A stretch of 64,000 nt of DNA, taken from assembly GCA_965228735.1 (NCBI GenBank), contig OZ245838.1, forward strand, positions 4,256,001 to 4,320,000. The letters are read 5' to 3'. Positions within the stretch are counted from its first letter, which is position 1, and each line of letters begins with the position of its first letter. This stretch comes from Planctomycetota bacterium (GTDB lineage: Bacteria; Planctomycetota; UBA1135; UBA2386). Shown here piece after piece: positions 1 to 64,000 of the stretch. The position numbers and the translations under genes are program-made. The notes beneath the pieces were generated by a model that was given only the letters and a program-made list of their open reading frames with translations, did not search any database and had not been told where the DNA came from.

Positions 1-1821
1 GCCCGACTCGGTGACCTGGCCGTTGAAGCCGGTGTACGCCCACGAGACCGACTCCCCCGTCACGTCGGCGTAGCGCCAGAGCGTGCACCAGTGCGAGGCG
101 TCGTTGGTGTCGTGCGCGAGGCCGGTCACGGCGCGCTTGCTCGACAGGCCGGCATCGAGTTGGACCGGTGGCCGGGTCACGGTCGGCGCGGGCGCGGAGT
201 CCGGCCAGTCGAAGCGTTCGAGGTGGATCTCGGAACCATCCGGGCCGCTCGGCTTGCCCGCGGCCGTCGAGCTCGCGAACGCGACCGCGTAGCGGCCACC
301 CGTGCCCTCGACGACCGGCGCCAGCTGATGGCGGCCCGAGCTCCCGATCGCGCTCGCGAACACCCCGCTCGCGACGCTCCCGGCGCTGTCGACGCGACGC
401 CCGACGACGTTCCACCGGCTGGAGCCGATCGCCCGGTAGGACTGATACGCGACGACCCACGACGACGGCTGAGCGGCCGGCCCGCGGGCAACACGATTGA
501 CCGCGGGCCGCTCGAAGTCGGTGATCGGCGAGTCGGCGATCGCGAACTGGGCCCCGAACGTGCCGGCCGGGGTCGTCGCATCGAGCACCACGCCGTGGAT
601 CGCGCTGAACGCCGAGTTGGCGAGCACGCCGCCCTGCAGCGTGTTGTCCTCGCGCTGACAGACCACGAGCGCCTGATGGCCGTCATCGTTGGCCTGCACC
701 CCACCGACATCCGGCCGCCAGTCGTTGTGGCCCGCCGGGGGCGTGAGGAACGCCACGGTCGCCGACGCCGTCGTCGAACCGCTGTCGTGCACGCGCACCC
801 GCACGCGACTCGAACCGCTCGCGAAGAGCCGGCGCATCGCGATCACCCAGCGATCCGCGCCACCGACGAACGCGCAGGACGGAGCGTCCGTCGTCCACGA
901 CGCCGTGATGTCGCTGAACACGAGCGCGACGTTCTGGTAGCCCCCGTCGTAGAGGTGCGCGTAGAGGTCCTCGTCGGTCGCGGAGGCCGCGCGCGTGTGG
1001 ACGTAGAGGTTGGGCCACGCGAGCGACTCGGCATCGATCGCCAGATCGACCGCCCCGATGACACTGGTCGCGGTCCCTTGAGGAATGCCGAACGGGCCGA
1101 ACAGCGGGTCGATGACGATCGGCAGTTCGGCGGCCTCGAGCCACCCGCCGGGAACGGTCAACGTGACCTCGCCGTCGTCGTGGGCCGTCAGGACGTCCAC
1201 GCGGCGGCCCGCAGCGTCGAACGCGACACCCGCGCCGTATTCGACGATCGGTCGGCCCGTCGCATCGACGAACGTGAGCGCCTGGTGCGCGGCCGCGACG
1301 TTCTTCGTCCGCAACTTCGACGTGACCGCACCGCGCACGATCAGGTCCCCGGCGGAGCCGCCGGGCAGCTCAGCGATCACGAACGTCTGCTCGAGCCCGT
1401 CGGACCGCACGTCGTAGGCCTCGGTGATGCCGCTGCCGAGGCGGTACTCGCAGCGATACTCGCCGACCGGAACCGGCTCGGGTCGCGCGCCCGCTGGCAG
1501 CAGCTCCGCTACGCCGAATCGGACCCCGATCGTCCGCCACGCCAGCGGCTGGTTGTGCGGGTAGTCGTGCCCGAGGTACGGCACGAACGTCATGCCGCCG
1601 TGGAACGAGGCCTTGTAGCCGTCGCCGGCGCACCAAAGGCCGTAGTCCTGCCCCTCGTCCGCCGGTGCCGAGTGGATCGGGACGCGCACCAGCGGGGGGC
1701 GCACCGGAGGGTTCGCCGGGAGGTTCGCCTCGGCGTCGACGGTCGCCGGCGGGCCGGCCTGGGCGGGGGCGACGGCGCTCAGGACGCCGCCGACGAACAC
1801 CGTGAAGAGTCGTTCTCGCAT
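1..1821 (-). CDS. Secreted hypothetical protein, 3' end outside the window (>=607 aa)
   Basis: Absent from the ORF track because it runs off the edge. Hand translation from ATG 1821 gives MRERLFTVFVGGVLSAVAPAQ (signal peptide), then ...YGLWCAGDGYKASFHGGMTFVPYLG...ITEAYDVRSDGLEQTFVI...LPIVIDP..., with strong GC3 bias. Confidence 0.85.
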   Translation of the reverse strand, partial: MRERLFTVFVGGVLSAVAPAQAGPPATVDAEANLPANPPVRPPLVRVPIHSAPADEGQDYGLWCAGDGYKASFHGGMTFVPYLGHDYPHNQPLAWRTIGVRFGVAELLPAGARPEPVPVGEYRCEYRLGSGITEAYDVRSDGLEQTFVIAELPGGSAGDLIVRGAVTSKLRTKNVAAAHQALTFVDATGRPIVEYGAGVAFDAAGRRVDVLTAHDDGEVTLTVPGGWLEAAELPIVIDPLFGPFGIPQGTATSVIGAVDLAIDAESLAWPNLYVHTRAASATDEDLYAHLYDGGYQNVALVFSDITASWTTDAPSCAFVGGADRWVIAMRRLFASGSSRVRVRVHDSGSTTASATVAFLTPPAGHNDWRPDVGGVQANDDGHQALVVCQREDNTLQGGVLANSAFSAIHGVVLDATTPAGTFGAQFAIADSPITDFERPAVNRVARGPAAQPSSWVVAYQSYRAIGSSRWNVVGRRVDSAGSVASGVFASAIGSSGRHQLAPVVEGTGGRYAVAFASSTAAGKPSGPDGSEIHLERFDWPDSAPAPTVTRPPVQLDAGLSSKRAVTGLAHDTNDASHWCTLWRYADVTGESVSWAYTGFNGQVTESG

Positions 1822-1924
1822 CGCATCCTGAGCAGCGAGAGGACGCCGGCGATCGACTGCCGAATCCCGGCAAACCCGAGCGGTCGCCGCAACTCTCTGT
1901 CAGGCTCCGAGCTGGGTCGACACC

Positions 1925-2248
1925 TCAGTTCGCCGCGGGCGCTCGGCGCGCCTCGTGCTCCGCCACCCACTCGCCGAAGCGCCGGTCGACGAAGAACGGA
2001 ACCAGCGGCAGCAGCGCGGCGAGGAAGACGCCGACGACGCGGCCGAACGGCCACCGCGCTTCGAAGACGACGCGCACGATGCCGAAGCAGAACACCGCGA
2101 AGAGCAGACCGTGCGCCCAGCCCATGACCTTGACGCCGAGCGGTTCGTCCCAGACGTACTTCATCGGCATCGCGATGAACACGAGCAGGACGTAGGACAC
2201 GGCCTCGACGAAATTGGCGACTCGCAGGAACTGGACGGGGTTCTTCAT
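1925..2248 (-). CDS. DUF3817-type small integral membrane protein
   Basis: FLRVANFVEAVSYVLLVFIAMPMKY...GWAHGLLF...LPLVPFFVDR pattern; three hydrophobic segments. Confidence 0.85.
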   Translation of the reverse strand: MKNPVQFLRVANFVEAVSYVLLVFIAMPMKYVWDEPLGVKVMGWAHGLLFAVFCFGIVRVVFEARWPFGRVVGVFLAALLPLVPFFVDRRFGEWVAEHEARRAPAAN

Positions 2249-2258
2249 GCCGTTTCGT

Positions 2259-3836
2259 TCAGCCGCCGAGGATCTCAGCGCGGGGGATCGTGCGGACGGG
2301 CCCGATGTTGGGGTGGGTTTCGCTCGGCTCGGTGTCGGGAACGGGGATCACACCGGCCGCGAGATCGCGTTCGAGCAGCTGCGTGAGCCGGGCGAACAAC
2401 ACCCAGGCCTTGAGCCGGATGCCGAGCTCGTTGTGGTGGATCGCGTCGATCGCGAGTGCCGGCTCTTGCGGCAGCTCGCCCGCGACATCGATCAGGTCGA
2501 CGTCGCGATCCTGCGCCCACGCGGTGAAGAAGCGGTTCTGCACGTCGGCGAGGATTCGCACGTTGGCATACGAGAACGGCCAGTACGAGCGATTCAAGTG
2601 CACGTGGATGTGCGCGCCGAGCACCGGGTCGACGGCCATGTCGGCCGCAGCGAGCCACCAGAACGTGCAGAGCACGAGTTTGCCGCCGCGCCCGGTGACG
2701 AGGCCGTGAATGCGATCGAGGTCCTTGCCGATGCGGCCGCAGCGCAGCACTTCGCCGGCGCGTGCGAGCGGGAACGGCTCAGCCAACAGTTCGGGTGCGA
2801 GCGTGATCGATTGCTTCGGCTTCGGCGGTTCTGTGAGCGGCTCACCCGTCGCCGCCATCGCGTTGCGGAAGCGCTGCGCGATCGCCGAATGGTCCGCGAG
2901 CCCGTCGAGCCACGTCGCGTCCGGTGCGGACACGCCGTCGTGCGTGCCGACGACGAGCTCGGGCGGCGGCTGCCCGACGCGATACTCGCCCTCGACCGCG
3001 ATGTGCTCGTCGAGCACCGGCGGCCCGAACTGGTTGGCGCCCTCGTAGTAGACGAGGTAGTCGATCGCGAGCGGCAGCACCTCGTCGCGCACGATCGCGT
3101 GGATGTCCGGCGACTTGATCGCCTCCCGCGCCGCGTTGATCGTCTCGAAGCGCACGTCCAGGCCCTTCTTCGCGGCCCACAGCGACAGCCAGTGCTCGAT
3201 GAGTTCGGGCGCGCTGTGCGGATACCCCGGCGCCTCGACCGTCGTCGACGCGCCGACGAACGCGATGCGCACGGTCCGCTCGCCCTTATCGACCTCGAGG
3301 TCACGACCGCGGAAGCCGAAGCGGTTGGTCACGAGCCCGGTCGGCAGCGTGCGCGAGACCGGGTACCGATAACCCGGGAACCGCGTGCCGCTCGGCGGAT
3401 CGAACACCATGAACTCGGCCGGCGGCGTGAGCACCGGACTGCCGAGCAGCGCGCGGATCTCCGGTGACCGCAGCTTCTTCTCGTTGAGCACGTAGTAGTG
3501 GAACGTGCGGTCGAGCTGTGACACGACGGGGCGGTCGAGCGGCGGCTGCGGCAGCAGCGGCGGCGGCGAGGTCCGCAGCCAGTCGAGGTCGAGGTCCGGG
3601 TTCGCCGTCGCCTGTGCGTCCTGAAACCGGTCGACGACGGCCGGCGCGAACGCGAGTGCCGCAGCCGGGTCCTTCGCCGTGCCGTCGGACTCGAGCCGCA
3701 GCGCGAACAGCTGGTAGCCGGCGGCGACCCGCAGCACGCCCTCGCCGAGGACCACGCAGAACAGCAGGGTCCCGAGCAGCAGCGCGAGGCGCGCGAGCAG
3801 GCGGCGAGAGCGGCGAGTCCGGGGCCCGGTGGTCAC
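2259..3836 (-). CDS. Membrane-anchored SGNH/GDSL-hydrolase-like protein
   Basis: N-terminal TM (LALLLGTLLFCVVLGEGVLR), TNRFGFRG, RIAFVGASTT (block I), YEGANQ, DAIHHNELG (DxxH). Start moved to GTG 3836, which has TACCCT 6 nt upstream. Confidence 0.7.
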   Translation of the reverse strand: MTTGPRTRRSRRLLARLALLLGTLLFCVVLGEGVLRVAAGYQLFALRLESDGTAKDPAAALAFAPAVVDRFQDAQATANPDLDLDWLRTSPPPLLPQPPLDRPVVSQLDRTFHYYVLNEKKLRSPEIRALLGSPVLTPPAEFMVFDPPSGTRFPGYRYPVSRTLPTGLVTNRFGFRGRDLEVDKGERTVRIAFVGASTTVEAPGYPHSAPELIEHWLSLWAAKKGLDVRFETINAAREAIKSPDIHAIVRDEVLPLAIDYLVYYEGANQFGPPVLDEHIAVEGEYRVGQPPPELVVGTHDGVSAPDATWLDGLADHSAIAQRFRNAMAATGEPLTEPPKPKQSITLAPELLAEPFPLARAGEVLRCGRIGKDLDRIHGLVTGRGGKLVLCTFWWLAAADMAVDPVLGAHIHVHLNRSYWPFSYANVRILADVQNRFFTAWAQDRDVDLIDVAGELPQEPALAIDAIHHNELGIRLKAWVLFARLTQLLERDLAAGVIPVPDTEPSETHPNIGPVRTIPRAEILGG

Positions 3837-3929
3837 CCGCGGAGGGTAGCGGGTCACCCGCGATCGCGCGCGAACTGCGATTCCTGGATTCGGTCGAATA
3901 CCCTGGGGAACCTGCTGGCACTGACCAGT

Positions 3930-4496
3930 GTGTCCACCGCGATCACGATCTTGGCTTTCGACGACAGCGACCCGCGGGCGGCGGCCCCCGCCGATACCGA
4001 TCGGGCCGAGCGCGCGGTGCGGCGGCATCTGCGGCCGGTCTGGCGCTATCTGCGGATGCACGGCGCGCGCGCCGACGAGGCCGACGACCTGACGCAGGAA
4101 GCGTTCGCGATCGCCGCGGAGAAAGACGCCCTCGGGCTCGACGACGCCGCCACGTTCTCGTTCCTGCGCCGGACCGCGCGCTTCCTCCTGCTCCGGCGGC
4201 GGCGTGGCGGTCGCGAAGCCAAGCTGCTCGCCGATGCCGTCGACGCGCTCTGGACGGAGGACGCCGAGCGCGAGGCCGACGGTGACGGCCTGCTCGCGGC
4301 GCTGCGAAGTTGCCTGGAACGACTCGCCCCCCGTTCGCGGCGCGCGGTCGAACTCGCCTACGGCTTCGGGGACGACGAGCCCATGAGCCGCAAGGCGATC
4401 GCAGCGGAGCTCGAACTCACCGAGAACGGCGTCAAGACGCTCATGCAGCGCGCCCGCGGTGCGCTGCGCGAATGCCTCGACCGGAGGCCGCGATGA
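3930..4496 (+). CDS. ECF RNA polymerase sigma factor (sigma-70 family)
   Basis: Region 2 (VWRYLRMHGARADEADDLTQEAF) and region 4 (SRKAIAAELELTENGVKTLMQRARGALRECL). Confidence 0.9.
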   Translation: MSTAITILAFDDSDPRAAAPADTDRAERAVRRHLRPVWRYLRMHGARADEADDLTQEAFAIAAEKDALGLDDAATFSFLRRTARFLLLRRRRGGREAKLLADAVDALWTEDAEREADGDGLLAALRSCLERLAPRSRRAVELAYGFGDDEPMSRKAIAAELELTENGVKTLMQRARGALRECLDRRPR

Positions 4497-5605
4497 CCTC
4501 GAACGGCCAAGACGACTTTCACGATCGCAGTCCACAGGAGAACGACATGTCCGACACTGCCGACTTCGCCGCGCACGCGCGCGATCTTCAGCTCGACGCG
4601 TTGCTGCACGAGGCCGCCGGCGAGGCGCCGAGCCCGAGCCTCGCCGATCGCATTCTCGAAGCGCTGCCGACCCCGGGCGGCAGCCGGACCAGGGCGCGCA
4701 GCTGGCAGCGCCAATGGCTCGCGGCGGCCATCGTGCTGTTCGCGGTCACGGTCGTCGGGGGCATCGCGTATCTGCAGCGCGGCGGCGATTCGGGCAGCGC
4801 GCCGGCCGCCGTCCCGGCGGAGCAGGACCCGCAGGGCGGCGGCCAGGATCCGCTGCCGACCAAGCGGCGCGTCGCGAACGACCTGCCGATCACGGTCATC
4901 GCCGACTACAGCGACAACCGGGTCATCGTCCTGGCCGGCAATCGGATACGGTCGATCATGGAAAACGTGTTCGGCGCGTGGGACGCCGAGCTGACGCCCG
5001 ATGGCGGCGTGCTCGTCACCGAGTTCTCCGTGAGCCGCGTCCAGCGCTACAACCGCCGAGGCAAGGTCGTGTGGGCCTACGAGAAGCTGAAGAACCCGTA
5101 CGACGCGGACCTGCTGCCGAGCGGCAACGTGCTCATCGCGGACACGTTCGCCGGCCGCGTGGTCGAGGTCAACGCGAGCGGCGAGGAGGTCTGGGAGTAC
5201 GACGGGAACATCCGGCCGTTCGACGTCGACCGCCTGCCCAACGGCAACACGCTGATCGCCGACGTCATTCAGGACCGCGTCATCGAGGTGAACCGCGACG
5301 GCGAGATCGTCTGGCAGGTCGGCGAGGTGCCCAACGTGCACGACGCGGATCGCCTGGCGAATGGCAACACCCTGATCACGCTGCGCAACAAGGGGACGGT
5401 GCTCGAAGTCGACCCCAAGGGCACGATCGTCTGGCAGGTCGAGAAGCTCAGCAGCCCGAGCGACGCCGACCGACTGCCCAATGGCAACACCCTGATCGCG
5501 GAGAACACCCGGGTTCGCGAGTTCGACGAGGACGGCAAGGTCGTCTGGCAGTTCCGCACGACGTGGGCCGTCGAGGTGAACCGCACCTACGAGAAGGGCC
5601 TGTAG
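4493..5605 (+). CDS. Putative anti-sigma factor with one TM helix and an extracytoplasmic beta-propeller
   Basis: ATGA overlap with the sigma stop; LDALL...LADRIL..WLAAAIVLFAV anti-sigma-like N-terminus; ~40-aa repeats P.DADRLPNGNTLIA...V.EV...G.IVW. Confidence 0.75.
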   Translation: MTSNGQDDFHDRSPQENDMSDTADFAAHARDLQLDALLHEAAGEAPSPSLADRILEALPTPGGSRTRARSWQRQWLAAAIVLFAVTVVGGIAYLQRGGDSGSAPAAVPAEQDPQGGGQDPLPTKRRVANDLPITVIADYSDNRVIVLAGNRIRSIMENVFGAWDAELTPDGGVLVTEFSVSRVQRYNRRGKVVWAYEKLKNPYDADLLPSGNVLIADTFAGRVVEVNASGEEVWEYDGNIRPFDVDRLPNGNTLIADVIQDRVIEVNRDGEIVWQVGEVPNVHDADRLANGNTLITLRNKGTVLEVDPKGTIVWQVEKLSSPSDADRLPNGNTLIAENTRVREFDEDGKVVWQFRTTWAVEVNRTYEKGL

Positions 5606-5671
5606 CGGTCGCCGGTCAGGCGGCCACCGCGCGCCTGGACTGCCGGCCGGCCCGCGCTACGGTCGGCGGCG

Positions 5672-7120
5672 ATGGACCCGACCCGCGACGACGATCCGCT
5701 GCCCCCGCGGCTGCGCGCGTGGCAGGTCGTCGCGGTCTTCGGCGTCGCGCTCGTCGTGCTGCTGCTCGGGCCGCAGCGCGGGGTGCACGGCGTCGACGGG
5801 CACACGTTCGCGGTCTGGGTCGAAGAAGGTGCGACCGCGGTCTACTCGCGGCACATCGGTTACCTGTGGCTCTGCGGGCTCGTCTACGCGGGGCTCGAAC
5901 CGGCCGGCGCGACGGGGCACGACGCGCTGCTCGTCGCCTCCGCGCTCGGCAGCGCCGGCGGGCTCGCGTTGCTGACCCTGGCCTTCGCCCGTCTCTTCCC
6001 GGGGCGCATTCACCCGGTGCTCGGCGCGCTCGCCGTCGTCGCGACGCCGAGCTGGCTCTACTTCGCGACGATCGGTGAGATCCCCGGCGTGCTCGCGGCC
6101 GGCGTCGGGCTGTCGTGGTGGCTGTTCGCGCGCTGGCTCGATCGACCGACCGCGATCGCGGCGGCGGCGCTCGGCGTCTGCACGGCGCTGACGGCGACGC
6201 TGCACGCGCTCGGACACCTCCTGCCGATCGCGCTGCCGGCCGTGGCGTTCGTCCTGCGACGGCTGCCAGAACGCGGACGAGTCGGTCAGGCCGTCGCGAT
6301 GCTCGTCGCCCACTTCGGGCTCGCGACCCTGCTGTCCGTGCTGCTCGCGCGCGGCGCCAGCGGCCAGGCCGACGACATCGCGTTCGCGTTCGAAGAACGG
6401 TGGGCGACGTTCGCGCCTTTGACCACGCCCGCGGTGTTCTGGCGCGAGTGGATCGTGCCGTACCTGCCGTGGTCGATCGGCGCGTTCGTGGCCCTCGCGC
6501 ACCCGGCGTCCCGCAAGGTCGCGCTCGCGGCCCTCGTGGCGTTCCTGCTCTACCTGCCGGCCAACGTCGTGTTCCTCGGCTTCTACGAGCTGCACGAACG
6601 CGGCGCCTACTTCGCGCCCGTCGCACCGCTGCTCTTCATCGCCGTCGCGCATCGCACCACGGCGCGCCGGTTTCTCGTCATCGCCGCGGTCGGCCTCGTC
6701 GTCACAGTGATCAGCGTCGCGCCGGGCTGGCGCAACCCCGTGCCGCCGGAGTTCGGCACCGGCGTCGCGGAGCTCAACGCCGAGCGGCCGCTCGCGCTCG
6801 TCGTCGCCAACGAGGACGAGCTCGCGGGCGCGCGCACCGCGACCCGCGGCCTCGTGCTCATGGACCTCGCCGCGGTCGTGAGCGCCTACGAGCAGCAGCC
6901 GAAGCCGAAGCCCGGGTTCGCCGGCTGGTTCGACCTCTGGTTCGGACAGCTGCGGCGGCAGGGTCTCGACGTCGTGTTCAGCGCGGCGACGGGCGCGATG
7001 CTGAGCACGACGGAGTATCCGGGCATGGCCGCGTTCTGGAACGAGCACCTGCCACAGAACTACGCGCTCGCGGAGGTCGAACGCCTCGGGTTCCGCGGCA
7101 CGTTCGTGCGGCCGAAGTAG
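5672..7120 (+). CDS. Polytopic membrane protein (possibly GT-C glycosyltransferase-like)
   Basis: About 10 hydrophobic segments followed by a soluble C-terminal domain; GC3 bias. The function is a guess. Confidence 0.6.
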   Translation: MDPTRDDDPLPPRLRAWQVVAVFGVALVVLLLGPQRGVHGVDGHTFAVWVEEGATAVYSRHIGYLWLCGLVYAGLEPAGATGHDALLVASALGSAGGLALLTLAFARLFPGRIHPVLGALAVVATPSWLYFATIGEIPGVLAAGVGLSWWLFARWLDRPTAIAAAALGVCTALTATLHALGHLLPIALPAVAFVLRRLPERGRVGQAVAMLVAHFGLATLLSVLLARGASGQADDIAFAFEERWATFAPLTTPAVFWREWIVPYLPWSIGAFVALAHPASRKVALAALVAFLLYLPANVVFLGFYELHERGAYFAPVAPLLFIAVAHRTTARRFLVIAAVGLVVTVISVAPGWRNPVPPEFGTGVAELNAERPLALVVANEDELAGARTATRGLVLMDLAAVVSAYEQQPKPKPGFAGWFDLWFGQLRRQGLDVVFSAATGAMLSTTEYPGMAAFWNEHLPQNYALAEVERLGFRGTFVRPK

Positions 7121-7125
7121 CGGCC

Positions 7126-7176
7126 GTTCGAACCCGGGGTTCGAACCCGGCGGTTTGAACCAGGTTCGGTACGGGT
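7126..7176. repeat. Intergenic palindromic repeat, related to the element at 21192-21276
   Basis: GTTCGAACCCGG occurs twice (7126, 7139); 7146-7176 matches 21247-21277 at 28/31 nt. Confidence 0.75.
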
Positions 7177-7178
7177 GC

Positions 7179-9728
7179 CTACTCGTTGCGGCCGGTCTCG
7201 TTGAGGGACCAGGTCAAGAACTCGATCCAGTCGGCCTTCCAGGCGTTCGGGCCGCCGCTGAGCTCGTGCTCACCGACGACCTCGTTGTCGTTGCTCGGGT
7301 CCACGACGACGAAGTAGGGCATCGTGAGCGTGCCGCCCGCGATTTCGTCCCGCGCCTTCAGGTTGGCGTTGAACTGCGCCTCGCTGAGGTGGTTCTGCGA
7401 GTCGCAGTGCAGTCGGGCTTCGACGAAGTGCTCTTTCATGATCTCGGCGACCGCCGGATCGAGGAAGGTGTTGCCTTCCATGATGCGACACGAGCCTCAA
7501 TTGAAGCCGGTGAAGTTGTAGAGCAGCAGCTTGTCCTCGGTCTTGGCGACCTGCAGCGCGCCGGCCGGGTCGTCCTTGACGATCGTGTGGCCCTTGGACT
7601 GCTTGGCCTCGCCGTCACCGCCGCCGCCGCCGCCCTCGAACTGCGGACCGATGTAGGCGCCGTGATAGGCCGGGATGAACGACGTCGTGATGAGGTCGAG
7701 GCGCTGGCCGTTCGAGCCCATCAGCAGGTAGACCGCGAGCAGGCTCACGAGGATGCCGGTGCCCTGACGCGCGCCGCTGACGCCCTCGTATGGCTGGCCC
7801 TTCTTCGGCAGGAAGCCGAACAGGAACGCGACCCAGATGAACAGGATCGTCGCGGTGAGCGCGAGGTAGAGCTCACGGTTGAGGACCTGCCAGCCGAGCG
7901 CGATGTCGACCATCGAGATGAACTTGAGCGCCGCGGCGAGCTCGACGAACCCGAGCGAGACCTTGAGCGTGTCCATCCACTCGCCCGACTTCGGCATCGC
8001 CTTGACCTTGGTCGGCAGCAATGCGAGTGCGACGAACGGGATCGCCATCGTCAGGCCGAAGATCGCCATGCCGAAGCCGACCTGCAGCGAACCCTGGTGC
8101 GCCACGCTGGCGAGCAACGTGCCGACGATCGGAGCCGTGCAGGTGAACGACGTGATCACGAGCACCGCACCCATGAAGAACACGCCGACGAGGCCGCCCG
8201 TCCGGGACGCCTTCCCGCCGACGTTCTGCAGGAACTGCGGCGGCTGCAGGTTGATCCAGCCGAACAACGCGAAGGCGAACACGATGAAGAACACGCCGAT
8301 CACCGCGTTCGTCGCCCAGTGATTCACGATCGGCCCGATGACCTGCGCCGCCAGCACTCCCACCACGACGAAGATCGTGATGATCCCCGCGCCGTAGGTC
8401 AGCGCCAGCGGCAGGACCTTCCCGCCACGCTTCTCGGCCTGCTTGGTGAAGAACGAGAACGTGATCGGGATCATCGGATACGTGCACGGCATCGCGAGCG
8501 CGAACAGCCCGCCGCCGATGCACGCGAGGATCAGCGCCCAGATCGAGTCGAACGCGCCCTTCTTCTTGGCCGGTCCATTGCTCTCGCCCTCGCCGCCCTC
8601 GCCGCCCCCGCCCGCTGGGACGACTCCTTCCGACTCGCCACCGCCGCCCTGGGCAACAGCCGCACCGGAGTACTCGCTCCGCACATCACCCGCCTCGACG
8701 ACGAGCTTGGCGGCGAACGGCGCTTCGGCCTCGGGCTTGCAGCCGTTCTCGTCGCAGATCTGGTAGTTGAGCATGCCGGCGAGCGCGACCTCGCCCGTGG
8801 CCATGCCGTCCGGCACCTTCACCGCCTGCTTGACCTCGAAGAACTCGGGCAGCGGATACTGCACGAGCCCGTGCGCCTCCTTGCGCTCACCGGGCGGGAC
8901 GTCCGCCTCGCCGACCGGTTCGAGTCCGGCGAACTGCACCTTGTCGTGGAACAACGCGACCGGCACGTTGACCTCTTCGTTGCTGCCGTAGGCGTGCCAG
9001 CCGAACGGCGTCGTCACCTCGAGGATGAGTTGGATCGTCTCGCCGGGACGCGCGGTCTCCGGATCGAAACGCGCGAGCACCGTCGCGTCCTCGGAGTCGA
9101 GGCCGAGGCCGGGCTTGAAGCCGGGGTCGAAACCGGCGCCGGGGTCCTGGCCCATCGGCTCCTGACCACCCGCGGCTTCACCGCCGGATCCCGACTTCGC
9201 CGCCGCCGCGGCAACTGTCAGCGTCGCGCTGAACGGCTTCTCCTCCGGCGGCCGACAGCCCGACTCGTTGCAGATCTGATAGTCGAACATGCCGGCGACC
9301 TTGACGTCGCCCGCGGCCATCCCGGCCGGCACCTTGACGGTCTGCTTGACCTCGAAGAACTCGGGCAGCGGATACTGCGTGAGCCCGAACGCCTCCTTCT
9401 TCTTGCCCGGCGGGATCTGCGCGTCGCCGACCGCTTCGAGGCCGGCGAACTGGATCTTGTCGTGCGACAGCGCGACCGGGATGTTGACCGTCTCGCTGCT
9501 GCCGTAGGCATGCCAGCCGAGCGCCGTCGTCACCTCGAGCACGAGCTCGGCGGTATCGCCGGGGCTCGCGGTCGCCGGCTCGAAGCGCGCGGACAGGGTC
9601 AGCAGTTCGGGATCGAGCCCCAAACCGGGTTTGACGCCCTGCGCGGCAGCGGGCGCCGCCAGTCCCAGGGCGAGCCCCAGGCCGGCGGCGGCCTGGAGCG
9701 AAGTCAGCCAGCGAACGGTCGTACTCAT
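7179..9728 (-). CDS. dsbD: DsbD-like thiol:disulfide interchange protein, probable selenoprotein (TGA at 7497-7499 read as Sec, 849 aa)
   Basis: Signal peptide, two DsbD-alpha-like domains (YQICNESGC, YQICDENGC), TM domain (AMPCTYPMIPIT, SFTCTAP, PKSGEWM). Then NFTGFN-TGA-GSCRIME continues in frame into the 7179..7481 thioredoxin-fold ORF (MPYFVVVDP). Confidence 0.85.
7452..7490 (-). promoter_or_regulatory. Candidate bacterial SECIS hairpin
   Basis: Directly after the TGA: TGTCG-C-ATC-AT-GGAAGG[CAACA]CCTTCC-TC-GAT-C-CGGCG; the apical loop starts 23 nt after the TGA. Confidence 0.6.
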
Positions 9729-9852
9729 CGGGGCGGGGATGATACGAGCCGCCCCGGTGAGGTTGCGCAGAAGTTCTGCCCGGCCATGGGATCGAGCGCT
9801 GGATCGGGCGCGCGCCCGTCCGCAGGAGCGGACGAACGCGCGACATGGCGGC

Positions 9853-12708
9853 CTACTTGCCCTTGCTGCCGGCGCCCCCGCGCAGGTGGATTGCCGTGAT
9901 CGCCGCCTTCGCCGCGGCCGCGATCTCCTTGTCGGTCTCGCCGGCCCAATCGATGAGGAACGGCAGCGCCTCGGCCTGGCCGAGCACGCCGAGCGACTTG
10001 ATCGCGAGCAGGCGCTGGGCCCTCTCCTGATCGGGCTTGCTCTGCATCAACAACTTCTCCGTCGCCGAAGCGGGCGAGGCATCGACGCCCTTGAGCACGC
10101 GGTCCCAGTGCGCCTGCTGTTCGTGGTAGAAGCGGATGCGCGTGAGCGCCTCGGACGCGGCCTCGCGGACCGTGGCTTCGGGATCTCGCAGCAGCGCGAT
10201 CAGCTGCGGTACCGCGTCGCGGGTCACGACGCGACCAGCGTACTGCACGGCAGCGAATCGCACCCCACGAACCTCGTCATCGAGCAGCGGCAGCACGAGG
10301 TCCGCGACCTCGATGCCGAGCTCCTCGGCAGCGCCGGCGCCGGCAACCCGCACGGCCGGCTCCACGTGCGATGTCAACAACGCGAGGCGCTCACGGTCGC
10401 GGACCCAGTCCGCCAACCTCAGAACCTTGCCGATCCTGGCCGCCTCGCTCCCGGCGCTCTTGCGCAGCAACTCCACGAGCGGCGCCTCGAACCTGGCTCC
10501 GTCATCGCGCTGGAGAACCTCCAGCAGCCGGAGACGACGCGCTGCATCGTCACTGCGCAGCACGGCAACGACCCACGCTCGCAGCGCGGCGGCACGCTCC
10601 GGACGCTCTTCCCCTCGCCACGCCCGCGCCGCGACCTTGAGCCACTTCTCCGCAATGCGATCGCGGTGATTCGCGAAGCGCGTCAGCGCACCTTCGACCA
10701 CGGCGACGAAGTAGACGTCGTTGATCGCGTCGATCGAGAATCGCCCGGGATCCATCGCGTCCTCGAACGCGGGTTCGGTCACGGCTCCGATCACGCCCAC
10801 GACCTCGTCCCGCCCGAACGGATGCGTCGGGATGCCCTCGTGCGGCCGGTAGACCAGGTACTGGAACGGCGTCAGTCGCGGCGCGTCCTCACCCTCGGCG
10901 AACGGGTGGCGCGCGGTCGAACCGAGCGCGACGCCCTTGCCGACCCATTCGAGCGCCTCCGCGTCACCCATCGTCAGGAGCGCGAGCAACGGCTGCGCGT
11001 TGCCGCCCCGGCCCTGCCGATCGCGGTAGGTGGCACTGACGGCGAAGGCGTGCAGCGCCCGCTTCATCTCCTCGGTCCGCACCCAGCGCGCGAGCCGCAC
11101 GGTCGACCCGATGAGCTTGTCGTTGTGCTTGCTCTCGTACTCCTGCCGCAACCACTCCGCGGCGCCAGGGTGGCGGGTGTTGGCCATCGGCCGCGCGAAG
11201 TTCGTCATGTCCTCGTAGCTGCCGCGCACGGCCTCCGCGCGCTCGCGCAAACCGGGGAACGCGGCCTCGGGCAGGTGGTCGATCCGGCTCATGGCGTAGA
11301 GCACGGCGTCGATGCGCGACTTCGACCCGCGGATGTGCGGGATGAGGTCGAGCACGTTCTCGGCCGTGATCCGCCCGGCGAGCAACCCGCCGATCTCGTG
11401 CATCCCGCCGTCGAACCAGCGCAGCAGCGGCGCGACGGCGCCGTCGCCGTGCTTCTCGATGACGTTCCACATCAGCTGCATCATCCAGTTGCGGCTCGCG
11501 CCGTTCGGCTCGTAGCGGGCCATGCAACGGTCGATGGCCGGCACCAGCGCGCGCGCCTGAGCCTCGGTGAGTTCATACGGCTGGCTCCGCGTCGACGGCG
11601 CCGCCGTCCCGCGCATGTCGGGCAGCGCCGCGAGCAGCAGGTGGATGCCACGCACGGATCGTTGCGACGTGGTGCTGCAGAGGAAGCGATGCGCCTGCGC
11701 GCCGACCTCCGGATCGGTGCTCGCGAGGATCGCCTCGACGCGATCGTGCAGGCGATCGAGCAGTTCGGGGGCGACCTCGCGGGGCGACATCGCCCACCGG
11801 AAGATCGATCCGAGCGCCGCCGGCGGCCCGGCGAGCGCGCAGCGCACGACCTGGTCGGCCGGCAGCAGGTTCGCGAGCGTGCCATTGCCGCCGCCGCGCG
11901 GTTCCGTGAACAGCAGCGCGGACGTCACGCTGCCGTCCGGGGCGGGATCGGCGAGGAAGCGACACGCGACCTCGAGCATGCGCTCGCTGCGCGCCTGGAA
12001 CGCGGTCCTGGCGACGTAGACGCGGAACGCGACGTTCTCCGCCTTGGTGCACGACGCGAGGTAGGACGCCGCGGCGTCGCCGCCCGTGCGCCAGAGGAAA
12101 CCCGCGAGACCGGACACGAAGTTGGCGAGCAGTAGGCCGTCGCCGCCGCGACTCATCGTCACCTTCGGCATCGCGTCCTGCAGCGCAGCGATGACCTCGG
12201 GCACGGCCGCCTCACCGATCCAGAGCAGCTGGTTGCTGAGTTGCGAGCTCTGGATGCCGTGCAGCGGTCCGCCCCAGCCGCCAATCGTTTTGTTCTCGCG
12301 GATCTTCTCCATGATCTCGCGCGCCTGCCCGCGCAGCTCCCAGGTCCGCTCCGAGTCCTGCCCGGGCCCGGTCTCGCCATCGATGACGAGCACGCTCGAT
12401 TTGCTCGCCTCCTCGAGGAACGCGTAGGCCTCGTCCTTCCGACCGAGCTTCTTCAGCAGGTTGCCGAGCCGCAGGTTGGCCCACGCGCGCGCCGCGACGG
12501 AAAGGTCACTGCCGGCGAGCGCCTCGCGATAGAGCCGCTCGGCCTTCGCGAGGTCGCCTTCCTGCTCCTCGGCCGCGATCATCGCGGCGAGCTCCTCGCG
12601 GGGGTGCGGCTTCTTGGGCTTGTCCTGGGCCGCGAGCTGGGCGGCGAGGCCGAGAACAGCCACGGCGAGCAACGTCAGGGCGGGATGGGTGGGTCTCAGG
12701 TTTCTCAT
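9853..12708 (-). CDS. Secreted TPR/HEAT-repeat protein
   Basis: Signal peptide MRNLRPTHPALTLLAVAVLGLAAQLAAQ, N-terminal TPR-like helices, C-terminal HEAT repeats (LLDDEVRGVRFAAV, LLRDPEATVREAASEAL). Confidence 0.8.
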   Translation of the reverse strand: MRNLRPTHPALTLLAVAVLGLAAQLAAQDKPKKPHPREELAAMIAAEEQEGDLAKAERLYREALAGSDLSVAARAWANLRLGNLLKKLGRKDEAYAFLEEASKSSVLVIDGETGPGQDSERTWELRGQAREIMEKIRENKTIGGWGGPLHGIQSSQLSNQLLWIGEAAVPEVIAALQDAMPKVTMSRGGDGLLLANFVSGLAGFLWRTGGDAAASYLASCTKAENVAFRVYVARTAFQARSERMLEVACRFLADPAPDGSVTSALLFTEPRGGGNGTLANLLPADQVVRCALAGPPAALGSIFRWAMSPREVAPELLDRLHDRVEAILASTDPEVGAQAHRFLCSTTSQRSVRGIHLLLAALPDMRGTAAPSTRSQPYELTEAQARALVPAIDRCMARYEPNGASRNWMMQLMWNVIEKHGDGAVAPLLRWFDGGMHEIGGLLAGRITAENVLDLIPHIRGSKSRIDAVLYAMSRIDHLPEAAFPGLRERAEAVRGSYEDMTNFARPMANTRHPGAAEWLRQEYESKHNDKLIGSTVRLARWVRTEEMKRALHAFAVSATYRDRQGRGGNAQPLLALLTMGDAEALEWVGKGVALGSTARHPFAEGEDAPRLTPFQYLVYRPHEGIPTHPFGRDEVVGVIGAVTEPAFEDAMDPGRFSIDAINDVYFVAVVEGALTRFANHRDRIAEKWLKVAARAWRGEERPERAAALRAWVVAVLRSDDAARRLRLLEVLQRDDGARFEAPLVELLRKSAGSEAARIGKVLRLADWVRDRERLALLTSHVEPAVRVAGAGAAEELGIEVADLVLPLLDDEVRGVRFAAVQYAGRVVTRDAVPQLIALLRDPEATVREAASEALTRIRFYHEQQAHWDRVLKGVDASPASATEKLLMQSKPDQERAQRLLAIKSLGVLGQAEALPFLIDWAGETDKEIAAAAKAAITAIHLRGGAGSKGK

Positions 12709-12754
12709 GATGTTCTCTTGGACCAGTTCTTCGGCCCGCCCCGGTCCGCCCAGG

Positions 12755-12781
12755 GTCAATTCGATGTCAAGCGGACGTCAA
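12755..12781 (-). promoter_or_regulatory. Three TTGAC direct repeats with 11-bp period; putative OmpR/PhoB-family operator
   Basis: GTCAA on + strand at 12755, 12766 and 12777, upstream of the HEAT gene. Confidence 0.6.
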
Positions 12782-13485
12782 GCCGGCGGCGCGGTCACGA
12801 GGCGGTAGCCGACGCCGTGCACCGTGAGCAGGTGCCGCGGCTTCTTGCTGTCCTGCTCCAACTTCTGCCGCAGGTTGAGCATGTGCGTGTCGATCGTGCG
12901 GTCGCCGACGAACTGGTCGTTGCCCCAGACGTCCCGCAGGAAGCGCGCGCGCGACACGGCCTTGCCCTGTTCGCGCCACAGCAATTCGAGCATGCCGGCT
13001 TCCTTCGGCGACAGCGCACAGGTCTCGCCGGCGCGCTCGAGCGTGAACGCGGCGAGGTCGACCCGCACCTCGCCGATCGCGAACTGGCGCGCGACCGCGG
13101 TCTCCGTGCGTTCGTGGCGTCGCAGCATCGCCTTGACGCGCGCGAGCAGCTCGCGCAGGGAGAACGGCTTGCTCACGTAGTCATCGGCGCCGAGCTCGAA
13201 GCCGAGCACCTTGTCGCCCTCCTCGCCGCGCGCGGTGAGCAGCAGCACCGGCGTGTCGGGATCGCGTTCGCGCAGCTCGCGCAGCAGCTCGAGCCCGCTC
13301 GGCCCCGGCAGCATCACGTCGAGGATCACGAGGTCGAAGCGCCCGTCCGCGAGCTCGGCGCGCGCCTCGTGCCCGTCACTCGCCGCCGTGACATCGTGCC
13401 CTTCGCCGGCGAACGCGTCGGTCAGCGCCGTGCGCAGCGTGGCGTCGTCCTCGACGAGCAGCAGTCGGAATCCGGGAGAACTCAT
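12778..13485 (-). CDS. OmpR/PhoB-family DNA-binding response regulator
   Basis: LLLVEDD, DLVILDVMLPG, LLTARG, GADDYVSKPF, winged helix (RTIDTHMLNLRQKLE...TVHGVGYR). Confidence 0.95.
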   Translation of the reverse strand: MSSPGFRLLLVEDDATLRTALTDAFAGEGHDVTAASDGHEARAELADGRFDLVILDVMLPGPSGLELLRELRERDPDTPVLLLTARGEEGDKVLGFELGADDYVSKPFSLRELLARVKAMLRRHERTETAVARQFAIGEVRVDLAAFTLERAGETCALSPKEAGMLELLWREQGKAVSRARFLRDVWGNDQFVGDRTIDTHMLNLRQKLEQDSKKPRHLLTVHGVGYRLVTAPPA

Positions 13486-15323
13486 GCGGCGATTTCCTTC
13501 CTGCCGGGCGGCAACGTGAACGTGAACGACGCGCCGGGGCCGCCGTCCGTCGGAGCAGAACAGACGAGGTCGCCGCCGAGTCGGCGGGCGATCCCGCGCG
13601 CGAGGTAGAGGCCGATGCCGACCCCCGGGGTCGCGCCGTGGGCATGCGCGCTGCCGCGCGCGAAGCGATCGAAGATGCGTTCGCGGTCGGCGCTCGGCAC
13701 CCCGGCGCCGTGATCCCGCACCGTGATCACGACCGGTTGCCCAGCGTCGCTCGCCAGGTCGACGACGATCGGACCGGCGCCGTACTTGCGCGCGTTGTCG
13801 AGCACGCAGATCAGCGCCTGCACGAGCGCTGAACGATCGATGCGCGTCACGATGGCGCCCCCGCCCGGCTCCGGCCCGCGATATTCGATCGCCGACGAGG
13901 CGCGCTCCGCGAGCGGTTCGAGCATCGTCACGGTCTCGTGCACGACCTCGGCCACGTCGCAGTCGCGCAGGTCGTAGGCCCGTTCGCCGCGCTCGACGCG
14001 GCCGAGATCGAGCACGTTCTCGATGAGCATGGACAGCCGCCCCGACTCGCTCGCGAGCATGCGGTAGTACTCCGCCTCGCGCCCGGCCGCGCGGCCTTCG
14101 GCGAGCATCTCGCCGAGCAGCCGGATCGACGCGAGCGGCGTCTTCAGCTCGTGCGTCACGGTCGTGAGGAACTCGGCCTGCGCGCGCACCGCTGCGGCTT
14201 CGCGCCGGCCGGCGCGCAGCTGCTGCACGACGACGAGTCCGAACGCCAGGAGCAGCACGAGCGTGAGCGTCGGCAGCAGCCACGTGCGCTGCGCGACCGC
14301 GAGGCCCTCGGCCGGCTCGACGCCGGCGACGAACGGCACGCCGCCGAAGCCGGCGCGCGGATCGTCGTGCAGGCGCGGCTCGACGAAGAACGGCCACGCC
14401 GGGAGCGTGCCCGTGCCGGCCACCTCGGTGACCGCGGCGACGAACTCCGCGGGCGCGAGCCATTGCACGTCGCTTCCGCCGTCCGCGCGCGGCTGCCACC
14501 AGAGCAGCCGGCCGGCCGCCGCAGTGTCGCCGATGCCGTGCACGCCACCGTCCCGTCGCGGCGCGCGCTCGCGCCACGCCGAACGCGCTTCCCGGATGCC
14601 GACGCGACGCTGCGCGACGGCGCGGCGCGCGCGATCCTCGACATCCGCGGGCAGCAACGTCGCCGCCGGCAACCAGCGCACCGGCGCGAGCAGTTCGGGC
14701 GTGCGGTCGGCCGGCGGCACGAGACGGAGCATCGATGCGACCGCCGTCGCCGTCGCGGCGTGCGAGAACGCGGCCGGCTCGAGCTGCTGCACGAGGTCCG
14801 CGAACTCGCTGACGAACCTACGCTCACGTTCACCCAGATCGGCGCGCCGGGCCTGCCACGCGGCTGCCGCGAGCACCTCGAGCCGGACGCCGATCGGCAG
14901 GCCGGCGGCGAGGATCTCGTCGAAGCCGCGCGCTGCCGCGGCAGCGTCACGGTCGACGAACTCGGAACGCGCGGCGCGCTCGAGGCGGTCCTGCACGACC
15001 GGATCGGGGTTGGCGACGTCGGTCGGCGGATCGAGCCAGCCGAGCTCTTCGTCGACCACGACCCGATCGCCGCGGATCGCGAAGCGCACCCCGCCCGCGG
15101 CCGCGAACACCTCCGGCGAGCCGGTCGCCCGCGTCAGCACGCGCGCCGCGACGGCCTCCGCGCGCGCGAACTCCAACGCCCGCGTCGCGCCTTCGAGCTC
15201 GAGCGTGCGCCACAAGGACCCGACGAGCGCGAGCGCGAGCGCACCGCCGAGCAGCAGCAGCGCGAACTGGATGCGCCCGCGCGAGGTCTCGCGCGACCCG
15301 GGCTTGTGGCGAAAGGCGTCGAT
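13482..15323 (-). CDS. Membrane sensor histidine kinase (start codon uncertain, possibly ATC 15323)
   Basis: HELKTPLASI (H box), LDNARKY, DHGAGV, FDRF, GIGLYL; two TM helices, the first upstream of the first canonical start (TTG 15215). Confidence 0.9.
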   Translation of the reverse strand: MDAFRHKPGSRETSRGRIQFALLLLGGALALALVGSLWRTLELEGATRALEFARAEAVAARVLTRATGSPEVFAAAGGVRFAIRGDRVVVDEELGWLDPPTDVANPDPVVQDRLERAARSEFVDRDAAAAARGFDEILAAGLPIGVRLEVLAAAAWQARRADLGERERRFVSEFADLVQQLEPAAFSHAATATAVASMLRLVPPADRTPELLAPVRWLPAATLLPADVEDRARRAVAQRRVGIREARSAWRERAPRRDGGVHGIGDTAAAGRLLWWQPRADGGSDVQWLAPAEFVAAVTEVAGTGTLPAWPFFVEPRLHDDPRAGFGGVPFVAGVEPAEGLAVAQRTWLLPTLTLVLLLAFGLVVVQQLRAGRREAAAVRAQAEFLTTVTHELKTPLASIRLLGEMLAEGRAAGREAEYYRMLASESGRLSMLIENVLDLGRVERGERAYDLRDCDVAEVVHETVTMLEPLAERASSAIEYRGPEPGGGAIVTRIDRSALVQALICVLDNARKYGAGPIVVDLASDAGQPVVITVRDHGAGVPSADRERIFDRFARGSAHAHGATPGVGIGLYLARGIARRLGGDLVCSAPTDGGPGASFTFTLPPGRKEIAA

Positions 15324-15329
15324 GCCGCG

Positions 15330-15371
15330 ACGATAGTTCGCGGGCCGCCCGACCTGTCAAGAAACGGTCAA
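15330..15371 (-). promoter_or_regulatory. Putative promoter with two 11-bp-phased TTGAC repeats and a TATCGT -10 box
   Basis: Minus strand reads TTGACCGTTTCTTGACA-N19-TATCGT. Confidence 0.55.
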
Positions 15372-15453
15372 GGGGCCCCGACCCACCCGGCCGTGAACAC
15401 ACCGAACCCGGTATCTTCGTCTCACGCCGCCACGCTCAGGCGCGACGGGGCGC

Positions 15454-17235
15454 CTACCACCGCGACCGGCACAGATAACGCGACCGCGAGTAATAGGTCG
15501 TCGACACCACGGTCGTCGCCTGGTGCTGCGCAAGCTCCGGTCGCACCGCCACCAGGAGCTCGTAGAGCGCCTGCCACGGCCCATCCTCGGGAGCGGCGCC
15601 CTCGGGAGCGGCGCCCTCGCCCTCGACCATGTTGCCGATGGCGCCGATCGAAGTCGACATACCGTCGATCACCTCGGTGATCGACGCGACCTCGAGGCCC
15701 TGCCACCGCCGTGGCAAGCGCTCGATCCGTTCGCGAACCGCCGGCAGGAACGCAGCATCGGCGGTCGCCACGTCACCGGCCGCCGCGGCCCGATCGAGCA
15801 CCGCGCGCAGGTTGCGCTTCGTGCCGTCACTGCCGCCCACCCCGATCACGAACACGTCGGCCGTGGTCGCGAACTCGATCGGCACCATGCCGAGCAGGGT
15901 CATCGAGTGGATCGTCACACCGGCGTATTCCTCCCGCTTGCGCGCGACGTGCAGCCCGCGCGCACGCAACACCGTCTCGAGGTTGTCGCCCCAGGCCTTG
16001 CCGTCCCGGACCTGCAGCAAGAAACACGAGTTGCCGAACTCCTGCTGCACCCGCAAGGACGGATCGTCGTCGCCGTCATCGACGGTCACGGCCATCGGCG
16101 CCGCCGAATCGGGCAGCACCATGTACTCGTCACCGATCAGCGCAAGCACGTCCTCGACGAGCCGCAGCTTGGTGAATTCGGTGAACGTCGCCTCGACGGC
16201 TTCGCGCGGCACCGGACTCGGCGTCACCGACGCCGCGATCTCGACGAGTCGGGGATAGAACTCCGCGAGCCCCTGGCCGTGGAGCGGCGCGACGCTGAAC
16301 GTGCGCGCGTGCTCGGGCAGCAACCGCAGCAGCGCCGGCTTCTGCCGGCCGAACGGCAACAGCAGCCGCATCAGGCCCTCGGCGCCGGCCGTGTGCTCGA
16401 CGCCGAACGTCTGCCCGACGTAGTGGCCGTCGGGAAACATCGCGATCGTGAGCCGGTCGATCGAACCGAAGCCGAGGTCGCGAATCACGCCCATCCAGTT
16501 CGCTTCGCCGCCCGGTTCATCGACCGCGCAGAGCCCGTCGATGCAGCGCCCGACCGCGACCTGCAGCCCGAGAGTCGCACCCCGCAGGTTCGGCGCGATC
16601 GGCGGCGGCCCACCGGGTTCGACCGCGAAGAACGGTGGCGCGCTGCGCTCGAGATCGGTACCGACCACGAGCACGAGACAGCCGTGGATCATCGTCGGCC
16701 CCGCGAGCTGGCCGCGGCCCGATGGTCGCAGCGGCACCTGCTGACCGGCGAGCTGGACCTCACGCACCGGATCATCGGCGAACAGCTCGAGCAGCGCATC
16801 GCGGACCTTGGGCAGGCCGCCCTCCGATTCACGATCCGGCGCGAACGCGATCAACGCTGCACCCGGCGGCAGACCGGCCGCAAACGTCATGTTCTGCCAA
16901 TCGAGCCGCAGGGCGACGACGAGCTCGCCGCCGTACTCGCGCAGCACGCCGGGCAGCGCGGCGAAGCTCTCGCGTCGTCCGACCGCGACCTCCGCACTCG
17001 CGGCGAGGCTGTCGAACAGCTGATCCCACTTCGGCGCGAGCGCGGGGCTCGTGAGCGCCCGCCCGAGGCCCGTGCCCGCGAACTCGCGCTTCCAGGCCGC
17101 GGGCCCGCGCATCCGCATCACGACGTCGCAGTCCGCCGGCACGAACTGCAGCGGATCCGGCAGTCGCTGCGCGGTCGCGGTCAACGCGAGGGCGAGCGCG
17201 GCCGCGAAGCCGGCGAGGGGCGAAGTGGGGCTCAT
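15454..17235 (-). CDS. Secreted hypothetical protein (DUF3352-like appearance)
   Basis: Signal peptide ...ALTATAQ, 593 aa, GC3 bias; family assignment weak. Confidence 0.7.
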   Translation of the reverse strand: MSPTSPLAGFAAALALALTATAQRLPDPLQFVPADCDVVMRMRGPAAWKREFAGTGLGRALTSPALAPKWDQLFDSLAASAEVAVGRRESFAALPGVLREYGGELVVALRLDWQNMTFAAGLPPGAALIAFAPDRESEGGLPKVRDALLELFADDPVREVQLAGQQVPLRPSGRGQLAGPTMIHGCLVLVVGTDLERSAPPFFAVEPGGPPPIAPNLRGATLGLQVAVGRCIDGLCAVDEPGGEANWMGVIRDLGFGSIDRLTIAMFPDGHYVGQTFGVEHTAGAEGLMRLLLPFGRQKPALLRLLPEHARTFSVAPLHGQGLAEFYPRLVEIAASVTPSPVPREAVEATFTEFTKLRLVEDVLALIGDEYMVLPDSAAPMAVTVDDGDDDPSLRVQQEFGNSCFLLQVRDGKAWGDNLETVLRARGLHVARKREEYAGVTIHSMTLLGMVPIEFATTADVFVIGVGGSDGTKRNLRAVLDRAAAAGDVATADAAFLPAVRERIERLPRRWQGLEVASITEVIDGMSTSIGAIGNMVEGEGAAPEGAAPEDGPWQALYELLVAVRPELAQHQATTVVSTTYYSRSRYLCRSRW

Positions 17236-17313
17236 GGCCTGGAATCGGACGCCCCGAGCCGCGGCCGCGCAACCCCCCGCTACGTGGGGCGGGCGCGTTC
17301 CTTGCCCGCACCG

Positions 17314-18072
17314 CTAGAAACGGATGCCGCCGCCGATCAGCAGGCCGCTGATGCCGATGTCGATGTCGACGCTGTCGCCATCGATGTCGCCCTCTCCTTC
17401 GAAGTCGATCGAGCGGTAGCCGACGAACAGGTTGAGCGGCTCGAGCGCGGTGATCTCGAGCAGCGCCTCGATGTCGAGCATCTCGGCATCCACGTCGTCG
17501 ACGTCGACCGACACGTAGCCGACCTCGCCGACCAGTTGGACAGCGCTGACGATGTCGACCTCGACGCGGCCGAACAGCATCGGCAGCGGCGCCTGTAGCT
17601 CGACGTTCTCGCTCGCGGCGCCGATCGAGTCGCGCACGAAGATCGAGAGGTCGACGAAATTGGCCGCGATGCCGGGCTGCAGCGAGACCGGACCGAGCGG
17701 GATCTCGAACGTGTAGCTGACCTTGGCGCTGGCCATCTCGAAGTCGGTCAGGACCGGCACGTTGGCCGACACGTTACCGAACTGCTGGGTCAGCGTGCCG
17801 CGGCCCTCGTCCTCGAACAGAAAGCCCGAGACCGCGAGGTTGGGGACGCCGAAGTCCATCGCGGCCCGGACGATCGGCGTGCCCTGCTCGTCGCCGAGGC
17901 CGAGCGCGGTCTCGATGTCGTCCTGGGCGGTGACGCCGCCCGAGCCGCTGACGTAGCCGATGTCACCGTCGAGGCCGAGCTGGGCGAAGCCCGCCTGACC
18001 GGTGATCTCGAATTGATAGCACGACGTGGCGAGCGCGAGCGCTGCGAGCGCGAGGCAATGACGAATGCGCAT
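17314..18072 (-). CDS. Putative outer-membrane beta-barrel protein with lipoprotein-like signal
   Basis: LALATSC lipobox-like; alternating beta-strand pattern; C-terminus GLLIGGGIRF ends in Phe. Confidence 0.75.
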   Translation of the reverse strand: MRIRHCLALAALALATSCYQFEITGQAGFAQLGLDGDIGYVSGSGGVTAQDDIETALGLGDEQGTPIVRAAMDFGVPNLAVSGFLFEDEGRGTLTQQFGNVSANVPVLTDFEMASAKVSYTFEIPLGPVSLQPGIAANFVDLSIFVRDSIGAASENVELQAPLPMLFGRVEVDIVSAVQLVGEVGYVSVDVDDVDAEMLDIEALLEITALEPLNLFVGYRSIDFEGEGDIDGDSVDIDIGISGLLIGGGIRF

Positions 18073-18110
18073 GGTGGTGGTTCCTTCTGGTCTGAGCGAG
18101 GGGCGAACGT

Positions 18111-18989
18111 TCAGTTCGCGGTCACGTCGAACGTGTCGAGGTTGACGTTGAACGTGCCGACACCGCTCACCTCGAGCACCGCGATGTTGCTCTTGTTGAA
18201 CGTCAGCGTCCCGCTCACGGACAGCGCCGTCGTCTGGTTCGTCAGCGACCAGGTGATGACGCCTGACGGGTATTCCTGGCCCGGCTCTTCATCCGTGAGG
18301 ATCTCGTCGAAGGAGAACGCGAAGCGGCAGACGTTGCCGCTGACCGACGTATCGATGTTGCACGTCTGCACCGGCGGCGTGGAGCTGGCAACGGCCGCGA
18401 CGCCCTCGGTCGACTCGAGCTCTTCGAGCTCGTTCTGGTTGGCCGAACCCGCGATCAGCCCGGTCAGCGCGGCGGGATCGCTCGTCGCGCCCGACGACAT
18501 CGCCGTGCCGCCCGTGACCGTGCCACCCGCGTTGCAGGTCGCGCCTTCGTAGATCGTCCACTCGCCGACCATGAACGGCCGGCCCGACGAGAACATCGTG
18601 CGCAGCTGCGTCGCCGCGTCGTCGATCGCCTGCGACAGGCTCACCGTCGACAGCGTCAGACCCGTGACCGGCGAACCACCCGTCGGGCCGTAGAACTGGA
18701 TCAGACCGGCGATCTGGAACGAGCCGATGTCGATGCAGTAATCGATCTTGGTGCCGTCGAAGCTCCAGAGCAGCCCGGTCGGATCCGGCGGGTTATTGGT
18801 CTGCGCCTGGCGCCAGAGCTTGCTGAACTCGACGACCTCGTCGAGCCGCCGGATGTGCGGCGGGATGCAGTCGACGACGAGCTCGAGCTTGGCCTGCAGG
18901 TCGGGATCGAGCGTCGAGTCGACCGAGCTGTCACAGCCGGCCAGAGCGAGAAGGAGGCAAGAGGACGTCAGCAGACGCGACGAGAGCAT
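18111..18989 (-). CDS. Lipoprotein of unknown function
   Basis: LLLALAGC lipobox; Ser/Thr-rich beta-strand-like sequence with several Cys. Confidence 0.8.
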   Translation of the reverse strand: MLSSRLLTSSCLLLALAGCDSSVDSTLDPDLQAKLELVVDCIPPHIRRLDEVVEFSKLWRQAQTNNPPDPTGLLWSFDGTKIDYCIDIGSFQIAGLIQFYGPTGGSPVTGLTLSTVSLSQAIDDAATQLRTMFSSGRPFMVGEWTIYEGATCNAGGTVTGGTAMSSGATSDPAALTGLIAGSANQNELEELESTEGVAAVASSTPPVQTCNIDTSVSGNVCRFAFSFDEILTDEEPGQEYPSGVITWSLTNQTTALSVSGTLTFNKSNIAVLEVSGVGTFNVNLDTFDVTAN

Positions 18990-19097
18990 GGATCAGTCTC
19001 CGATTCGGTCGGTCCCTCGAAACAGGGGCCGGTGCCATGGGGGAGTGAGATGGGGATGTGGGAGCAGCGCCCGCAGTTTAGCCTGACGCGAGAGCCG

Positions 19098-21110
19098 ATG
19101 GCCAAGACGCGCAAGAACTCCAGCGGCACCGCCATGATTCTGGTGGTTTCGGGGGTCATTGCGCTGGTCGTCGGACTGTGGCTGGTGGGCCGTAACCAAG
19201 AGCCGGAGGCGCCGCCGACCGCGACGCCGCCCGCCGCGGAGAACAGCGACCGCGACGCCGCCGAGCGAACAGAGATTCTGCCGGCGCCGGCCCCCGCCGC
19301 CGTTCGCTCGGAGTCGACCGGGACGCGGGTCGTGGACGCAGAACGGGCGAAATCGGGGTCGCGGGACGCGGCGATCCGGGTCGTCGTGCGGTTCGCGGCG
19401 GGTCATGAGCCGGCGCACGTCGACGTGGTCGTCGCACGGCAGGACAGCGGCAACGAGGTCACGGCGGTGCGGCTGCCCGTCGAGGGCGGGAGTGCAGCGA
19501 GCTTGCTGACCGTGCCGCCCGGGGTGTGGGTGTGGGTACGGGCGCTCGTCGACGGGGCGTATGGGAGCAGCGTGCTGCGACGGCTCATTCCGGGCGAGGA
19601 GCACGACGTGGAGCTGTATTGCGCGGCACATCCGACACGGTTTCGGATCACGGGGCCGTCTCCCGATCTCATCGCGATGATGCAGGTCGAGGTCTGGGAG
19701 GACCCGCTCGAGTCGCAGGAACGGCTTCTGCGGGTCCCGTTCGGAGCGGACGGGCGCGCGACGTGCCTGCTGGACCGACCAGCACACGCCGTCGTCCGAC
19801 TCTTCGACGGCAAGACCGTGCCTCTGCTGGCGGATGGACGGTCCTACTTCGCTCCTGGTGGCGAAGCGACGTTGACGCCCGATCAACAACTGCACGGGTT
19901 CGTAACTCGGCACGAGAAACGGCCGATCCTGGGAAGTCTGCAGCTCGGAGCACGCGAGACCGAGTCCCAACAACACGGTGCCTTCGTCACGACCAAGGCG
20001 CTGGTCGACGCAACCGAGACCGTGCGTTGCACCGTTGGCCCACCGCTGCACAGCACGGGGACTGCTCCGCTCGCGATCTTCCGCACCGCGGCCGACGTAT
20101 GGCCGATCGATGTCGAGCGACTCGACTTGCTCGGTTCGATCATGGTCACGTTCGGTGCGCTGCGGCCCGAGGAAGCCGACGCCGTGTCCGACCTGATCGC
20201 GGTGCGGCTCGACGACCAACGACGCTACGAAATCACGCGCAGCCGTGGCGACGATCACGACATCGTGGCGCCGGCCGGTCGCTACCGCCTCGTGTGGGCC
20301 GGCAGCGACGGGGTCGATCGCCCGGCGGTCGATTCCGTGCTCGTCGAGCCGAATGCCCCCACGAAGATCACCCTTGCACCGCGTCTGCAACCACAATGGG
20401 TGTTCGAGATTCAAGACGCGGCCAACCCCGCGACGCGGGTCGACGGGGCATGGCTGGTGTGGCCGGGACAACGCCTCTTCGGCACACTGCAGAACGGCGT
20501 TGTGTCCGGGCACTCGGACGCGACGCCGCGTCCGGGACAGCTCGCGCAGCTTCGCCTGCGACACCAGCTGCACACGTTCGAGGCCCGGTTCGTCAGCGTC
20601 GACCCGACCCGGCGCCGCGCCGTGCTCGAGTCGGAGCTCGCGCGCGCCATCCCCGTGCGACTGCGCATCACGCCGCTGCCCGGAGAACGGCCGCCGACCA
20701 TCCGCACGGCGGGCTACTCGATCGACGACCTGTTCGGCGGCGTGGCGCGCCCATCGATCACGCAGGTTCCGGCCGAGAAGCTCGTCGTCACCGCAGGCAA
20801 ACCGGTGCAGGGCTACGTCACGCAATACTCGCGCGGCAGCGAGCAGGTGATCGGCTGGTTTCAGGCCACCGCACAGCAGCCAGATGTCACGGTCGAGGCC
20901 GACGGTCACTGGGCCACCGTGATCTGCCCGCCGGGACTGCAGACGGCGAGCGTGCTCTTCGGCGGCGAGCCAACGGCGACCGCGAGGATCTTCCCCGAAG
21001 GCGGCCGAGCCGAGCTGCACGTACCGCGCGGCACGACCGACATCACCGTGTCCGTGAACGGCGCGTTTCAGCCCTTCGACGCACGAACCACGAAGATCGT
21101 CCTGCGCTGA
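19098..21110 (+). CDS. Membrane-anchored hypothetical protein with beta-sandwich-like domains
   Basis: MAKTRKN...ILVVSGVIALVVGLWLV TM anchor, Pro/Ala linker, beta-rich body. Confidence 0.7.
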   Translation: MAKTRKNSSGTAMILVVSGVIALVVGLWLVGRNQEPEAPPTATPPAAENSDRDAAERTEILPAPAPAAVRSESTGTRVVDAERAKSGSRDAAIRVVVRFAAGHEPAHVDVVVARQDSGNEVTAVRLPVEGGSAASLLTVPPGVWVWVRALVDGAYGSSVLRRLIPGEEHDVELYCAAHPTRFRITGPSPDLIAMMQVEVWEDPLESQERLLRVPFGADGRATCLLDRPAHAVVRLFDGKTVPLLADGRSYFAPGGEATLTPDQQLHGFVTRHEKRPILGSLQLGARETESQQHGAFVTTKALVDATETVRCTVGPPLHSTGTAPLAIFRTAADVWPIDVERLDLLGSIMVTFGALRPEEADAVSDLIAVRLDDQRRYEITRSRGDDHDIVAPAGRYRLVWAGSDGVDRPAVDSVLVEPNAPTKITLAPRLQPQWVFEIQDAANPATRVDGAWLVWPGQRLFGTLQNGVVSGHSDATPRPGQLAQLRLRHQLHTFEARFVSVDPTRRRAVLESELARAIPVRLRITPLPGERPPTIRTAGYSIDDLFGGVARPSITQVPAEKLVVTAGKPVQGYVTQYSRGSEQVIGWFQATAQQPDVTVEADGHWATVICPPGLQTASVLFGGEPTATARIFPEGGRAELHVPRGTTDITVSVNGAFQPFDARTTKIVLR

Positions 21111-21276
21111 CCCCCCCGTACGGTACCTGGTTCGAACTGCCGGACCTACCTCCACCGCAGCCCGCCACACCCGGCAGTTTGCGCTGACCCCCCCGTACGG
21201 TACCTGGTTCGAACTGCCGGACCTGCCTCCACCGCAGCGCGCCACACCCGGCAGTTTGAACCAGGTACCGTACGGG
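21103..21276. repeat. 77-bp tandem duplication plus 85-bp hairpin element (REP/MITE-like)
   Basis: Units 21103-21179 and 21180-21256 differ at 2 nt. The arms of 21192-21276 (CCCGTACGGTACCTGGTTCGAACTGCCGG / CCGGCAGTTTGAACCAGGTACCGTACGGG) are inverted repeats at 28/29. Confidence 0.9.
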
Positions 21277-21288
21277 TAGAACTTCCGC

Positions 21289-22785
21289 ATGACGTTTGCC
21301 CCGCCGCCCGAGCGCCGGATGTTTGCCAACCGCACGCTCAACATGCGGTCCGTTCAGGTCGTCGGTTTCGACATGGACTACACGCTCGTGCACTACGAGG
21401 TGCCGGTCTGGGAGACGCGGGCCTATGCGCACGCGCAGCAGCGGCTCGTCGACGAGGGGCTGCCGCTGCAGGACCTCGAGTTCGATCCGGAGATGTTCGC
21501 GCGCGGGCTCGTGCTCGATCTGGAGCTCGGGAACATCGTCAAGGCCAACCGCTTCGGCTACATCACGCAGAGTTCGCACGGCACGCAGCCGATGCTGCAC
21601 GAGGCGCAACGGCGCACCTACGCGCAGGTCTGGGTGAACCTCAGCGAGCCGCGCTGGGTGTTCCTCAACACGCTGTTCTCGCTGTCCGAGGCGTGCCTCT
21701 ACGGGCAGCTCGTCGACCTGCTCGATCGGGGGAAGCTCGGCGATGCCGACGTCGAACCCGGTGACTACTCGCGGCTCTACGACTTCGTGAAGCGCGGGAT
21801 GGACGCCGCGCACCTCGAGGGTGAGCTCAAGGCGGAGATCATCGCGGACCCGGAGAAGTTCGTCGTGTTCGACCGCGACCTGCCGCGCGCGCTCCTCGAC
21901 CTCAAGCACGCGGGCAAGAAGCTGTTCCTCGCGACGAACAGCGAGTGGCACTACACGGACCCGATGATGCGCTACGTGTTCGACCGCTACATGCCGGACG
22001 GCATGACGTGGCGCGACCTGTTCGACCTCACGATCGTGCAGGCCAGGAAGCCCGGGTTCTTCACGTCGGAGCAGGGCTTCGAACTCGTGAACGAGGCGAC
22101 GAACGAATCGTCGCCGCACGAGGGCCCGCTCGACAGCGACCGCGTGTTCCTCGGGGGCAGCGCCAAGATCGTGCAGGAGCACTTCGGCGTCGACGGCGGC
22201 GTGATCCTCTACGTCGGCGACCACGCCTACGCCGACGTGCACGTGTCGAGCCGGCTGCAGCGCTGGCGCACGGTGCTCGTGCTGCGCGAGCTCGAGGAGG
22301 AGATCCAGCAGGAGATCGCGTTCGCCGGCAGCCAGCGCCAGCTCGAGGAGCTCATGGCGCAGAAGGTCCGACTCGATCACGAACAGGCGATGCTGCGGCT
22401 CGCGATCCTGCGGCTCGATCGCAACGGCAAGCCGATCGACGGGCTCACCGGTGACGCCGACGCACTGCAGGACCGACTGCGCGCGCTGCGGCCCGAGATC
22501 GACGCGCTCGATCAGCGCATCGCGCCGCTCGCCGCGGCCGCGAGCAGCCTCGGCCATTCACACTGGGGGCCGCTCATGCGTGCCGGCATCGACAAGAGCC
22601 GCCTCGCGCGCGAGATCGAGGGCTTCGCCGACGTCTACACGTCGCGCGTGTCCAACTTCCTGTTCCTGTCGCCATTCGGCTACCTGCGCGCCGGGCGCGG
22701 CACGCTGCCGCACGACGTCGCGTCGGGCGCTCAGGTCGCGGCGGAGCCGGATGCCGAGCCGTCGGGGTCGACCGGGTCACCGTAG
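21289..22785 (+). CDS. HAD-IG family (cN-II-like) cytosolic 5'-nucleotidase
   Basis: FANRTLNM...VVGFDMDYTL, FLATNS, ARKPGFF, LYVGDHAYADV, ADVYTSRVSN. Confidence 0.92.
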   Translation: MTFAPPPERRMFANRTLNMRSVQVVGFDMDYTLVHYEVPVWETRAYAHAQQRLVDEGLPLQDLEFDPEMFARGLVLDLELGNIVKANRFGYITQSSHGTQPMLHEAQRRTYAQVWVNLSEPRWVFLNTLFSLSEACLYGQLVDLLDRGKLGDADVEPGDYSRLYDFVKRGMDAAHLEGELKAEIIADPEKFVVFDRDLPRALLDLKHAGKKLFLATNSEWHYTDPMMRYVFDRYMPDGMTWRDLFDLTIVQARKPGFFTSEQGFELVNEATNESSPHEGPLDSDRVFLGGSAKIVQEHFGVDGGVILYVGDHAYADVHVSSRLQRWRTVLVLRELEEEIQQEIAFAGSQRQLEELMAQKVRLDHEQAMLRLAILRLDRNGKPIDGLTGDADALQDRLRALRPEIDALDQRIAPLAAAASSLGHSHWGPLMRAGIDKSRLAREIEGFADVYTSRVSNFLFLSPFGYLRAGRGTLPHDVASGAQVAAEPDAEPSGSTGSP

Positions 22786-23528
22786 GTCTCACGGTAGATC
22801 GCCGCCCCGCGCCGGCCCTGCATCCAGCCGAGCACGCCCATCCCTGGCCCGAGGACCATGTAGCACCAGCCGGGCAGTCCGGACTTCTCCCAGACGCGAG
22901 TCAACGCAAACGTGATCGATGCCGCCGCGACGAGGATCTGGAACCAGAACCGAACGAGGCTCGCCCGCAGCTCGTACTCCTCGAACGCGTTGAGTTGCAT
23001 CGCCGCGCGCTCCTTCCACGCGTGACGATAGAGCAGCACGTAGACGAGGAAGATCAGCAGATAGCCGCTGCTGTAGTAGGTGAACAACCACGTCGTGCCG
23101 CCAAAGTCCCGGAAGCCTTCCTGGACGACCTCAGGCGTGAGCTCGCCGATCGGCCCGACCATGAACACGTACATCCACGTGAAAAGCGTCTTCAGCGGAT
23201 ACGCATAGACGAGGACAAGGAACAGCAGCGCGAGGTTGAGGAACGCCGTCCAGCCGTCGCGCAGGTTGAAGCGCCGCGAGAACAACCAGTGCTCGAACCA
23301 CAGGTAGCACAGGATCGCGAACGCCGGCAGCGCCGGAACCATCGAGCGCATCGCGGCGCCGAGGTCGGCGAACGACAGCGGCGGCTCGGAGCGCAGGAAC
23401 ACGAGCGCGAGCACGATCGCGAACACGCCGTCCGTGAAGCTCTCGAGCCGCGAGACGTCGGCCTCGCCGCGCCAGCGGAAGCCGCGGTCGAGGCGACGCG
23501 GGGTGATCGGCGCGGGGCCTTCACTCAT
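22731..23528 (-). CDS. TMEM175 (DUF1211) family ion channel
   Basis: SRLESFTDGVFAIV (RxxxFSD-like), W..H..F, LNLALLF..L..YP; about six TM helices. Confidence 0.85.
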   Translation of the reverse strand: MSEGPAPITPRRLDRGFRWRGEADVSRLESFTDGVFAIVLALVFLRSEPPLSFADLGAAMRSMVPALPAFAILCYLWFEHWLFSRRFNLRDGWTAFLNLALLFLVLVYAYPLKTLFTWMYVFMVGPIGELTPEVVQEGFRDFGGTTWLFTYYSSGYLLIFLVYVLLYRHAWKERAAMQLNAFEEYELRASLVRFWFQILVAAASITFALTRVWEKSGLPGWCYMVLGPGMGVLGWMQGRRGAAIYRETYGDPVDPDGSASGSAAT

Positions 23529-23641
23529 GCGGTGAAGAATGCCGCGACAGCAACGGCGAGGGAACCGTCTACGCTGAGATCCAAGAACCGATCCAGACCC
23601 CCGAACCAACCGGAGACCTGGACCAACCGGAGACCCGAACC

Positions 23642-24478
23642 ATGCATTCGATCCCGCTCTGCTCCGTTCTCCTGCTCACCGCCACGCTCGTCGGCCAGGC
23701 CGAGATGCCAGAACGGCCCGAGCCGATCGCCGAGGTGATGCTGATCGGCACGTTCCACTTCGCCAACCCGGGGCTCGACTCGTTCAACCTCGAGGCCGAC
23801 GACGTGCGGTCGGAGAAGCGGCAGAAGGAGATCGCGGCGCTCGTGCAGCGGCTCGCGAAGTGGCAACCCGATCTCGTCATGGTCGAGTTCCCGCGCCAGA
23901 AGCAGTCGCTGCTCGACGAGCGCTACGCGAAGTATCGCGCCGGCGGGCTGCGCGACACGCGCAACGAATACGCGCAGGTCGGCATGCGGCTCGCGGACGC
24001 GCTCGAACATCCGCGCATGGCCGCGATCGACGTGAAACACACGTTCATGTCACCGCAGCATCAGGCCCTCTTCGAGAAGCCGACCGAGCGCCTGCAGAAG
24101 CTCGGCGCCGACCTCGAGCAGAAGGGCAACGCTGCGATGAAGGTCATGGCCGAACGGCTCGAGAAGAGCACGATCGGCGACATGCTCGCGTGGATGAACG
24201 AGGAGCCGATGCTGCAGCGCAACCACGACATCTACGTCGATGACCTCATGCGCGGCTGGCGCGACGAGAACCAGGGCGGCGCGCACACGGTCGCCAACTG
24301 GTACACGCGCAACATCCTGATGTTCCAGAACGTGCTGCGCGAAGTCGTGGAGAGCGACGGCAAGGTGAAGCGCGTCGTCCTCCTGGTCGGCCAGGGCCAC
24401 GTCCCGATCCTGCGGCAGCTCACGCGCGACAACCCGTCGCTCGCCGCGGTCGACCCGGTGCCGTTCCTGCGCGACTGA
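23642..24478 (+). CDS. Secreted DUF5694-type protein
   Basis: Signal peptide; VMLIGTFHFANPGLD, RNEYAQVGMRLA, WYTRN, GQGH. Confidence 0.8.
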   Translation: MHSIPLCSVLLLTATLVGQAEMPERPEPIAEVMLIGTFHFANPGLDSFNLEADDVRSEKRQKEIAALVQRLAKWQPDLVMVEFPRQKQSLLDERYAKYRAGGLRDTRNEYAQVGMRLADALEHPRMAAIDVKHTFMSPQHQALFEKPTERLQKLGADLEQKGNAAMKVMAERLEKSTIGDMLAWMNEEPMLQRNHDIYVDDLMRGWRDENQGGAHTVANWYTRNILMFQNVLREVVESDGKVKRVVLLVGQGHVPILRQLTRDNPSLAAVDPVPFLRD

Positions 24479-24502
24479 CGGCCGCGCGCTACGATCGCGG
24501 CG

Positions 24503-26524
24503 ATGTCGAGGACGCCGCGACTCGCCGGGCCAGGGCGCACGGGCCTGCCGAAACTCCTGGCGCTGCTGGTGATCGCCACCGCGCTGCTCGTTTGGCTGTG
24601 GCAGGGCCGCGAGCCCGAACGACCCGAGCCCGGAGCATCGACACCAACCCCACCCGCGGTGGCTACCGGCGACCCGGCCACGGCCGACGTCGATCGCACC
24701 ACCCAACGCGACCTCGTCGTCGACGCCGCGGCGACCGGCGACGGCGACGAGGCCGCCGCCGCGGGACCGACCCTGCGCGTTCGCCTGCGCGGACTCGTGC
24801 CCGCAGCGCCCTGGACGACCGAACTGAAGATCGACTTCGAGGGGCGCGACAAGAGCAAGGACATCTACGGCGACCACGAGGACCGGGTCGAAGTGGCCGC
24901 TGACGGCACGGCCGAGTTCCTGCTGCCGTCCTGGGTGACCGAGGTCACGCGCCGCAAGCTCCGCATCGACGCCGAGGATCCGAACTACCGCCCGACGCTG
25001 GTGCGGCTGCGGGACGGCGCCATCGACCTCGACGCCGAGCTCGTCATCGACGTGCAGGCGATCGGGGTGCTGACGGGGCGAGTCGTCGACATCCGGGGCG
25101 AGCCCGTCATCGCGGCGCGGGTGACCGCGTTTGCGTTCGAGGACGGTCGCCTGGCACCGGGCGAACTCGGCACGACGACGACGAGCATCGAGGGCCGCTA
25201 CCACCTCGAGGCCGCGCCCGATACGCCGCTCTCGGTCGTCGTCGTGCCGATGCGGGAAGCCCAGATCAGCGGTCGGTTCCTCACGGGTCGGCACGGCGCG
25301 ATCGCCGACCTCGGCATTCCGCGCGCCGACCTGCTACCGACGTCGGTGCGCGCGACCGCGGCGCTCGGCAGTCAGGGCAGCCTGCCGGACATCGTCGTGG
25401 GCGACGCCGCCACGGTGCGTGGCGTGGTGCAGTTCCGCGACGGGCGGCCGATCGAGAAGATCAAGATCGTCGCGATGCGCGCCGGCCGCGCGGCGGGCAG
25501 CCCGAGCAGCCGGGTCTCGCCCAACGTCGACCTCGGGGTTCGACGCGACGGCACGCTCGACATCGTTTCGACGACGTGGAGCGACGACGACGGCCGCTTC
25601 GAGTTCGCCGCGGCGCCCGGCGAACGACTCGACCTCTACCTCGCCGAGGTGCCGGGCATGTTGCTGTACCACGGCATGGACCAGGCCGTGGCGACGACGG
25701 ACCCGGCACCGACGACCGCGCGCGTCGAGCTGCCACTCCCGGTTCGGTTGCGTGCGATGCTCGCCGGCAGCCCGGCGACCAACGCAACCGTTCGCCTGCG
25801 TCACGGCGAACCCGTGGCGTGCGACGACGCCGGCGAGGTTCGGCTCGTCACGACCCAGAACGTGCGCGTGCGAGCCATCGCCGGCCGTCGTTCGTCGCCA
25901 TGGACGACGGTCACGGCGAGCCAGTCGGGAACGATCGTCCCGCTCGCACTCGACGCCGAGAAGACCGCGGTCTTCATCGAGCTCGAGGGTGAGGTCCCCA
26001 TCCGCAACGCGATCTTCCGCTGGCGCGAGGGGACCCGCGATCAACTCGAACCGCGCCAGCGCGGCGACGACTCCGGTCCGTTCTGCATCTACCTGCCACC
26101 CGGGCGGCACGAGGTCCTGATCGGGCCGGGGCCCGGCGAGCGCAATGGCCAGTTCCTGCTCCCGCAGAAGCAGACGATCGACGTCGGCACGACGGACCTG
26201 CGGCTGTCGTTCCCAGTCAAGTTCGGCGGCCGACTGCAACTTCACCTGACCGACGCGACTGGCCGCCACATCGGCGAGACGTGCCGCATTTTCGGCCCCG
26301 ACGGCCAGCAGATCAGGGGCATGCTTTCCGTCGACGTGGATGGCATTCCCCGACCGGGCCGCGCGCTCAATCGGCTCCCAGAGTCAGGACCGGCAACCTT
26401 CGGCCCCCTGCTCGCGCCGGGCGATTACGACGTGTTGCTCACGTTCGCCGGCCATCCCGACGAGCGCCGGACGGTCCGTATCCAGCCCCGCGAAGTGACT
26501 GAGCTCCACCTGCGGCTACCTTGA
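24503..26524 (+). CDS. Membrane-anchored carboxypeptidase-regulatory-like (beta-sandwich repeat) protein
   Basis: N-terminal TM; LTGRVVDIRGEPVIAARV, VRGVVQFRDGRPI, SDDDGRFEF, LAPGDYDV. Confidence 0.75.
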   Translation: MSRTPRLAGPGRTGLPKLLALLVIATALLVWLWQGREPERPEPGASTPTPPAVATGDPATADVDRTTQRDLVVDAAATGDGDEAAAAGPTLRVRLRGLVPAAPWTTELKIDFEGRDKSKDIYGDHEDRVEVAADGTAEFLLPSWVTEVTRRKLRIDAEDPNYRPTLVRLRDGAIDLDAELVIDVQAIGVLTGRVVDIRGEPVIAARVTAFAFEDGRLAPGELGTTTTSIEGRYHLEAAPDTPLSVVVVPMREAQISGRFLTGRHGAIADLGIPRADLLPTSVRATAALGSQGSLPDIVVGDAATVRGVVQFRDGRPIEKIKIVAMRAGRAAGSPSSRVSPNVDLGVRRDGTLDIVSTTWSDDDGRFEFAAAPGERLDLYLAEVPGMLLYHGMDQAVATTDPAPTTARVELPLPVRLRAMLAGSPATNATVRLRHGEPVACDDAGEVRLVTTQNVRVRAIAGRRSSPWTTVTASQSGTIVPLALDAEKTAVFIELEGEVPIRNAIFRWREGTRDQLEPRQRGDDSGPFCIYLPPGRHEVLIGPGPGERNGQFLLPQKQTIDVGTTDLRLSFPVKFGGRLQLHLTDATGRHIGETCRIFGPDGQQIRGMLSVDVDGIPRPGRALNRLPESGPATFGPLLAPGDYDVLLTFAGHPDERRTVRIQPREVTELHLRLP

Positions 26525-26555
26525 TTCCGCCCGCCCAGGTATCATGTTTCGCCCC

Positions 26556-26987
26556 ATGGCGCTCCTCCGCCTGACTACCTGCCTCCTGCTCGCCGCGATG
26601 GTCCCGCCTTCGGAACAGGACCCGAACGCCCAGGACCCCATCAAGGCCGCGTTCACCGAGCTCGCCGGCTTCGACTACACGGAGGGCATGACCCTGCCCG
26701 CCGAGGTCACGAAGCTCGACGAGAAGGTCGTCACGATCAACGGCTTCATGCGGCGCGAGTTCCCCGGCGTCGGACCGGTCAACTCGTTCTTGCTGATCAA
26801 CGACGCGTGCGGGTGCGATGGCACGCCGATGATCCACGAGATCGTGTTCTGCATGCTGCCCGACGGCGTGACGATGGACATCAAGCCCGGCGTCGTCGAG
26901 GTCACGGGCAAGCTCTACGTCGGCGAGGAGAAAGAGGACGGCGTCGTGATCATGCTCTATCAGATGGACGCGGACACGGTGAAGTGA
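26556..26987 (+). CDS. DUF3299-like exported protein
   Basis: KLDEKVVTINGFM...FLL...CGC...VEVTGKL...LYQM. Start could alternatively be 26544. Confidence 0.7.
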   Translation: MALLRLTTCLLLAAMVPPSEQDPNAQDPIKAAFTELAGFDYTEGMTLPAEVTKLDEKVVTINGFMRREFPGVGPVNSFLLINDACGCDGTPMIHEIVFCMLPDGVTMDIKPGVVEVTGKLYVGEEKEDGVVIMLYQMDADTVK

Positions 26988-26991
26988 CGCC

Positions 26992-28158
26992 GTGAAGGCC
27001 GTCTACCTCCTGCTCTTCCTCGCCCTGTCCGCGCCGCTCCTCGCCCTGCTCCCCGTCGGGCAGGATCCGAAGGGCGAAACCGACTGGCCAGCCGCCGTCG
27101 AGAAGGCCACGAGCGCGCGCCGCTACATGCTGCGCGTCGCCGCCGCGCGCAAGATCGCAGCCGGCGGTGCCGCGGCCGTGCCCGCGGTCGACGCCTACGT
27201 CGAGGAGAACGGCCTCAACGCGCTGCCCGCGGCGATCGTCGACATGATCGCCAAGCAGAGGACGACCGAGCCCGCGGTCATCGATCAGCTGCTGCGCTGG
27301 GCCACGACGCGCGACTTCTACTGGCGGCCCGCCGCGATGCTCGCGCTCGCGCGCCGCGCGCCGCTGATCCCGGAGAAGAAGGCCGAACTCGTGGAGCTGT
27401 TCATGCAGCACCGTGACGATCCGGCGTGGCGCGTCGCGGCGAACGCCCGCTTTGGCCTGCGTCTGCTCGACGCCGGCGACAGTTCACCGCGCGCAGGCGA
27501 CGACCCGCGCCTCGCGGCCGAGGTCGCCGGGCTGCTGCTGCAGGAGGGCGAGACGCCGGATCTGCAGCCGCTCGTGGACGCGCTGGCCGACGAACGCACG
27601 TTCCTCGACGTGCCGTGGGGCAGACAATCGGCGTCGGGCGTCGCCCAGGCGCTGCGCCGCGCTCTGGGCGACGCGCATCCAGAAGCGATGGCGGACAAGA
27701 GCGCGGCGATCGCGGCCGTGCGCGCGGCCCTGACCGAGAAGTTCGGCCAGGAGCTGACCCAGCCCGCGATCCAGTCGGACCCCGCGATCGAGTTCACCGG
27801 CGGTATCGAGGCGCTGTCGTGCAAGAGCGGCGACGTCTACCTCCAATGGACGAGCGACGGCCGCCTCTTCGCCGGCGTGGACGCGCGCTTCCTGGTGCAG
27901 CTGCCGGCCCCGATCTGGGACGAACTGTCGAAGGCGCGAACAGAGCTGCCGCTCGACAAGAGCCTCGGTGTCGTGATCTGCGACGCTCTGCGTCTCAAGT
28001 GGGCGCAACCCGAGGTGCACGCGCGCTACGCGCCGGAGTCACTCCCGGCCCCGGCGGCGGATTGGCTTCTCGCCCTGGCGTCGGCGCTCGCGAATGCCGA
28101 TAAGAACGACCTCGCCGCGGCGCTCCGGTCCGCCGTCGAGCAGTTCCGCGTGCGCTGA
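26992..28158 (+). CDS. Exported helical (HEAT-like) hypothetical protein
   Basis: Signal peptide; DDPAWRVAANARFGL; co-oriented with its neighbours over short gaps. Confidence 0.7.
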   Translation: MKAVYLLLFLALSAPLLALLPVGQDPKGETDWPAAVEKATSARRYMLRVAAARKIAAGGAAAVPAVDAYVEENGLNALPAAIVDMIAKQRTTEPAVIDQLLRWATTRDFYWRPAAMLALARRAPLIPEKKAELVELFMQHRDDPAWRVAANARFGLRLLDAGDSSPRAGDDPRLAAEVAGLLLQEGETPDLQPLVDALADERTFLDVPWGRQSASGVAQALRRALGDAHPEAMADKSAAIAAVRAALTEKFGQELTQPAIQSDPAIEFTGGIEALSCKSGDVYLQWTSDGRLFAGVDARFLVQLPAPIWDELSKARTELPLDKSLGVVICDALRLKWAQPEVHARYAPESLPAPAADWLLALASALANADKNDLAAALRSAVEQFRVR

Positions 28159-28179
28159 CCGGACGACCCGTTTCAACCG

Positions 28180-31100
28180 ATGTGTGGCATCATCGCCGTA
28201 TTGCGTCGCCAGAGCCGGCGCACCCCTCCGACGACCGCCGCGCTGCTGGCCCGCGTCACCGCTGCGGAATCCGCGCTCGGCGCCGATGAGCCGACCACCG
28301 CCGCGCTCGCCGGCGCAGCGACCGAGCTCACGGCACTCGACGCCAGCCTCAAGGGCACGCCCGGCCTGATCACGCTGCTCGCGGAGCCGACGACGGCCGG
28401 CGAACTGCACGACCGACTCACCGTGCTGCAAGCCCGGGTCCGCGACCACGAGAGCGCGCTCGACGAGCGCGGCACCGTCGGCGGCGATGACCAGGGGATC
28501 GAGGAGCACAACGCCGCGCTCGTTGCTCTCAAGGACGCGGTGTGGGCCGTGCTGCGCGACCGGCTGCGCCACAAGGATGCCGTCCGTGAGCTCGCGGGCG
28601 GCGGCGAACTGCGCGACCCGACGACCGTCGCCGCGTTCTCCGGGATCGAGATCGCGTTGGCCGCGCTCGATCGACTCGAGGTGCGCGGCCGCGACTCCGC
28701 GGGCGTCTCGATCGTGGTCTCGGGCATCGACGTGACGGCGGCACCGCTCACGGCATTGCTCGAGAAGCGCGACCACGACCCGTTGCTGCAGAACGGTGCG
28801 GTCCGCGTCGCCGACGGCTGTCTCGACTTCGTCTACAAGTACGCGGCGGAGATCGGCGAGCTCGGCGACAACGTCGCGGCGCTGCGACGTTCGATCCAAG
28901 GCGACGCTCTGCTGCAGGCCGCGCTGCGCGCCGGTGGCGAAGTGCTCGTGCTCGGCCACACGCGTTGGGCCAGCGTCGGCATCATCAGCGAACCGAACGC
29001 GCACCCGCTCAACCACGAGGAGACCGGCGAACAGGACGAGAAGGCACCCTACGTCCTCGGCGCTCTGAACGGCGACGTCGACAACCACCTGGAGCTCGTC
29101 GAACGGCACGGGTTGCAGCTCGACCCCGCGATCACGACCGACGCGAAGGTGATCCCCGCGCTCGTCTCGCGCGAGCTCACGAAGGGCACGGACTTCGCCG
29201 AGGCGTTCCGGCGCACGGTCGCGTCGTTCGAGGGCTCGGTCGCCATCGGCGCGGCCGGCACCGCCGACCCCAACCAGCTGGCGCTGGCGCTGCGCGGCTC
29301 CGGGCAGGCGCTCTACGTCGGGCTCGCGGAGGACACGTTCGTCGTCGCGAGCGAGCCCTACGGCGTGATCGAGGAGTGCGAGCGCTACCTGCGGATGGAC
29401 GGCGAGACGCCAGGCAACCCGGGCAACCCGTCGGCCTCGCGCGGCCAGGTCGTGACGCTCGCGCGCAGCGGCGCCGGCGAGATCTCGGGCATCACGCGGC
29501 AGGCCTATGACGGGACCGCGCTGCCCGTCGCCGAGACCGACCTGACGACCGCCACCGTCACGACCCGCGACATCGACCGCGCCGACCACGCGCACTTCCT
29601 GAGCAAGGAGATCCACGAGTCCCCGGACTCGTTCAAGAAGACCCTGCGCGGGCGGATCGTTCGAGTCGGTGAACGGCTGCGCGTCGCGCTCCCGGCCAGG
29701 TCGCTGCCACGGGCGGCGACCGACCTCATGCAGTCGGGCTGCCGGCGTGTGCTCGTCATCGGCCAGGGCACGGCCGCCGTCGCGGGCCAGGCCGTCGCGG
29801 CGTCGATCGCCGACGAACTCCGCGGGAGCGGCATCGGGGTGCAGGCGCTGCCCGCGACCGAACTCAGCGGCTTCGGGCTCGACGACGACATGGCGGACAC
29901 GCTGATCGTCGCGATCTCGCAGTCGGGCACGACGACGGACACCAACCGCACGGTGGATCTCGTGCGCGCGCGCGGCGCGACCGTGCTCGCCATCGTCAAC
30001 CGCCGCGGCAGCGACCTCTGCGACAAGGCCGACGGTGTGCTCTACACGAGCGACGGCCGCGACATCGAGATGAGCGTCGCGAGCACCAAGGCGTTCTACG
30101 CCCAGTGCGCCGCGGGCCAGCTGCTGGCACTCGCGCTCGCCCGAGCGGCGGGCCGCGCCGACGACGCGCGCGAGCACGAACTGCTCGAAGCATTGATCGC
30201 GCTGCCGACCGCGATGCGGCTGGTCCTCGACGAGAACGATGCGATCACCGAGGTCGCGCGCCGCGTCGCGCCGCCGCGGCGCTACTGGGCCCTCGTCGGC
30301 AACGGCAAGAACCGCGTCGCGGCCGCCGAGATCCGCATCAAGCTCAGCGAACTCTGCTACAAGTCGATCGCCTGCGACGCGACCGAGGACAAGAAGCACA
30401 TCGACCTGTCGTCCGAGCCGATGATCCTCGTGTGCGCCGCCGGCCTCACGGGCTCGACGGCCAACGACGTGAGCAAGGAAGTCGCGATCTACAGCGCGCA
30501 CAAGGCGTGCCCCGTCGTGATCACGACCGCCGGCGAAACCCGCTTCACCGCGGCAGCGGCCGCGACGATCACCGTGCCGCAGGTGCATCCGGCACTGGCC
30601 TACGTGCTGTCGACGATGGCCGGCCACCTGTTCGGCTACCGCGCCGCACTCGCGATCGACGAGCTCGCGCTGCCGCTGCGGCGGATGCGCGTCGCGATCG
30701 AGAACGAGTTCGGGAGTGGCGATGCGAGCAGCGCGGCCGGCAACGCGCTCGATCGCGTGCACGACGCGCTGCGCCCGCAGTGGCTCGAGTTCAAGAAGGA
30801 CCTGCAGCTCGGCCGCTACGACGGCACGCTCGAAGCGCGCACGGCGACGCGACTGAACTCGCTGCTCAACTACACGCTCGGCCTCGTGCCGCTCGACGTC
30901 TATGCCGTCGAGTTCGGCGAGGCCGGCACGCCCGGCAAGGTGCTCGACGCGCTCACCGACGCGTTGACGCAGGCGATCGACGAGCTCACGCGCCCCGTCG
31001 ACGCGATCAAGCACCAGGCCAAGACCGTGACGGTCGGCATCTCACGCGCGGACGAAGCGCTGCTCACGCTGCCGCTCGTGCGCGCCGTTCTCGAAGCGGG

Positions 31101-31641
31101 CGCCGGCCGCGATCACCTCGGCTACCGCGACCTGCGGGCGCTCGCCGGCCTCGACCCGGCCGTCGTCGAGGTGCTCGGGAGCACGCGCTACCGCATCGAC
31201 GGTGACCTCGACGGCGAGGGTGCGGCGCCGCAGATCCACGTGATCGACCAGCGCGGCGCGGCCAAGAGCCTGCGGTCGCGCACGTCGAGCAACCCGACGC
31301 TCAAGGGCACCAAGCACCTCGTCGCGATGGAGCGCCAGTGCATGGTGGCCAAGGGCCGCAGCGACGAGCGCACCGTCATCCTCGTGCCCGAGGTCGAACA
31401 GAACCGAACGGTCGGCCTCACGCTGCTGCACGTGAAGTTCGAGGACCACATGCCGAGCAGCGCGCTCCGCTCCGTGCTGTCGACCTACCGCAACCGTTAC
31501 AACGCGCTCGCCGACGCGGTGACCGAGACCGAGCCCGAGTTCGACACGACGCTGCTCGAAGCGATGCCGGTCGTCGATCTGTTGTGCGAGCCGATCTACT
31601 CGCTCGCGGACCGCTGGCGCCAGGGCACGCTGAAGTCCTGA
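28180..31641 (+). CDS. glmS: Enlarged GlmS-like glutamine amidotransferase / SIS-domain protein
   Basis: MCGII, RLEVRGRDSAG, GHTRWAS, NAHP, SQSGTTTDT, VASTKAF, KLSEL, AKTVTV; 1153 aa, about twice the usual length. Confidence 0.8.
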   Translation: MCGIIAVLRRQSRRTPPTTAALLARVTAAESALGADEPTTAALAGAATELTALDASLKGTPGLITLLAEPTTAGELHDRLTVLQARVRDHESALDERGTVGGDDQGIEEHNAALVALKDAVWAVLRDRLRHKDAVRELAGGGELRDPTTVAAFSGIEIALAALDRLEVRGRDSAGVSIVVSGIDVTAAPLTALLEKRDHDPLLQNGAVRVADGCLDFVYKYAAEIGELGDNVAALRRSIQGDALLQAALRAGGEVLVLGHTRWASVGIISEPNAHPLNHEETGEQDEKAPYVLGALNGDVDNHLELVERHGLQLDPAITTDAKVIPALVSRELTKGTDFAEAFRRTVASFEGSVAIGAAGTADPNQLALALRGSGQALYVGLAEDTFVVASEPYGVIEECERYLRMDGETPGNPGNPSASRGQVVTLARSGAGEISGITRQAYDGTALPVAETDLTTATVTTRDIDRADHAHFLSKEIHESPDSFKKTLRGRIVRVGERLRVALPARSLPRAATDLMQSGCRRVLVIGQGTAAVAGQAVAASIADELRGSGIGVQALPATELSGFGLDDDMADTLIVAISQSGTTTDTNRTVDLVRARGATVLAIVNRRGSDLCDKADGVLYTSDGRDIEMSVASTKAFYAQCAAGQLLALALARAAGRADDAREHELLEALIALPTAMRLVLDENDAITEVARRVAPPRRYWALVGNGKNRVAAAEIRIKLSELCYKSIACDATEDKKHIDLSSEPMILVCAAGLTGSTANDVSKEVAIYSAHKACPVVITTAGETRFTAAAAATITVPQVHPALAYVLSTMAGHLFGYRAALAIDELALPLRRMRVAIENEFGSGDASSAAGNALDRVHDALRPQWLEFKKDLQLGRYDGTLEARTATRLNSLLNYTLGLVPLDVYAVEFGEAGTPGKVLDALTDALTQAIDELTRPVDAIKHQAKTVTVGISRADEALLTLPLVRAVLEAGAGRDHLGYRDLRALAGLDPAVVEVLGSTRYRIDGDLDGEGAAPQIHVIDQRGAAKSLRSRTSSNPTLKGTKHLVAMERQCMVAKGRSDERTVILVPEVEQNRTVGLTLLHVKFEDHMPSSALRSVLSTYRNRYNALADAVTETEPEFDTTLLEAMPVVDLLCEPIYSLADRWRQGTLKS

Positions 31642-31668
31642 CCTCGGCCGCAGCTCGTGTTCTGGTTT

Positions 31669-33825
31669 TCAGTTCCCGAGCGTGATCTTCAACCCACGTG
31701 AGAACGTGACCCCGGCCAACGCCGTCGCATCGAGCGCGGCGGTCTGGAAGTACAACTCGAGGCCATGAAAGATCTGCGCCGCGGGCAATGGCAGCGGGGC
31801 AGTTGCGATGCCGGCGGGCGAGGTTCCGAGCAGGATCACGGCCTGCCCGGGCTGCACGAGCTGTGTGCAACCGGCGACCGGCAGGTTCGCCGGGCCGACC
31901 GCGCCGAGCAGGGCGACGAACGCTCCCGGTGAGGCCCCCACGACCTCGACCGCCGCGCTCGAGCTCAGGCTCGGCCAGCGATCGACGGTCAGGTCCGGCG
32001 AGTTCGCGGTGCACGCGACGCCGAAGTGTTCGACCGCGGGCTGCCCGTCACCCATCGAGTACACGTTGCGGTCGTCGACGAGGTACACGCCCCGAAGCCA
32101 TGCATTGCCGACCAGCGACATGGGCCGGACCGTCTTCTGCGGCGGGTCAGGCACGGTACGGGCCTGCCAGTTCTGACCGTCAAACTCCCAGATCCGTCCG
32201 GAGAACAACGAGAACGACTCCACCATCAGCGTGATGACGTTGCGCGAACCGTCGTACGCCATCGAACCACGCCCGGCCGTCGGGTAGTTCGCGGTCAGGA
32301 CCTGGCTCCAGTTCACGCCATCCCACTCCCAGGTATCGAGCAGCCAGTTCCCAGCCGCCCCGCGACCACCGTGCATCACCACCCGCTGGCGACCGAGGTC
32401 GTAGGCCATCGCGCAGTCGACCCGCGCCGGGGGCGAGGTCGCCGGGGCGCGCTGTACCCAGTTGCCGGCGCTGAACGACCAGGTGGTGTTCGACACCGGC
32501 GACGTCGTCGTGCCACCGAACATCACGAGCTCGCTGTTGGCCCAGTCGAACGTCATCCCCATGCCGTCCGACACCGGCCCCGGCGCGGTCGACAGCTGCG
32601 ACCACACCGCCCCGTCGAAGCGCCAGAGGTCGGTGTGCTGCGTGGTCTGCGACGAGCCGCCGTAGACGTAGGCGTACTGCGGCCCGGTCGCAGTCGCGGC
32701 GCCCCCCCGTCGTGGCGGCACCGGTCCAGGCACCGCGTTCCAGCCCTGACCGTCGAAGAACCAGGACTCCGGCGCCGACGGGCCGTAGCCGTCGATGAGC
32801 ACGATGCCACCACCTGGCCCCGCGGCAACGGCTGCGTTGTAGAGACTCTCGGGATGCGCCGGCCCGGACACGAGCTGCCACCGCGTGCCGTTCCAGGACC
32901 AGGTATCGCGAGAGTACTCCCCGGGGTTCGCACCGGCGCCGCCTGCGAGCAGACACTCCAACCGACCGTCATCGAACGTGAATGACGCGCCGGAACGGGC
33001 CGGCGGCGAGGCCGCAGGGTTGGTCGAAATCCAACTCAGACCGTCGTACTCCCACGTATCGACCAAGCCGGTGAAGCCGAACGAGTCACCGCTGAATATC
33101 ACGACGCGCCCACGCAACCGATCGAACGTCATGGCCGCGAACCGGCGTCCCGGCGGTCGCGTCGCGACGTTGATCGGGATCCAGCCCGATCCGTCCCACT
33201 CCCAGGTGTCGTCGAACAGCGTGAAGAACGCGCTGCCGCCGAACAGCACGACCCGCGCTCGCGCCGCGTCGTAGACCATCGTGGCGCCAACCCGGGCGGA
33301 GGGCGCTGTCGCCGTCGTGCGCTGCGACCACGTCATGCCATCGAACGCCCAGGTGTCGGACAGCAAACCCCACGGCGAGCTCGCGTAGCCGCCGAAGAGC
33401 ACGAGTTCGCCCCGCACTTCGTCGAACGTCGTGGCGAACATGATCCGATTCAACGGCCCCGTCGGAGCGGTCAGCGATCGCCACTCGACGCCGTCGAAGG
33501 CGGCGAGGTCGATCGGACCGACGACGTACTCCGACGGCGAGTGGATCATCAGGGTTCGCCCCGTTCGGCCGTCGAAGACCGCGGTGGTCGTGCTCGTCGG
33601 CGTGAGCGGCAGCCTCGGCAGCGCGCGCTGGCGCCACGATGCGCCGTCGAGCTCGAGGGTCTCGCCGTAGGCGCCGATCGCGACGTGCCGTTGCCGAACC
33701 GGATCGAAGACCGCGGCCTTGATCTCGGGCTGATCGACCGTGCGCACCTGCTGGGCAACCGCGGACGCGGCCATTGCCGGACAGAGCACCAGAAACAGGC
33801 GAACAACGGCTTCGGCCCTCGGCAT
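31669..33825 (-). CDS. Secreted Kelch-repeat beta-propeller protein with shared C-terminal domain
   Basis: Many repeats of P.AR....M.YD..R.RVVLFGG......DTWEWDG..W. Confidence 0.9.
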   Translation of the reverse strand: MPRAEAVVRLFLVLCPAMAASAVAQQVRTVDQPEIKAAVFDPVRQRHVAIGAYGETLELDGASWRQRALPRLPLTPTSTTTAVFDGRTGRTLMIHSPSEYVVGPIDLAAFDGVEWRSLTAPTGPLNRIMFATTFDEVRGELVLFGGYASSPWGLLSDTWAFDGMTWSQRTTATAPSARVGATMVYDAARARVVLFGGSAFFTLFDDTWEWDGSGWIPINVATRPPGRRFAAMTFDRLRGRVVIFSGDSFGFTGLVDTWEYDGLSWISTNPAASPPARSGASFTFDDGRLECLLAGGAGANPGEYSRDTWSWNGTRWQLVSGPAHPESLYNAAVAAGPGGGIVLIDGYGPSAPESWFFDGQGWNAVPGPVPPRRGGAATATGPQYAYVYGGSSQTTQHTDLWRFDGAVWSQLSTAPGPVSDGMGMTFDWANSELVMFGGTTTSPVSNTTWSFSAGNWVQRAPATSPPARVDCAMAYDLGRQRVVMHGGRGAAGNWLLDTWEWDGVNWSQVLTANYPTAGRGSMAYDGSRNVITLMVESFSLFSGRIWEFDGQNWQARTVPDPPQKTVRPMSLVGNAWLRGVYLVDDRNVYSMGDGQPAVEHFGVACTANSPDLTVDRWPSLSSSAAVEVVGASPGAFVALLGAVGPANLPVAGCTQLVQPGQAVILLGTSPAGIATAPLPLPAAQIFHGLELYFQTAALDATALAGVTFSRGLKITLGN

Positions 33826-33865
33826 TCCCCCATGCTACCGGCAACCCGAAGCGGCCGCCGGCGCC

Positions 33866-34017
33866 TCGGTCGCGCTGGAACAGGATCCGGTTCTTCTCGT
33901 CCGCCACGACCCGCTGTCGCGCTCGGCCTTGCTGATGAGGACGTCGCGCAGCATCACCCCGTGCTCCTGCGGTTGGTGCCCGCGGCGAAGCCCGCGATGC
34001 CGGCCCCGCCGCGCGCG
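33866..34017 (-). pseudogene. Decayed duplicate of the 3' end of the UshA-like gene
   Basis: Aligns to 35236-35389 with about 7 substitutions and two 1-nt deletions; stop TGA changed to CGA. Confidence 0.9.
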
Positions 34018-34087
34018 GATCGTCCATCGATCGAACTCGTCGCCGCGGCCGGCACACCGGACTTCGAATCGGCGATATCATCGCGCC

Positions 34088-35185
34088 ATGCGACCAATCG
34101 CGCTCCTGTTCCCGCTCGCAATGACTACGGCCACGATCGCCCAGACATTCATCGTCGACGCGAATAACGGCCTGGGCACGAGCTTCACGTCGCTGGCGGC
34201 GGCGGCCGCCGCGGTGCCCGATGGAGCCATCCTGCTCGTCCGGCCGGGAAACTACGTTGACTTCGTCGTCGACGGCAAGGGGTTGCGCATCCTCGCGGAC
34301 CCCGGCGCGCTGGTCGTGAGCCACCAGGGCTCGAGCATCCGCAACGTGCCGGCCGGCAAGAGCGTTGTCGTGCGCGGTCTCGAGTGGGCGCAGGCAACCC
34401 CTGGCTCGAGCGCGAAGCTACGCTGTTTCGCGTGCGCGGGTCAGATCCTCATCGAGGGTCTGAGCATGCCGGCAGTCGGATTCGTCGCCTTCATTCGCGC
34501 GACCGCCTGCGAGCAGGTCACGATCCGAGACGTCCGCAACCTCGGCGGCAACACCTATCTCGACCTCACGCAGAGTCACGCCGTCGTCGAGAACTGCGGC
34601 TTCGGCGGCTTCTCGGCGCGATCCGCGATCATCCAGAACGGCGGCAGCCTGCAGGTCACGGACAGCGACCTCGCCACCGCGCTGCCGTCCTCGCCACCGA
34701 ACGGTGGTGTCGAGATGCACGGCGGCGAGCTGCGGCTGCTGGGCGCGACCGCAGTGACTGCGTTCGGCGGCGTCGGCGTCGCGGGCACAGCTGGCACGGC
34801 GCGCGTCGATCCGACGGTGACGCTGCCGGCACCCGCATTCGCCCCTGCCATCCAGGGCTCGATCACGACGATGCCGGCGCTGTCGACGTCGTTCGACGGC
34901 ACGACCGCGATCGCGGAGCTCACCGGGGAGGCCGGCGCGTTCGCCGCGATCGCCATCGGGCTGCCCGGCCCTCGCACGGTGCTGCCCGGCATCGCGGATC
35001 CGCTGTGGCTCGATTCCGGCTCGCTCGCGTTCCTCGCTTTCGGCACGCTCGGGCCGACCCCGCTGACTCGCACCCTGCCGTGGTCGGGCGCCATGGTGCC
35101 GGGCTCGCGCACCGTCTGGCAAGGCGCCAGCCTCGGAGCCTCCGGGCTGCAGCTCAGCAACCCGTCGGTCTTGATTCTGCCCTGA
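34088..35185 (+). CDS. Secreted beta-helix-like protein with shared C-terminal domain
   Basis: Signal ...ATIAQ, then TFIVDANNG.GTSFTSL.AA.AAVPDG.ILLVRPGNY, a typical beta-helix N-cap. Confidence 0.8.
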   Translation: MRPIALLFPLAMTTATIAQTFIVDANNGLGTSFTSLAAAAAAVPDGAILLVRPGNYVDFVVDGKGLRILADPGALVVSHQGSSIRNVPAGKSVVVRGLEWAQATPGSSAKLRCFACAGQILIEGLSMPAVGFVAFIRATACEQVTIRDVRNLGGNTYLDLTQSHAVVENCGFGGFSARSAIIQNGGSLQVTDSDLATALPSSPPNGGVEMHGGELRLLGATAVTAFGGVGVAGTAGTARVDPTVTLPAPAFAPAIQGSITTMPALSTSFDGTTAIAELTGEAGAFAAIAIGLPGPRTVLPGIADPLWLDSGSLAFLAFGTLGPTPLTRTLPWSGAMVPGSRTVWQGASLGASGLQLSNPSVLILP

Positions 35186-35235
35186 GCGCGGCTCGCCCCT
35201 GGATTCGCCGGATCACGGCGCGCGTGCGCGGGCAG

Positions 35236-36828
35236 TCAGTCGCGCTCGAACAGGATCCGGTTCTTCTCGTCGGCCACGACCCGCTTGTCGCGCTCGGCCT
35301 TGCTGATGAGGACGTCGCGCAGCATCACCCCGTGCTCCTTGCGGTTGGTGCCGGCCGCGAAGCCCTCGATGCCGTCCCCGCCGCGCGCGAGGAACGAGCT
35401 CGTCACGACGCGATACGTCTTCTTCTCGTCGAGCGGCCGCCCCGCGATCTCGACCTTCACGAGCTCACGATCACGACCCTTGGCCCGATACGTGTAGGTC
35501 GCGCCACCGATCTCGAGCAGCCGGCGGCGGCCCTGCAGCGAGCCTTCGATGAGGTCCCACAACTGCGCGCCCGTCAGGTCCATCGAGACCAGCTCGTTCT
35601 CGAACGGCAGCAGCTCGTAGATCATCCGCGGCGTCAGCGGACCGGCCTGCAATCGCGTGCGGATGCCGCCCTTGTTGGTGAACGCGACGTCACCGCCGGT
35701 CGCCTCGAGGAACGCATCGCAGATCAGGTTGCCGGCGGCCGTCGAGCGCGCGCCGCGGCTGTCGTTGAGCGGCGTGACGAGTTCGCCGATCACGCGATCC
35801 CACTTCGCGGTGATCGCCTTGGTCTCTGTCGCGATCCACTTCTCGGTCGCCGGGTCCGGCGGGTACTCGTCGAGTTCGAGCGCCACGAGCTCGCCCTTCT
35901 CGATGACGAGCTCCTTCGCCTCGGCGTCCACCCGCGCCTCGAGCCGGTAGACCTCGCTCGCCTTGCCGTGGGTCTGGACGATCCACGTGTCACCCTCGCG
36001 CAGCGGTTCGCGCAGGCCGGTGTGGGAGTGGCCGCCCAGGATCAGCGGAATCTCGGGGAACCGCTTCGCGAGTCTTCGATCCACGGACACCCCGGAGTGC
36101 GTCAGCAGGACGACGACGTCGCTCGCCTTCTTCGCCGCCGGCAGCACTCGCGCGATCGCCGCGGCCTCGTTCTCGAACTCGGCGTCGCCCCACGGCCCCG
36201 TCGACACCCCCTTGGTCTGTTCGGTGATGAGCCCGAGGATCGCGATCTTCAGGCCGTGCACGGTCACGACGTGGAACGGCGTGACGTAGTCCATGTAGGT
36301 CGCGGGCTCCTTGCCTGCCACGAGGATGTTGGCGCCGAGCACGGGGAAGTCCGCGGCCGCGACGAGCGCTTCGACGTTCTCGGGTCCGTAGTCGTACTCG
36401 TGGTTGCCGAGCACGGCAGCCGTGACACCGAGACGCTCGAAGAACTCGACCGACAGCCTGCCGCGCGTCTCGTTGCCCTCGATCGTGCCCTGATACCAGT
36501 CGCCGCCGTCGGTCGCGATCACGGGCGCACCGCGCTTCTTCGCCGCCGCGCGTTCGCGCTTGACGAACGTCGCCATCGACGCCGCGCCGCCGACGTGCGG
36601 CAGCTCGCGCTGATCCCCGCCGGCCCGTGCCTTCCAGAACGCGAGCTGGGGCCGGAACTGCCCGTGGAAGTCGTTCCAGTGCAGGAACACCACGGGACCG
36701 TCGCGGAGCTTCGACTGACAGGCGGCCGGCCGCCCGAGCAGCGCAACGAACGCGAGCACGAGGAACGCAGCGGTCCAGCTGCGGCGCGCGCAGCGGGCGG
36801 GTGAGATCGGGCGATCGGACGTCGGCAC
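35236..36828 (-). CDS. UshA-like bifunctional metallophosphatase/5'-nucleotidase (exported)
   Basis: HWNDFHG, DGGDWYQG, LGNHEYDYG, LLTHSG, GGHSH, NKGGIR, LPFEN, FLARGGDG. Start uncertain. Confidence 0.92.
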   Translation of the reverse strand: MPTSDRPISPARCARRSWTAAFLVLAFVALLGRPAACQSKLRDGPVVFLHWNDFHGQFRPQLAFWKARAGGDQRELPHVGGAASMATFVKRERAAAKKRGAPVIATDGGDWYQGTIEGNETRGRLSVEFFERLGVTAAVLGNHEYDYGPENVEALVAAADFPVLGANILVAGKEPATYMDYVTPFHVVTVHGLKIAILGLITEQTKGVSTGPWGDAEFENEAAAIARVLPAAKKASDVVVLLTHSGVSVDRRLAKRFPEIPLILGGHSHTGLREPLREGDTWIVQTHGKASEVYRLEARVDAEAKELVIEKGELVALELDEYPPDPATEKWIATETKAITAKWDRVIGELVTPLNDSRGARSTAAGNLICDAFLEATGGDVAFTNKGGIRTRLQAGPLTPRMIYELLPFENELVSMDLTGAQLWDLIEGSLQGRRRLLEIGGATYTYRAKGRDRELVKVEIAGRPLDEKKTYRVVTSSFLARGGDGIEGFAAGTNRKEHGVMLRDVLISKAERDKRVVADEKNRILFERD

Positions 36829-36951
36829 GGCGCCCTGGGTACCCGATCGGGACCACGGCCGCCAGTCGCCCACCCCGGCAGCGCCCGCGATTGGCGTTCA
36901 GCCCGACCCAGCCCCTTCCCCCGCCGCCCGGGCGGCCTATCCTGACGCCCG

Positions 36952-38085
36952 ATGGCGGTTCCTCTGATCGATCTCACCCGTGACAAGCAGCTGCTCGCCG
37001 GCGTCGAAGCCGCGGTCGTCGACGTCGTGCGCAGCGGGCAGTACGTGCTCGGCACCACGGTCGAACACTTCGAGCAGGAGCTCGCCGAATACCTCGGCTG
37101 TCGCCACGTCGTCGCGATGTCGTCCGGCACGGACGCGCTGCTGGCGCCGCTCATGGCGCTCGACATCGCGCCCGGCGACGAGGTCGTGCTGCCGACCTAT
37201 TCGTTCTTCGCGACCGCCGGGGTCGTGGCGCGGCTCGGCGCCAGGCCGGTGTTCATCGACATCGAGCCGACCCACTGGAATCTCGACCCGGAGCGCCTCG
37301 ACGAAGCGCTGCAGCAGTGCACGCGGCCGAAAGCCGTCATCGGCGTTCACCTGTTCGGCACCGCGTTCGACGTCGACGCCGTGCTCGACGTCTGCCGCCG
37401 GCACTCGGTGCCGCTCATCGAGGACGCGGCGCAGGCCATCGGCACGAAGCATCAGGGCAAGATGCTGGGCAGCCGCGGGCTGTGCGGCGCCTGGTCGACG
37501 TTCCCGACGAAGAACCTCGGCGGCATCGGCGACGGCGGGTTCTTCACGAGCGACGACGACGAGTTCGCCGCCAAGGTGCGTCTGCTGCGCAACCACGGCA
37601 TGGCCGAGCACTACGAACACCACGTCATCGGCGGCAACTTCCGCATGGACGCGATCCAGGCCGCTGCGCTGCGGGTGAAGCTGCGCGCGATCGAGGACAT
37701 CACGGAGACGCGGCGGCTGAACGCCGAGCGCTACCGGCGCCTCTTCGCCGAGGCCGACCTCGGCGACTGGGCCGAGCTGCCGACCGACACCGACCGGCAT
37801 GCCTACCACCAGTTCGTCGTGCGCATCCCGCCGGAGCACCGCGACGGCGCGATCCAGCACCTGCGGCAGCAGGGCATCGGGTGCGGGGTCTACTACCCGA
37901 TCCCGTTCCACCGGCAGCCGTGCTTCGCCTACCTCGGCGCGGATCCCGCCGACTTCCCGGTCGCGGAACAGGCGAGCAAGACCGCGCTCGCCCTGCCGAT
38001 CTTCCAGGGGCTGACGGAAGCCGAGCAGATCGACGTCGTCGGCGCGCTCAAGCGCTACCCGCGACCGGTCGGCGCGGGTCAGTAG
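36952..38085 (+). CDS. DegT/DnrJ/EryC1/StrS PLP-dependent sugar aminotransferase
   Basis: SSGTDAL, VHLFG, IEDAAQAIG, TFPTKNLGGIGDGG, GGNFRMDAIQAA. Confidence 0.95.
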   Translation: MAVPLIDLTRDKQLLAGVEAAVVDVVRSGQYVLGTTVEHFEQELAEYLGCRHVVAMSSGTDALLAPLMALDIAPGDEVVLPTYSFFATAGVVARLGARPVFIDIEPTHWNLDPERLDEALQQCTRPKAVIGVHLFGTAFDVDAVLDVCRRHSVPLIEDAAQAIGTKHQGKMLGSRGLCGAWSTFPTKNLGGIGDGGFFTSDDDEFAAKVRLLRNHGMAEHYEHHVIGGNFRMDAIQAAALRVKLRAIEDITETRRLNAERYRRLFAEADLGDWAELPTDTDRHAYHQFVVRIPPEHRDGAIQHLRQQGIGCGVYYPIPFHRQPCFAYLGADPADFPVAEQASKTALALPIFQGLTEAEQIDVVGALKRYPRPVGAGQ

Positions 38086-38127
38086 GCGAGCAGCCAGACC
38101 GCGCCGGTCTGCGGCCGCCCGGCGGGG

Positions 38128-39228
38128 CTACTGGGTCCCGAGCCGCACCGCGACACCGAACGCCTCGACGTCGGTCGCGATCGTCGCGTCGGCGTCGGCG
38201 CCGTTGCTGACCATCCACGTGCCGCGGCCCGCGGCCGTGAGCGAGCCGAGCGTGACCGTCTGGGCGTTGCTGAAGGCCGCACCCAGGGCGTTGGCGTTCG
38301 GGGCGAACACCGCGAGCTGCTGGTGCAGCACGATGCCCGAGAACGCCGGCACGGCGGCCGGCACGAACGGGAAGTCCGCGAGCTCGCCGCTCGCGTCCGC
38401 GACGGTGAACACGGTCGCGTCCTGGCTCACGAGCACGTCGCAGTTCGTGCCGTTGAGCGTCAGCGGCAGCGCACCGAGCAGGCTCTGCGTGTTGCTGAGA
38501 CCGAAGATGACGAGCGCGGGCGCGTTCGCACCGAGGTTCTGACCGCCGAGGAACTGCGCCGAGCCCGGCGCGACGATGCCGCCGCTCGAGATCGCCACGG
38601 GCGGCGTGGAGCCGTCGATGCTGCAGCCCTGACCGAACGGCGTGACCGTGCCATCGACGGGACCACCCGTCGTCGCGACGCCGTCGAGGATCGTGTGCGC
38701 GAAGCCGAACTGCGAGAAGTTGTTGCCTTCCATCTGCAGGTCGATGACGAGCCAGCCGCCGGCCGGGATCGTGACCGCGACCGGCACCGCAAAGGCGAAG
38801 GTCAGGCTGCCGTTGGGATCGCCCCAGCCGTGCGGCGCGGCGACACCCGGATCCGGGCGGTAGTTCACGCTCGAGTCGAACGCCGTCGTGAGCGGGCTCG
38901 TGAGGTTGTCGGCAAACCGCGCGCCGGGGATCCCGACCGTCGTCGTGCCGACGCGGATCTGCATTCGCTGGATGTTGAACGGGCCGGGCGCGCCGACCTG
39001 CGGCAGCGGACCGTCCCAGCGGAACGACAGCTCGTTGGCCGTGAACGACGACGACCCGACCTCGGTCGCATCGAAGAACAGCTGCACGCGCGCATCGGTC
39101 TGCGCGAACGGCGGCAGCGCGAAGTTGGGGAGTTCCTGCGCCGGGTTCGCGGTCGCGGGGAGTTCGAGGAAACCCTGCGCCAGCAGCGGCGAGCTGCTGA
39201 GCAGGACGGCGACAGTCAAGTTCTTCAT
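38128..39228 (-). CDS. Secreted hypothetical protein with shared C-terminal domain
   Basis: MKNLTVAVLLSSSPLLAQ signal; beta-rich; FGQGC...SGIVLHQQ...FSNA. Confidence 0.8.
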   Translation of the reverse strand: MKNLTVAVLLSSSPLLAQGFLELPATANPAQELPNFALPPFAQTDARVQLFFDATEVGSSSFTANELSFRWDGPLPQVGAPGPFNIQRMQIRVGTTTVGIPGARFADNLTSPLTTAFDSSVNYRPDPGVAAPHGWGDPNGSLTFAFAVPVAVTIPAGGWLVIDLQMEGNNFSQFGFAHTILDGVATTGGPVDGTVTPFGQGCSIDGSTPPVAISSGGIVAPGSAQFLGGQNLGANAPALVIFGLSNTQSLLGALPLTLNGTNCDVLVSQDATVFTVADASGELADFPFVPAAVPAFSGIVLHQQLAVFAPNANALGAAFSNAQTVTLGSLTAAGRGTWMVSNGADADATIATDVEAFGVAVRLGTQ

Positions 39229-39313
39229 GGCGTCGTTGGAATACGAAATCGTTCGGGGCACCTGTGCGATTGGAACGCTAGATCGACGTCGACGGCGCTG
39301 TGTCACCGCCCGG

Positions 39314-40060
39314 TCATTCCGCGACCGAAACCGACAGGCCATCGCTCGCCGCGCGTTCGGGCCGCGACGCGTCACACTTCACGGGCCTTCGTGAACACAG
39401 CGCGTGACCCGACCAGATCAGCACGAGCCCGACGAACTCTCCGACGTAGAGCGCTTCGACGATCCCGGCCTTCGCCATCCCGCCGCCGACCCCGGGCAGG
39501 ATGCCGCCGATCGCGATCGCCGCGGTGCCGAGCGCCCGCCGCCCATCGGCAACCTGGCCCGGTAGTGGCCGCACGAACCGGAACGTCGACCACAGCGCGC
39601 CGCCGACCAGGAACAACGCCGCGTAGCCGTTGATGAACGGCGTACCGAGCCGCAGCTGACTCCAGCCGATCGCGTCACCCGTCGGCCGATGCGGTTCGAG
39701 CGCCGCGTGATCGATCGGCGACAGCACCACGGCGACCGCGAGCCCGATGACCACCGTGCCCGAGATCCAGGTGAGCCGATTCGCCACGGAACGGCTGCAG
39801 AGCAGGTACACGCTGCCCGTGCCGAGCGGATAGCCCCCGAGCAACGCCCCGGCGACGTACCACCATCGCGTGAGCTCCGCGCTGTTGCCGAACAGGGTGA
39901 TCGCCGACTCGAGCGCCGTGCCGGCGCCATACGTCACGATGCCGATCGCCCACCACAGCAGGTGCGGGGGCAGGCCCACGATCGAACGCCGGCGCAGCAA
40001 CGCGATCAGGAACGCGACCGACAGCAGCGTCGTCGCGATCGGCAGGTAGTGAACGAGCAT
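39314..40060 (-). CDS. Integral membrane protein (about 7 TM)
   Basis: Alternating hydrophobic segments from MLVHYLPIATTLLS; GGYPLG.G.VYLL. Confidence 0.75.
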   Translation of the reverse strand: MLVHYLPIATTLLSVAFLIALLRRRSIVGLPPHLLWWAIGIVTYGAGTALESAITLFGNSAELTRWWYVAGALLGGYPLGTGSVYLLCSRSVANRLTWISGTVVIGLAVAVVLSPIDHAALEPHRPTGDAIGWSQLRLGTPFINGYAALFLVGGALWSTFRFVRPLPGQVADGRRALGTAAIAIGGILPGVGGGMAKAGIVEALYVGEFVGLVLIWSGHALCSRRPVKCDASRPERAASDGLSVSVAE

Positions 40061-40156
40061 CGGCCCGGTCGCGGAGTCCTCTTGTGCCAGCATCGTGACA
40101 CCATCCCCCGCTCCGGCCTCGCGTGTGTCACGAGCCCGTCACTCCCACGCAGGCCA

Positions 40157-43100
40157 CTACTGCGCGAGAGTGCCGTGAAACGCCTGGGTCCAGTTGCCCG
40201 TGCCGACGTTGCTGAGCTGCACGGTGAGGACCTGGAGACCGAGCGGCAACCCGAGGAACGTCTGGTCGTTGGGGAAGTCGACGTGGAACGGCGTGCCGTT
40301 GAACGCCCACGTCACGCTGAAGAACGGAAACCCCGGCTGCTGGATGTTGGCGTTGCCATACGGCGGCAGGAACTGCCCGACACCGAGGAACGGGCCGCCG
40401 AAGAACAGGATGCCGGCCCCCGGCGGGTTGCCCTGGAACGGCTGCCCGTCGACCACGATCGCGACCGACGACCCGAGCCGCGGCACCCCGGCGATCGTGG
40501 CGTCGTAGACCGCATACTCGTAGGCCCCGATGTCCGGCAACGCGAACCCGAACAGATTGTGGTCGAGCACGCGGCTGCGGCCGTCGTGATCTTCATAGGT
40601 GAACGCATCGTTGGGTGCGCCCGCATTGCCGACGCAGGGCGAGAACAGCGACAGACTCAGGTCCCCGTTGTTCGGGTCCGTGAACAGCGGGTCGGCGACG
40701 AAGTTGTTCTGCGTGCCGGCGTGCGCGGGCGACCCGTTCGACGAGAAGATCCGCGCCGGCAGCCCGAGGCCATCCACGAAGCCCACGAAGTTGTCGTTCG
40801 GGTTCACCCCGTTGAACCAGGAGATCGAGGCCGATGCCGCGCCGCTGTGCGTGCCCTCGGAAACGACCCCGCGACCCTGGTTCGCCGCGACCGTCGCGTG
40901 GATCAGGCTCACCGCCGTCGCCGAGAGCACGATCCCGTCCCCGCTGTTGCCGAAGGCCACGAGGTTGCGGCAGCCGCCGCCGTTCTGCGCGATGTTGATG
41001 CCATCCGATGCGGACAGCTCGACGCGCACGGCGTCGATCGACACGTTGGCCGTATCGAGCGTGACCGTCGCGGCACCGATGCCGCCAAAACGCGCGAGCA
41101 CGTGGTTCATCTGCGCCGGCGCGGTCGAGAAGCCGTACTCGACCCGACCCCAGCTGCCGGGGCCCGGCGCCGACGCGTTGCCATCACCGTTCGTATCGCC
41201 GCCATGGTCGTCATCGAGGAACGACGTGAGCACGATCGGCGCGTAGCCGCGACCGTCGAAGAACAGGCTCGTGCCCGGCCCACCCGCGGTGAACCCGGAA
41301 CTCGACGCGCTCGCGGCGGTGAACTTCACGATCAGACCCGCACCGAGCTGCAGGCTCGTGTTGGAGTTCATGACCGTGCGCACGTCGGCGACGATCACCC
41401 CGTCGCCGTTCAACGTGTTCCACACGTCCACGCGAGTGCTCGTTCCCGATGCGCCGGTGGCGCCGTTGACGAGCCGGGTGTAATCACCGAGCACGTTGCC
41501 GGTCGCCGTGCAATCGGAGAAGCGCGTCATCTGCGTCCACGCGAAGCCGTCGACCGCGCGACCGAGGTTGCCGTCGAACCGGCACCGTCGAACGATCGGC
41601 CGACTGCTCGTCAGGCGCAGACCCAGGGTCGCCGAGCGCTCGATGGCCGTGTCCACGAGCAGGATGTCCGCGCCGTTGAGGAGTTCGACCGCGCCTGCGA
41701 GGTTGTTGCCGCCGAACCGGACGCTCGTGAAACGCAGCTCGCTGGCGTCCGCGGTGCCGCCGAACGACAGTCCGGGCCAGTCACCGGGCGTGCCGACCGT
41801 CGGTCCGTCGCGACCCGTATCGCCGCCGATCGCATCGTCGGCGAGCGAGGTGAACACGACCGGCGCGTTGGCCGTGCCGTTGCAGACCAGCGCGCCGGTG
41901 ACGCTCACGCGCCTCGTTGCCGTCGCCCACTTGAAGATCACGCCAGGGCCGACCGTGAACGTTCGGCCGACGTTGATCTGCAGCACCGGATCCATCACGA
42001 GCGTGTCCTCGATCAGGTTGTTCGTCGTGACCGTCAGGTTCGCGCTGACGATGCCGTTCGTGACGCGGATCGCGTCGCCGAGCAGGTTGCCGGTCCCCGT
42101 GTTGGCGACGAAGTTCGGCAGGCCCAGCATCGACACGCGATCGATCGAGCGGCCGAGATTGTCGTCGAACCGACAGTTCTGGACGGTCGGCATGGTGCCT
42201 TGCACATCCAGTCCATCGCTCGCCGACCGCTCCACGTGGACCGCGGCCAAGGTGATGTTCGATTGCAGCAGCGAGATCGCCCCCGGCGTGCCGTTGCCGG
42301 CGAATCGAACCCGCGTCGAGCGCAGCACGCTGGCGTCGGAACTGGCACCGAACGTGAGCCCGTCCCAGTCGCCCGGCGCACCGACCGACGGACCGTCCTT
42401 GCCGGTGTCCCCTCCGATCGCGTCGTCCGCCAGGGACGTGAAGACCACGGGGGCCTGACTCGTGCCGTCGCACAACAGCGTGCCGTTGACGATGAACCGA
42501 TCGTCCGTCTCGTACTTCACGACCACCCCCGCGGCGATCGTCAACTGCCGGCCCGTCGGCACGGTCACGTTGTTGGCGATGACGATCGTCGAGTCGACGA
42601 GGTTCGTCGGCCCGATGAACTGGGTCCCGAGAATCGTGCCCGACGTGACCCGAATCACGTCAAGGGCGTTCCCGCTCGCGACATTGTTGCCGAGCATCGG
42701 CAGCCCCTGCAGAGTCGCGCGCTCGAACGCGCGCCCGGCGCAGTTCTGAACCCGGCAACCGATGATCGTCGGCATCGCCCCCAGGAGGTTGATGCCCGCG
42801 CTCGCCGAATCGGTCACGACAACGCCGTCGAGCAGCACGTTCGACTGCAGGGTCTGCACGGCTCCGTCGCCGTTGCTACCACTGAACCGCACCTCGAGCC
42901 CGCGCACCTGACTGGTGTTCGACGAGATGAACTGCAGCCGCCCCCAGTCGCCCGGCGCCGGCGCGAGCGGGTCGATCGCGAGCCCGACGGTGCCATCTCT
43001 GGTCGACGTGAAGAACACGGGCATCGTCGCCGAGCCGTTGACGTCGAGCGTACCGGCGATCTGGAAGCTCGTGCCGGCGGCGAACTTGACGACCACCCCG

Positions 43101-43288
43101 GGCTGTACCGTAAGCGTGCGCGTGCTCGACACGGACACGGACTGGTTCGCGACGTAGGTGTTGCCCGTCAGCAGCGGCCCGAACGTCGAGTCGTCGACGT
43201 TGGGGGGCAACGGAATCGGGCTCTGCGCTTGGACGGCGAGAGCGAACGCCACGGCGACGACCGTCGGAGGGAATGCATCGAATCTCAT
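40157..43288 (-). CDS. Large secreted right-handed beta-helix repeat protein with shared C-terminal domain
   Basis: Signal ...AVQAQ; four modules ending PVVFTS..DD..GGDT..DG....PGDW; DPLF...GDL.L...SPC and PDIGAYE near the C-terminus. Confidence 0.85.
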   Translation of the reverse strand: MRFDAFPPTVVAVAFALAVQAQSPIPLPPNVDDSTFGPLLTGNTYVANQSVSVSSTRTLTVQPGVVVKFAAGTSFQIAGTLDVNGSATMPVFFTSTRDGTVGLAIDPLAPAPGDWGRLQFISSNTSQVRGLEVRFSGSNGDGAVQTLQSNVLLDGVVVTDSASAGINLLGAMPTIIGCRVQNCAGRAFERATLQGLPMLGNNVASGNALDVIRVTSGTILGTQFIGPTNLVDSTIVIANNVTVPTGRQLTIAAGVVVKYETDDRFIVNGTLLCDGTSQAPVVFTSLADDAIGGDTGKDGPSVGAPGDWDGLTFGASSDASVLRSTRVRFAGNGTPGAISLLQSNITLAAVHVERSASDGLDVQGTMPTVQNCRFDDNLGRSIDRVSMLGLPNFVANTGTGNLLGDAIRVTNGIVSANLTVTTNNLIEDTLVMDPVLQINVGRTFTVGPGVIFKWATATRRVSVTGALVCNGTANAPVVFTSLADDAIGGDTGRDGPTVGTPGDWPGLSFGGTADASELRFTSVRFGGNNLAGAVELLNGADILLVDTAIERSATLGLRLTSSRPIVRRCRFDGNLGRAVDGFAWTQMTRFSDCTATGNVLGDYTRLVNGATGASGTSTRVDVWNTLNGDGVIVADVRTVMNSNTSLQLGAGLIVKFTAASASSSGFTAGGPGTSLFFDGRGYAPIVLTSFLDDDHGGDTNGDGNASAPGPGSWGRVEYGFSTAPAQMNHVLARFGGIGAATVTLDTANVSIDAVRVELSASDGINIAQNGGGCRNLVAFGNSGDGIVLSATAVSLIHATVAANQGRGVVSEGTHSGAASASISWFNGVNPNDNFVGFVDGLGLPARIFSSNGSPAHAGTQNNFVADPLFTDPNNGDLSLSLFSPCVGNAGAPNDAFTYEDHDGRSRVLDHNLFGFALPDIGAYEYAVYDATIAGVPRLGSSVAIVVDGQPFQGNPPGAGILFFGGPFLGVGQFLPPYGNANIQQPGFPFFSVTWAFNGTPFHVDFPNDQTFLGLPLGLQVLTVQLSNVGTGNWTQAFHGTLAQ

Positions 43289-43340
43289 GCCCGATCGGGG
43301 AGCAGGCGAAGCGGTCCGTGACGGACAATCTGCAGAACCG

Positions 43341-46022
43341 CTACCGCTGCAGCTCCCGCGACGGCCGCACCCCGAGGCCCGGATAGGTGAAATCGAGCAC
43401 GAAACGCGCCCGCCGAGCCGAGCGCTGCGCCGACGCCGGCTCGGAGAAGCACCCGGACCGCACGGCCATGTAGCGGCTGTTCGTGCGCGGCCGGTAACCA
43501 TCGCCCGCACGCACCGGCGTCTCGTAGCTGCCATGCCAGTCCCGGCACCACTCCATCACGTTCCCGGCGGTGTCGTGCAGCCCGAACCGATTGGCCTCGA
43601 ACGAACCGACGGGTGCGTGGTGCGTGAAGCCATCGTCCCAGTCCTCGAGCGTCCACGTCACCCGCGCGTTCTTCGAGATGCGCGGGTTCTGGTCCGCGAC
43701 GTTTGCCGCCCCGATCAGGCTGCGCTTGTCGTCACCGGTCCACCAGATCGTCGATGTTCCGGCCCGCGCCGCGTACTCCCACTGGGCCTCGGTCGGCAAC
43801 TCGCACTCGAGGCGCAGCAGCCATTGGCGCGCGTCAAAGTAGGAGATCATCTCGACGGGATGCGCGAGCGAGATCGTATGCGTGCGCAGCTTCGTGCCGG
43901 CGGTATGCCCGCTCGGGTTGTCGCCCGTGACGCGCAACCATTGACCCTGCGTCATCTCGAACTTCGACAGGAAGAACGCATCGAGTTCGATCTCCGCGGT
44001 CGGTTCCTCGATCCGCGTGAGACCAGGGTCGACGTTCGGCTGCCCGACGCCATGCTCGCCATCGGGCCGGATCGCGCCGATCGTGAACCGACCCGGCGGC
44101 ACGAGAACGAACACGAGACCGCTCGACTCGTCGATGTCGAGGCGGCCGTCGCCGCCGCGCCGCGGGACGCGGCCGGTCTGCGGGTGCCCGAACTCGAACA
44201 GGCCGCTCACCGGGTCGCGTCCGAGCGGCACGAGCCCGGTCTGCGGCGTGAGCTGCAACCCGTCGTAGCGCGGATCCGCGGCGACGGCGGCGATCGTGTC
44301 GCGCCAGTCGGCTCGACGACTCGCGACCGTCAGGTCGTCGACCTCGAGGGCGAAGCCGCGCCGCGCCTCGATGCGTGCCACGCGATCCGCCAGGAGCGGG
44401 ATGCCCTCGACCAGCTCCGTGAGCTCGAAGTACTCCCGAACGAGATCCGGGTCGTCGAACGGCGAAGCCTGCCGGAGGCGGTCGCGTTCGTAATTGCTGA
44501 TCAGCGCCTCGTCGAACAGGCTCATGTGGCGATCGAACGGTCCATCACCGCGACTCTGGATCTTGCTGCGCCGTTTCGCGATCGCGGCTCGGAGACTCAC
44601 GAGCTCCGCGGCCGTGGTCGGGTCGCGCTGCCGCGCCCGGCCGTCGAGGGTCGCGAGCCGCGCTTCATAGTCCGGCAGCGCCGCCTGCAGCGCGTGCGCC
44701 CGCTCGAGCCAGTGGTCCATTCCGCGCGGGCCGGTGACGCGCTCCTCGGTCGCCGGCCACAGGAACTGCTCCTCCCGCGGCAGGTCGCGCAGCGTCAGCA
44801 CCGCCATCGTCGTGGCCTTGGCCTCCTGCTCGGCCCGCAACCCGCCCAGCAGATCGAGCGAAACGAAGAGCGCCGTGGCCAGCACGGCCACCGTGAGCAC
44901 GAGGCTCGCGAGCGCGAGGGCGGCAGCCGGCTTGCGCCGCGCCCACTTCCAACTCCGTCGCACGAACCCCGGCGGCGCCGCCGCGATCGGTCGACGCTCG
45001 AGAACGGCCAGGAGGTCGTCGGCGAACGCTTCCGCGCTCGGGTAGCGGTCCTCGGGATTCTTCTCGATCGCCTTCTGCACGACCACCGCCAGGTCGCGCG
45101 AAACGGCCCGATTGAGCCGTCGTGCCGCCGGCGGATCCGTCGTGAGGATCTGCCGAAACACCTGCTCGCGAGTCTCACCGCGGAACGGCAGCTCGTTCGT
45201 CAAGCAGCAATGCAGCGTGACACCGAGCGAGAAGACGTCCGATCGCGGCCCGATGTCACTGCGGGCGTCGACCTGCTCCGGCGAAGCGAAGTTCGGCGAA
45301 CCCTGGAACGTGCCGCTGACCGTCAGCGTCTCGGCATCTGCATCGCGCGCGAGGCCGAAGTCGAGCAGAACGGCGCGATCAGCGGCCGCGATCCGGATGT
45401 TGGACGGTTTGACGTCGCGGTGGACGATCCCGGCCGCGTGCGCGGCGGCGAGACCGCGCGCGATGTCGTGGATCCAGCGGCACACCTGTTCCGCCGACAG
45501 CAGTCGGTCCTCGGCGCGCGCTTCGGCCACGACCTCGTCGAGCGGCTGACCGGCGAGGAGCTCCATCGCGAGGAACGCGACGCCGTCGTGATCACCGGCA
45601 TCGTAGACGGTGACGATGTTGGGATGCTGGAGCCGCGCGACCGCGAGCGCCTCGCGGCGAAAGCGCTCCTGCGCCGACGTGCCGGCGTGCAGTGCCTTGA
45701 TCGTCTTGAGCGCGACGAGACGCCTGGTCGGATCGTGCCTCGCCAGATAGACGACGCCCATGCTGCCCTCGCCGAGTCGGCGCAAGAGCCGATACTGCCC
45801 GATCCGCTCGATCATCGGCATCGCGGCCGACTCCCCGCCAACGAGGCCGAACCCAACGAGCGAGCCGAGCAGCTTGCGCAACTCGTCGGCGACATCGGGG
45901 TGGGCTGCGAGAATCTTCTCGACAGCCGGCACTCCGCTCTTTTCCCCGGCTTCGATACACTCGTACAGCAGCTGTTCGAGCGCCGCCTCCTCGTCCGGAA
46001 CTGTCGGGAACGGATCCGTCAT
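43341..46022 (-). CDS. Hanks-type Ser/Thr protein kinase with TM and C-terminal FGE-sulfatase (SUMF1) domain
   Basis: GEGSMGVVY, VALK, HRDVKPSN, DFGLAR, SPEQ; LPTEAQWEYAARAG, FGLHDTAGNVMEWC, GVRP. Confidence 0.93.
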   Translation of the reverse strand: MTDPFPTVPDEEAALEQLLYECIEAGEKSGVPAVEKILAAHPDVADELRKLLGSLVGFGLVGGESAAMPMIERIGQYRLLRRLGEGSMGVVYLARHDPTRRLVALKTIKALHAGTSAQERFRREALAVARLQHPNIVTVYDAGDHDGVAFLAMELLAGQPLDEVVAEARAEDRLLSAEQVCRWIHDIARGLAAAHAAGIVHRDVKPSNIRIAAADRAVLLDFGLARDADAETLTVSGTFQGSPNFASPEQVDARSDIGPRSDVFSLGVTLHCCLTNELPFRGETREQVFRQILTTDPPAARRLNRAVSRDLAVVVQKAIEKNPEDRYPSAEAFADDLLAVLERRPIAAAPPGFVRRSWKWARRKPAAALALASLVLTVAVLATALFVSLDLLGGLRAEQEAKATTMAVLTLRDLPREEQFLWPATEERVTGPRGMDHWLERAHALQAALPDYEARLATLDGRARQRDPTTAAELVSLRAAIAKRRSKIQSRGDGPFDRHMSLFDEALISNYERDRLRQASPFDDPDLVREYFELTELVEGIPLLADRVARIEARRGFALEVDDLTVASRRADWRDTIAAVAADPRYDGLQLTPQTGLVPLGRDPVSGLFEFGHPQTGRVPRRGGDGRLDIDESSGLVFVLVPPGRFTIGAIRPDGEHGVGQPNVDPGLTRIEEPTAEIELDAFFLSKFEMTQGQWLRVTGDNPSGHTAGTKLRTHTISLAHPVEMISYFDARQWLLRLECELPTEAQWEYAARAGTSTIWWTGDDKRSLIGAANVADQNPRISKNARVTWTLEDWDDGFTHHAPVGSFEANRFGLHDTAGNVMEWCRDWHGSYETPVRAGDGYRPRTNSRYMAVRSGCFSEPASAQRSARRARFVLDFTYPGLGVRPSRELQR

Positions 46023-46093
46023 GATCGTCGGGCGTGAGCGATACCCGCGAGTCGATAGCGTAGCTTCCTCCGGCCCGGTGCCGGGGACCACTG

Positions 46094-46672
46094 ATGACCG
46101 AATTCGAAGGCCTCCTGGAACGCGCCCGCGCGGGGAACCGTGACGCCGTCGAGCGCCTGCTCGAACGTCACCTCCACGGACTCCGGGCCTACGTTCGCCT
46201 GCACAGCGGCCGCGACCTGCGCGCGCTCGAATCGCACTCGGACCTCGTGCAGTCCGTCTGCCGCGAGGCTCTGAACAGCCTGCAGGACGCCAGAGCCGAC
46301 GACGAACCGACGTTCCGTCAGTGGCTCTACTCGATCGCGCGCCACAAGATCATCGGGAAGGTCGACTTCCATCGCGCCCAGAAGCGTGACGTGCGCCGAC
46401 TCATGCCCGACGGCGAAGCCGCGTTGCTCAGGGCCTACGGCTCGTTCTGCTCGCCGAGCCAGGAGGCCAGTCAGCGCGAGCAGGTCAGCGCCATCGAAGC
46501 CGCGTTCGATCAGCTGTCGGAGGATCATCGTCGGGTCATTCTCGAAGCATGCCTGCTGGGTCGACCGCACGCGGAGCTGGCAGCCGAAATGGGCCGCAGC
46601 GAGGAGGCGTTGCGGCAGCTGCTGTCCCGGGCGCGTGCCCGTCTCGCGATGCTGCTGCGGGGCTCGGCGTGA
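46094..46672 (+). CDS. ECF sigma factor, kinase-associated type
   Basis: LRAYVRL...ESHSDLVQSV, FRQWLYSIARHK, FHRAQKRDVRR, SPSQ, GRSEEALRQLLSRARARL. Confidence 0.9.
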   Translation: MTEFEGLLERARAGNRDAVERLLERHLHGLRAYVRLHSGRDLRALESHSDLVQSVCREALNSLQDARADDEPTFRQWLYSIARHKIIGKVDFHRAQKRDVRRLMPDGEAALLRAYGSFCSPSQEASQREQVSAIEAAFDQLSEDHRRVILEACLLGRPHAELAAEMGRSEEALRQLLSRARARLAMLLRGSA

Positions 46673-46688
46673 CGGCCGCGCGGTCGAG

Positions 46689-48116
46689 TTACTGATCGGG
46701 GCCGATCACGCCGATGCAGGCGTTGGTAACCGCGACGCCGTCGTTACCGCTGAAGATGATTCCCTGCGCGAACAGCGGCACACCGGCGAACGTCGTGTCG
46801 TTCGGCAACGTCCCCGTGAACACCGCGGAACCGTCGGGCGCGGTCGTCGCGAGCGGCAGCGTTGCGCCGACCTTCACGTAGATCACGTCGTCGAGGCCGA
46901 ACGGCGACAGCAACGTCGGTGGGTCGTGCAGTTCGAGCCCCACGATCATCGCCATCAGCGCGTTCGGGGTGGCGCCGTACACCTGCACCCCGTAGCCGAA
47001 CCCGACCAGCGGCGGCGCGAACATCGTCGTGAACCCGACGCTGCCGTCGCTGCCGGGCGTGCCGGCCCCGATGATCGTCACGGGCGCTGGGTCCTGGAGC
47101 CGAACGGTGTCGCTGCCGCTCGCCGTGAAAAGCGTGAGCTCGACCAGGTTCTGCCTGAAACTCGCGAGCTGCGCAGGCGACAACGGGATGGGTTGGAAGC
47201 CGAAGACCCCGCCGCCGAGGTTGACCCCGATCGCCATCAGAGCGTTCGTGCCGACCTCGCGCAGGTCGACTGCCGTCACGGTCTCGGGATAGTCCGCCGT
47301 CAGGACCGTGCCCGCGAGCCCGTCACCCGGCAGCAACTGGAACGTCGCGATCGCATTGTCGGTCGCGCCGTCGGTCGAGCTCGTGAGCGACTCTCGGAGC
47401 CGGCGCTCGAATCGCGAGTCCCCGGTGCCGAGCACGTTTCCGCCGCCGTCCTTCACGCGGGCGAACGTGCCGTTCTTGATCACGTCGATCTCGGATTTCG
47501 TGAGCAGCTGCAGACCGTTGAACGACGGTCCGGTGCCGAGCGGGATCGTCGTCGACCCGGGGTTCTGCGGGGTGCCTTCGACGAGCTCGAACTCGTTCGC
47601 CTGCGTCGTGCCCGTGCCGAGCTGCACGACCATCTGGCCCGTCTGCTCGAAGACGGTGAAGTAGCCGCCACCCGGCGACGGTCCGTTCACCGTGAAGACC
47701 CCCTCGAGCGGCCGCGCCCGCCGCAGCACATCCGTGAGCGTGGCGCCGTTGCCCGGGATGCTCACGGTTGCGAGCCCCTGGCCGATGATGTTCACCAGAG
47801 CGACGTCCGAGACCACGAGGGAGAAGACCGCCTTGGCGTTCGGCGGCGAGCCGATGACGCCATTCGACGTGAACGCGAAGGTGCCGACCGGGGACAGCAC
47901 GGTCGGGTTCGCGCTCCCGTGACTCACCGGAACGATCAGTTCGAGGAGGACGAGCGGCCCCTGGATGTAGCCGGTCACCTCGGCCGGCCCCTCGCCCGCG
48001 TTGACGCCGGGCCGCGCGCCGACCGGCACCGGCGTTCCGGCAGCCTGCGCGCCCGCAATGCCGGGGGTGAGAATGGTGAGGCCGAGGACGAGAGAACGGA
48101 GACCGTTGGAGTTCAT
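46689..48116 (-). CDS. Secreted hypothetical protein with shared C-terminal domain
   Basis: Signal ...GIAGAQ; C-terminus LPNDTTFAGVPLFAQG...VTNA. Confidence 0.8.
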   Translation of the reverse strand: MNSNGLRSLVLGLTILTPGIAGAQAAGTPVPVGARPGVNAGEGPAEVTGYIQGPLVLLELIVPVSHGSANPTVLSPVGTFAFTSNGVIGSPPNAKAVFSLVVSDVALVNIIGQGLATVSIPGNGATLTDVLRRARPLEGVFTVNGPSPGGGYFTVFEQTGQMVVQLGTGTTQANEFELVEGTPQNPGSTTIPLGTGPSFNGLQLLTKSEIDVIKNGTFARVKDGGGNVLGTGDSRFERRLRESLTSSTDGATDNAIATFQLLPGDGLAGTVLTADYPETVTAVDLREVGTNALMAIGVNLGGGVFGFQPIPLSPAQLASFRQNLVELTLFTASGSDTVRLQDPAPVTIIGAGTPGSDGSVGFTTMFAPPLVGFGYGVQVYGATPNALMAMIVGLELHDPPTLLSPFGLDDVIYVKVGATLPLATTAPDGSAVFTGTLPNDTTFAGVPLFAQGIIFSGNDGVAVTNACIGVIGPDQ

Positions 48117-48206
48117 GCCAGTTCGGGGAGCCGGCGGCCGCTCACGTGACGCCCGATTCGGACTTTCTTGGCGCCGGGCGCCCGGCCTCGCTCGGGCGGC
48201 CGGGCG

Positions 48207-48722
48207 TCAGCCGACAGCACCCCGCGACAGCGGCAGGCCGACGCCCTCGTGCTCGAGCAGGCGACGCTTGCGCTCCAGGCCGCCGGCGTAGCCCGTGAGC
48301 GACCCGTCGCGGCCGATGATGCGGTGGCATGGCACGACGATCGCGATCGGGTTCTTGCCGTTCGCCGCGCCGACCGCGCGGACGGCCGTCGGGCGACCGA
48401 TCGTCTCGGCGATCTCCGAGTAGCTCGTCGTCGCGCCGAACGGGACGTCGCAGAGTGCGCGCCAGACCGACTGCTGGAACGGGGTTCCCCGCGGCGCGAG
48501 GTCGAGCTCGAACTCACGCCGGCGGCCCTGGAAGTACTCCTCGAGCTGGCGTCGCGCCGGCGAACGGCGGCCATCGGTCCAGGCGATCTCCTCGTCGGGC
48601 TCGGTCAGGTCCTCCGCGAACGCTCGATCACGGCCGAACGTCACGACGAGCAGCGCGTCGTCGCGCTCGGCGAGCATCACCTGGTCGAACGGTCCACGCA
48701 CCACACAGCACTTCACGGTCAT
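48207..48722 (-). CDS. ogt: Methylated-DNA-[protein]-cysteine S-methyltransferase
   Basis: GTPFQQSVW, RAVGAANGKNP, VPCHR, LTGYAGG. Confidence 0.95.
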   Translation of the reverse strand: MTVKCCVVRGPFDQVMLAERDDALLVVTFGRDRAFAEDLTEPDEEIAWTDGRRSPARRQLEEYFQGRRREFELDLAPRGTPFQQSVWRALCDVPFGATTSYSEIAETIGRPTAVRAVGAANGKNPIAIVVPCHRIIGRDGSLTGYAGGLERKRRLLEHEGVGLPLSRGAVG

Positions 48723-48726
48723 CGAA

Positions 48727-50199
48727 TCACCTCTTCGTGGTCGTCTTCTTCTTCGGGTCTGCTCGTGGCTTGTCGAGCGAGCGCCACAGATGCCAGCACG
48801 CCAGACTCCGGAACGGCGCGAACGGCTCGAGCAGGCGCACGGTCTCCTCGGCGTCGGGGCGCACATCGAGCTCGAGCCAGGCCTGCAATCCGCTCGTGAT
48901 CCCCGTGTCGCCGATCGGCGCGCAATCGCCGAAGCCGTAGCCGCGCATCATCACGTAGTTGCTCGACCACGGGCCGACGCCGCGCTGGCGCAGCAACGTG
49001 CGTTCGGCGTGCACCGCGGAGCCCGCACCGAGCTCGTCGAGCGACAGTTCGCCGCCGTCGATCGCGCTGGCCGTGTCGCGCAGGTATTCGATCTTGCGCC
49101 CGGAGAACTGCCGCTTGCGCAGCGCTGCCGGCGAAGTCGCGGCGACGGCGGCCGGTGTCGGGTGGACGAGCAGGTCGCCGATCCGCGGCGCGTCCGCAAC
49201 CTCGAACAGCGCGGCGCGACAGCGGAACGCGAGCGCGAGGTTGATCTGCTGTCCGATGACCGACCAGCAGAACGCCTCGAACGGCGAGCCGTTCTGCAGG
49301 ACGCGCATGCCGGGCCGCGGACTCACGAGCCGGCGCTGGTCGGGGTCGCGGCGCACGCGGCGCTCGAACGGCCCGGGGTCGTCGTGCAGACCGAGCAGGC
49401 CGAGGGCGATCGAGTGCGCCGCTGCCATCGCTGCCGGGCTCGGCCTGCGCGCCGTGGTCACGGTGCAGCGCACCCGCGCCTTCTGGATCGCGAGTTCGAG
49501 CACGGCAGGCGTGTCGCCGAGCCAGACGCCCTTGCTGCAGACCCGCCCCTTCACCTGCTGGTCCGGCGCGTCCGTGTCGCGTGCGAGCTGGCGCAGGGTG
49601 TCGTCGTGGCGGAAATCCGCGGGCAGCTGCAGCGTGAACGGCTCGCCGGACTGCAGCGCGCGATAGGCCCGCGGCGTCATGCGCTGGACCAGCGCAAACG
49701 CGTCGTGGAACGCGGACTGGCTCAGAAACCCCGCGTCGAGCGCGATGTCGAGGATGCGGCGATCGGTCGCGAGCAGCTGCCTCGCGGCGAACGCGACGCG
49801 GGCGCGCTGCAGCGCGAGCGCCGGCGTCGTGTGGCCATGGCGGCGGAACAGGTCGTTGAGTCCCGTGCTCGCGAGCCCGGCCAGCCGCCCGACGTCCGCG
49901 ACGCGTTCGAATTCGCCGGGCACGGACCGCAGGCGCGCGTTCACGCCGTCCCAGAGGGCGAGCTCCGGGTCGCCCGCCGCGAGGAAGCGATCCGGCTTGC
50001 AGCGCCGGCACGGCCGCAGGCCCGCGGCGCGCGCCGCCGACTCGGTGCGAAAGCAGCGCACGTTCTCGGGCTTGGGGCGGCGCGCGGGACACGACGCCAG
50101 GCAATAGATCCCGGTCGTCGTCACCCCCGTGACGAAGCGGCCGTCCCACGCGCGGTCCCGCGCGAAGAAGCGTTGCAGCAGATCGTGGTCGTCGTTCAC
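48727..50199 (-). CDS. alkA: Ada metal-binding / AraC / AlkA DNA-3-methyladenine glycosylase fusion
   Basis: GVTTTGIYCLASC, PCRRCKP, AraC HTH, GQQINL, GVGPW (HhH), PFRS. Confidence 0.92.
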   Translation of the reverse strand: MNDDHDLLQRFFARDRAWDGRFVTGVTTTGIYCLASCPARRPKPENVRCFRTESAARAAGLRPCRRCKPDRFLAAGDPELALWDGVNARLRSVPGEFERVADVGRLAGLASTGLNDLFRRHGHTTPALALQRARVAFAARQLLATDRRILDIALDAGFLSQSAFHDAFALVQRMTPRAYRALQSGEPFTLQLPADFRHDDTLRQLARDTDAPDQQVKGRVCSKGVWLGDTPAVLELAIQKARVRCTVTTARRPSPAAMAAAHSIALGLLGLHDDPGPFERRVRRDPDQRRLVSPRPGMRVLQNGSPFEAFCWSVIGQQINLALAFRCRAALFEVADAPRIGDLLVHPTPAAVAATSPAALRKRQFSGRKIEYLRDTASAIDGGELSLDELGAGSAVHAERTLLRQRGVGPWSSNYVMMRGYGFGDCAPIGDTGITSGLQAWLELDVRPDAEETVRLLEPFAPFRSLACWHLWRSLDKPRADPKKKTTTKR

Positions 50200-50283
50200 G
50201 CGCCCCAATGGAGCACGTCGGCCGCATCGCGTCGTCCGGATTCCACCGGGCAAACTCGGAGTCGCTTCGTTCCGTCACGGCGC

Positions 50284-50313
50284 TTGACATCAGCGGCCGC
50301 GAGGGCGCACACT
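50284..50313 (+). promoter_or_regulatory. Putative sigma-70 promoter of the lysine operon
   Basis: TTGACA at 50284 and CACACT 18 nt later, just before the riboswitch. Confidence 0.5.
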
Positions 50314-50320
50314 GCGTGCT

Positions 50321-50519
50321 ACCGCTGGAGGAGCGGTCGCGATCAGTACTCGCAACGAGGGCGACGGCCCGTCGAGTTGCGACGAAAGGCGACGACCGCC
50401 GAAGCGGACGACCCGACGTGCGGGCCGTTCGCTGGGCGTCGAGGCCAATACCTCGGCGGCTGTCGCGCCGACTGCCACCGCTCGTTGCGGGGGTGACCGG
50501 GGCGGAGAGCCAGTGCGGT
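50321..50519 (+). ncRNA. Lysine riboswitch (L-box)
   Basis: Ordered motifs GAGGAGCG...AGTA...GAAAGG...CGCCGAA...CTGGG...AATA...CTGTC...GGAGAGC; ends pair (ACCGC-TGG / CCAGTGCGGT); upstream of lysC/dap genes. Confidence 0.88.
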
Positions 50520-50584
50520 GGCCGAGTGCTCGGCCGGCGCGGTGGGTCCTTCGACGGTTTCGAACTCGAACCGAGCGTGACCCC

Positions 50585-51667
50585 GTGACCCAACCGCAGC
50601 CCGCACCATCGTCCAGCCCTGCAGACTCATCCGTCCGATCGAGCGCCTCCTGGCTCCTCGACCGCACCGAGGTGCTGTGCCGCGCCGACACGACGACCGG
50701 CCGCGAGGACCACGGCCTGCCCGCGCTGCGCGGACTGCTCCGCGAACTCGCGGGGACGATCGAGCTGCAGCAGGTGGCGCCGGGCCGTCACAACGTGCTC
50801 GCGACCTGGGGTCGGCCGCAGCTGCTCTTCTCGACGCATCTCGACACGGTTCCGCCGTTCCTGCCGCCGACGCGTCAGGGCGACGTGCTCCGCGGGCGCG
50901 GCACGTGTGACGCGAAGGGTCAGATCACCGCGCAGCTCGCGGCGATCCGCGCCCTGCTCGATCGCGGGCACGACGGCTTCGCGTGGCTCGGCGTCGTCGG
51001 CGAGGAGACGGACAGCATCGGCGCAGCCGCGGCCGCGGCGGAGTTCGCGTCGCGCCTCACGGATTGCCGCGGCCTGATCAACGGCGAGCCGACCGAGAAC
51101 GTGCTCGCGAGCGGGCAACGCGGTTCGATGCAGATCAAGATCGCGACGACCGGCCTCGCCGCGCACAGCGGCACGCCGGAGCTCGGACGCTCGGCGATCT
51201 GGCCGCTGCTCGACTGGGTGCAGAAGCTGCGCGAGCTGCCGATCCGGGACGATCCCGAGTTCGGCCCCGAGGTGTGGAATCTCGGCGTGCTGCGCGGCGG
51301 CCAGGCGCCGAACGTGATCCCGGACGCCGCGCACGCGACGCTGTTCGCGCGCACGCTGCCGGACTCCGAGTTCCTGGCGCGCGTGCGCGAACTCGCGCCG
51401 CGTGAGGGCGAAGTCGGTGAGATCGCGGAGACGCCACCCGAGCGCTTCGCGGACCTGCCGGGCTTTCCGCGGCGGCCGGTTACGTTCGGCAGCGACGCAC
51501 CGCGACTGCGCAAGCTCGTGCCGAACGGTCTCGTGACGATGTGCGGCCCGGGCAGCATCCGCGTCGCGCATACGCTCGAGGAGCACATCACGGGCGACGA
51601 CCTCGTGCGCGGCGTGGACCTGCTCGTCGCGATGGCGGAGACGATGCTCGAGGGCGATCGGCGATGA
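50585..51667 (+). CDS. M20-family metallo-deacylase (ArgE/DapE-like)
   Basis: THLDTVPP, GRGTCDAKG, VGEET, GEPT, GPGSIRVAHTLEE. Confidence 0.88.
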   Translation: MTQPQPAPSSSPADSSVRSSASWLLDRTEVLCRADTTTGREDHGLPALRGLLRELAGTIELQQVAPGRHNVLATWGRPQLLFSTHLDTVPPFLPPTRQGDVLRGRGTCDAKGQITAQLAAIRALLDRGHDGFAWLGVVGEETDSIGAAAAAAEFASRLTDCRGLINGEPTENVLASGQRGSMQIKIATTGLAAHSGTPELGRSAIWPLLDWVQKLRELPIRDDPEFGPEVWNLGVLRGGQAPNVIPDAAHATLFARTLPDSEFLARVRELAPREGEVGEIAETPPERFADLPGFPRRPVTFGSDAPRLRKLVPNGLVTMCGPGSIRVAHTLEEHITGDDLVRGVDLLVAMAETMLEGDRR

Positions 51668-53139
51668 TCGGCGGCGCCAACCGCGAACCGGGCGAGCGCC
51701 GCGAACTCGTCGTGATGAAGTTCGGCGGCTCGTCGCTGCAGGACGCCGACCGATTGCGCGCGGCCGTCGATCGCGTGGTGGCCGCCCGCGATCAGCAGCC
51801 GTGCGTCGTGCTGTCCGCGATGGGCCGCACGACCGACACGCTCCTCTGCGCCGCGCGCGCGGCCGAGGCCGGCGGTGACGACGCCGGCACCGAGGCGCTC
51901 GCCATCGCCGACGGCGTGTTCGCCGATGCGGCGAAAGTTGCGGACGAGGCCCTGACCGGCGTGGCCGCGATGGACGAGGCGGCCGCGGTCGCGAACGTTC
52001 TCGCCGAACTCCGCGCCGAGGTCCTCGTGCTGCTGCGTGGCACTCACCTCCTGCGCGAACTGTCGTCCCGCACCCGGGACGCGATCGTCGCGCACGGCGA
52101 ACGCGCGGCCACGGCGCTGTTCTCGGCGATGCTCCGCCAGCGCGGCATCGAGACCGTGGAGGTCGACGCGCGGACCGTCATCCGCACGGACGATCGCTTC
52201 GGCAACGCGCGTCCTGATCCGACCGCGATCCGTGACCTCGCCAGGGCCCGGATCGCACCCGTGCTCGAACGCGGCGCCGTCGTCGTCACGCAGGGCTTCA
52301 TCGGCGCGACCGCCCAAGGCTTCACGACGACGCTCGGCCGCGGCGGCAGCGACTGGTCCGCAGCGTTGCTCGGCGCGGCCCTCGGCGCGACCGAGGTGCA
52401 GATCTGGACCGACGTCGAGGGGGTCCTCTCGGCCGACCCACGGACGGTTCCGAACGCCCGCCCCGTGCCGGTCCTGAGTCCGCCCGAAGCCGCCGAGCTC
52501 GCGGCGTTCGGCGCCCGCGTGCTGCACCCCGCGACGATCCAGCCCGCGATCGACGCCGCGATCCCGGTCACCGTGCGTCACACGATGCGCCCCGACGGCG
52601 CGTTCACCACGATCGACCCGCGGCGAACCCACACGGCCCGCGGCGTCGCCGCGCTGGCGCACCGCGGCCCCGTCACCGTCCTGACGATGACGAGTCGTCG
52701 CATGCTCGCAGCCGCGGGCTACCTCGCGCGGTTGTTCCAGGCGTTCGGCGACCTCGACATCTGCGTCGACCTCGTCGTCACGGCGGAGGTGTCGGTCGCG
52801 TGCACGGTCGAACCCGACGCCCCGCTGGACCGGCTGGTCGCGGCGCTCGACGGGCTCGCGCACGTCGAGATCGCGCGCGATCGCGCGATCGTCGCGGCGG
52901 TCGGCGAGGGCCTGCGGCGCTCACCCGGAACGATCGAGCGCGCCGCCAAGGCCCTCCGCCCCATCGTGCCCGAGCTCGTCAGCATGGGCGGCAACGACCG
53001 CAACCTGTCCGTCGTCGTCGCCATGCACGAAGTCGACGACGCGATGCGACGGCTGCACGACGCGTTCTTCCCGCGGTCCCGGCGCGCGCCGGGCGGCGGT
53101 ACGACGACCATCAACAAGACCGAAGAGAGCCCGGCCTGA
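51664..53139 (+). CDS. lysC: Aspartate kinase
   Basis: VMKFGGSS, SAMGRTTD, TLGRGGSD, WTDVEG, GARVLHP, two ACT-like domains. Confidence 0.95.
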   Translation: MIGGANREPGERRELVVMKFGGSSLQDADRLRAAVDRVVAARDQQPCVVLSAMGRTTDTLLCAARAAEAGGDDAGTEALAIADGVFADAAKVADEALTGVAAMDEAAAVANVLAELRAEVLVLLRGTHLLRELSSRTRDAIVAHGERAATALFSAMLRQRGIETVEVDARTVIRTDDRFGNARPDPTAIRDLARARIAPVLERGAVVVTQGFIGATAQGFTTTLGRGGSDWSAALLGAALGATEVQIWTDVEGVLSADPRTVPNARPVPVLSPPEAAELAAFGARVLHPATIQPAIDAAIPVTVRHTMRPDGAFTTIDPRRTHTARGVAALAHRGPVTVLTMTSRRMLAAAGYLARLFQAFGDLDICVDLVVTAEVSVACTVEPDAPLDRLVAALDGLAHVEIARDRAIVAAVGEGLRRSPGTIERAAKALRPIVPELVSMGGNDRNLSVVVAMHEVDDAMRRLHDAFFPRSRRAPGGGTTTINKTEESPA

Positions 53140-53143
53140 CACC

Positions 53144-53884
53144 ATGACCAATCCCGACACCCGAGACCTCCGCCTCGGCATCTTCGGCAAGGGCCGGCTC
53201 GGCAACGCCATCGCCGAACACCCCGGCGCGACGGTGGCGTGGCAGGTGACCCGCGAGAACCCGCCCGAGGGCGTCGACGTCGCGATCGAAGCGTCGAGCG
53301 GCAACGCCGTCGATGCCCGCATCGACTGGGCTCTCGCCACCGGCACGCCGCTCGTCATCGGCAGCACGGGCTGGGAACTGCCCGACCTGCAGGACCGCAT
53401 CGGAGACCGCATCGGCGTCGTGACCGCGCCGAACTTCTCCCTGGGCGTCGCGTTGCTGCGGCGGTTCTCGACCGTGCTCGCGCGCTTCTGCGCCGACGCA
53501 CCCGAACGCGACCCGTACGTCGTCGAGCACCACCACGCGAGGAAGCACGACGCGCCGTCCGGCACGGCCAGGCTGCTCGCCGAGACCGTCCTCGCGGCAT
53601 GCCCGCGCAAGACGCGGTGGGCGCTCGGCGGCCCGCTCACGGAGGAGACGCTCAGCGTCGCGGCGATCCGCGCGGGCAGCACCTACAGCGATCACATCGT
53701 CGGAGTCGACGCGCCCGCCGAGGTGATCGAACTCCGGCATCACGCGCGCAGCGCCGCGACGTTCGCGGCCGGCGCGGTGTCGGCCGCACGTTGGATCCGC
53801 GGCCGCACCGGCGTGCATTCGATGGACGACGTCGCGCGCACGGTGCTCGACCCGCTGTTCTCCGGCCTGGGAGGTGAGTCATGA
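53144..53884 (+). CDS. dapB: 4-hydroxy-tetrahydrodipicolinate reductase
   Basis: VIGSTG, APNFSLGV, EHHHARKHDAPSGTA. Confidence 0.93.
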   Translation: MTNPDTRDLRLGIFGKGRLGNAIAEHPGATVAWQVTRENPPEGVDVAIEASSGNAVDARIDWALATGTPLVIGSTGWELPDLQDRIGDRIGVVTAPNFSLGVALLRRFSTVLARFCADAPERDPYVVEHHHARKHDAPSGTARLLAETVLAACPRKTRWALGGPLTEETLSVAAIRAGSTYSDHIVGVDAPAEVIELRHHARSAATFAAGAVSAARWIRGRTGVHSMDDVARTVLDPLFSGLGGES

Positions 53885-54771
53885 ACGTTCCGTTCCGCGG
53901 CCTCGGGGTCGCCCTCGCGACGCCGTTCCACAACGACGGCATGCTCGACACCGACGCGTTGCAGCGGCTCACCGAGCACGTGACCCGACGCGGCGCGGAC
54001 TTCGTCGTGGCGCTCGGCTCGACCGGCGAAGCCGCGATGCTGACCGAGGCCGAACGCGACGAGGTCGTGCAACTCGTGCGCCGGACGACGACGCTGCCCG
54101 TGCTCGTCGGGACGGGCGCCCCCGCGACCGCACCGGCGGTGCAGTGGACGATCCGCGCCCGCGAGCTCGGCGCGGCCGGCGCACTCGCCGTCGTGCCGCC
54201 CTACACCAAGCCCACGCAAGCCGGCCTCGTCGCGCACTTCGCGGCGATCGCCGCGGCCGCGCCCGAGCTGCCGATCATGCTCTACAACGTGCCGGGCCGC
54301 ACCGGCACGACGTTGGAGCCGGGCACACTCGCCGAGCTGTGGAGCCACCCGAACGTCGTCGCGATCAAGGAGTCGTCCGGTGACCTGCAACGGATCGGTC
54401 GGATCGCGAGCGAGCTGCCCGCGGGCAAGTTGCTGTTCGCGGGCGACGACGCCCTCGCGCTGCCGACGATCGCGGTCGGCGGCCACGGCCTCGTGTCGGT
54501 CGCGGGCAACGTCGTCCCGGACCGCATGAAGCGACTGGTGACGACCGCGATCGAAGGCGACGGCGAGACTGCGCGCGAGCTGCACGCAGAGCTACTGCCG
54601 CTGTTCGACGCGCTCTCACTCGAACCGAACCCGATTCCGATCAAGGCCGCGCTCGAGCTCATCGGGCTCGCCGGCTCGACCCCACGGCTGCCGCTGCTCA
54701 CCGCCAGCACCCTGACAAGAGAACGACTGCAGACGGCGCTCGCTCGCCAGCGCGAGGTGATTCATGGCTGA
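53881..54771 (+). CDS. dapA: 4-hydroxy-tetrahydrodipicolinate synthase
   Basis: ALATPF, GSTGE, LYNVPGRT, AIKESSG, EPNPIPIK. Confidence 0.95.
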   Translation: MNVPFRGLGVALATPFHNDGMLDTDALQRLTEHVTRRGADFVVALGSTGEAAMLTEAERDEVVQLVRRTTTLPVLVGTGAPATAPAVQWTIRARELGAAGALAVVPPYTKPTQAGLVAHFAAIAAAAPELPIMLYNVPGRTGTTLEPGTLAELWSHPNVVAIKESSGDLQRIGRIASELPAGKLLFAGDDALALPTIAVGGHGLVSVAGNVVPDRMKRLVTTAIEGDGETARELHAELLPLFDALSLEPNPIPIKAALELIGLAGSTPRLPLLTASTLTRERLQTALARQREVIHG

Positions 54772-55588
54772 CTTCGAGATCTCCGAACTCCAGGACTTCT
54801 TCGCCCGCGACGACGCGGAACTGCTCGCGGACGAGCGCTGGCCCGAGGCCCATCTCGCGCTCCTGCGGTGCCTCGAGTCGGGCGCGATCCGCGCGGCCCG
54901 CCGCGACGACGACGGCCGATGGCACGCCAACGCGTGGGTCAAGCGCGGCATCCTCGTCGGCTTCCGCCGCGGCGAGCTCGCGCGGATCCCGGCCGAACCC
55001 GCACCGTTCTTCGACAAGTCGACCTACCCGCTGCGCACGTTCGAGCTCGCCGAGAAGGTGCGCCTCGTGCCGGGCGGCTCCGCCGTGCGTCGCGGCGCCT
55101 ACGTAGCACCCGGTGTCGTCATGATGCCGCCGGCCTACGTCAACGTCGGGGCGTGGGTCGGCAGCGGCACGATGGTCGACAGTCACGCCCTCGTCGGTTC
55201 GTGCGCGCAGGTCGGCGAGAACGTGCACGTCTCCGCCGCGGCGCAGATCGGCGGCGTGCTCGAGCCCGCGCACCAGAGCCCCGTCGTCGTCGAGGACGGC
55301 GCGTTCCTCGGCGGACTGACCGGTGTGTTCGAGGGCGTGGTCATCCGCGAGAACGTCGTGCTCGCCGCCGGCGTCGTCCTCACGGCAGCGACCGTCGTCC
55401 ACGATCTCGTGCACGACTGCCCGCGCCGTGGCGAGATCCCGGCCGGCGCCGTCGTCATCCCCGGCACGCGCCCGGCGCGCGGCGACTACGCGGAGCAGAA
55501 CGGGCTGCAGATCGCGGCTCCGCTGATCGTGAAGTATCGCGACGCGAGCACGGACGCGGCCACCGCGCTCGAGACCGCCCTGCGGTAA
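54764..55588 (+). CDS. dapD: Tetrahydrodipicolinate N-succinyltransferase
   Basis: WVKRGIL.GFR, YVNVGAWV, MVDSHALVGSCAQVG, IGGVLEP. Confidence 0.95.
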   Translation: MADFEISELQDFFARDDAELLADERWPEAHLALLRCLESGAIRAARRDDDGRWHANAWVKRGILVGFRRGELARIPAEPAPFFDKSTYPLRTFELAEKVRLVPGGSAVRRGAYVAPGVVMMPPAYVNVGAWVGSGTMVDSHALVGSCAQVGENVHVSAAAQIGGVLEPAHQSPVVVEDGAFLGGLTGVFEGVVIRENVVLAAGVVLTAATVVHDLVHDCPRRGEIPAGAVVIPGTRPARGDYAEQNGLQIAAPLIVKYRDASTDAATALETALR

Positions 55589-55603
55589 CCCGGCAGTCGG
55601 CGC

Positions 55604-57718
55604 CTACTTGACGTAGGTGTAGACGCCGCCCGACTCACTGGCGAGGCGGCGCAGGAGCTCGGTGTCGACACCGAAGCCGATCGTGTGCACCACGATCTGC
55701 CGCAGCCGGTTCCAGCGCCGCACCTCGTCCGCGATCTCTTCCGAGTTGGTGATCTCACCGCCGCTCGGCTCGCCGTCCGTCAGCAGGTAGATGGTGTCGA
55801 CCTTGGGATCCAGGAAGGCCTGCTCGAGCGCGCCGTAGATGTTGGTGCCACCGCCGGCGCGCAGCTTATTGGTGCGATCGATGATCGACTTGCGGTTCTC
55901 GTCCTCGGCCTGGCGCAGCTCGTCCCAGAGCGGCGTCACGCCCGTGCTGAACGTCACGAGGTTGACCCACTGCTTGCTCGGCATCGCGTTGAGCGCCTTG
56001 ATGAGCTCGCGCTTCGCCGCGTCGAGGCGGCGCATCTTCTTGTTCGTGCCGAACGCCTGGATCGGTCCGTTCATCGACCCGCTCGTGTCGATGATGAAGG
56101 TCACGTGTCGGCTGACGAGCGGGATGCCGAAGTAGGCCGAGGTCTGCCCCGCGAGGCCGCCGAGGCCGGCCTTGACCGTGTTCGGATGCGGCAGGGTGAA
56201 CCCCGACCTGGCCTGCCGCCACCAGTCGCGCCACTCGTTCTTGCTGAAGCGCCGGGTACCGGTGTGGACGAACAGCGCATTGCCGAGCTCGGCCAGCAGC
56301 CGATCCTCTTCCTTGTCGAAGCGCCCGATGAGCAGCGGGATCGACGACACGTCACGGAACTTGGTGAGGTACCGGATCGCGGCGGCTCGCAGCTGCCAGT
56401 CGCGCTCGTTGAGGCTCTTCTGCGCGATCTCGATCGCGTCGTCCGCGTCGAGCTCGGCGAGCAGGGTGAGGCCGACCGTCCGCACGTCGTCGTCCTGTGA
56501 CGCGGCGAGGCGGAGCACGTCCTTCTTCCACTCGGGATCACGGCGCAGAACGTCGTGCAGCCCGACCACGAGATCGAGCGTGGCACGCTTCGGCCGGCGC
56601 AGCTTGCGGCGAACCCGCTCGACCATCGGAGCGACGATCTCGGGCGGCGCCTGACGCAGCAGCAGCAGCGCCGCATCGCGCGTGTTGCGATCATCGTTCT
56701 CCAGGCCGTGCCGCGCCATGAACCGCATGAGGTCATGGTCCTTCGCGGCCTTCGGCGCGGCCGCGCGCAGCGCCTTCTTCACGCCCGCGTCACCGCTGCG
56801 ACCGTAGCGCAGCAGCAGCGGATAGAGCTCCGGGTCGCGCACGAGCACGATGCCGCCGATCATCTCGACCGCGACTTCCGCGGTCGGGCCTTCCGGCATG
56901 CGCTCGAGCAGGTCGATCGCATAGTCCGCCGCGCGCGGGTGCGCCTCGACCGCGAGCTGCCGCCACGCGATCGCGCCGCCGAGCAGCGAACCGCGCCGCA
57001 CGAGCTTGATGCGCGCGTTGCTGATCTCGTTGACGCCCTTCACGGGATCGATGATGCGCAGCAGCTTGATCTTGTCCTTCGACGTGCCCTGATCGAAGAT
57101 CGACGCGATCTGCCGCAGCGCGGGCTCGCAGTTGGCGCGACAGATCGCCTGCAACGCCGTCGTGCGCACGGCCTCCTCGGCGCCGTCCGAACCCTTCCGC
57201 AGCATGCGGCAGACGCGGTCGATCTCGTTCTGCCCCATCGCGAGCAGCGCGAGCGTCGCGTTGTGCCGCACGGCCCACGGCGCCTTCTTGTGATGCAGCA
57301 CGCGCCACACGTCGCTCTCCAGCTCGGGCCGCGGCGCCTTGGAGATCGCCTCGAGGATCGGCGCCGCCGTCGGTTCGGGGCCGAGCTCCTCGAGCTGGTT
57401 CCGCAGGTACTCGGTGACCAACTCGTGGTCGACTTCACCGAGCCACAGCAGCTGCTTCCGGGCCTTGCGCGCGAGCTTCTTGTTGCCCTTGACGTTCTCG
57501 TAGTCCGCGATCGCCTTCCTGGCCTTCGCCGCCAGCTTGTCGACCGTGGCCGCCGCGGGTTCCTGGGCCCGGGCCGCCGGCACACCCAGCACCTGGGTAA
57601 CGAGAACCGGCACGGCCAGCACCGAGCTCGTCGCGGGCAAGGTCAACGCGCACAGCGCGGTCATGACCGGACGCAGGAGGCGGCTGCGGGCACGGATTCT
57701 GGGTTGTGGACGCTCCAT
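55604..57718 (-). CDS. Exported HEAT-repeat protein with C-terminal vWA domain
   Basis: HEAT-like helices (DWQLRAAAI); vWA MIDAS FIIDTSGSM, GGTN, LTDGEP. Start may be 57664. Confidence 0.88.
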   Translation of the reverse strand: MERPQPRIRARSRLLRPVMTALCALTLPATSSVLAVPVLVTQVLGVPAARAQEPAAATVDKLAAKARKAIADYENVKGNKKLARKARKQLLWLGEVDHELVTEYLRNQLEELGPEPTAAPILEAISKAPRPELESDVWRVLHHKKAPWAVRHNATLALLAMGQNEIDRVCRMLRKGSDGAEEAVRTTALQAICRANCEPALRQIASIFDQGTSKDKIKLLRIIDPVKGVNEISNARIKLVRRGSLLGGAIAWRQLAVEAHPRAADYAIDLLERMPEGPTAEVAVEMIGGIVLVRDPELYPLLLRYGRSGDAGVKKALRAAAPKAAKDHDLMRFMARHGLENDDRNTRDAALLLLRQAPPEIVAPMVERVRRKLRRPKRATLDLVVGLHDVLRRDPEWKKDVLRLAASQDDDVRTVGLTLLAELDADDAIEIAQKSLNERDWQLRAAAIRYLTKFRDVSSIPLLIGRFDKEEDRLLAELGNALFVHTGTRRFSKNEWRDWWRQARSGFTLPHPNTVKAGLGGLAGQTSAYFGIPLVSRHVTFIIDTSGSMNGPIQAFGTNKKMRRLDAAKRELIKALNAMPSKQWVNLVTFSTGVTPLWDELRQAEDENRKSIIDRTNKLRAGGGTNIYGALEQAFLDPKVDTIYLLTDGEPSGGEITNSEEIADEVRRWNRLRQIVVHTIGFGVDTELLRRLASESGGVYTYVK

Positions 57719-57860
57719 TCGACGTGCGAGGGGGCGGGGCAGCCGCACGTTGTACTCGATGCGTCGGGCAGGGTCATCCCCTGCGCGAGCGGGCGGGGCA
57801 TTCTGGGCCACCGCATGGCCGCCAGTCGGGCCCGGTCGTTCCCGCTGGCGGATCCGGGCC

Positions 57861-58196
57861 TCAGCCCGCGAGGAAGCCGTTGTCGAGGATCGCGCGCGCC
57901 GCGTTCGCGATCGCGTCCGGCGTCGCGAGCGTGCCGGCCTCGAGGCGCGCCTTCGCCGCCGCGACGATCTCGTGACGTTCGCTGCCCTGGTTGCGGGCGC
58001 GCTCGGCGAGGCCTTCGACCGCAGCGAGCGTGTCCCGCCCGCCGTCGCTGATCTCGGCGTGGTCGTCGCCCTTCACCTGCGGCGGGTGCGGCTGCAGGAC
58101 GACGGTCTTCAGCGCCTTCGGCGCCGGCTGACCGTTCGCCCGGTCGACGGTCGCGCGCTCCGCGTTGGCCGTGTCGGCGGTGGTTCGGATGTTCAT
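57861..58196 (-). CDS. flgM: FlgM-like anti-sigma-28 factor
   Basis: DHAEIS...R.E.VAAAKARLEAGTL...IA..IL pattern; AGGA RBS; sigma-28 promoter upstream; flagellar context. Confidence 0.75.
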   Translation of the reverse strand: MNIRTTADTANAERATVDRANGQPAPKALKTVVLQPHPPQVKGDDHAEISDGGRDTLAAVEGLAERARNQGSERHEIVAAAKARLEAGTLATPDAIANAARAILDNGFLAG

Positions 58197-58213
58197 GGAT
58201 TTCCTCGGGTAGA

Positions 58214-58240
58214 TCATCGGCCGCGGCGGGGCCCGCTTGA
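58214..58240 (-). promoter_or_regulatory. Sigma-28 (FliA) promoter
   Basis: Minus strand TCAA-N15-GCCGATGA versus consensus TAAA-N15-GCCGATAA. Confidence 0.75.
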
Positions 58241-58502
58241 GAGCCAGTCGCGAAAAAACCGGCCATGCCACGGGCCGGTAGTGACGCTCGGAGACGCAGG
58301 CCCCATGGCGCGGACCGCGCGGACTGGCGGCGGCATCGCGCGGCGACGCCGATGGCCGTCGGCAAGTCCTGCCACCCTCGGCAACTCCTTCCGATCCGGG
58401 CGGCGGCACGAACTGCCGCCGCGGCTCGCCAGCGCCCGACCAACCTCAGGGGAAACCCGGAGGTCGGACACCGGAACGGCCCCGAACCGTCCCGAGCACG
58501 GC

Positions 58503-58519
58503 TTGGCACGCCGGGTGCT
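58503..58519 (+). promoter_or_regulatory. Sigma-54 (-24/-12) promoter
   Basis: TTGGCACG-CCGG-GTGCT with GG (58505) and GC (58517) 12 nt apart, about 30 nt before fliK. Confidence 0.75.
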
Positions 58520-58548
58520 TTCTGGTCGGCGGAGGAGAGGCGACATCG

Positions 58549-59613
58549 ATGACGATGCTCGACACATTGCGAGGAACATTCGGGGCGGACCCGTTGCGCG
58601 TGCCGAAGCCGGCGAGGATGTCGGAATCGGACGGCGCGTTCAGAGCGGCGCTCGAGTCTGCCGACGATGCCCGCGTCGACGCCGAGCCGACGCCTCCCGA
58701 GACGACCGAACCGGTCGCGGACATCGACGAGGAACTCAGTGAGGCCCACGACGAAGCGTTCGCCGAACGTGAGCCGACACCGGACGCCGACGCGCAGGAC
58801 AACGCGCACGACCGCCACACGGCCAACGGTCCACTGCCCGCCCAGGCGAATGCGGACCAGGTGACGACAGCGACCATCAGCGGGCGAGAGTCGGGCAGGC
58901 GCACCGACGCAGGCAAAGGAACCGACTCTCCCCGCACCTCCTCCCGACCGCTGGAAGGCAACGACCTGCTGGACGAGCTGGCCGCGCACGGTGCGCGCAG
59001 AAGCTCGGTGGACAGCGCCACGTTCGCCAGCGGTGTGCACAACGGACCGATCGCGGCCATCGATTCCGGCGCGCAGCGATCCGGCGGCGACCCGATGCTG
59101 CGTGCGGTCGACGGCGGCAACGGCCGCGCCACGACGGGCGCGACGGCGACCGCGGTCAAGCCCGCGTTCCGCACGAACGGTGCCGCAACCGCGCAGATGC
59201 TCGAGCAGGCGCGCGAGTCGATCTTCAAGCAGATCCTGCTCAAGCTCGCGGACGGCGGCGGCGAGATGCGGATGCGGCTCGACCCGCCCGAGTTCGGCGA
59301 GCTCGACCTGCGCATGGTCGTCGAGCACGGCAACCGCATGACGCTCGCCGTCCAGGCCGAACGGCCAGAGCTCGCGGACCTGATGCAGCGCCACCTCGGC
59401 GAGCTGACGCAGGCGCTCGCCGATGCGGGCATCCAGCTCGACCAGGCCGACATCGCGGCCCGCGACACGGACAGCGAGCTCGACGACGACCTCGCGGCCT
59501 TCGGCGACAACGCCGGCAGCAGCAGCGACGGCGAAGCCGAGGGCGAGCGCGACGAATCCACCGGTCCGCGGGGCGGCTACATCCGCGCCGACGGCCTCGA
59601 CTACTGGGTCTAG
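58549..59613 (+). CDS. fliK: Flagellar hook-length control protein
   Basis: Low-complexity N-terminus; MRLDPPEFGELDL...L..L.QALADAGI; precedes flgD. Confidence 0.85.
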   Translation: MTMLDTLRGTFGADPLRVPKPARMSESDGAFRAALESADDARVDAEPTPPETTEPVADIDEELSEAHDEAFAEREPTPDADAQDNAHDRHTANGPLPAQANADQVTTATISGRESGRRTDAGKGTDSPRTSSRPLEGNDLLDELAAHGARRSSVDSATFASGVHNGPIAAIDSGAQRSGGDPMLRAVDGGNGRATTGATATAVKPAFRTNGAATAQMLEQARESIFKQILLKLADGGGEMRMRLDPPEFGELDLRMVVEHGNRMTLAVQAERPELADLMQRHLGELTQALADAGIQLDQADIAARDTDSELDDDLAAFGDNAGSSSDGEAEGERDESTGPRGGYIRADGLDYWV

Positions 59614-59622
59614 GAGAAACCA

Positions 59623-60072
59623 ATGCCAACCATCAATTCGAGCATCCAATCCCTGAACAGCGTCGGCGGCACGTCGGTGCTGTCGACACGGCAGGCCGAC
59701 TACGGCGACAACCCGTTCCTGCGCCTGCTCACCGAGCAGCTGCGCAACCAGACGCCGCTGGATCCGGTCGACAACGAGAGCTTCATGAACCAGATGGCGA
59801 GCTACTCCAACATGGAGGAGCAGCGCCAGCTCAACGACAACATGCTCAAGCTGCTCGACTACCAGGGTCTCCTGGCGCGCGTGCAGGGGCTCGGCGAAGG
59901 GAGCGCGCTGCTCGGCAAGGAAGTGACGTTCACGCAGGACGGCGTCGAGACCTCGGACACCGTCGACTCGCTCTACGTCGCGGAGACCGGCGACATCCGA
60001 CTCCGGCTCGCCGGCGGCAGCGAGATCGACATGCGCTCCGTCATCGGCATCGCCCAACCGAGCAACGGCTGA
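59623..60072 (+). CDS. flgD: Flagellar hook capping protein
   Basis: FLRLLTEQLRNQTPLDPVDNESFMNQMASYSNME. Confidence 0.93.
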   Translation: MPTINSSIQSLNSVGGTSVLSTRQADYGDNPFLRLLTEQLRNQTPLDPVDNESFMNQMASYSNMEEQRQLNDNMLKLLDYQGLLARVQGLGEGSALLGKEVTFTQDGVETSDTVDSLYVAETGDIRLRLAGGSEIDMRSVIGIAQPSNG

Positions 60073-60120
60073 GTAGCAGCCTCCCACTCGTTCCAACACA
60101 ACTGAGAGCCCAATCGCACC

Positions 60121-62091
60121 ATGGTCAGCACCGCACTGTTCACCGGCCTCTCCGGTCTACGCGTTCACCAGACGTACATCGACGTCATCGGCAACAACCT
60201 CGCGAATGTCAGCACGCCCGGCTTCCGCGGCTCCCGCGCGACGTTCAGTGACGTCCTGAGCTTCACCGTCCGCGCCGGCTCCGGCCCGAACGGCAACTTC
60301 GGCGGCGTCAACCCGATGCAGATCGGCTACGGCTCGGTGATGTCGACGGTCGACACGGACCTCAACCAGGGGACGTTCCAGGACACCGGTCGCGCGACCG
60401 ACGTCGCGTTGCAGGGCCGCGGATTCTTCACGATGACCGACGGCGTGCAGACGTTCTACTCGCGCGTCGGGTCGTTCACGATCGACAGCAACCGCGACCT
60501 CGTGGACGCGCGGTCGGGCATGCGGGTGCTCAACTCGAACGGCAACTCCATCCAGGTGCCGTTCTCGGACACGCTGCCGGCGCAGGCGTCGACCGAGGTC
60601 ACGTTCCAGGGCAACCTGCCGGCCGAGGTCGGCGGGCCGCTCGAGGAGATCCTCGAGACGTCCACCTCGCTGCAGGCGGGTGTTGCCGCGACGAAGGGCT
60701 CCACCGGCACCGCCGGCCCGGGCGGCAACCAGTTCGATCTGAGCGCGTTCGCCGGCAACAACGTCTCGATGCTCGTGTCGGTCAACGGCGGCGCCCAGAG
60801 CAGCGTCTCGTTCGCCGTTCCGGCGTCGGGCTTCGTTTCGCCGTCGACGATCGAGGCGGCGTTCACCAGCGCGAGCATCGCCGGCCTCGACATCACCGCG
60901 AACGACACGACGGGTCAGCTCACGTTCGACACGATCCGGCTCGGCGACACCGCGACGCTCAAGTTCGACGACGGCGCGGGTTCGACGGGCATGCTCACGG
61001 CGCTCGGCCTCGACGCCAACCTCGCGACCGGCTCGCAGACCGTCGCAACGGCAGCAACGGACCTCAACGCCCTCACCTCGCGCACCATCCCGTACGTCGC
61101 CGGCGTCGACGGCATCTCGATCAGCGGCACGAACCCCGACGGCACGCTGTTCTCGGACACGTTCGTCTACGGCACGACGGGCACGACGCTCGGCGAGCTG
61201 CGCGACTTCATCAATGCCCGCACCAACGGCGCGACCGCGTCGATCACGGCCGGCGGCAACCTGCGACTCGCGGCCGATGCCCCGGGCGAGGCCACGCTGA
61301 GCCTGCGCGTCGCGGATGCAACCGGCAGCGTCGGTGAGTCGCTGTGGCCCGACTTCCAGGTCGAGCAGGAGGGCACGGGACCGGATACCGCCGTCACATC
61401 GATCGACGTCGTCGACTCACAGGGCCGCACGCACCCGGTGACGATGACGTTCACCCGCAGCGCCATCGACCCGACGAGCTGGGACCTCACCGCGAGCATC
61501 GACCCGTCCGAGGGCACGATCAACCAGGCCTCGATCGGGCAGATCCGCTTCAACAACAACGGTTCGTTCAGCGTGATCGCCGGCGGCAGCAACCAGCTGC
61601 AGTTCACCTGGAACGGCATCGGCGCCGCGCAGAACGTCGCGGTCAACCTCGGCACGTCGGGACAGTTCGACGGCGTCGCGATGCTCGGCAACAGCACGAC
61701 GGTCGCGGCGATCGATCAGGACGGCTTCACGTCGGGCACGCTGCTGTCGCCGGGCTTCAACAACGAAGGTCAGCTCGTCGGCTACTACAGCAACGGCCAG
61801 ACGCGGGTTCTCGACCAGCTGCGCGTCACGATGTTCAGCAACGAGGGCGGCCTGCTCAAGGTCGGTGACACGATGTGGGTCGAGTCGCCCAACTCCGGCG
61901 ATGCGATCGCGACGACCGCGGGCGCTGCCGGCGCCGGCTCGGTCCGCGCGGGTCAGCTCGAGAACAGCAACGTCGACATCGCCCGCGAGTTCGTCAAGCT
62001 CATCGAGGCGCAGCGCGGCTTCCAGGCGAACTCCCGCGTCATCACGACGACGGACGAGATCCTCGCCGAACTCATGAACATCGTGAGGTAG
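60121..62091 (+). CDS. flgE: Flagellar hook protein
   Basis: TGLSGL...VIGNNLANV.T.GF, GRGFF, YSRVGSF, LENSNVDIAREF...AQRGFQAN. Confidence 0.95.
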   Translation: MVSTALFTGLSGLRVHQTYIDVIGNNLANVSTPGFRGSRATFSDVLSFTVRAGSGPNGNFGGVNPMQIGYGSVMSTVDTDLNQGTFQDTGRATDVALQGRGFFTMTDGVQTFYSRVGSFTIDSNRDLVDARSGMRVLNSNGNSIQVPFSDTLPAQASTEVTFQGNLPAEVGGPLEEILETSTSLQAGVAATKGSTGTAGPGGNQFDLSAFAGNNVSMLVSVNGGAQSSVSFAVPASGFVSPSTIEAAFTSASIAGLDITANDTTGQLTFDTIRLGDTATLKFDDGAGSTGMLTALGLDANLATGSQTVATAATDLNALTSRTIPYVAGVDGISISGTNPDGTLFSDTFVYGTTGTTLGELRDFINARTNGATASITAGGNLRLAADAPGEATLSLRVADATGSVGESLWPDFQVEQEGTGPDTAVTSIDVVDSQGRTHPVTMTFTRSAIDPTSWDLTASIDPSEGTINQASIGQIRFNNNGSFSVIAGGSNQLQFTWNGIGAAQNVAVNLGTSGQFDGVAMLGNSTTVAAIDQDGFTSGTLLSPGFNNEGQLVGYYSNGQTRVLDQLRVTMFSNEGGLLKVGDTMWVESPNSGDAIATTAGAAGAGSVRAGQLENSNVDIAREFVKLIEAQRGFQANSRVITTTDEILAELMNIVR

Positions 62092-62093
62092 TC

Positions 62094-62834
62094 GTGTCGA
62101 GCTACAGCGAAACCACCCTGGTCCGCGGCCTGCGGTTCCTCGCGGAGAAGCAGGCCTCGATCGCGAACAACCTCGCGAACGTCGACACGGCGAGCTTCAA
62201 GCGCCGCGTGGCGATCGCGAGTCCGAACCGGATGAACTTCGAGTCGATGTTGCGCGAACAACTGCCATCGGTGAACTACGAAGAACGCTCCGACCTGGCT
62301 CGAGGAGTGCTCCGGGAGACCAGCAACCGCCTCGACGTCGCCGTCGACGGCAAGGCCTGGCTCCAGGTTCGAGACTCCGCCGGCTCGACCTACTACACCC
62401 GCAACGGCCAGCTCGAGATCAACCCCGAGGGCAACCTCGTGACGCGAGAGGGGCTCGAGCTCCTCGACACGGCGGGCAACGCGATCAACGTCGCCCCGGG
62501 GAACGTGCCGCCATCCGAGCTCTCGATCTCGAGCAACGGGCTCGTGCAGGATCCGCGGAACGGACAGGAGTTCGGCACCATCAAGATCGCCGAACTCGAG
62601 AACCCCGGCGCCCTCCGCCCGCTCGGCCGTGGCCTGTTCTCGGACCCGCTCGAGCAACAGGCGACGCGGAGTGGAGATCCGCTGCGTCAGGGATTCATCG
62701 AAGGCAGCAACGTCGATCCGCTGCAGGAGCTCGTCGCGATGATGACCGTCGAACGCAGCTTCGCCGCCACGCAGAAGGCCCTCACGGCATCGAGCCGTCT
62801 GCAAGAGAACATCATCGCCAACATTCTGAGGTAG
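62094..62834 (+). CDS. flgF: Flagellar basal-body rod protein
   Basis: IANNLANVDT, YTRNGQL, QGFIEGSNVD; GTG start 2 nt after the flgE stop. Confidence 0.9.
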   Translation: MSSYSETTLVRGLRFLAEKQASIANNLANVDTASFKRRVAIASPNRMNFESMLREQLPSVNYEERSDLARGVLRETSNRLDVAVDGKAWLQVRDSAGSTYYTRNGQLEINPEGNLVTREGLELLDTAGNAINVAPGNVPPSELSISSNGLVQDPRNGQEFGTIKIAELENPGALRPLGRGLFSDPLEQQATRSGDPLRQGFIEGSNVDPLQELVAMMTVERSFAATQKALTASSRLQENIIANILR

Positions 62835-62836
62835 TC

Positions 62837-63631
62837 ATGCTCAAGAGTCTCTACACCACCGCGACGGGCATGAAAGCCCAGCAAACCATGGTCGACATGA
62901 TCGCGAACAACATCGCGAACGTGAACACCGCGGGCTTCAAGAAGTCGCAGGCCTCGTTCGAGGACCTGTTCTACGTCACGCTGCAGTCGCCGGGTCTGGC
63001 GCGCGGCACGAACGACTCCCCCGCTCCGATCGGCACGCAGGTCGGCTCCGGCACGCGCCTCAACGGCACGACCAAGGTGTTCACGACGGGCACGCTGGAG
63101 ATCACCGAACGCGCGCTCGACGTCGCGATCGACGGTGACGGGTTCTTCGCGGTGACGCTGCCGGACGGCTCGGTGGGCTACACCCGCGATGGCGGCTTCC
63201 ACGTCAACTCCGAGGGTCGCCTCGTGTCCGGCTCGGGCAACATCCTGCAGCCGGAGATCACGGTCCCGCAGGACATCCTCGAGATCTCGATCGACCCCAC
63301 CGGGCTCGTCAGCGGCCGCACGGCCGGTGCGCCCGACGTCGCGACGCAGTTCGGGCTCGTCACGCTGCACCGCTTCATCAACCCGTCGGGCATGCTCGCG
63401 GTCGGCGCCAACGTGATGCGGCCGACCGAGGCCTCGGGCGCGCCGATCACCGGCACCCCGGGCCTCACGGGCCTCGGCACGCTCAAGCAGGGCTTCGTCG
63501 AGCGCTCGAACGTCCAGATCGTCAACGAGCTGGTCAACCTCATCGTCGCGCAGCGCGCCTACGAGGTGAACAGCCGCGCCATCCAGGCCAGCGATCAGAT
63601 GCTGTCGACGGCCACGAACATCGTCCGCTGA
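62837..63631 (+). CDS. flgG: Flagellar distal rod protein
   Basis: TGMKAQQ...ANNIANVNT.GFKK...FEDLFY, YTRDG.F, AQRAYEVNS. Confidence 0.95.
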   Translation: MLKSLYTTATGMKAQQTMVDMIANNIANVNTAGFKKSQASFEDLFYVTLQSPGLARGTNDSPAPIGTQVGSGTRLNGTTKVFTTGTLEITERALDVAIDGDGFFAVTLPDGSVGYTRDGGFHVNSEGRLVSGSGNILQPEITVPQDILEISIDPTGLVSGRTAGAPDVATQFGLVTLHRFINPSGMLAVGANVMRPTEASGAPITGTPGLTGLGTLKQGFVERSNVQIVNELVNLIVAQRAYEVNSRAIQASDQMLSTATNIVR

Positions 63632-63649
63632 TCGAAGGAGGAAGAACCG

Positions 63650-64000
63650 ATGACCACACTCACGACCATCCTGCTCTGCGCCCTGACCGCGTTCGCCGGC
63701 AACGGCGGCGACAACGGCAACGGCGACAAGGACAAGAAGACGAAGAAGGCGCTCGACGTGCGCGTGCGCGTCGGCGCGACCGCCCGCGGGGCCGACGTCA
63801 AGGTCGCCGACCTCTGCGAGATCACTCCGATCAACGACGCGTCGCTCGCGCTCGGCAACGTCGTCTTCGGCCCTTCGCCGATGGGGGGCGCCGCGCGCAC
63901 GGTCACCCGCACGGAGATCGTGCAGGTGATCGCTGCCAACGGCCACGACGTGAGCCGCTACTCCTTCTCGGGGCCGACGGAGATCGTCGTGCAGCCGATC
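63650..64000 (+). CDS. flgA: Probable P-ring formation chaperone FlgA, partial (runs off window)
   Basis: Not in the track. AAGGAGG RBS; MTTLTTILLCALTAFAG signal; VKVADLCEI...LGNVVFGPSPMGG..RTV resembles the N-terminal extension of long FlgA; follows flgG. Confidence 0.7.
   Translation, partial: MTTLTTILLCALTAFAGNGGDNGNGDKDKKTKKALDVRVRVGATARGADVKVADLCEITPINDASLALGNVVFGPSPMGGAARTVTRTEIVQVIAANGHDVSRYSFSGPTEIVVQPI

Follow-up and report, generated by a model that had tools for sequence, protein, structure and literature searches.

The window analyzed here, a stretch of 64,000 nucleotides from a Planctomycetota genome, carries on its minus strand a 743-aa open reading frame (7497..9728) that terminates with L-Y-N-F-T-G-F-N and a TGA codon. 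Past this codon, the same frame continues with G-S-C-R-I-M-E and stays open for 105 codons, up to a TAG at 7179 on the same strand. The TGA (7497..7499) occupies the position of the first Cys of a thioredoxin motif, U-G-S-C, and reading it as selenocysteine (Sec) gives a single gene (7179..9728, minus strand) with an 849-aa product containing U744 and C747. A sequence-only reading had noticed this arrangement and proposed a DsbD selenoprotein hidden as two ORFs; the frame structure it described is borne out by the sequence. At the N terminus, a hydrophobic stretch ending in A-A-A (about residues 1 to 29; 9642..9728, minus strand) looks by eye like a probable signal peptide. No promoter- or terminator-like site was found at 7000-10000, and Rfam gave no match in the same interval at E values up to 1. 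At 7121-7178, short palindromic repeats separate two convergent genes, and the contig of one sequencing run (X8) has one additional 14-base unit there.

In Pfam searches, the 849-aa protein matched DsbD_N in two places and also DsbD_TM, and its thioredoxin-like matches run across the TGA. Alpha domain 1 (residues 42 to 172; 9213..9605, minus strand; PF11412) has the pair C153-x4-C158, and alpha domain 2 (residues 214 to 344; 8697..9089, minus strand; PF11412) has C325-x4-C330, with C325 and C330 each conserved at 90% or more in a 97-sequence alignment. The two domains are 68% identical to each other, and the first resembles the N-domain of ScsB (6C29) in structure comparison (Z 10.3). Alpha motifs reach three in homologues, so that the alpha copy number is variable. 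The membrane (beta) domain (residues 393 to 672; 7713..8552, minus strand) matches PF02683, the DsbD/CcdA membrane domain, with an E value of 2.6e-24; its C415 and C530 are invariant in the 97 sequences and likely correspond to Cys163 and Cys285 of the E. coli protein. A hydropathy scan found seven segments in this domain and the structural model gives an additional helix at 652-672, eight being expected for a periplasmic gamma domain. That thioredoxin-fold gamma domain (residues 715 to 849; 7182..7586, minus strand) contains U744-G-S-C747, and its phmmer match to 3F9U (E value of 4.5e-6) spans the TGA.

The AlphaFold2 model of the whole product, built from the 97-sequence alignment (mean pLDDT 84), shows two beta-sandwich domains, which are the alpha domains, followed by a membrane domain made of helices and by a thioredoxin fold in which residue 744 begins the active-site helix. 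The structure of the gamma domain scores Z 15.3 to 3F9U (tied with 2JU5 and 2LST) and 12.0 to 1VRS chain D; Foldseek with the whole model returned chiefly generic Ig-fold pairs. All six DsbD redox positions are found in the 849-aa protein, which has three features of the three-domain class of the DsbD superfamily: an alpha domain of Ig-like fold carrying paired Cys residues, a membrane domain with two Cys residues, and a thioredoxin C terminus with C/U-x-x-C.

The codon is conserved well beyond this genome. Protein searches over 60 relatives gave matches in 57 of 61 genomes, its own included, and a related-locus search in the genome contigs gave one locus. Among the best 29 loci of other genomes, the same column holds TGA in 26 and TGC in 3, the downstream domain is intact without decay, and none of the 30 loci, our own included, has lost the Cys at +3 (C747). 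TGA and TGC sharing one column, with the second Cys always kept, are not a matter of chance. These columns, together with the Pfam and 3F9U alignments, confirm that the TGA falls on the first Cys of the DsbD C-terminal motif, as had been claimed. An exact DNA pattern for F-T-G-x-x-U-x-x-C-R-x-x-E found the TGA version in 92 of 401 genomes of the phylum, representing at least 22 families, and the Cys version in 39; a reversed-pattern control found none. Inspection of 30 TGA loci showed a DsbD membrane domain upstream in frame in 28, one locus that was too short, and one chance match. In metagenomes, at least 120 pattern matches were obtained, 114 of which had a BLASTP match to the 849-aa protein, with two more sharing the motif and an open frame and four due to chance; this pattern requires TGA, so the matches carry no Sec/Cys ratio. 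The downstream frame is open for about 85 to 130 codons in nearly all of the metagenome loci.

The prediction that annotation would split the gene holds in the databases, where 112 of the 120 nearest proteins end exactly before the TGA codon and the remaining 8 are full length with Cys. The names of the database matches place the group in Planctomycetota. On an unrooted tree of 141 proteins, computed without the Sec position and the hairpin-coded residues, there are at least 11 changes between Sec and Cys, with gain and loss not separable. One metagenome locus with TGA (L073) has its nearest named relatives in Armatimonadota/Abditibacteriota; among its homologues, compared as proteins with DNA for L073 alone, 9 of 120 end at the same motif and 110 of 120 have Cys. 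This locus suggests that Sec-DsbD extends beyond Planctomycetota.

Consistent with these patterns, the machinery for Sec insertion, which the sequence-only reading had proposed to look for, is all found in the genome (7.19 Mb, 93% complete). selA (454 bits), selB (337 bits), and selD (367 bits) all score above curated cut-offs, selD has an in-frame TGA of its own, and there is one tRNA-SeC(tca). In the 61-genome set, 60 genomes gave a selA match and 59 a selB match. Of the 92 genomes with the TGA pattern, 80 were tested for selA and 79 have it, the exception being a 67% complete genome; most of the other 12 are covered by the 61-genome search. selA is also found in 28 of 36 genomes with the Cys form and hence is no predictor of Sec here. 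In one family (f13), the forms are Cys, and selA is missing from five of five near-complete genomes.

Taken together, the domains, the relatives, and the sel genes agree with the proposed 849-aa DsbD carrying Sec at 744, and none of the conditions that were to overturn the proposal was seen. We put at roughly 93% the probability that the two annotated pieces are one full-length DsbD gene whose UGA 744 is likely decoded as selenocysteine, in a protein that would relay thioredoxin electrons across the inner membrane. This very likely Sec-containing DsbD is widespread in Planctomycetota and mis-annotated. The Sec residue itself we infer from sequence patterns.

It is very improbable, in our estimation, that the TGA is a true stop, ending an alpha-alpha-beta protein whose gamma domain would come from a restart at an ATG (7481) or from a separate Cys paralogue. 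TGA is the usual stop here, ending 1789 of 2760 high-scoring frames, an ATG does lie five codons past the TGA at issue, and the genome encodes a separate, probably secreted protein (3955507-3955872, plus strand) ending in a Cys copy (C-A-S-C) of the DsbD gamma domain that is 39% identical. However, the restart would drop both active-site residues and would have no signal peptide, and the break would fall within the thioredoxin fold of the model. The retention of C747 in 30 of 30 loci also argues against a stop, as does the range of codons found at the site. TAA or TAG versions of the pattern occur in 0 of 151 genomes, 31 of which have TGA matches (one by chance), and in 48 distinct genome loci the stop alternates with Cys codons only (40 TGA, 8 Cys).

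We regard it as no likelier that the UGA is read as another residue, Cys or Trp, owing to an altered genetic code or to a suppressor tRNA. Cys would give back an ordinary CxxC, and insertion of Cys at UGA under selenium shortage has been reported in other systems, whereas Trp would destroy the motif. The chief role of TGA as a stop codon implies that the code is not changed; UGA terminates most genes here, as in the NqrD frame before NqrE, and the sole TCA anticodon among 67 tRNAs belongs to the 99-nt tRNA-SeC. The third alternative, a decaying gene in which the TGA is a nonsense mutation or a sequencing error, found no support and is already refuted by conservation, given the occurrence of this codon in 22 or more families of the phylum, the open downstream frames in metagenomes, the status of this gene as the sole PF02683 match in a 93% complete genome, and contigs from three studies. 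Those independent contigs (runs X2, X3, and X8, none of them the run flagged as a possible source) span 7000-8855 and have an identical codon, which answers the doubt raised earlier about 7497-7499 and means that it is not an assembly error; the X8 contig, from another strain, has six differences elsewhere and none at the TGA. A fourth aligned run, X15, has its coverage outside the codon.

A codon-model scan of the genome found about 20 further plausible in-frame TGA genes. When 20 candidates were scanned with NCBIfam, an ArsC-like protein (NF041106), a SelL-like protein (NF040769), and MsrA passed the cut-offs, and one was a false positive; the ArsC-like and SelL-like families are curated and known as selenoproteins. 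Further candidates (among L244-L262 and at other positions) are Grx-like, Bcp-like, TlpA-like, deiodinase-like, and heavy-metal-binding. L245, L250, L256, L258, and L262 had no NCBIfam match. Candidate L247 was rejected as the ordinary NqrD stop preceding NqrE. By eye, many of the candidates begin like signal peptides.

Turning to how Sec might be specified, the RNA 3′ of the UGA folds into two hairpins, with a stability of z -1.9 against dinucleotide shuffles and z -2.7 against synonymous shuffles. Hairpin 1 lies at +18 to +34 after the UGA (7463..7479, minus strand), and its loop here is without the G-G or G-U of a typical SECIS; a leading loop G appears only if the closing G-C pair is open. 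Hairpin 2, at +37 to +57 (7440..7460, minus strand), has a GGUC loop at +45 to +48 and is the best SECIS candidate from RNA folding. The SECIS consensus given in the portion of PMC13188914 available to us places the loop 16 to 37 nt from the UGA, with a G in the first two loop positions, and allows exceptions. At 44 nt, the loop of hairpin 2 lies outside this range, and no hairpin with a G-G or G-U loop was found at +16 to +38, so that the locus departs from the consensus bacterial SECIS model.

To compare the two forms, we set 170 distinct Sec loci against 33 Cys loci, leaving out 15 loci missed by the motif/length filter and 13 duplicates. Against synonymous shuffles, the downstream RNA has a mean z of -1.23 in the Sec forms and -0.28 in the Cys forms. 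All five core pairs of hairpin 1 form in 107 of the 170 Sec loci and 4 of the 33 Cys loci; the expectation of 62 for the Sec loci implies that this hairpin is partly forced by the protein sequence. For hairpin 2 (a G-G loop at +45 and a stem of at least four pairs), 90 of the 170 Sec loci are positive compared to 18.4 expected, and 0 of the 33 Cys loci. Each of its four inner pairs forms in 105 to 110 of the 142 in-register Sec loci, more than in any of 2000 column shuffles, which ignore kinship, and compensatory variants include C-G, A-U, G-C, and U-A. In slid registers, the pairs form in 13 to 108 and 17 to 99 loci; single slid pairs can score high, but all four do not. With kinship removed, the association of Sec with the hairpin weakens and depends on 7 independent pairs (4.6 in favor, 0.5 against; median p of 0.125). 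In Sec forms, hairpin 2 is maintained by selection. Its GGUC loop is also the loop of near hairpins in the TlpA-like and deiodinase-like candidates of the genome.

Several other ideas about these hairpins fared less well. A scan for canonical-looking hairpins at +16 to +50 has a high background, as such hairpins are missing in 15 of the 170 Sec loci and present in 13 of the 33 Cys loci. Near and far SECIS loops seemed to exclude each other (both in 37 loci, near only in 41, far only in 77, neither in 15; Fisher p of 6e-7), but the exclusion is unsupported on the tree (independent pairs 4.1 versus 2.6 and 3.7 versus 3.1; median p of 0.73 and 1) and is unproven. Hairpin 1, taken as a shared sequence motif, has 38 matches after other TGAs of the genome, none of them a recognizable selenoprotein besides the DsbD gene, and is not a motif that selenoprotein genes share. 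Separately, the best G-G loop hairpin of the ArsC-like candidate (L246; 839879, minus strand) is distant, at +52, and is a possible second distant SECIS.

How does this protein compare to known systems? It has in common with E. coli DsbD (NF001419/PRK00293; 1VRS) the alpha-beta-gamma order, the Cys pair at each domain position, the thioredoxin-fold gamma domain, and a Glu at +7 from the nucleophile. It differs in that Sec replaces the Cys461 counterpart, there are two alpha domains with Cx4C, and Asn stands for Asp455; its score against the E. coli-type subfamily PRK00293 is 98 bits, compared to a cut-off of 330. The original assignment to DsbD stands, while the type is not that of E. coli; with its two alpha domains and FTGxxCxNC type, its nearest structure is 3F9U. 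This DsbD-like C-terminal domain from Bacteroides fragilis shares the FTGxxCxNCRxME motif and is both the top sequence match and a tied top structure match, although it is a Cys form with 21% identity. Another selenoprotein with a DsbD-type membrane domain is TsoB (NF045694), reportedly a rhodanese/DsbD fusion-like protein described by Haft and Tolstoy in 2025. The TsoB model matches residues 395 to 607 here, the membrane part only, at 116 bits compared to a cut-off of 805, and the rhodanese domain is absent from our protein. TsoB has the motif UxxxxU with two Sec residues and is filed as a rhodanese-like form in the accessible part of a 2026 review.

The most frequent kind of bacterial selenoprotein has Sec in place of Cys in a UxxC motif of a thioredoxin fold. 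One such family is the "thiol:disulfide interchange protein" selenoprotein (WP_011366075.1, PF13098; "Trx-like 2," cd02953), whose representative is soluble, about 190 aa, without a membrane or alpha domain, unlike the 849-aa membrane protein here. The "Trx-like 2" class of a 2008 ocean survey corresponds to cd02953 and has 22 reads (PMC2398784, Dataset S1, consulted in part). In that portion of the data set, the FTGxxU motif is found in 0 of the 22 reads, and one read, JCVI_READ_100177, resembles a Sec-containing DsbD gamma domain of the E. coli type; it is a single fragment that is not described as DsbD in that material. The ScsB class (Cho et al. 2012, PMC3322552), going by sections of that paper, is also a three-domain membrane electron transporter, serving TlpA and peroxiredoxin clients, but its alpha domain is longer and cannot be aligned with DsbD alpha, whereas the alpha domains here match PF11412 DsbD_N.

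We found no description of a Sec-DsbD family in the literature searched, although gamma-domain matches may sit under generic names in BSepDB. In the accessible part of the 2026 review, the list of 119 prokaryotic selenoprotein families has no Sec-DsbD, and DsbD is named once, for TsoB. Term searches did not find the family in the text and supplements of PMC12013277 or the text of PMC5029168, nor was it found in the text and part of the supplement of PMC13326102 or in passages and Table S9 of PMC4807772. No NCBIfam selenoprotein model fits the 849-aa protein. The novelty lies in the host protein and how widely it occurs, together with the distant SECIS candidate.

Homology to E. coli DsbD (as treated in parts of PMC3322552 and PMC2631958) suggests that electrons would pass from thioredoxin to C415/C530, on to U744/C747, then to the alpha domains and clients. 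Thioredoxin would reduce C415-C530 of the membrane domain; this pair would reduce the selenenylsulfide that U744 and C747 form in the gamma domain, on the periplasmic side; and the U744 selenolate would attack the disulfide of either alpha domain. The alpha domains would in turn reduce clients in the periplasm. Among these are probably the exported TlpA-like, peroxiredoxin-like, and MsrA proteins encoded in this genome, and several of those proteins are candidate selenoproteins too. In E. coli, the alpha domain is reduced by Cys461 acting as the nucleophile, and excerpts of PMC2631958 describe a pKa of 10.5, raised by Asp455 and Glu468, that keeps this Cys unreactive and so protects it from oxidation. 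U744 is the counterpart of Cys461, and the Glu468 counterpart is kept; the Asn found for Asp455 occurs in 136 of the 170 Sec forms and 13 of the 33 Cys forms, as raw counts uncorrected for kinship. The pKa of a selenol is near 5, and a selenol at 744 would be a ready nucleophile, giving up the E. coli type of protection.

With respect to decoding, we infer that SelB with Sec-tRNA would bind the GGUC loop of hairpin 2, and hairpin 1 may fold up the intervening RNA so that this loop comes within reach. One can envision, as a tentative proposal that we consider somewhat less probable than its contrary, that Planctomycetota run a single trans-membrane reductant hub on selenium. Sec-DsbD would feed a selenoprotein-rich periplasm; Sec would be inserted through a new tandem SECIS, with hairpin 1 as a folded spacer and hairpin 2 at 44 nt binding SelB, which would constrain the protein sequence (P-A-V-A or P-E-V-S); the amount of full-length DsbD would be set by how much selenium is available; and the separate Cys gamma protein would be a back-up.

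If the Sec reading is true, it adds a widespread selenoprotein family, with the TGA motif in about one-fifth of sampled Planctomycetota genomes and with public records cut at the UGA for most of the nearest homologues, and it places selenium in a central envelope electron relay. A selenol at the Cys461 position would undo the pKa control known from E. coli, and natural Sec/Cys pairs exist for comparison. The bacterial SECIS model would have to be broadened to take in a loop at 44 nt, and such a distance would account for Sec-DsbD being missed by SECIS-based searches.

One further gene of this genome, L263 (5150211-5152226, plus strand), with a TGA at 5150736, encodes a protein of some 650 aa, probably secreted, that carries the motif W-L-U-M-C. 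It has a C-terminal DsbD-alpha domain (PF11412), a SECIS-like loop at +24, and no NCBIfam match; it is a candidate uncatalogued selenoprotein and a possible DsbD client.

Finally, no conserved operon was seen around the DsbD gene among loci that are short. The downstream neighbor recurs in 3 of 202 other loci, an arylsulfotransferase-like neighbor gene in 2, and the upstream HEAT gene in 0. A different neighbor, presumably FeoB from how its sequence reads, lies beside 27 of 203 loci (L111, L042, and L169, for example), all of them Sec forms, and may reflect plain synteny among kin.

What the first reader, a model, noticed from the sequence alone, without database searches (positions are those of the whole stretch)
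31669..48116. Five unrelated secreted proteins share a C-terminal domain: candidate undescribed export/surface-sorting system
Seen: proteins with different bodies end in a similar 110-130 aa beta-rich segment. Kelch 31669: LPLPAAQIFHGLELYFQ...GVTFSRGLKITLG. 34088: LPWSGAMVPGSRTVWQ...GLQLSNPSVLILP. 38128: PAAVPAFSGIVLHQQ...GAAFSNAQTVTLG, plus a short tail. 40157: FPNDQTFLGLPLGLQ...GNWTQAFHGTL. 46689: LPNDTTFAGVPLFAQ...GVAVTNACIGVIG. Consensus is roughly P-x(5-7)-G-x2-[LT]-x2-Q ... G-x(2-3)-[ST]-[NRQ]-x4-[LI], often preceded by FG.GC/GAGT and P..G. All five have Sec-type signal peptides. Known: T9SS CTD and PEP-CTERM are C-terminal modules appended to diverse cargo. This motif matches neither (no TM, no KxxxK end). 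Inference: a lineage-specific secretion or surface-anchoring tag whose machinery is unidentified.
Basis: partly seen in the sequence, partly recalled or inferred. Interest (0 to 1): 0.8.

Follow-up and report, generated by a model that had tools for sequence, protein, structure and literature searches.

The report
Planctomycete surface-docking domain, dockerin counterpart
Five predicted secreted proteins here, and about 375 in the genome of this planctomycete, each carry one copy of an uncatalogued 125-residue domain that likely docks them on the outer cell surface; the only one of 251 related genomes without it has dockerin domains in the same slot.

Summary
Confirmed. The five C-termini belong to one family that matches nothing in Pfam or NCBIfam. 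About 375 of 5,373 called genes in this genome carry it, never twice. It folds confidently as an Ig-like beta-sandwich with a co-varying cysteine pair.

It is not a strict C-terminal tag. Of 356 copies, 329 are terminal and 11 follow the signal peptide. Thirteen are followed by a tail; in 38128 the tail completes a jelly-roll, so the domain is inserted there. About 10 proteins are signal peptide plus domain only. A cleaved T9SS- or sortase-type signal is therefore unlikely.

Carrier bodies are K/E/R-poor like flagellins and surface lipoproteins, also against same-fold paralogues, so they likely lie outside the outer membrane. In the order, 250 of 251 genomes have the domain. The exception (G027) instead has a C-terminal dockerin expansion on homologous cargo, and keeps the same secretins.

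Best reading: an uncleaved, non-covalent surface-docking module (0.5). An uncleaved export address is the main rival (0.3). No partner was found. The scan already noted this family in at least 22 genomes, including this one; the insertion, composition and dockerin-swap tests were run here.

The parts
31669..33825 (-). Kelch-repeat beta-propeller protein, 718 aa (alternative start 33774), signal-peptide-like N-terminus ending A|Q
31675..32025 (-). shared domain, C-terminal copy with both cysteines; AlphaFold2 model (31672-32049) mean pLDDT 93.9
   Evidence: (E 1.4e-22)
34088..35185 (+). 365 aa protein of a 12-member body family in this genome, no Pfam or NCBIfam match
34808..35182 (+). shared domain, divergent copy without the cysteine pair (bounds approximate: last 125 residues)
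   Evidence: (E 1.1e-3 before inclusion; hhalign E 2.9e-6)
38128..39228 (-). 366 aa conserved protein: jelly-roll/lectin-like body interrupted by the shared domain
38245..38637 (-). shared domain, inserted copy (residues 198-328)
   Evidence: (E 7e-18)
38131..38244 (-). 38-residue segment after the domain, predicted to complete the jelly-roll; present in 76 of 78 listed homologues (query included; the other 2 are truncated)
   Evidence: (pLDDT 97-98)
40157..43288 (-). 1043 aa right-handed beta-helix protein; weak choice-of-anchor Q match (16.1 bits, cut-off 25) just before the domain
40166..40525 (-). shared domain, divergent C-terminal copy without the cysteine pair
   Evidence: (E 1.2e-5)
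46689..48116 (-). 475 aa protein of no known family, signal-peptide-like N-terminus ending A|Q
46701..47072 (-). shared domain, C-terminal copy
   Evidence: (E 1.5e-18)

Best explanation
The domain is a single-copy, position-independent beta-sandwich module that likely stays on the mature protein and likely docks it non-covalently on the outer cell surface, the slot that dockerin fills in one related genome. Shown: the family, its copy number, its positions, its cargo composition and its distribution. Step 1, inferred from a heuristic signal-peptide scan: cargo crosses the inner membrane by Sec and is cut at A|Q. Step 2, inferred: the domain folds in the periplasm, usually with one disulfide (Cys5-Cys61 co-vary). 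Step 3, inferred and untested: the folded protein crosses the outer membrane, most plausibly through the GspD/E/F type II-like system that is kept with or without the domain. Step 4, inferred: the domain then binds a lineage-wide surface partner, protein or glycan, not identified. This would display about 7% of the proteome (propellers, beta-helices, peptidases, oxidases, sulfatase, lectin-like domains) as a surface coat.
For: (1) One copy per chain: 0 of 356 proteins have two. (2) The domain occurs at the C-terminus (329), after the signal peptide (11), internally or with uncertain start (3), or before a 34-45 aa tail (13); about 10 proteins are signal peptide plus domain only. In 38128 single jelly-roll chains align over model residues 1-349 while Ig-like chains align only about 190-312, so cutting the domain off would split the body. 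(3) Cargo composition: the N+S+T+G minus K+E+R index exceeds 0.15 in 311 of 325 carrier bodies against 41 of 398 other signal-peptide proteins. 14 of the top 45 of those others proved to be divergent carriers. K+E+R is lower in the carrier in 46 of 53 same-fold pairs (21 distinct carriers, not independent). Flagellins score 0.23-0.26, and pilin-like proteins, lipoproteins and barrel-like proteins share the range. (4) Swap: 250 of 251 genomes of the order have the domain. The exception, G027, is the only one with a dockerin expansion (24 of 24 scored, next highest 6; 44 matches at E 0.01). All 29 dockerins examined are C-terminal, and 7 of the 9 bodies with a G000 homologue hit a carrier best, one at 50% identity over 391 aa. 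G027 keeps the same secretin types. (5) In 121 phylum genomes the 25 with 8 or more copies have at most 2 dockerins and 4 PEP-CTERMs, and the 10 dockerin-rich and 19 PEP-CTERM-rich genomes have none. (6) Cargo includes choice-of-anchor B above cut-off, and several homologues without the domain are lipoproteins of the same composition.
Against: No partner was identified. What planctomycete dockerins do is itself only hypothesised (PMC6461901, passages), and no Pfam cohesin was found in G027, so the swap shows an equivalent slot, not a mechanism. The swap is one event in one draft genome (91% complete, 240 contigs), and its direction is unknown. Strict single copy and near-complete coverage of extracellular-looking non-lipoproteins fit an obligatory export address at least as well. 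Two or three carriers are lipoproteins that would need no second anchor. Location rests on composition only. About 70 of the 96 phylum genomes without an expansion of the domain have neither a dockerin nor a PEP-CTERM expansion, and kin are not independent.
Confidence: 0.5

Rival explanations
1. Uncleaved export address: the folded domain is read in the periplasm by an outer-membrane secretion machine (a type II system adaptor or an undescribed translocon), wherever it sits in the chain.
For: Never two copies. Almost every extracellular-looking signal-peptidase-I protein has it. All-or-none distribution across the phylum. Cargo types resemble T9SS cargo (the resemblance is recalled knowledge). 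Ig-like sandwich like the T9SS CTD (PMC4804311 abstract).
Against: About 10 cargo-free copies. G027 changed to an unrelated helical module while keeping the same secretin types. No candidate machine co-varied with the domain: the twin-secretin cluster is phylum-wide and the large lipoprotein family is kept in G027.
Confidence: 0.3
2. Self-assembling coat tile: the domains bind each other to form an S-layer-like lattice that displays the variable bodies, and stand-alone copies fill gaps.
For: Single copy, any position, stand-alone forms, very high gene number.
Against: Mean column identity is only 24% and only P89 and Q102 are near-invariant, which is little for a shared lattice interface. The swap for dockerin fits a many-to-one partner better than self-assembly.
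Confidence: 0.08
3. Accessory substrate-binding module, like a carbohydrate-binding module, that holds enzymes on external particles rather than on the cell.
For: Generic beta-sandwich with weak matches to CBM-like and adhesin domains, Z 7-8. Any position is tolerated.
Against: Such modules are often tandem and cargo-specific (established knowledge). Here there are 0 tandem copies among 356 proteins, 151 unrelated body clusters and few conserved aromatics.
Confidence: 0.07
4. T9SS-like cleaved signal: the domain is removed by a sortase-type protease and the cargo is linked to a surface glycolipid.
For: 92% of copies are terminal. Ig-like fold. A weak C25-family match exists in G000.
Against: N-terminal, inserted and stand-alone copies. 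PorV not found. C25 not found in domain-rich G013 or G029.
Confidence: 0.04
5. Chance likeness of G/P/A-rich termini in a 70% GC genome.
For: Pairwise BLASTP among the five is weak.
Against: Convergent profiles with 0 decoys, a confident fold, cysteine co-variation with odds ratio 60, and 250 of 251 genomes.
Confidence: 0.01

Closest known systems
Dockerin type I (PF00404) as expanded in other Planctomycetota; the 'planctosome' hypothesis of PMC6461901
   Same: Same slot on homologous cargo, one per chain at the C-terminus in the 29 examined, complementary distribution in order and phylum.
   Different: Unrelated sequence and fold: a beta-sandwich, against the helical calcium-binding dockerin (established knowledge). 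PF00404 has no match in G000. No cohesin-like partner is known.
T9SS C-terminal domain, type A (TIGR04183 / PF18962; accessions recalled)
   Same: Ig-like beta-sandwich on many Sec-exported proteins; overlapping cargo types (choice-of-anchor B, ELWxxDGT); Gln after the signal peptide as in the Bacteroidetes Q-rule (PMC5837995, passages).
   Different: No profile match in 80 members. About 125 aa with a cysteine pair. Not confined to the C-terminus. PorV not found. The T9SS CTD is cleaved by PorU (PMC4804311 abstract); cleavage is implausible for inserted and N-terminal copies.
PEP-CTERM / GlyGly-CTERM / LPXTG sorting signals
   Same: Many-to-one terminal module on exported proteins; complementary expansion across the phylum.
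   Different: No transmembrane helix or basic end (8 of 354 carriers have any later hydrophobic segment; domain net charge about -3). A folded domain rather than a short motif.
Surface lipoproteins (lipid anchor)
   Same: Several homologues without the domain are lipoproteins with the same extracellular-type composition.
   Different: Covalent lipid anchor. Only 2-3 of 375 carriers have a credible lipobox.

Membership tests
T9SS C-terminal domain | matches the curated CTD profiles | tested here: not met
   0 of 80 aligned members match any CTD model in Pfam or NCBIfam at E 0.1; none of the five full proteins does
T9SS C-terminal domain | always at the extreme C-terminus | tested here: not met
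   27 of 356 copies are N-terminal, internal or followed by a 34-45 aa tail; insertion modelled for 38128
T9SS C-terminal domain | Ig-like beta-sandwich fold like solved CTDs | tested here: inconclusive
   Beta-sandwich, pLDDT 93.9. Best matches are generic Ig-like domains, Z 8.6, rmsd 2.7, 89 aligned. PorU chain 6za2_B is rank 36, Z 7.2, rmsd 3.6, 98 aligned, among unrelated ties. No Foldseek match at E 0.001.
T9SS C-terminal domain | T9SS machinery (PorV, SprA, PorP, PorU) in the genome | tested here: inconclusive
   PorV not found, control rang in 1 genome. The SprA and PorP searches rang nowhere, controls included. One weak C25 match in G000, none in G013 or G029. GldK/L/M/N not searched.
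T9SS C-terminal domain | cleaved off and replaced by a lipopolysaccharide link | not testable with these tools
   needs terminomics
PEP-CTERM and related sortase-type signals | short motif, transmembrane helix, basic tail | tested here: not met
Dockerin type I | duplicated calcium-binding repeat matching PF00404 | tested here: not met
   0 matches in G000; 0 of 80 members
Dockerin type I (works-like) | single terminal module on the same cargo | tested here: met
   7 of 9 G027 dockerin bodies with a G000 homologue hit a carrier best
Dockerin type I (works-like) | binds a cognate scaffold module | tested here: inconclusive
   No cohesin above cut-off in G000 or G027; two partner candidates did not co-vary
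Type II secretion substrate | Sec export plus a GspD/E/F system in the genome | tested here: inconclusive
   gspD-E-F-like operon at G000 2199409-2204764, scoring just under the equivalog cut-offs (262.8/351, 611.7/630, 418.5/424). Dependence of cargo on it is untested.

The most novel reading that the evidence does not exclude
This branch of Planctomycetota has an undescribed secretion-and-display system, a functional analogue of T9SS. One folded, uncleaved, position-independent domain addresses several hundred proteins across the outer membrane and holds them there. The address is exchangeable for dockerin, which would mean planctomycete dockerins are also envelope addresses rather than cellulosome parts.
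Probability: 0.3. Interest if true: 0.9.

Novelty: new variant of a known kind. Interest (0 to 1): 0.75.

Why it matters
The domain defines most of the predicted surface proteome of a large, mostly uncultured branch of Planctomycetota (7% of genes here; 250 of 251 genomes of the order), yet it has no family model. How these bacteria place folded, disulfide- and haem-containing proteins outside the outer membrane is open. The domain gives a handle for a reporter fusion and a pull-down, and G027 gives a natural negative for profiling the partner. It also ties the unexplained dockerin expansions of other planctomycetes to the same question.

Tried and rejected
Homotrimer prediction of the domain gave no answer (score 0.00); it counts neither for nor against self-binding.

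Partner candidates that did not co-vary:
- Twin-secretin/ExbBD/TPR cluster: the secretin matched in 107 of 121 phylum genomes. Its TPR protein matched only 10 of 121, 9 of them carriers, but the single-sequence search is too weak to read.
- Large Gly-rich surface lipoprotein family: kept in G027, only weak in carrier G114 and not found in several other carriers.
- Secretin count does not separate G027 from carriers.
- A heuristic list of 35 barrel candidates, paralogue clusters and neighbourhoods of stand-alone copies showed no recurring partner gene.

Other dead ends:
- Type I glutaminyl cyclase PF05096 was not found; type II was not searched.
- PDB sequence search: nothing below E 0.29. Cohesins and T9SS CTD-only entries were not among the top 50 fold matches, which does not exclude them.
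- ESM Atlas: nearest clusters are unnamed Planctomycetota proteins.
- A MAFFT-based union profile was less sensitive than the iterative ones and was dropped.
- The choice-of-anchor B homologue search returned only within-lineage hits in its top 120 (116 with the domain terminal, 4 without a match, mostly truncated), so it could not show swaps in other phyla.
- FG-GAP proteins of four other domain-negative genomes showed no common terminal module.
- A class-level search at E 1e-25 was too strict to read presence.
- No count against the 1.84-billion-protein library and no organism names from genome contigs were obtained, so the family's range outside the phylum rests on the Atlas result alone.
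Full report
OBSERVATION. The five ORFs are real. Four are on the minus strand and 34088 on the plus strand; likelier starts are 39228 and 43288 for the ORFs ending at 38128 and 40157. All five begin with a short hydrophobic stretch ending A|Q; this was judged by eye and by a heuristic, as no signal-peptide predictor was available. Their last 125-135 residues are only weakly alike pairwise (best E 5e-5). Iterative profile searches started separately from each converge on the same 289-310 ORFs of the genome, with no hits among reversed decoys. 34088 is the most divergent member (E 1.1e-3 in a C-terminus-only search before inclusion; profile-profile E 2.9e-6).

THE FAMILY IN THIS GENOME. I called 5,373 genes with a self-trained model. 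The converged profile finds 356 at E 0.01 (best decoy E 0.59), and 19 more divergent ones in the C-terminal search: about 375, or 7% of genes, spread over the chromosome. No protein has two copies. A hydrophobic N-terminal stretch is seen in 249 of 351 carriers against 1,567 of 4,400 other genes. Gln follows the predicted cut in 210 of 233 against 457 of 973. Conserved positions are mostly Gly and Pro plus a near-invariant Gln. Cys5 and Cys61 co-vary (166 both, 36 neither, 20 one; odds ratio 60), which implies a disulfide and so folding outside the cytoplasm (inference). Bodies fall into 151 clusters. Scans of 49 and 64 carriers (18 in both sets) show Kelch and other propellers, M14 and trypsin peptidases, a sulfatase, di-haem peroxidases, a multicopper oxidase, a laminin-G domain, ELWxxDGT repeats and choice-of-anchor B above cut-off; about half have no match.

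WHAT IT IS NOT. None of 80 aligned domains matches a Pfam or NCBIfam model beyond single chance hits at E 0.015 or worse. Nothing matches PDB sequences, and the nearest Atlas clusters are unnamed Planctomycetota proteins. AlphaFold2 gives a confident beta-sandwich (pLDDT 93.9, pTM 0.87). Its best structural matches are generic Ig-like domains (Z 8.6, rmsd 2.7, 89 aligned), a level the tool warns can be a common arrangement. PorV was not found; the SprA and PorP searches were uninformative because no control rang. The genome has three PEP-CTERM matches and no dockerin.

POSITION. Of 356 copies, 329 end within 15 residues of the stop. Eleven follow the signal peptide directly, one is internal, two have uncertain starts, and 13 are followed by a 34-45 residue tail. 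About 10 of the terminal class are signal peptide plus domain only. For 38128 the full model has pLDDT 97-98 on the tail and pTM 0.91. Single jelly-roll chains align across residues 1-349 (for example 3gbw_A, 161 residues, 140 aligned, Z 7.0, rmsd 3.5), while Ig-like chains align only about 190-312. So the domain is predicted to be inserted in the body. The arrangement is kept in 76 of 78 listed homologues, the query included; the other two are truncated. Only this one tail-type protein was modelled. A signal that is cut off at the C-terminus cannot easily serve these forms.

WHERE THE CARGO LIES (inference from composition). The index (N+S+T+G minus K+E+R) exceeds 0.15 in 311 of 325 carrier bodies and in 41 of 398 other signal-peptide proteins with A|Q. 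Of the 45 highest of those others, 14 were later recognised as divergent carriers. By eye about 10 more look so, 5 look like outer-membrane barrels, and 3 end in a MAM-like segment (label recalled, untested). To separate fold from location I compared aligned regions of carriers with non-carrier paralogues. K+E+R is lower in the carrier in 46 of 53 pairs, covering sulfatase, serine hydrolase, copper oxidase, Vps10 propeller and MauG folds. These pairs come from only 21 carriers and are not independent. The 7 exceptions are four lipoprotein-like and three MAM-like-ended proteins. Flagellins (recognised by motif) score 0.23-0.26, and pilin-like proteins and lipoproteins fall in the same range. 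This supports, but does not show, an extracellular location.

DISTRIBUTION AND THE SWAP. Named homologues are Planctomycetota. The 70% GC and a MamK-like actin fit the 'Saltatorellus' clade (10.1101/817700 and 10.64898/2026.10.26.761892, passages); this placement is an inference. The 25 have at most 4 PEP-CTERMs and 2 dockerins. The 10 genomes with 10 or more dockerins and the 19 with 8 or more PEP-CTERMs have none of the domain. About 70 negatives have neither expansion, and kin are not independent.

Within the order, 250 of 251 genomes match. The exception, G027, has no match even at E 1 and is the only one with a dockerin expansion (24 of 24 scored, next highest 6; 44 at E 0.01). I examined 29 of those 44. 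All are within 30 residues of the stop, and their bodies have indices of 0.14-0.29. Of the 28 with enough body to search, 9 have a G000 homologue and 7 of these hit a carrier best (6 distinct carriers; up to 50% identity over 391 aa). G027 looks like a true relative. Its secretins are as close to G000's as those of other order members, it carries the lineage's lipoprotein family, and contigs C103 and C23 each join a dockerin-like protein to such a marker. It remains one draft genome, and the direction of the change is unknown.

MECHANISM. Best reading (0.5): Sec export and periplasmic folding, then passage of the folded protein through a general route, most plausibly the gspD-E-F-like system that G027 also keeps. 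The uncleaved domain then docks on a surface partner. Replacing a docking pair gene by gene while keeping the same secretins seems easier than replacing an obligatory export address, and cargo-free copies make sense for a binding module. The main rival (0.3) is an uncleaved export address, favoured by strict single copy and near-complete coverage of extracellular-looking proteins; the two readings are not exclusive. A self-assembling coat (0.08), a substrate-binding module (0.07) and a cleaved T9SS-like signal (0.04) are less likely. No partner was found: a twin-secretin/ExbBD cluster is phylum-wide, and a large lipoprotein family is kept in G027.

KNOWN AND NEW. It works like the terminal modules of the choice-of-anchor logic (that these bodies switch anchors between phyla is recalled from the TIGRFAM descriptions), and most directly like planctomycete dockerins. 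For those a surface peptidase complex has been hypothesised but not shown (PMC6461901, passages). It is a member of none of these families. Eight full-text searches listed no paper describing the domain. The Saltatorellota preprint has no occurrence of 'secretion', 'signal peptide' or 'S-layer' in its main text. Supplements were not read and subscription papers are not covered. Earlier notes of this scan describe the same family in at least 22 genomes and in this genome. One named dockerin as the comparator and prompted the test; a word search for the swap or the insertion found no note.

VERDICT. A real, very large, uncatalogued module, best read as a surface-docking counterpart of dockerin, with its partner unknown. 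Interest 0.75; new variant of a known kind.

Noticed in passing
whole genome G000: Gln follows the predicted signal-peptidase cut in 457 of 973 non-carrier and 210 of 233 carrier proteins. This looks like the Bacteroidetes Q-rule outside that phylum; the paper (PMC5837995) does not mention Planctomycetes. Type I glutaminyl cyclase was not found; type II was not searched.
   Followed up: partly
L043:1981-19100 (G000 6767480-6784599): Two atypical secretins flank a 949 aa protein of no known family, a TPR-like protein and ExbB/ExbD/ExbD-like genes, next to a MamK-family actin (above cut-off). The secretin has matches in 107 of 121 phylum genomes, often as a nearby pair. Function unknown; possibly a proton-driven secretin machine.
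   Followed up: partly
L047:874-4368 and paralogues (G000 2418873, 2695762, 5166000 region): Family of about 1,100-1,200 aa Gly-rich surface lipoproteins ending in a conserved P-F-x-aromatic motif, with no NCBIfam match; a marker of this clade, also present in G027.
   Followed up: partly
G000 7038004, 5970101, 2954019, 5689978, 891893: Secreted proteins with carrier-like bodies and composition that end in a MAM-like segment (label recalled) instead of the domain; possibly a second terminal module.
   Followed up: no
window 28180-31641 (+): Glucosamine-6-phosphate synthase-like ORF (read by eye) of 1,153 aa, nearly twice the usual length, with N- and C-terminal extensions.
   Followed up: no
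window 43341-46672: Ser/Thr kinase with a C-terminal formylglycine-generating-enzyme-like domain (43341-46022, minus) divergent from an ECF sigma factor (46094-46672, plus), lying between two carriers; read by eye.
   Followed up: no
G000 5826684-5828531 and 2745276-2747855: Two carriers with clear lipoprotein signal peptides, so the lipid anchor and the domain are not fully exclusive.
   Followed up: partly
G000 1245429-1248329 (L034:6873-9773): The domain lies inside a 966 aa non-lipoprotein that is 57% identical over 573 aa to a large lipoprotein lacking it: a possible lipid-anchor-for-domain exchange within one genome.
   Followed up: partly
window 59623-64000 (+): Flagellar hook and rod genes (read by eye); the genome has at least five flagellin-like genes.
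   Followed up: no
G217 (phylum sample): A single copy of the domain in a family that otherwise lacks it; possibly a transferred cargo gene.
   Followed up: no
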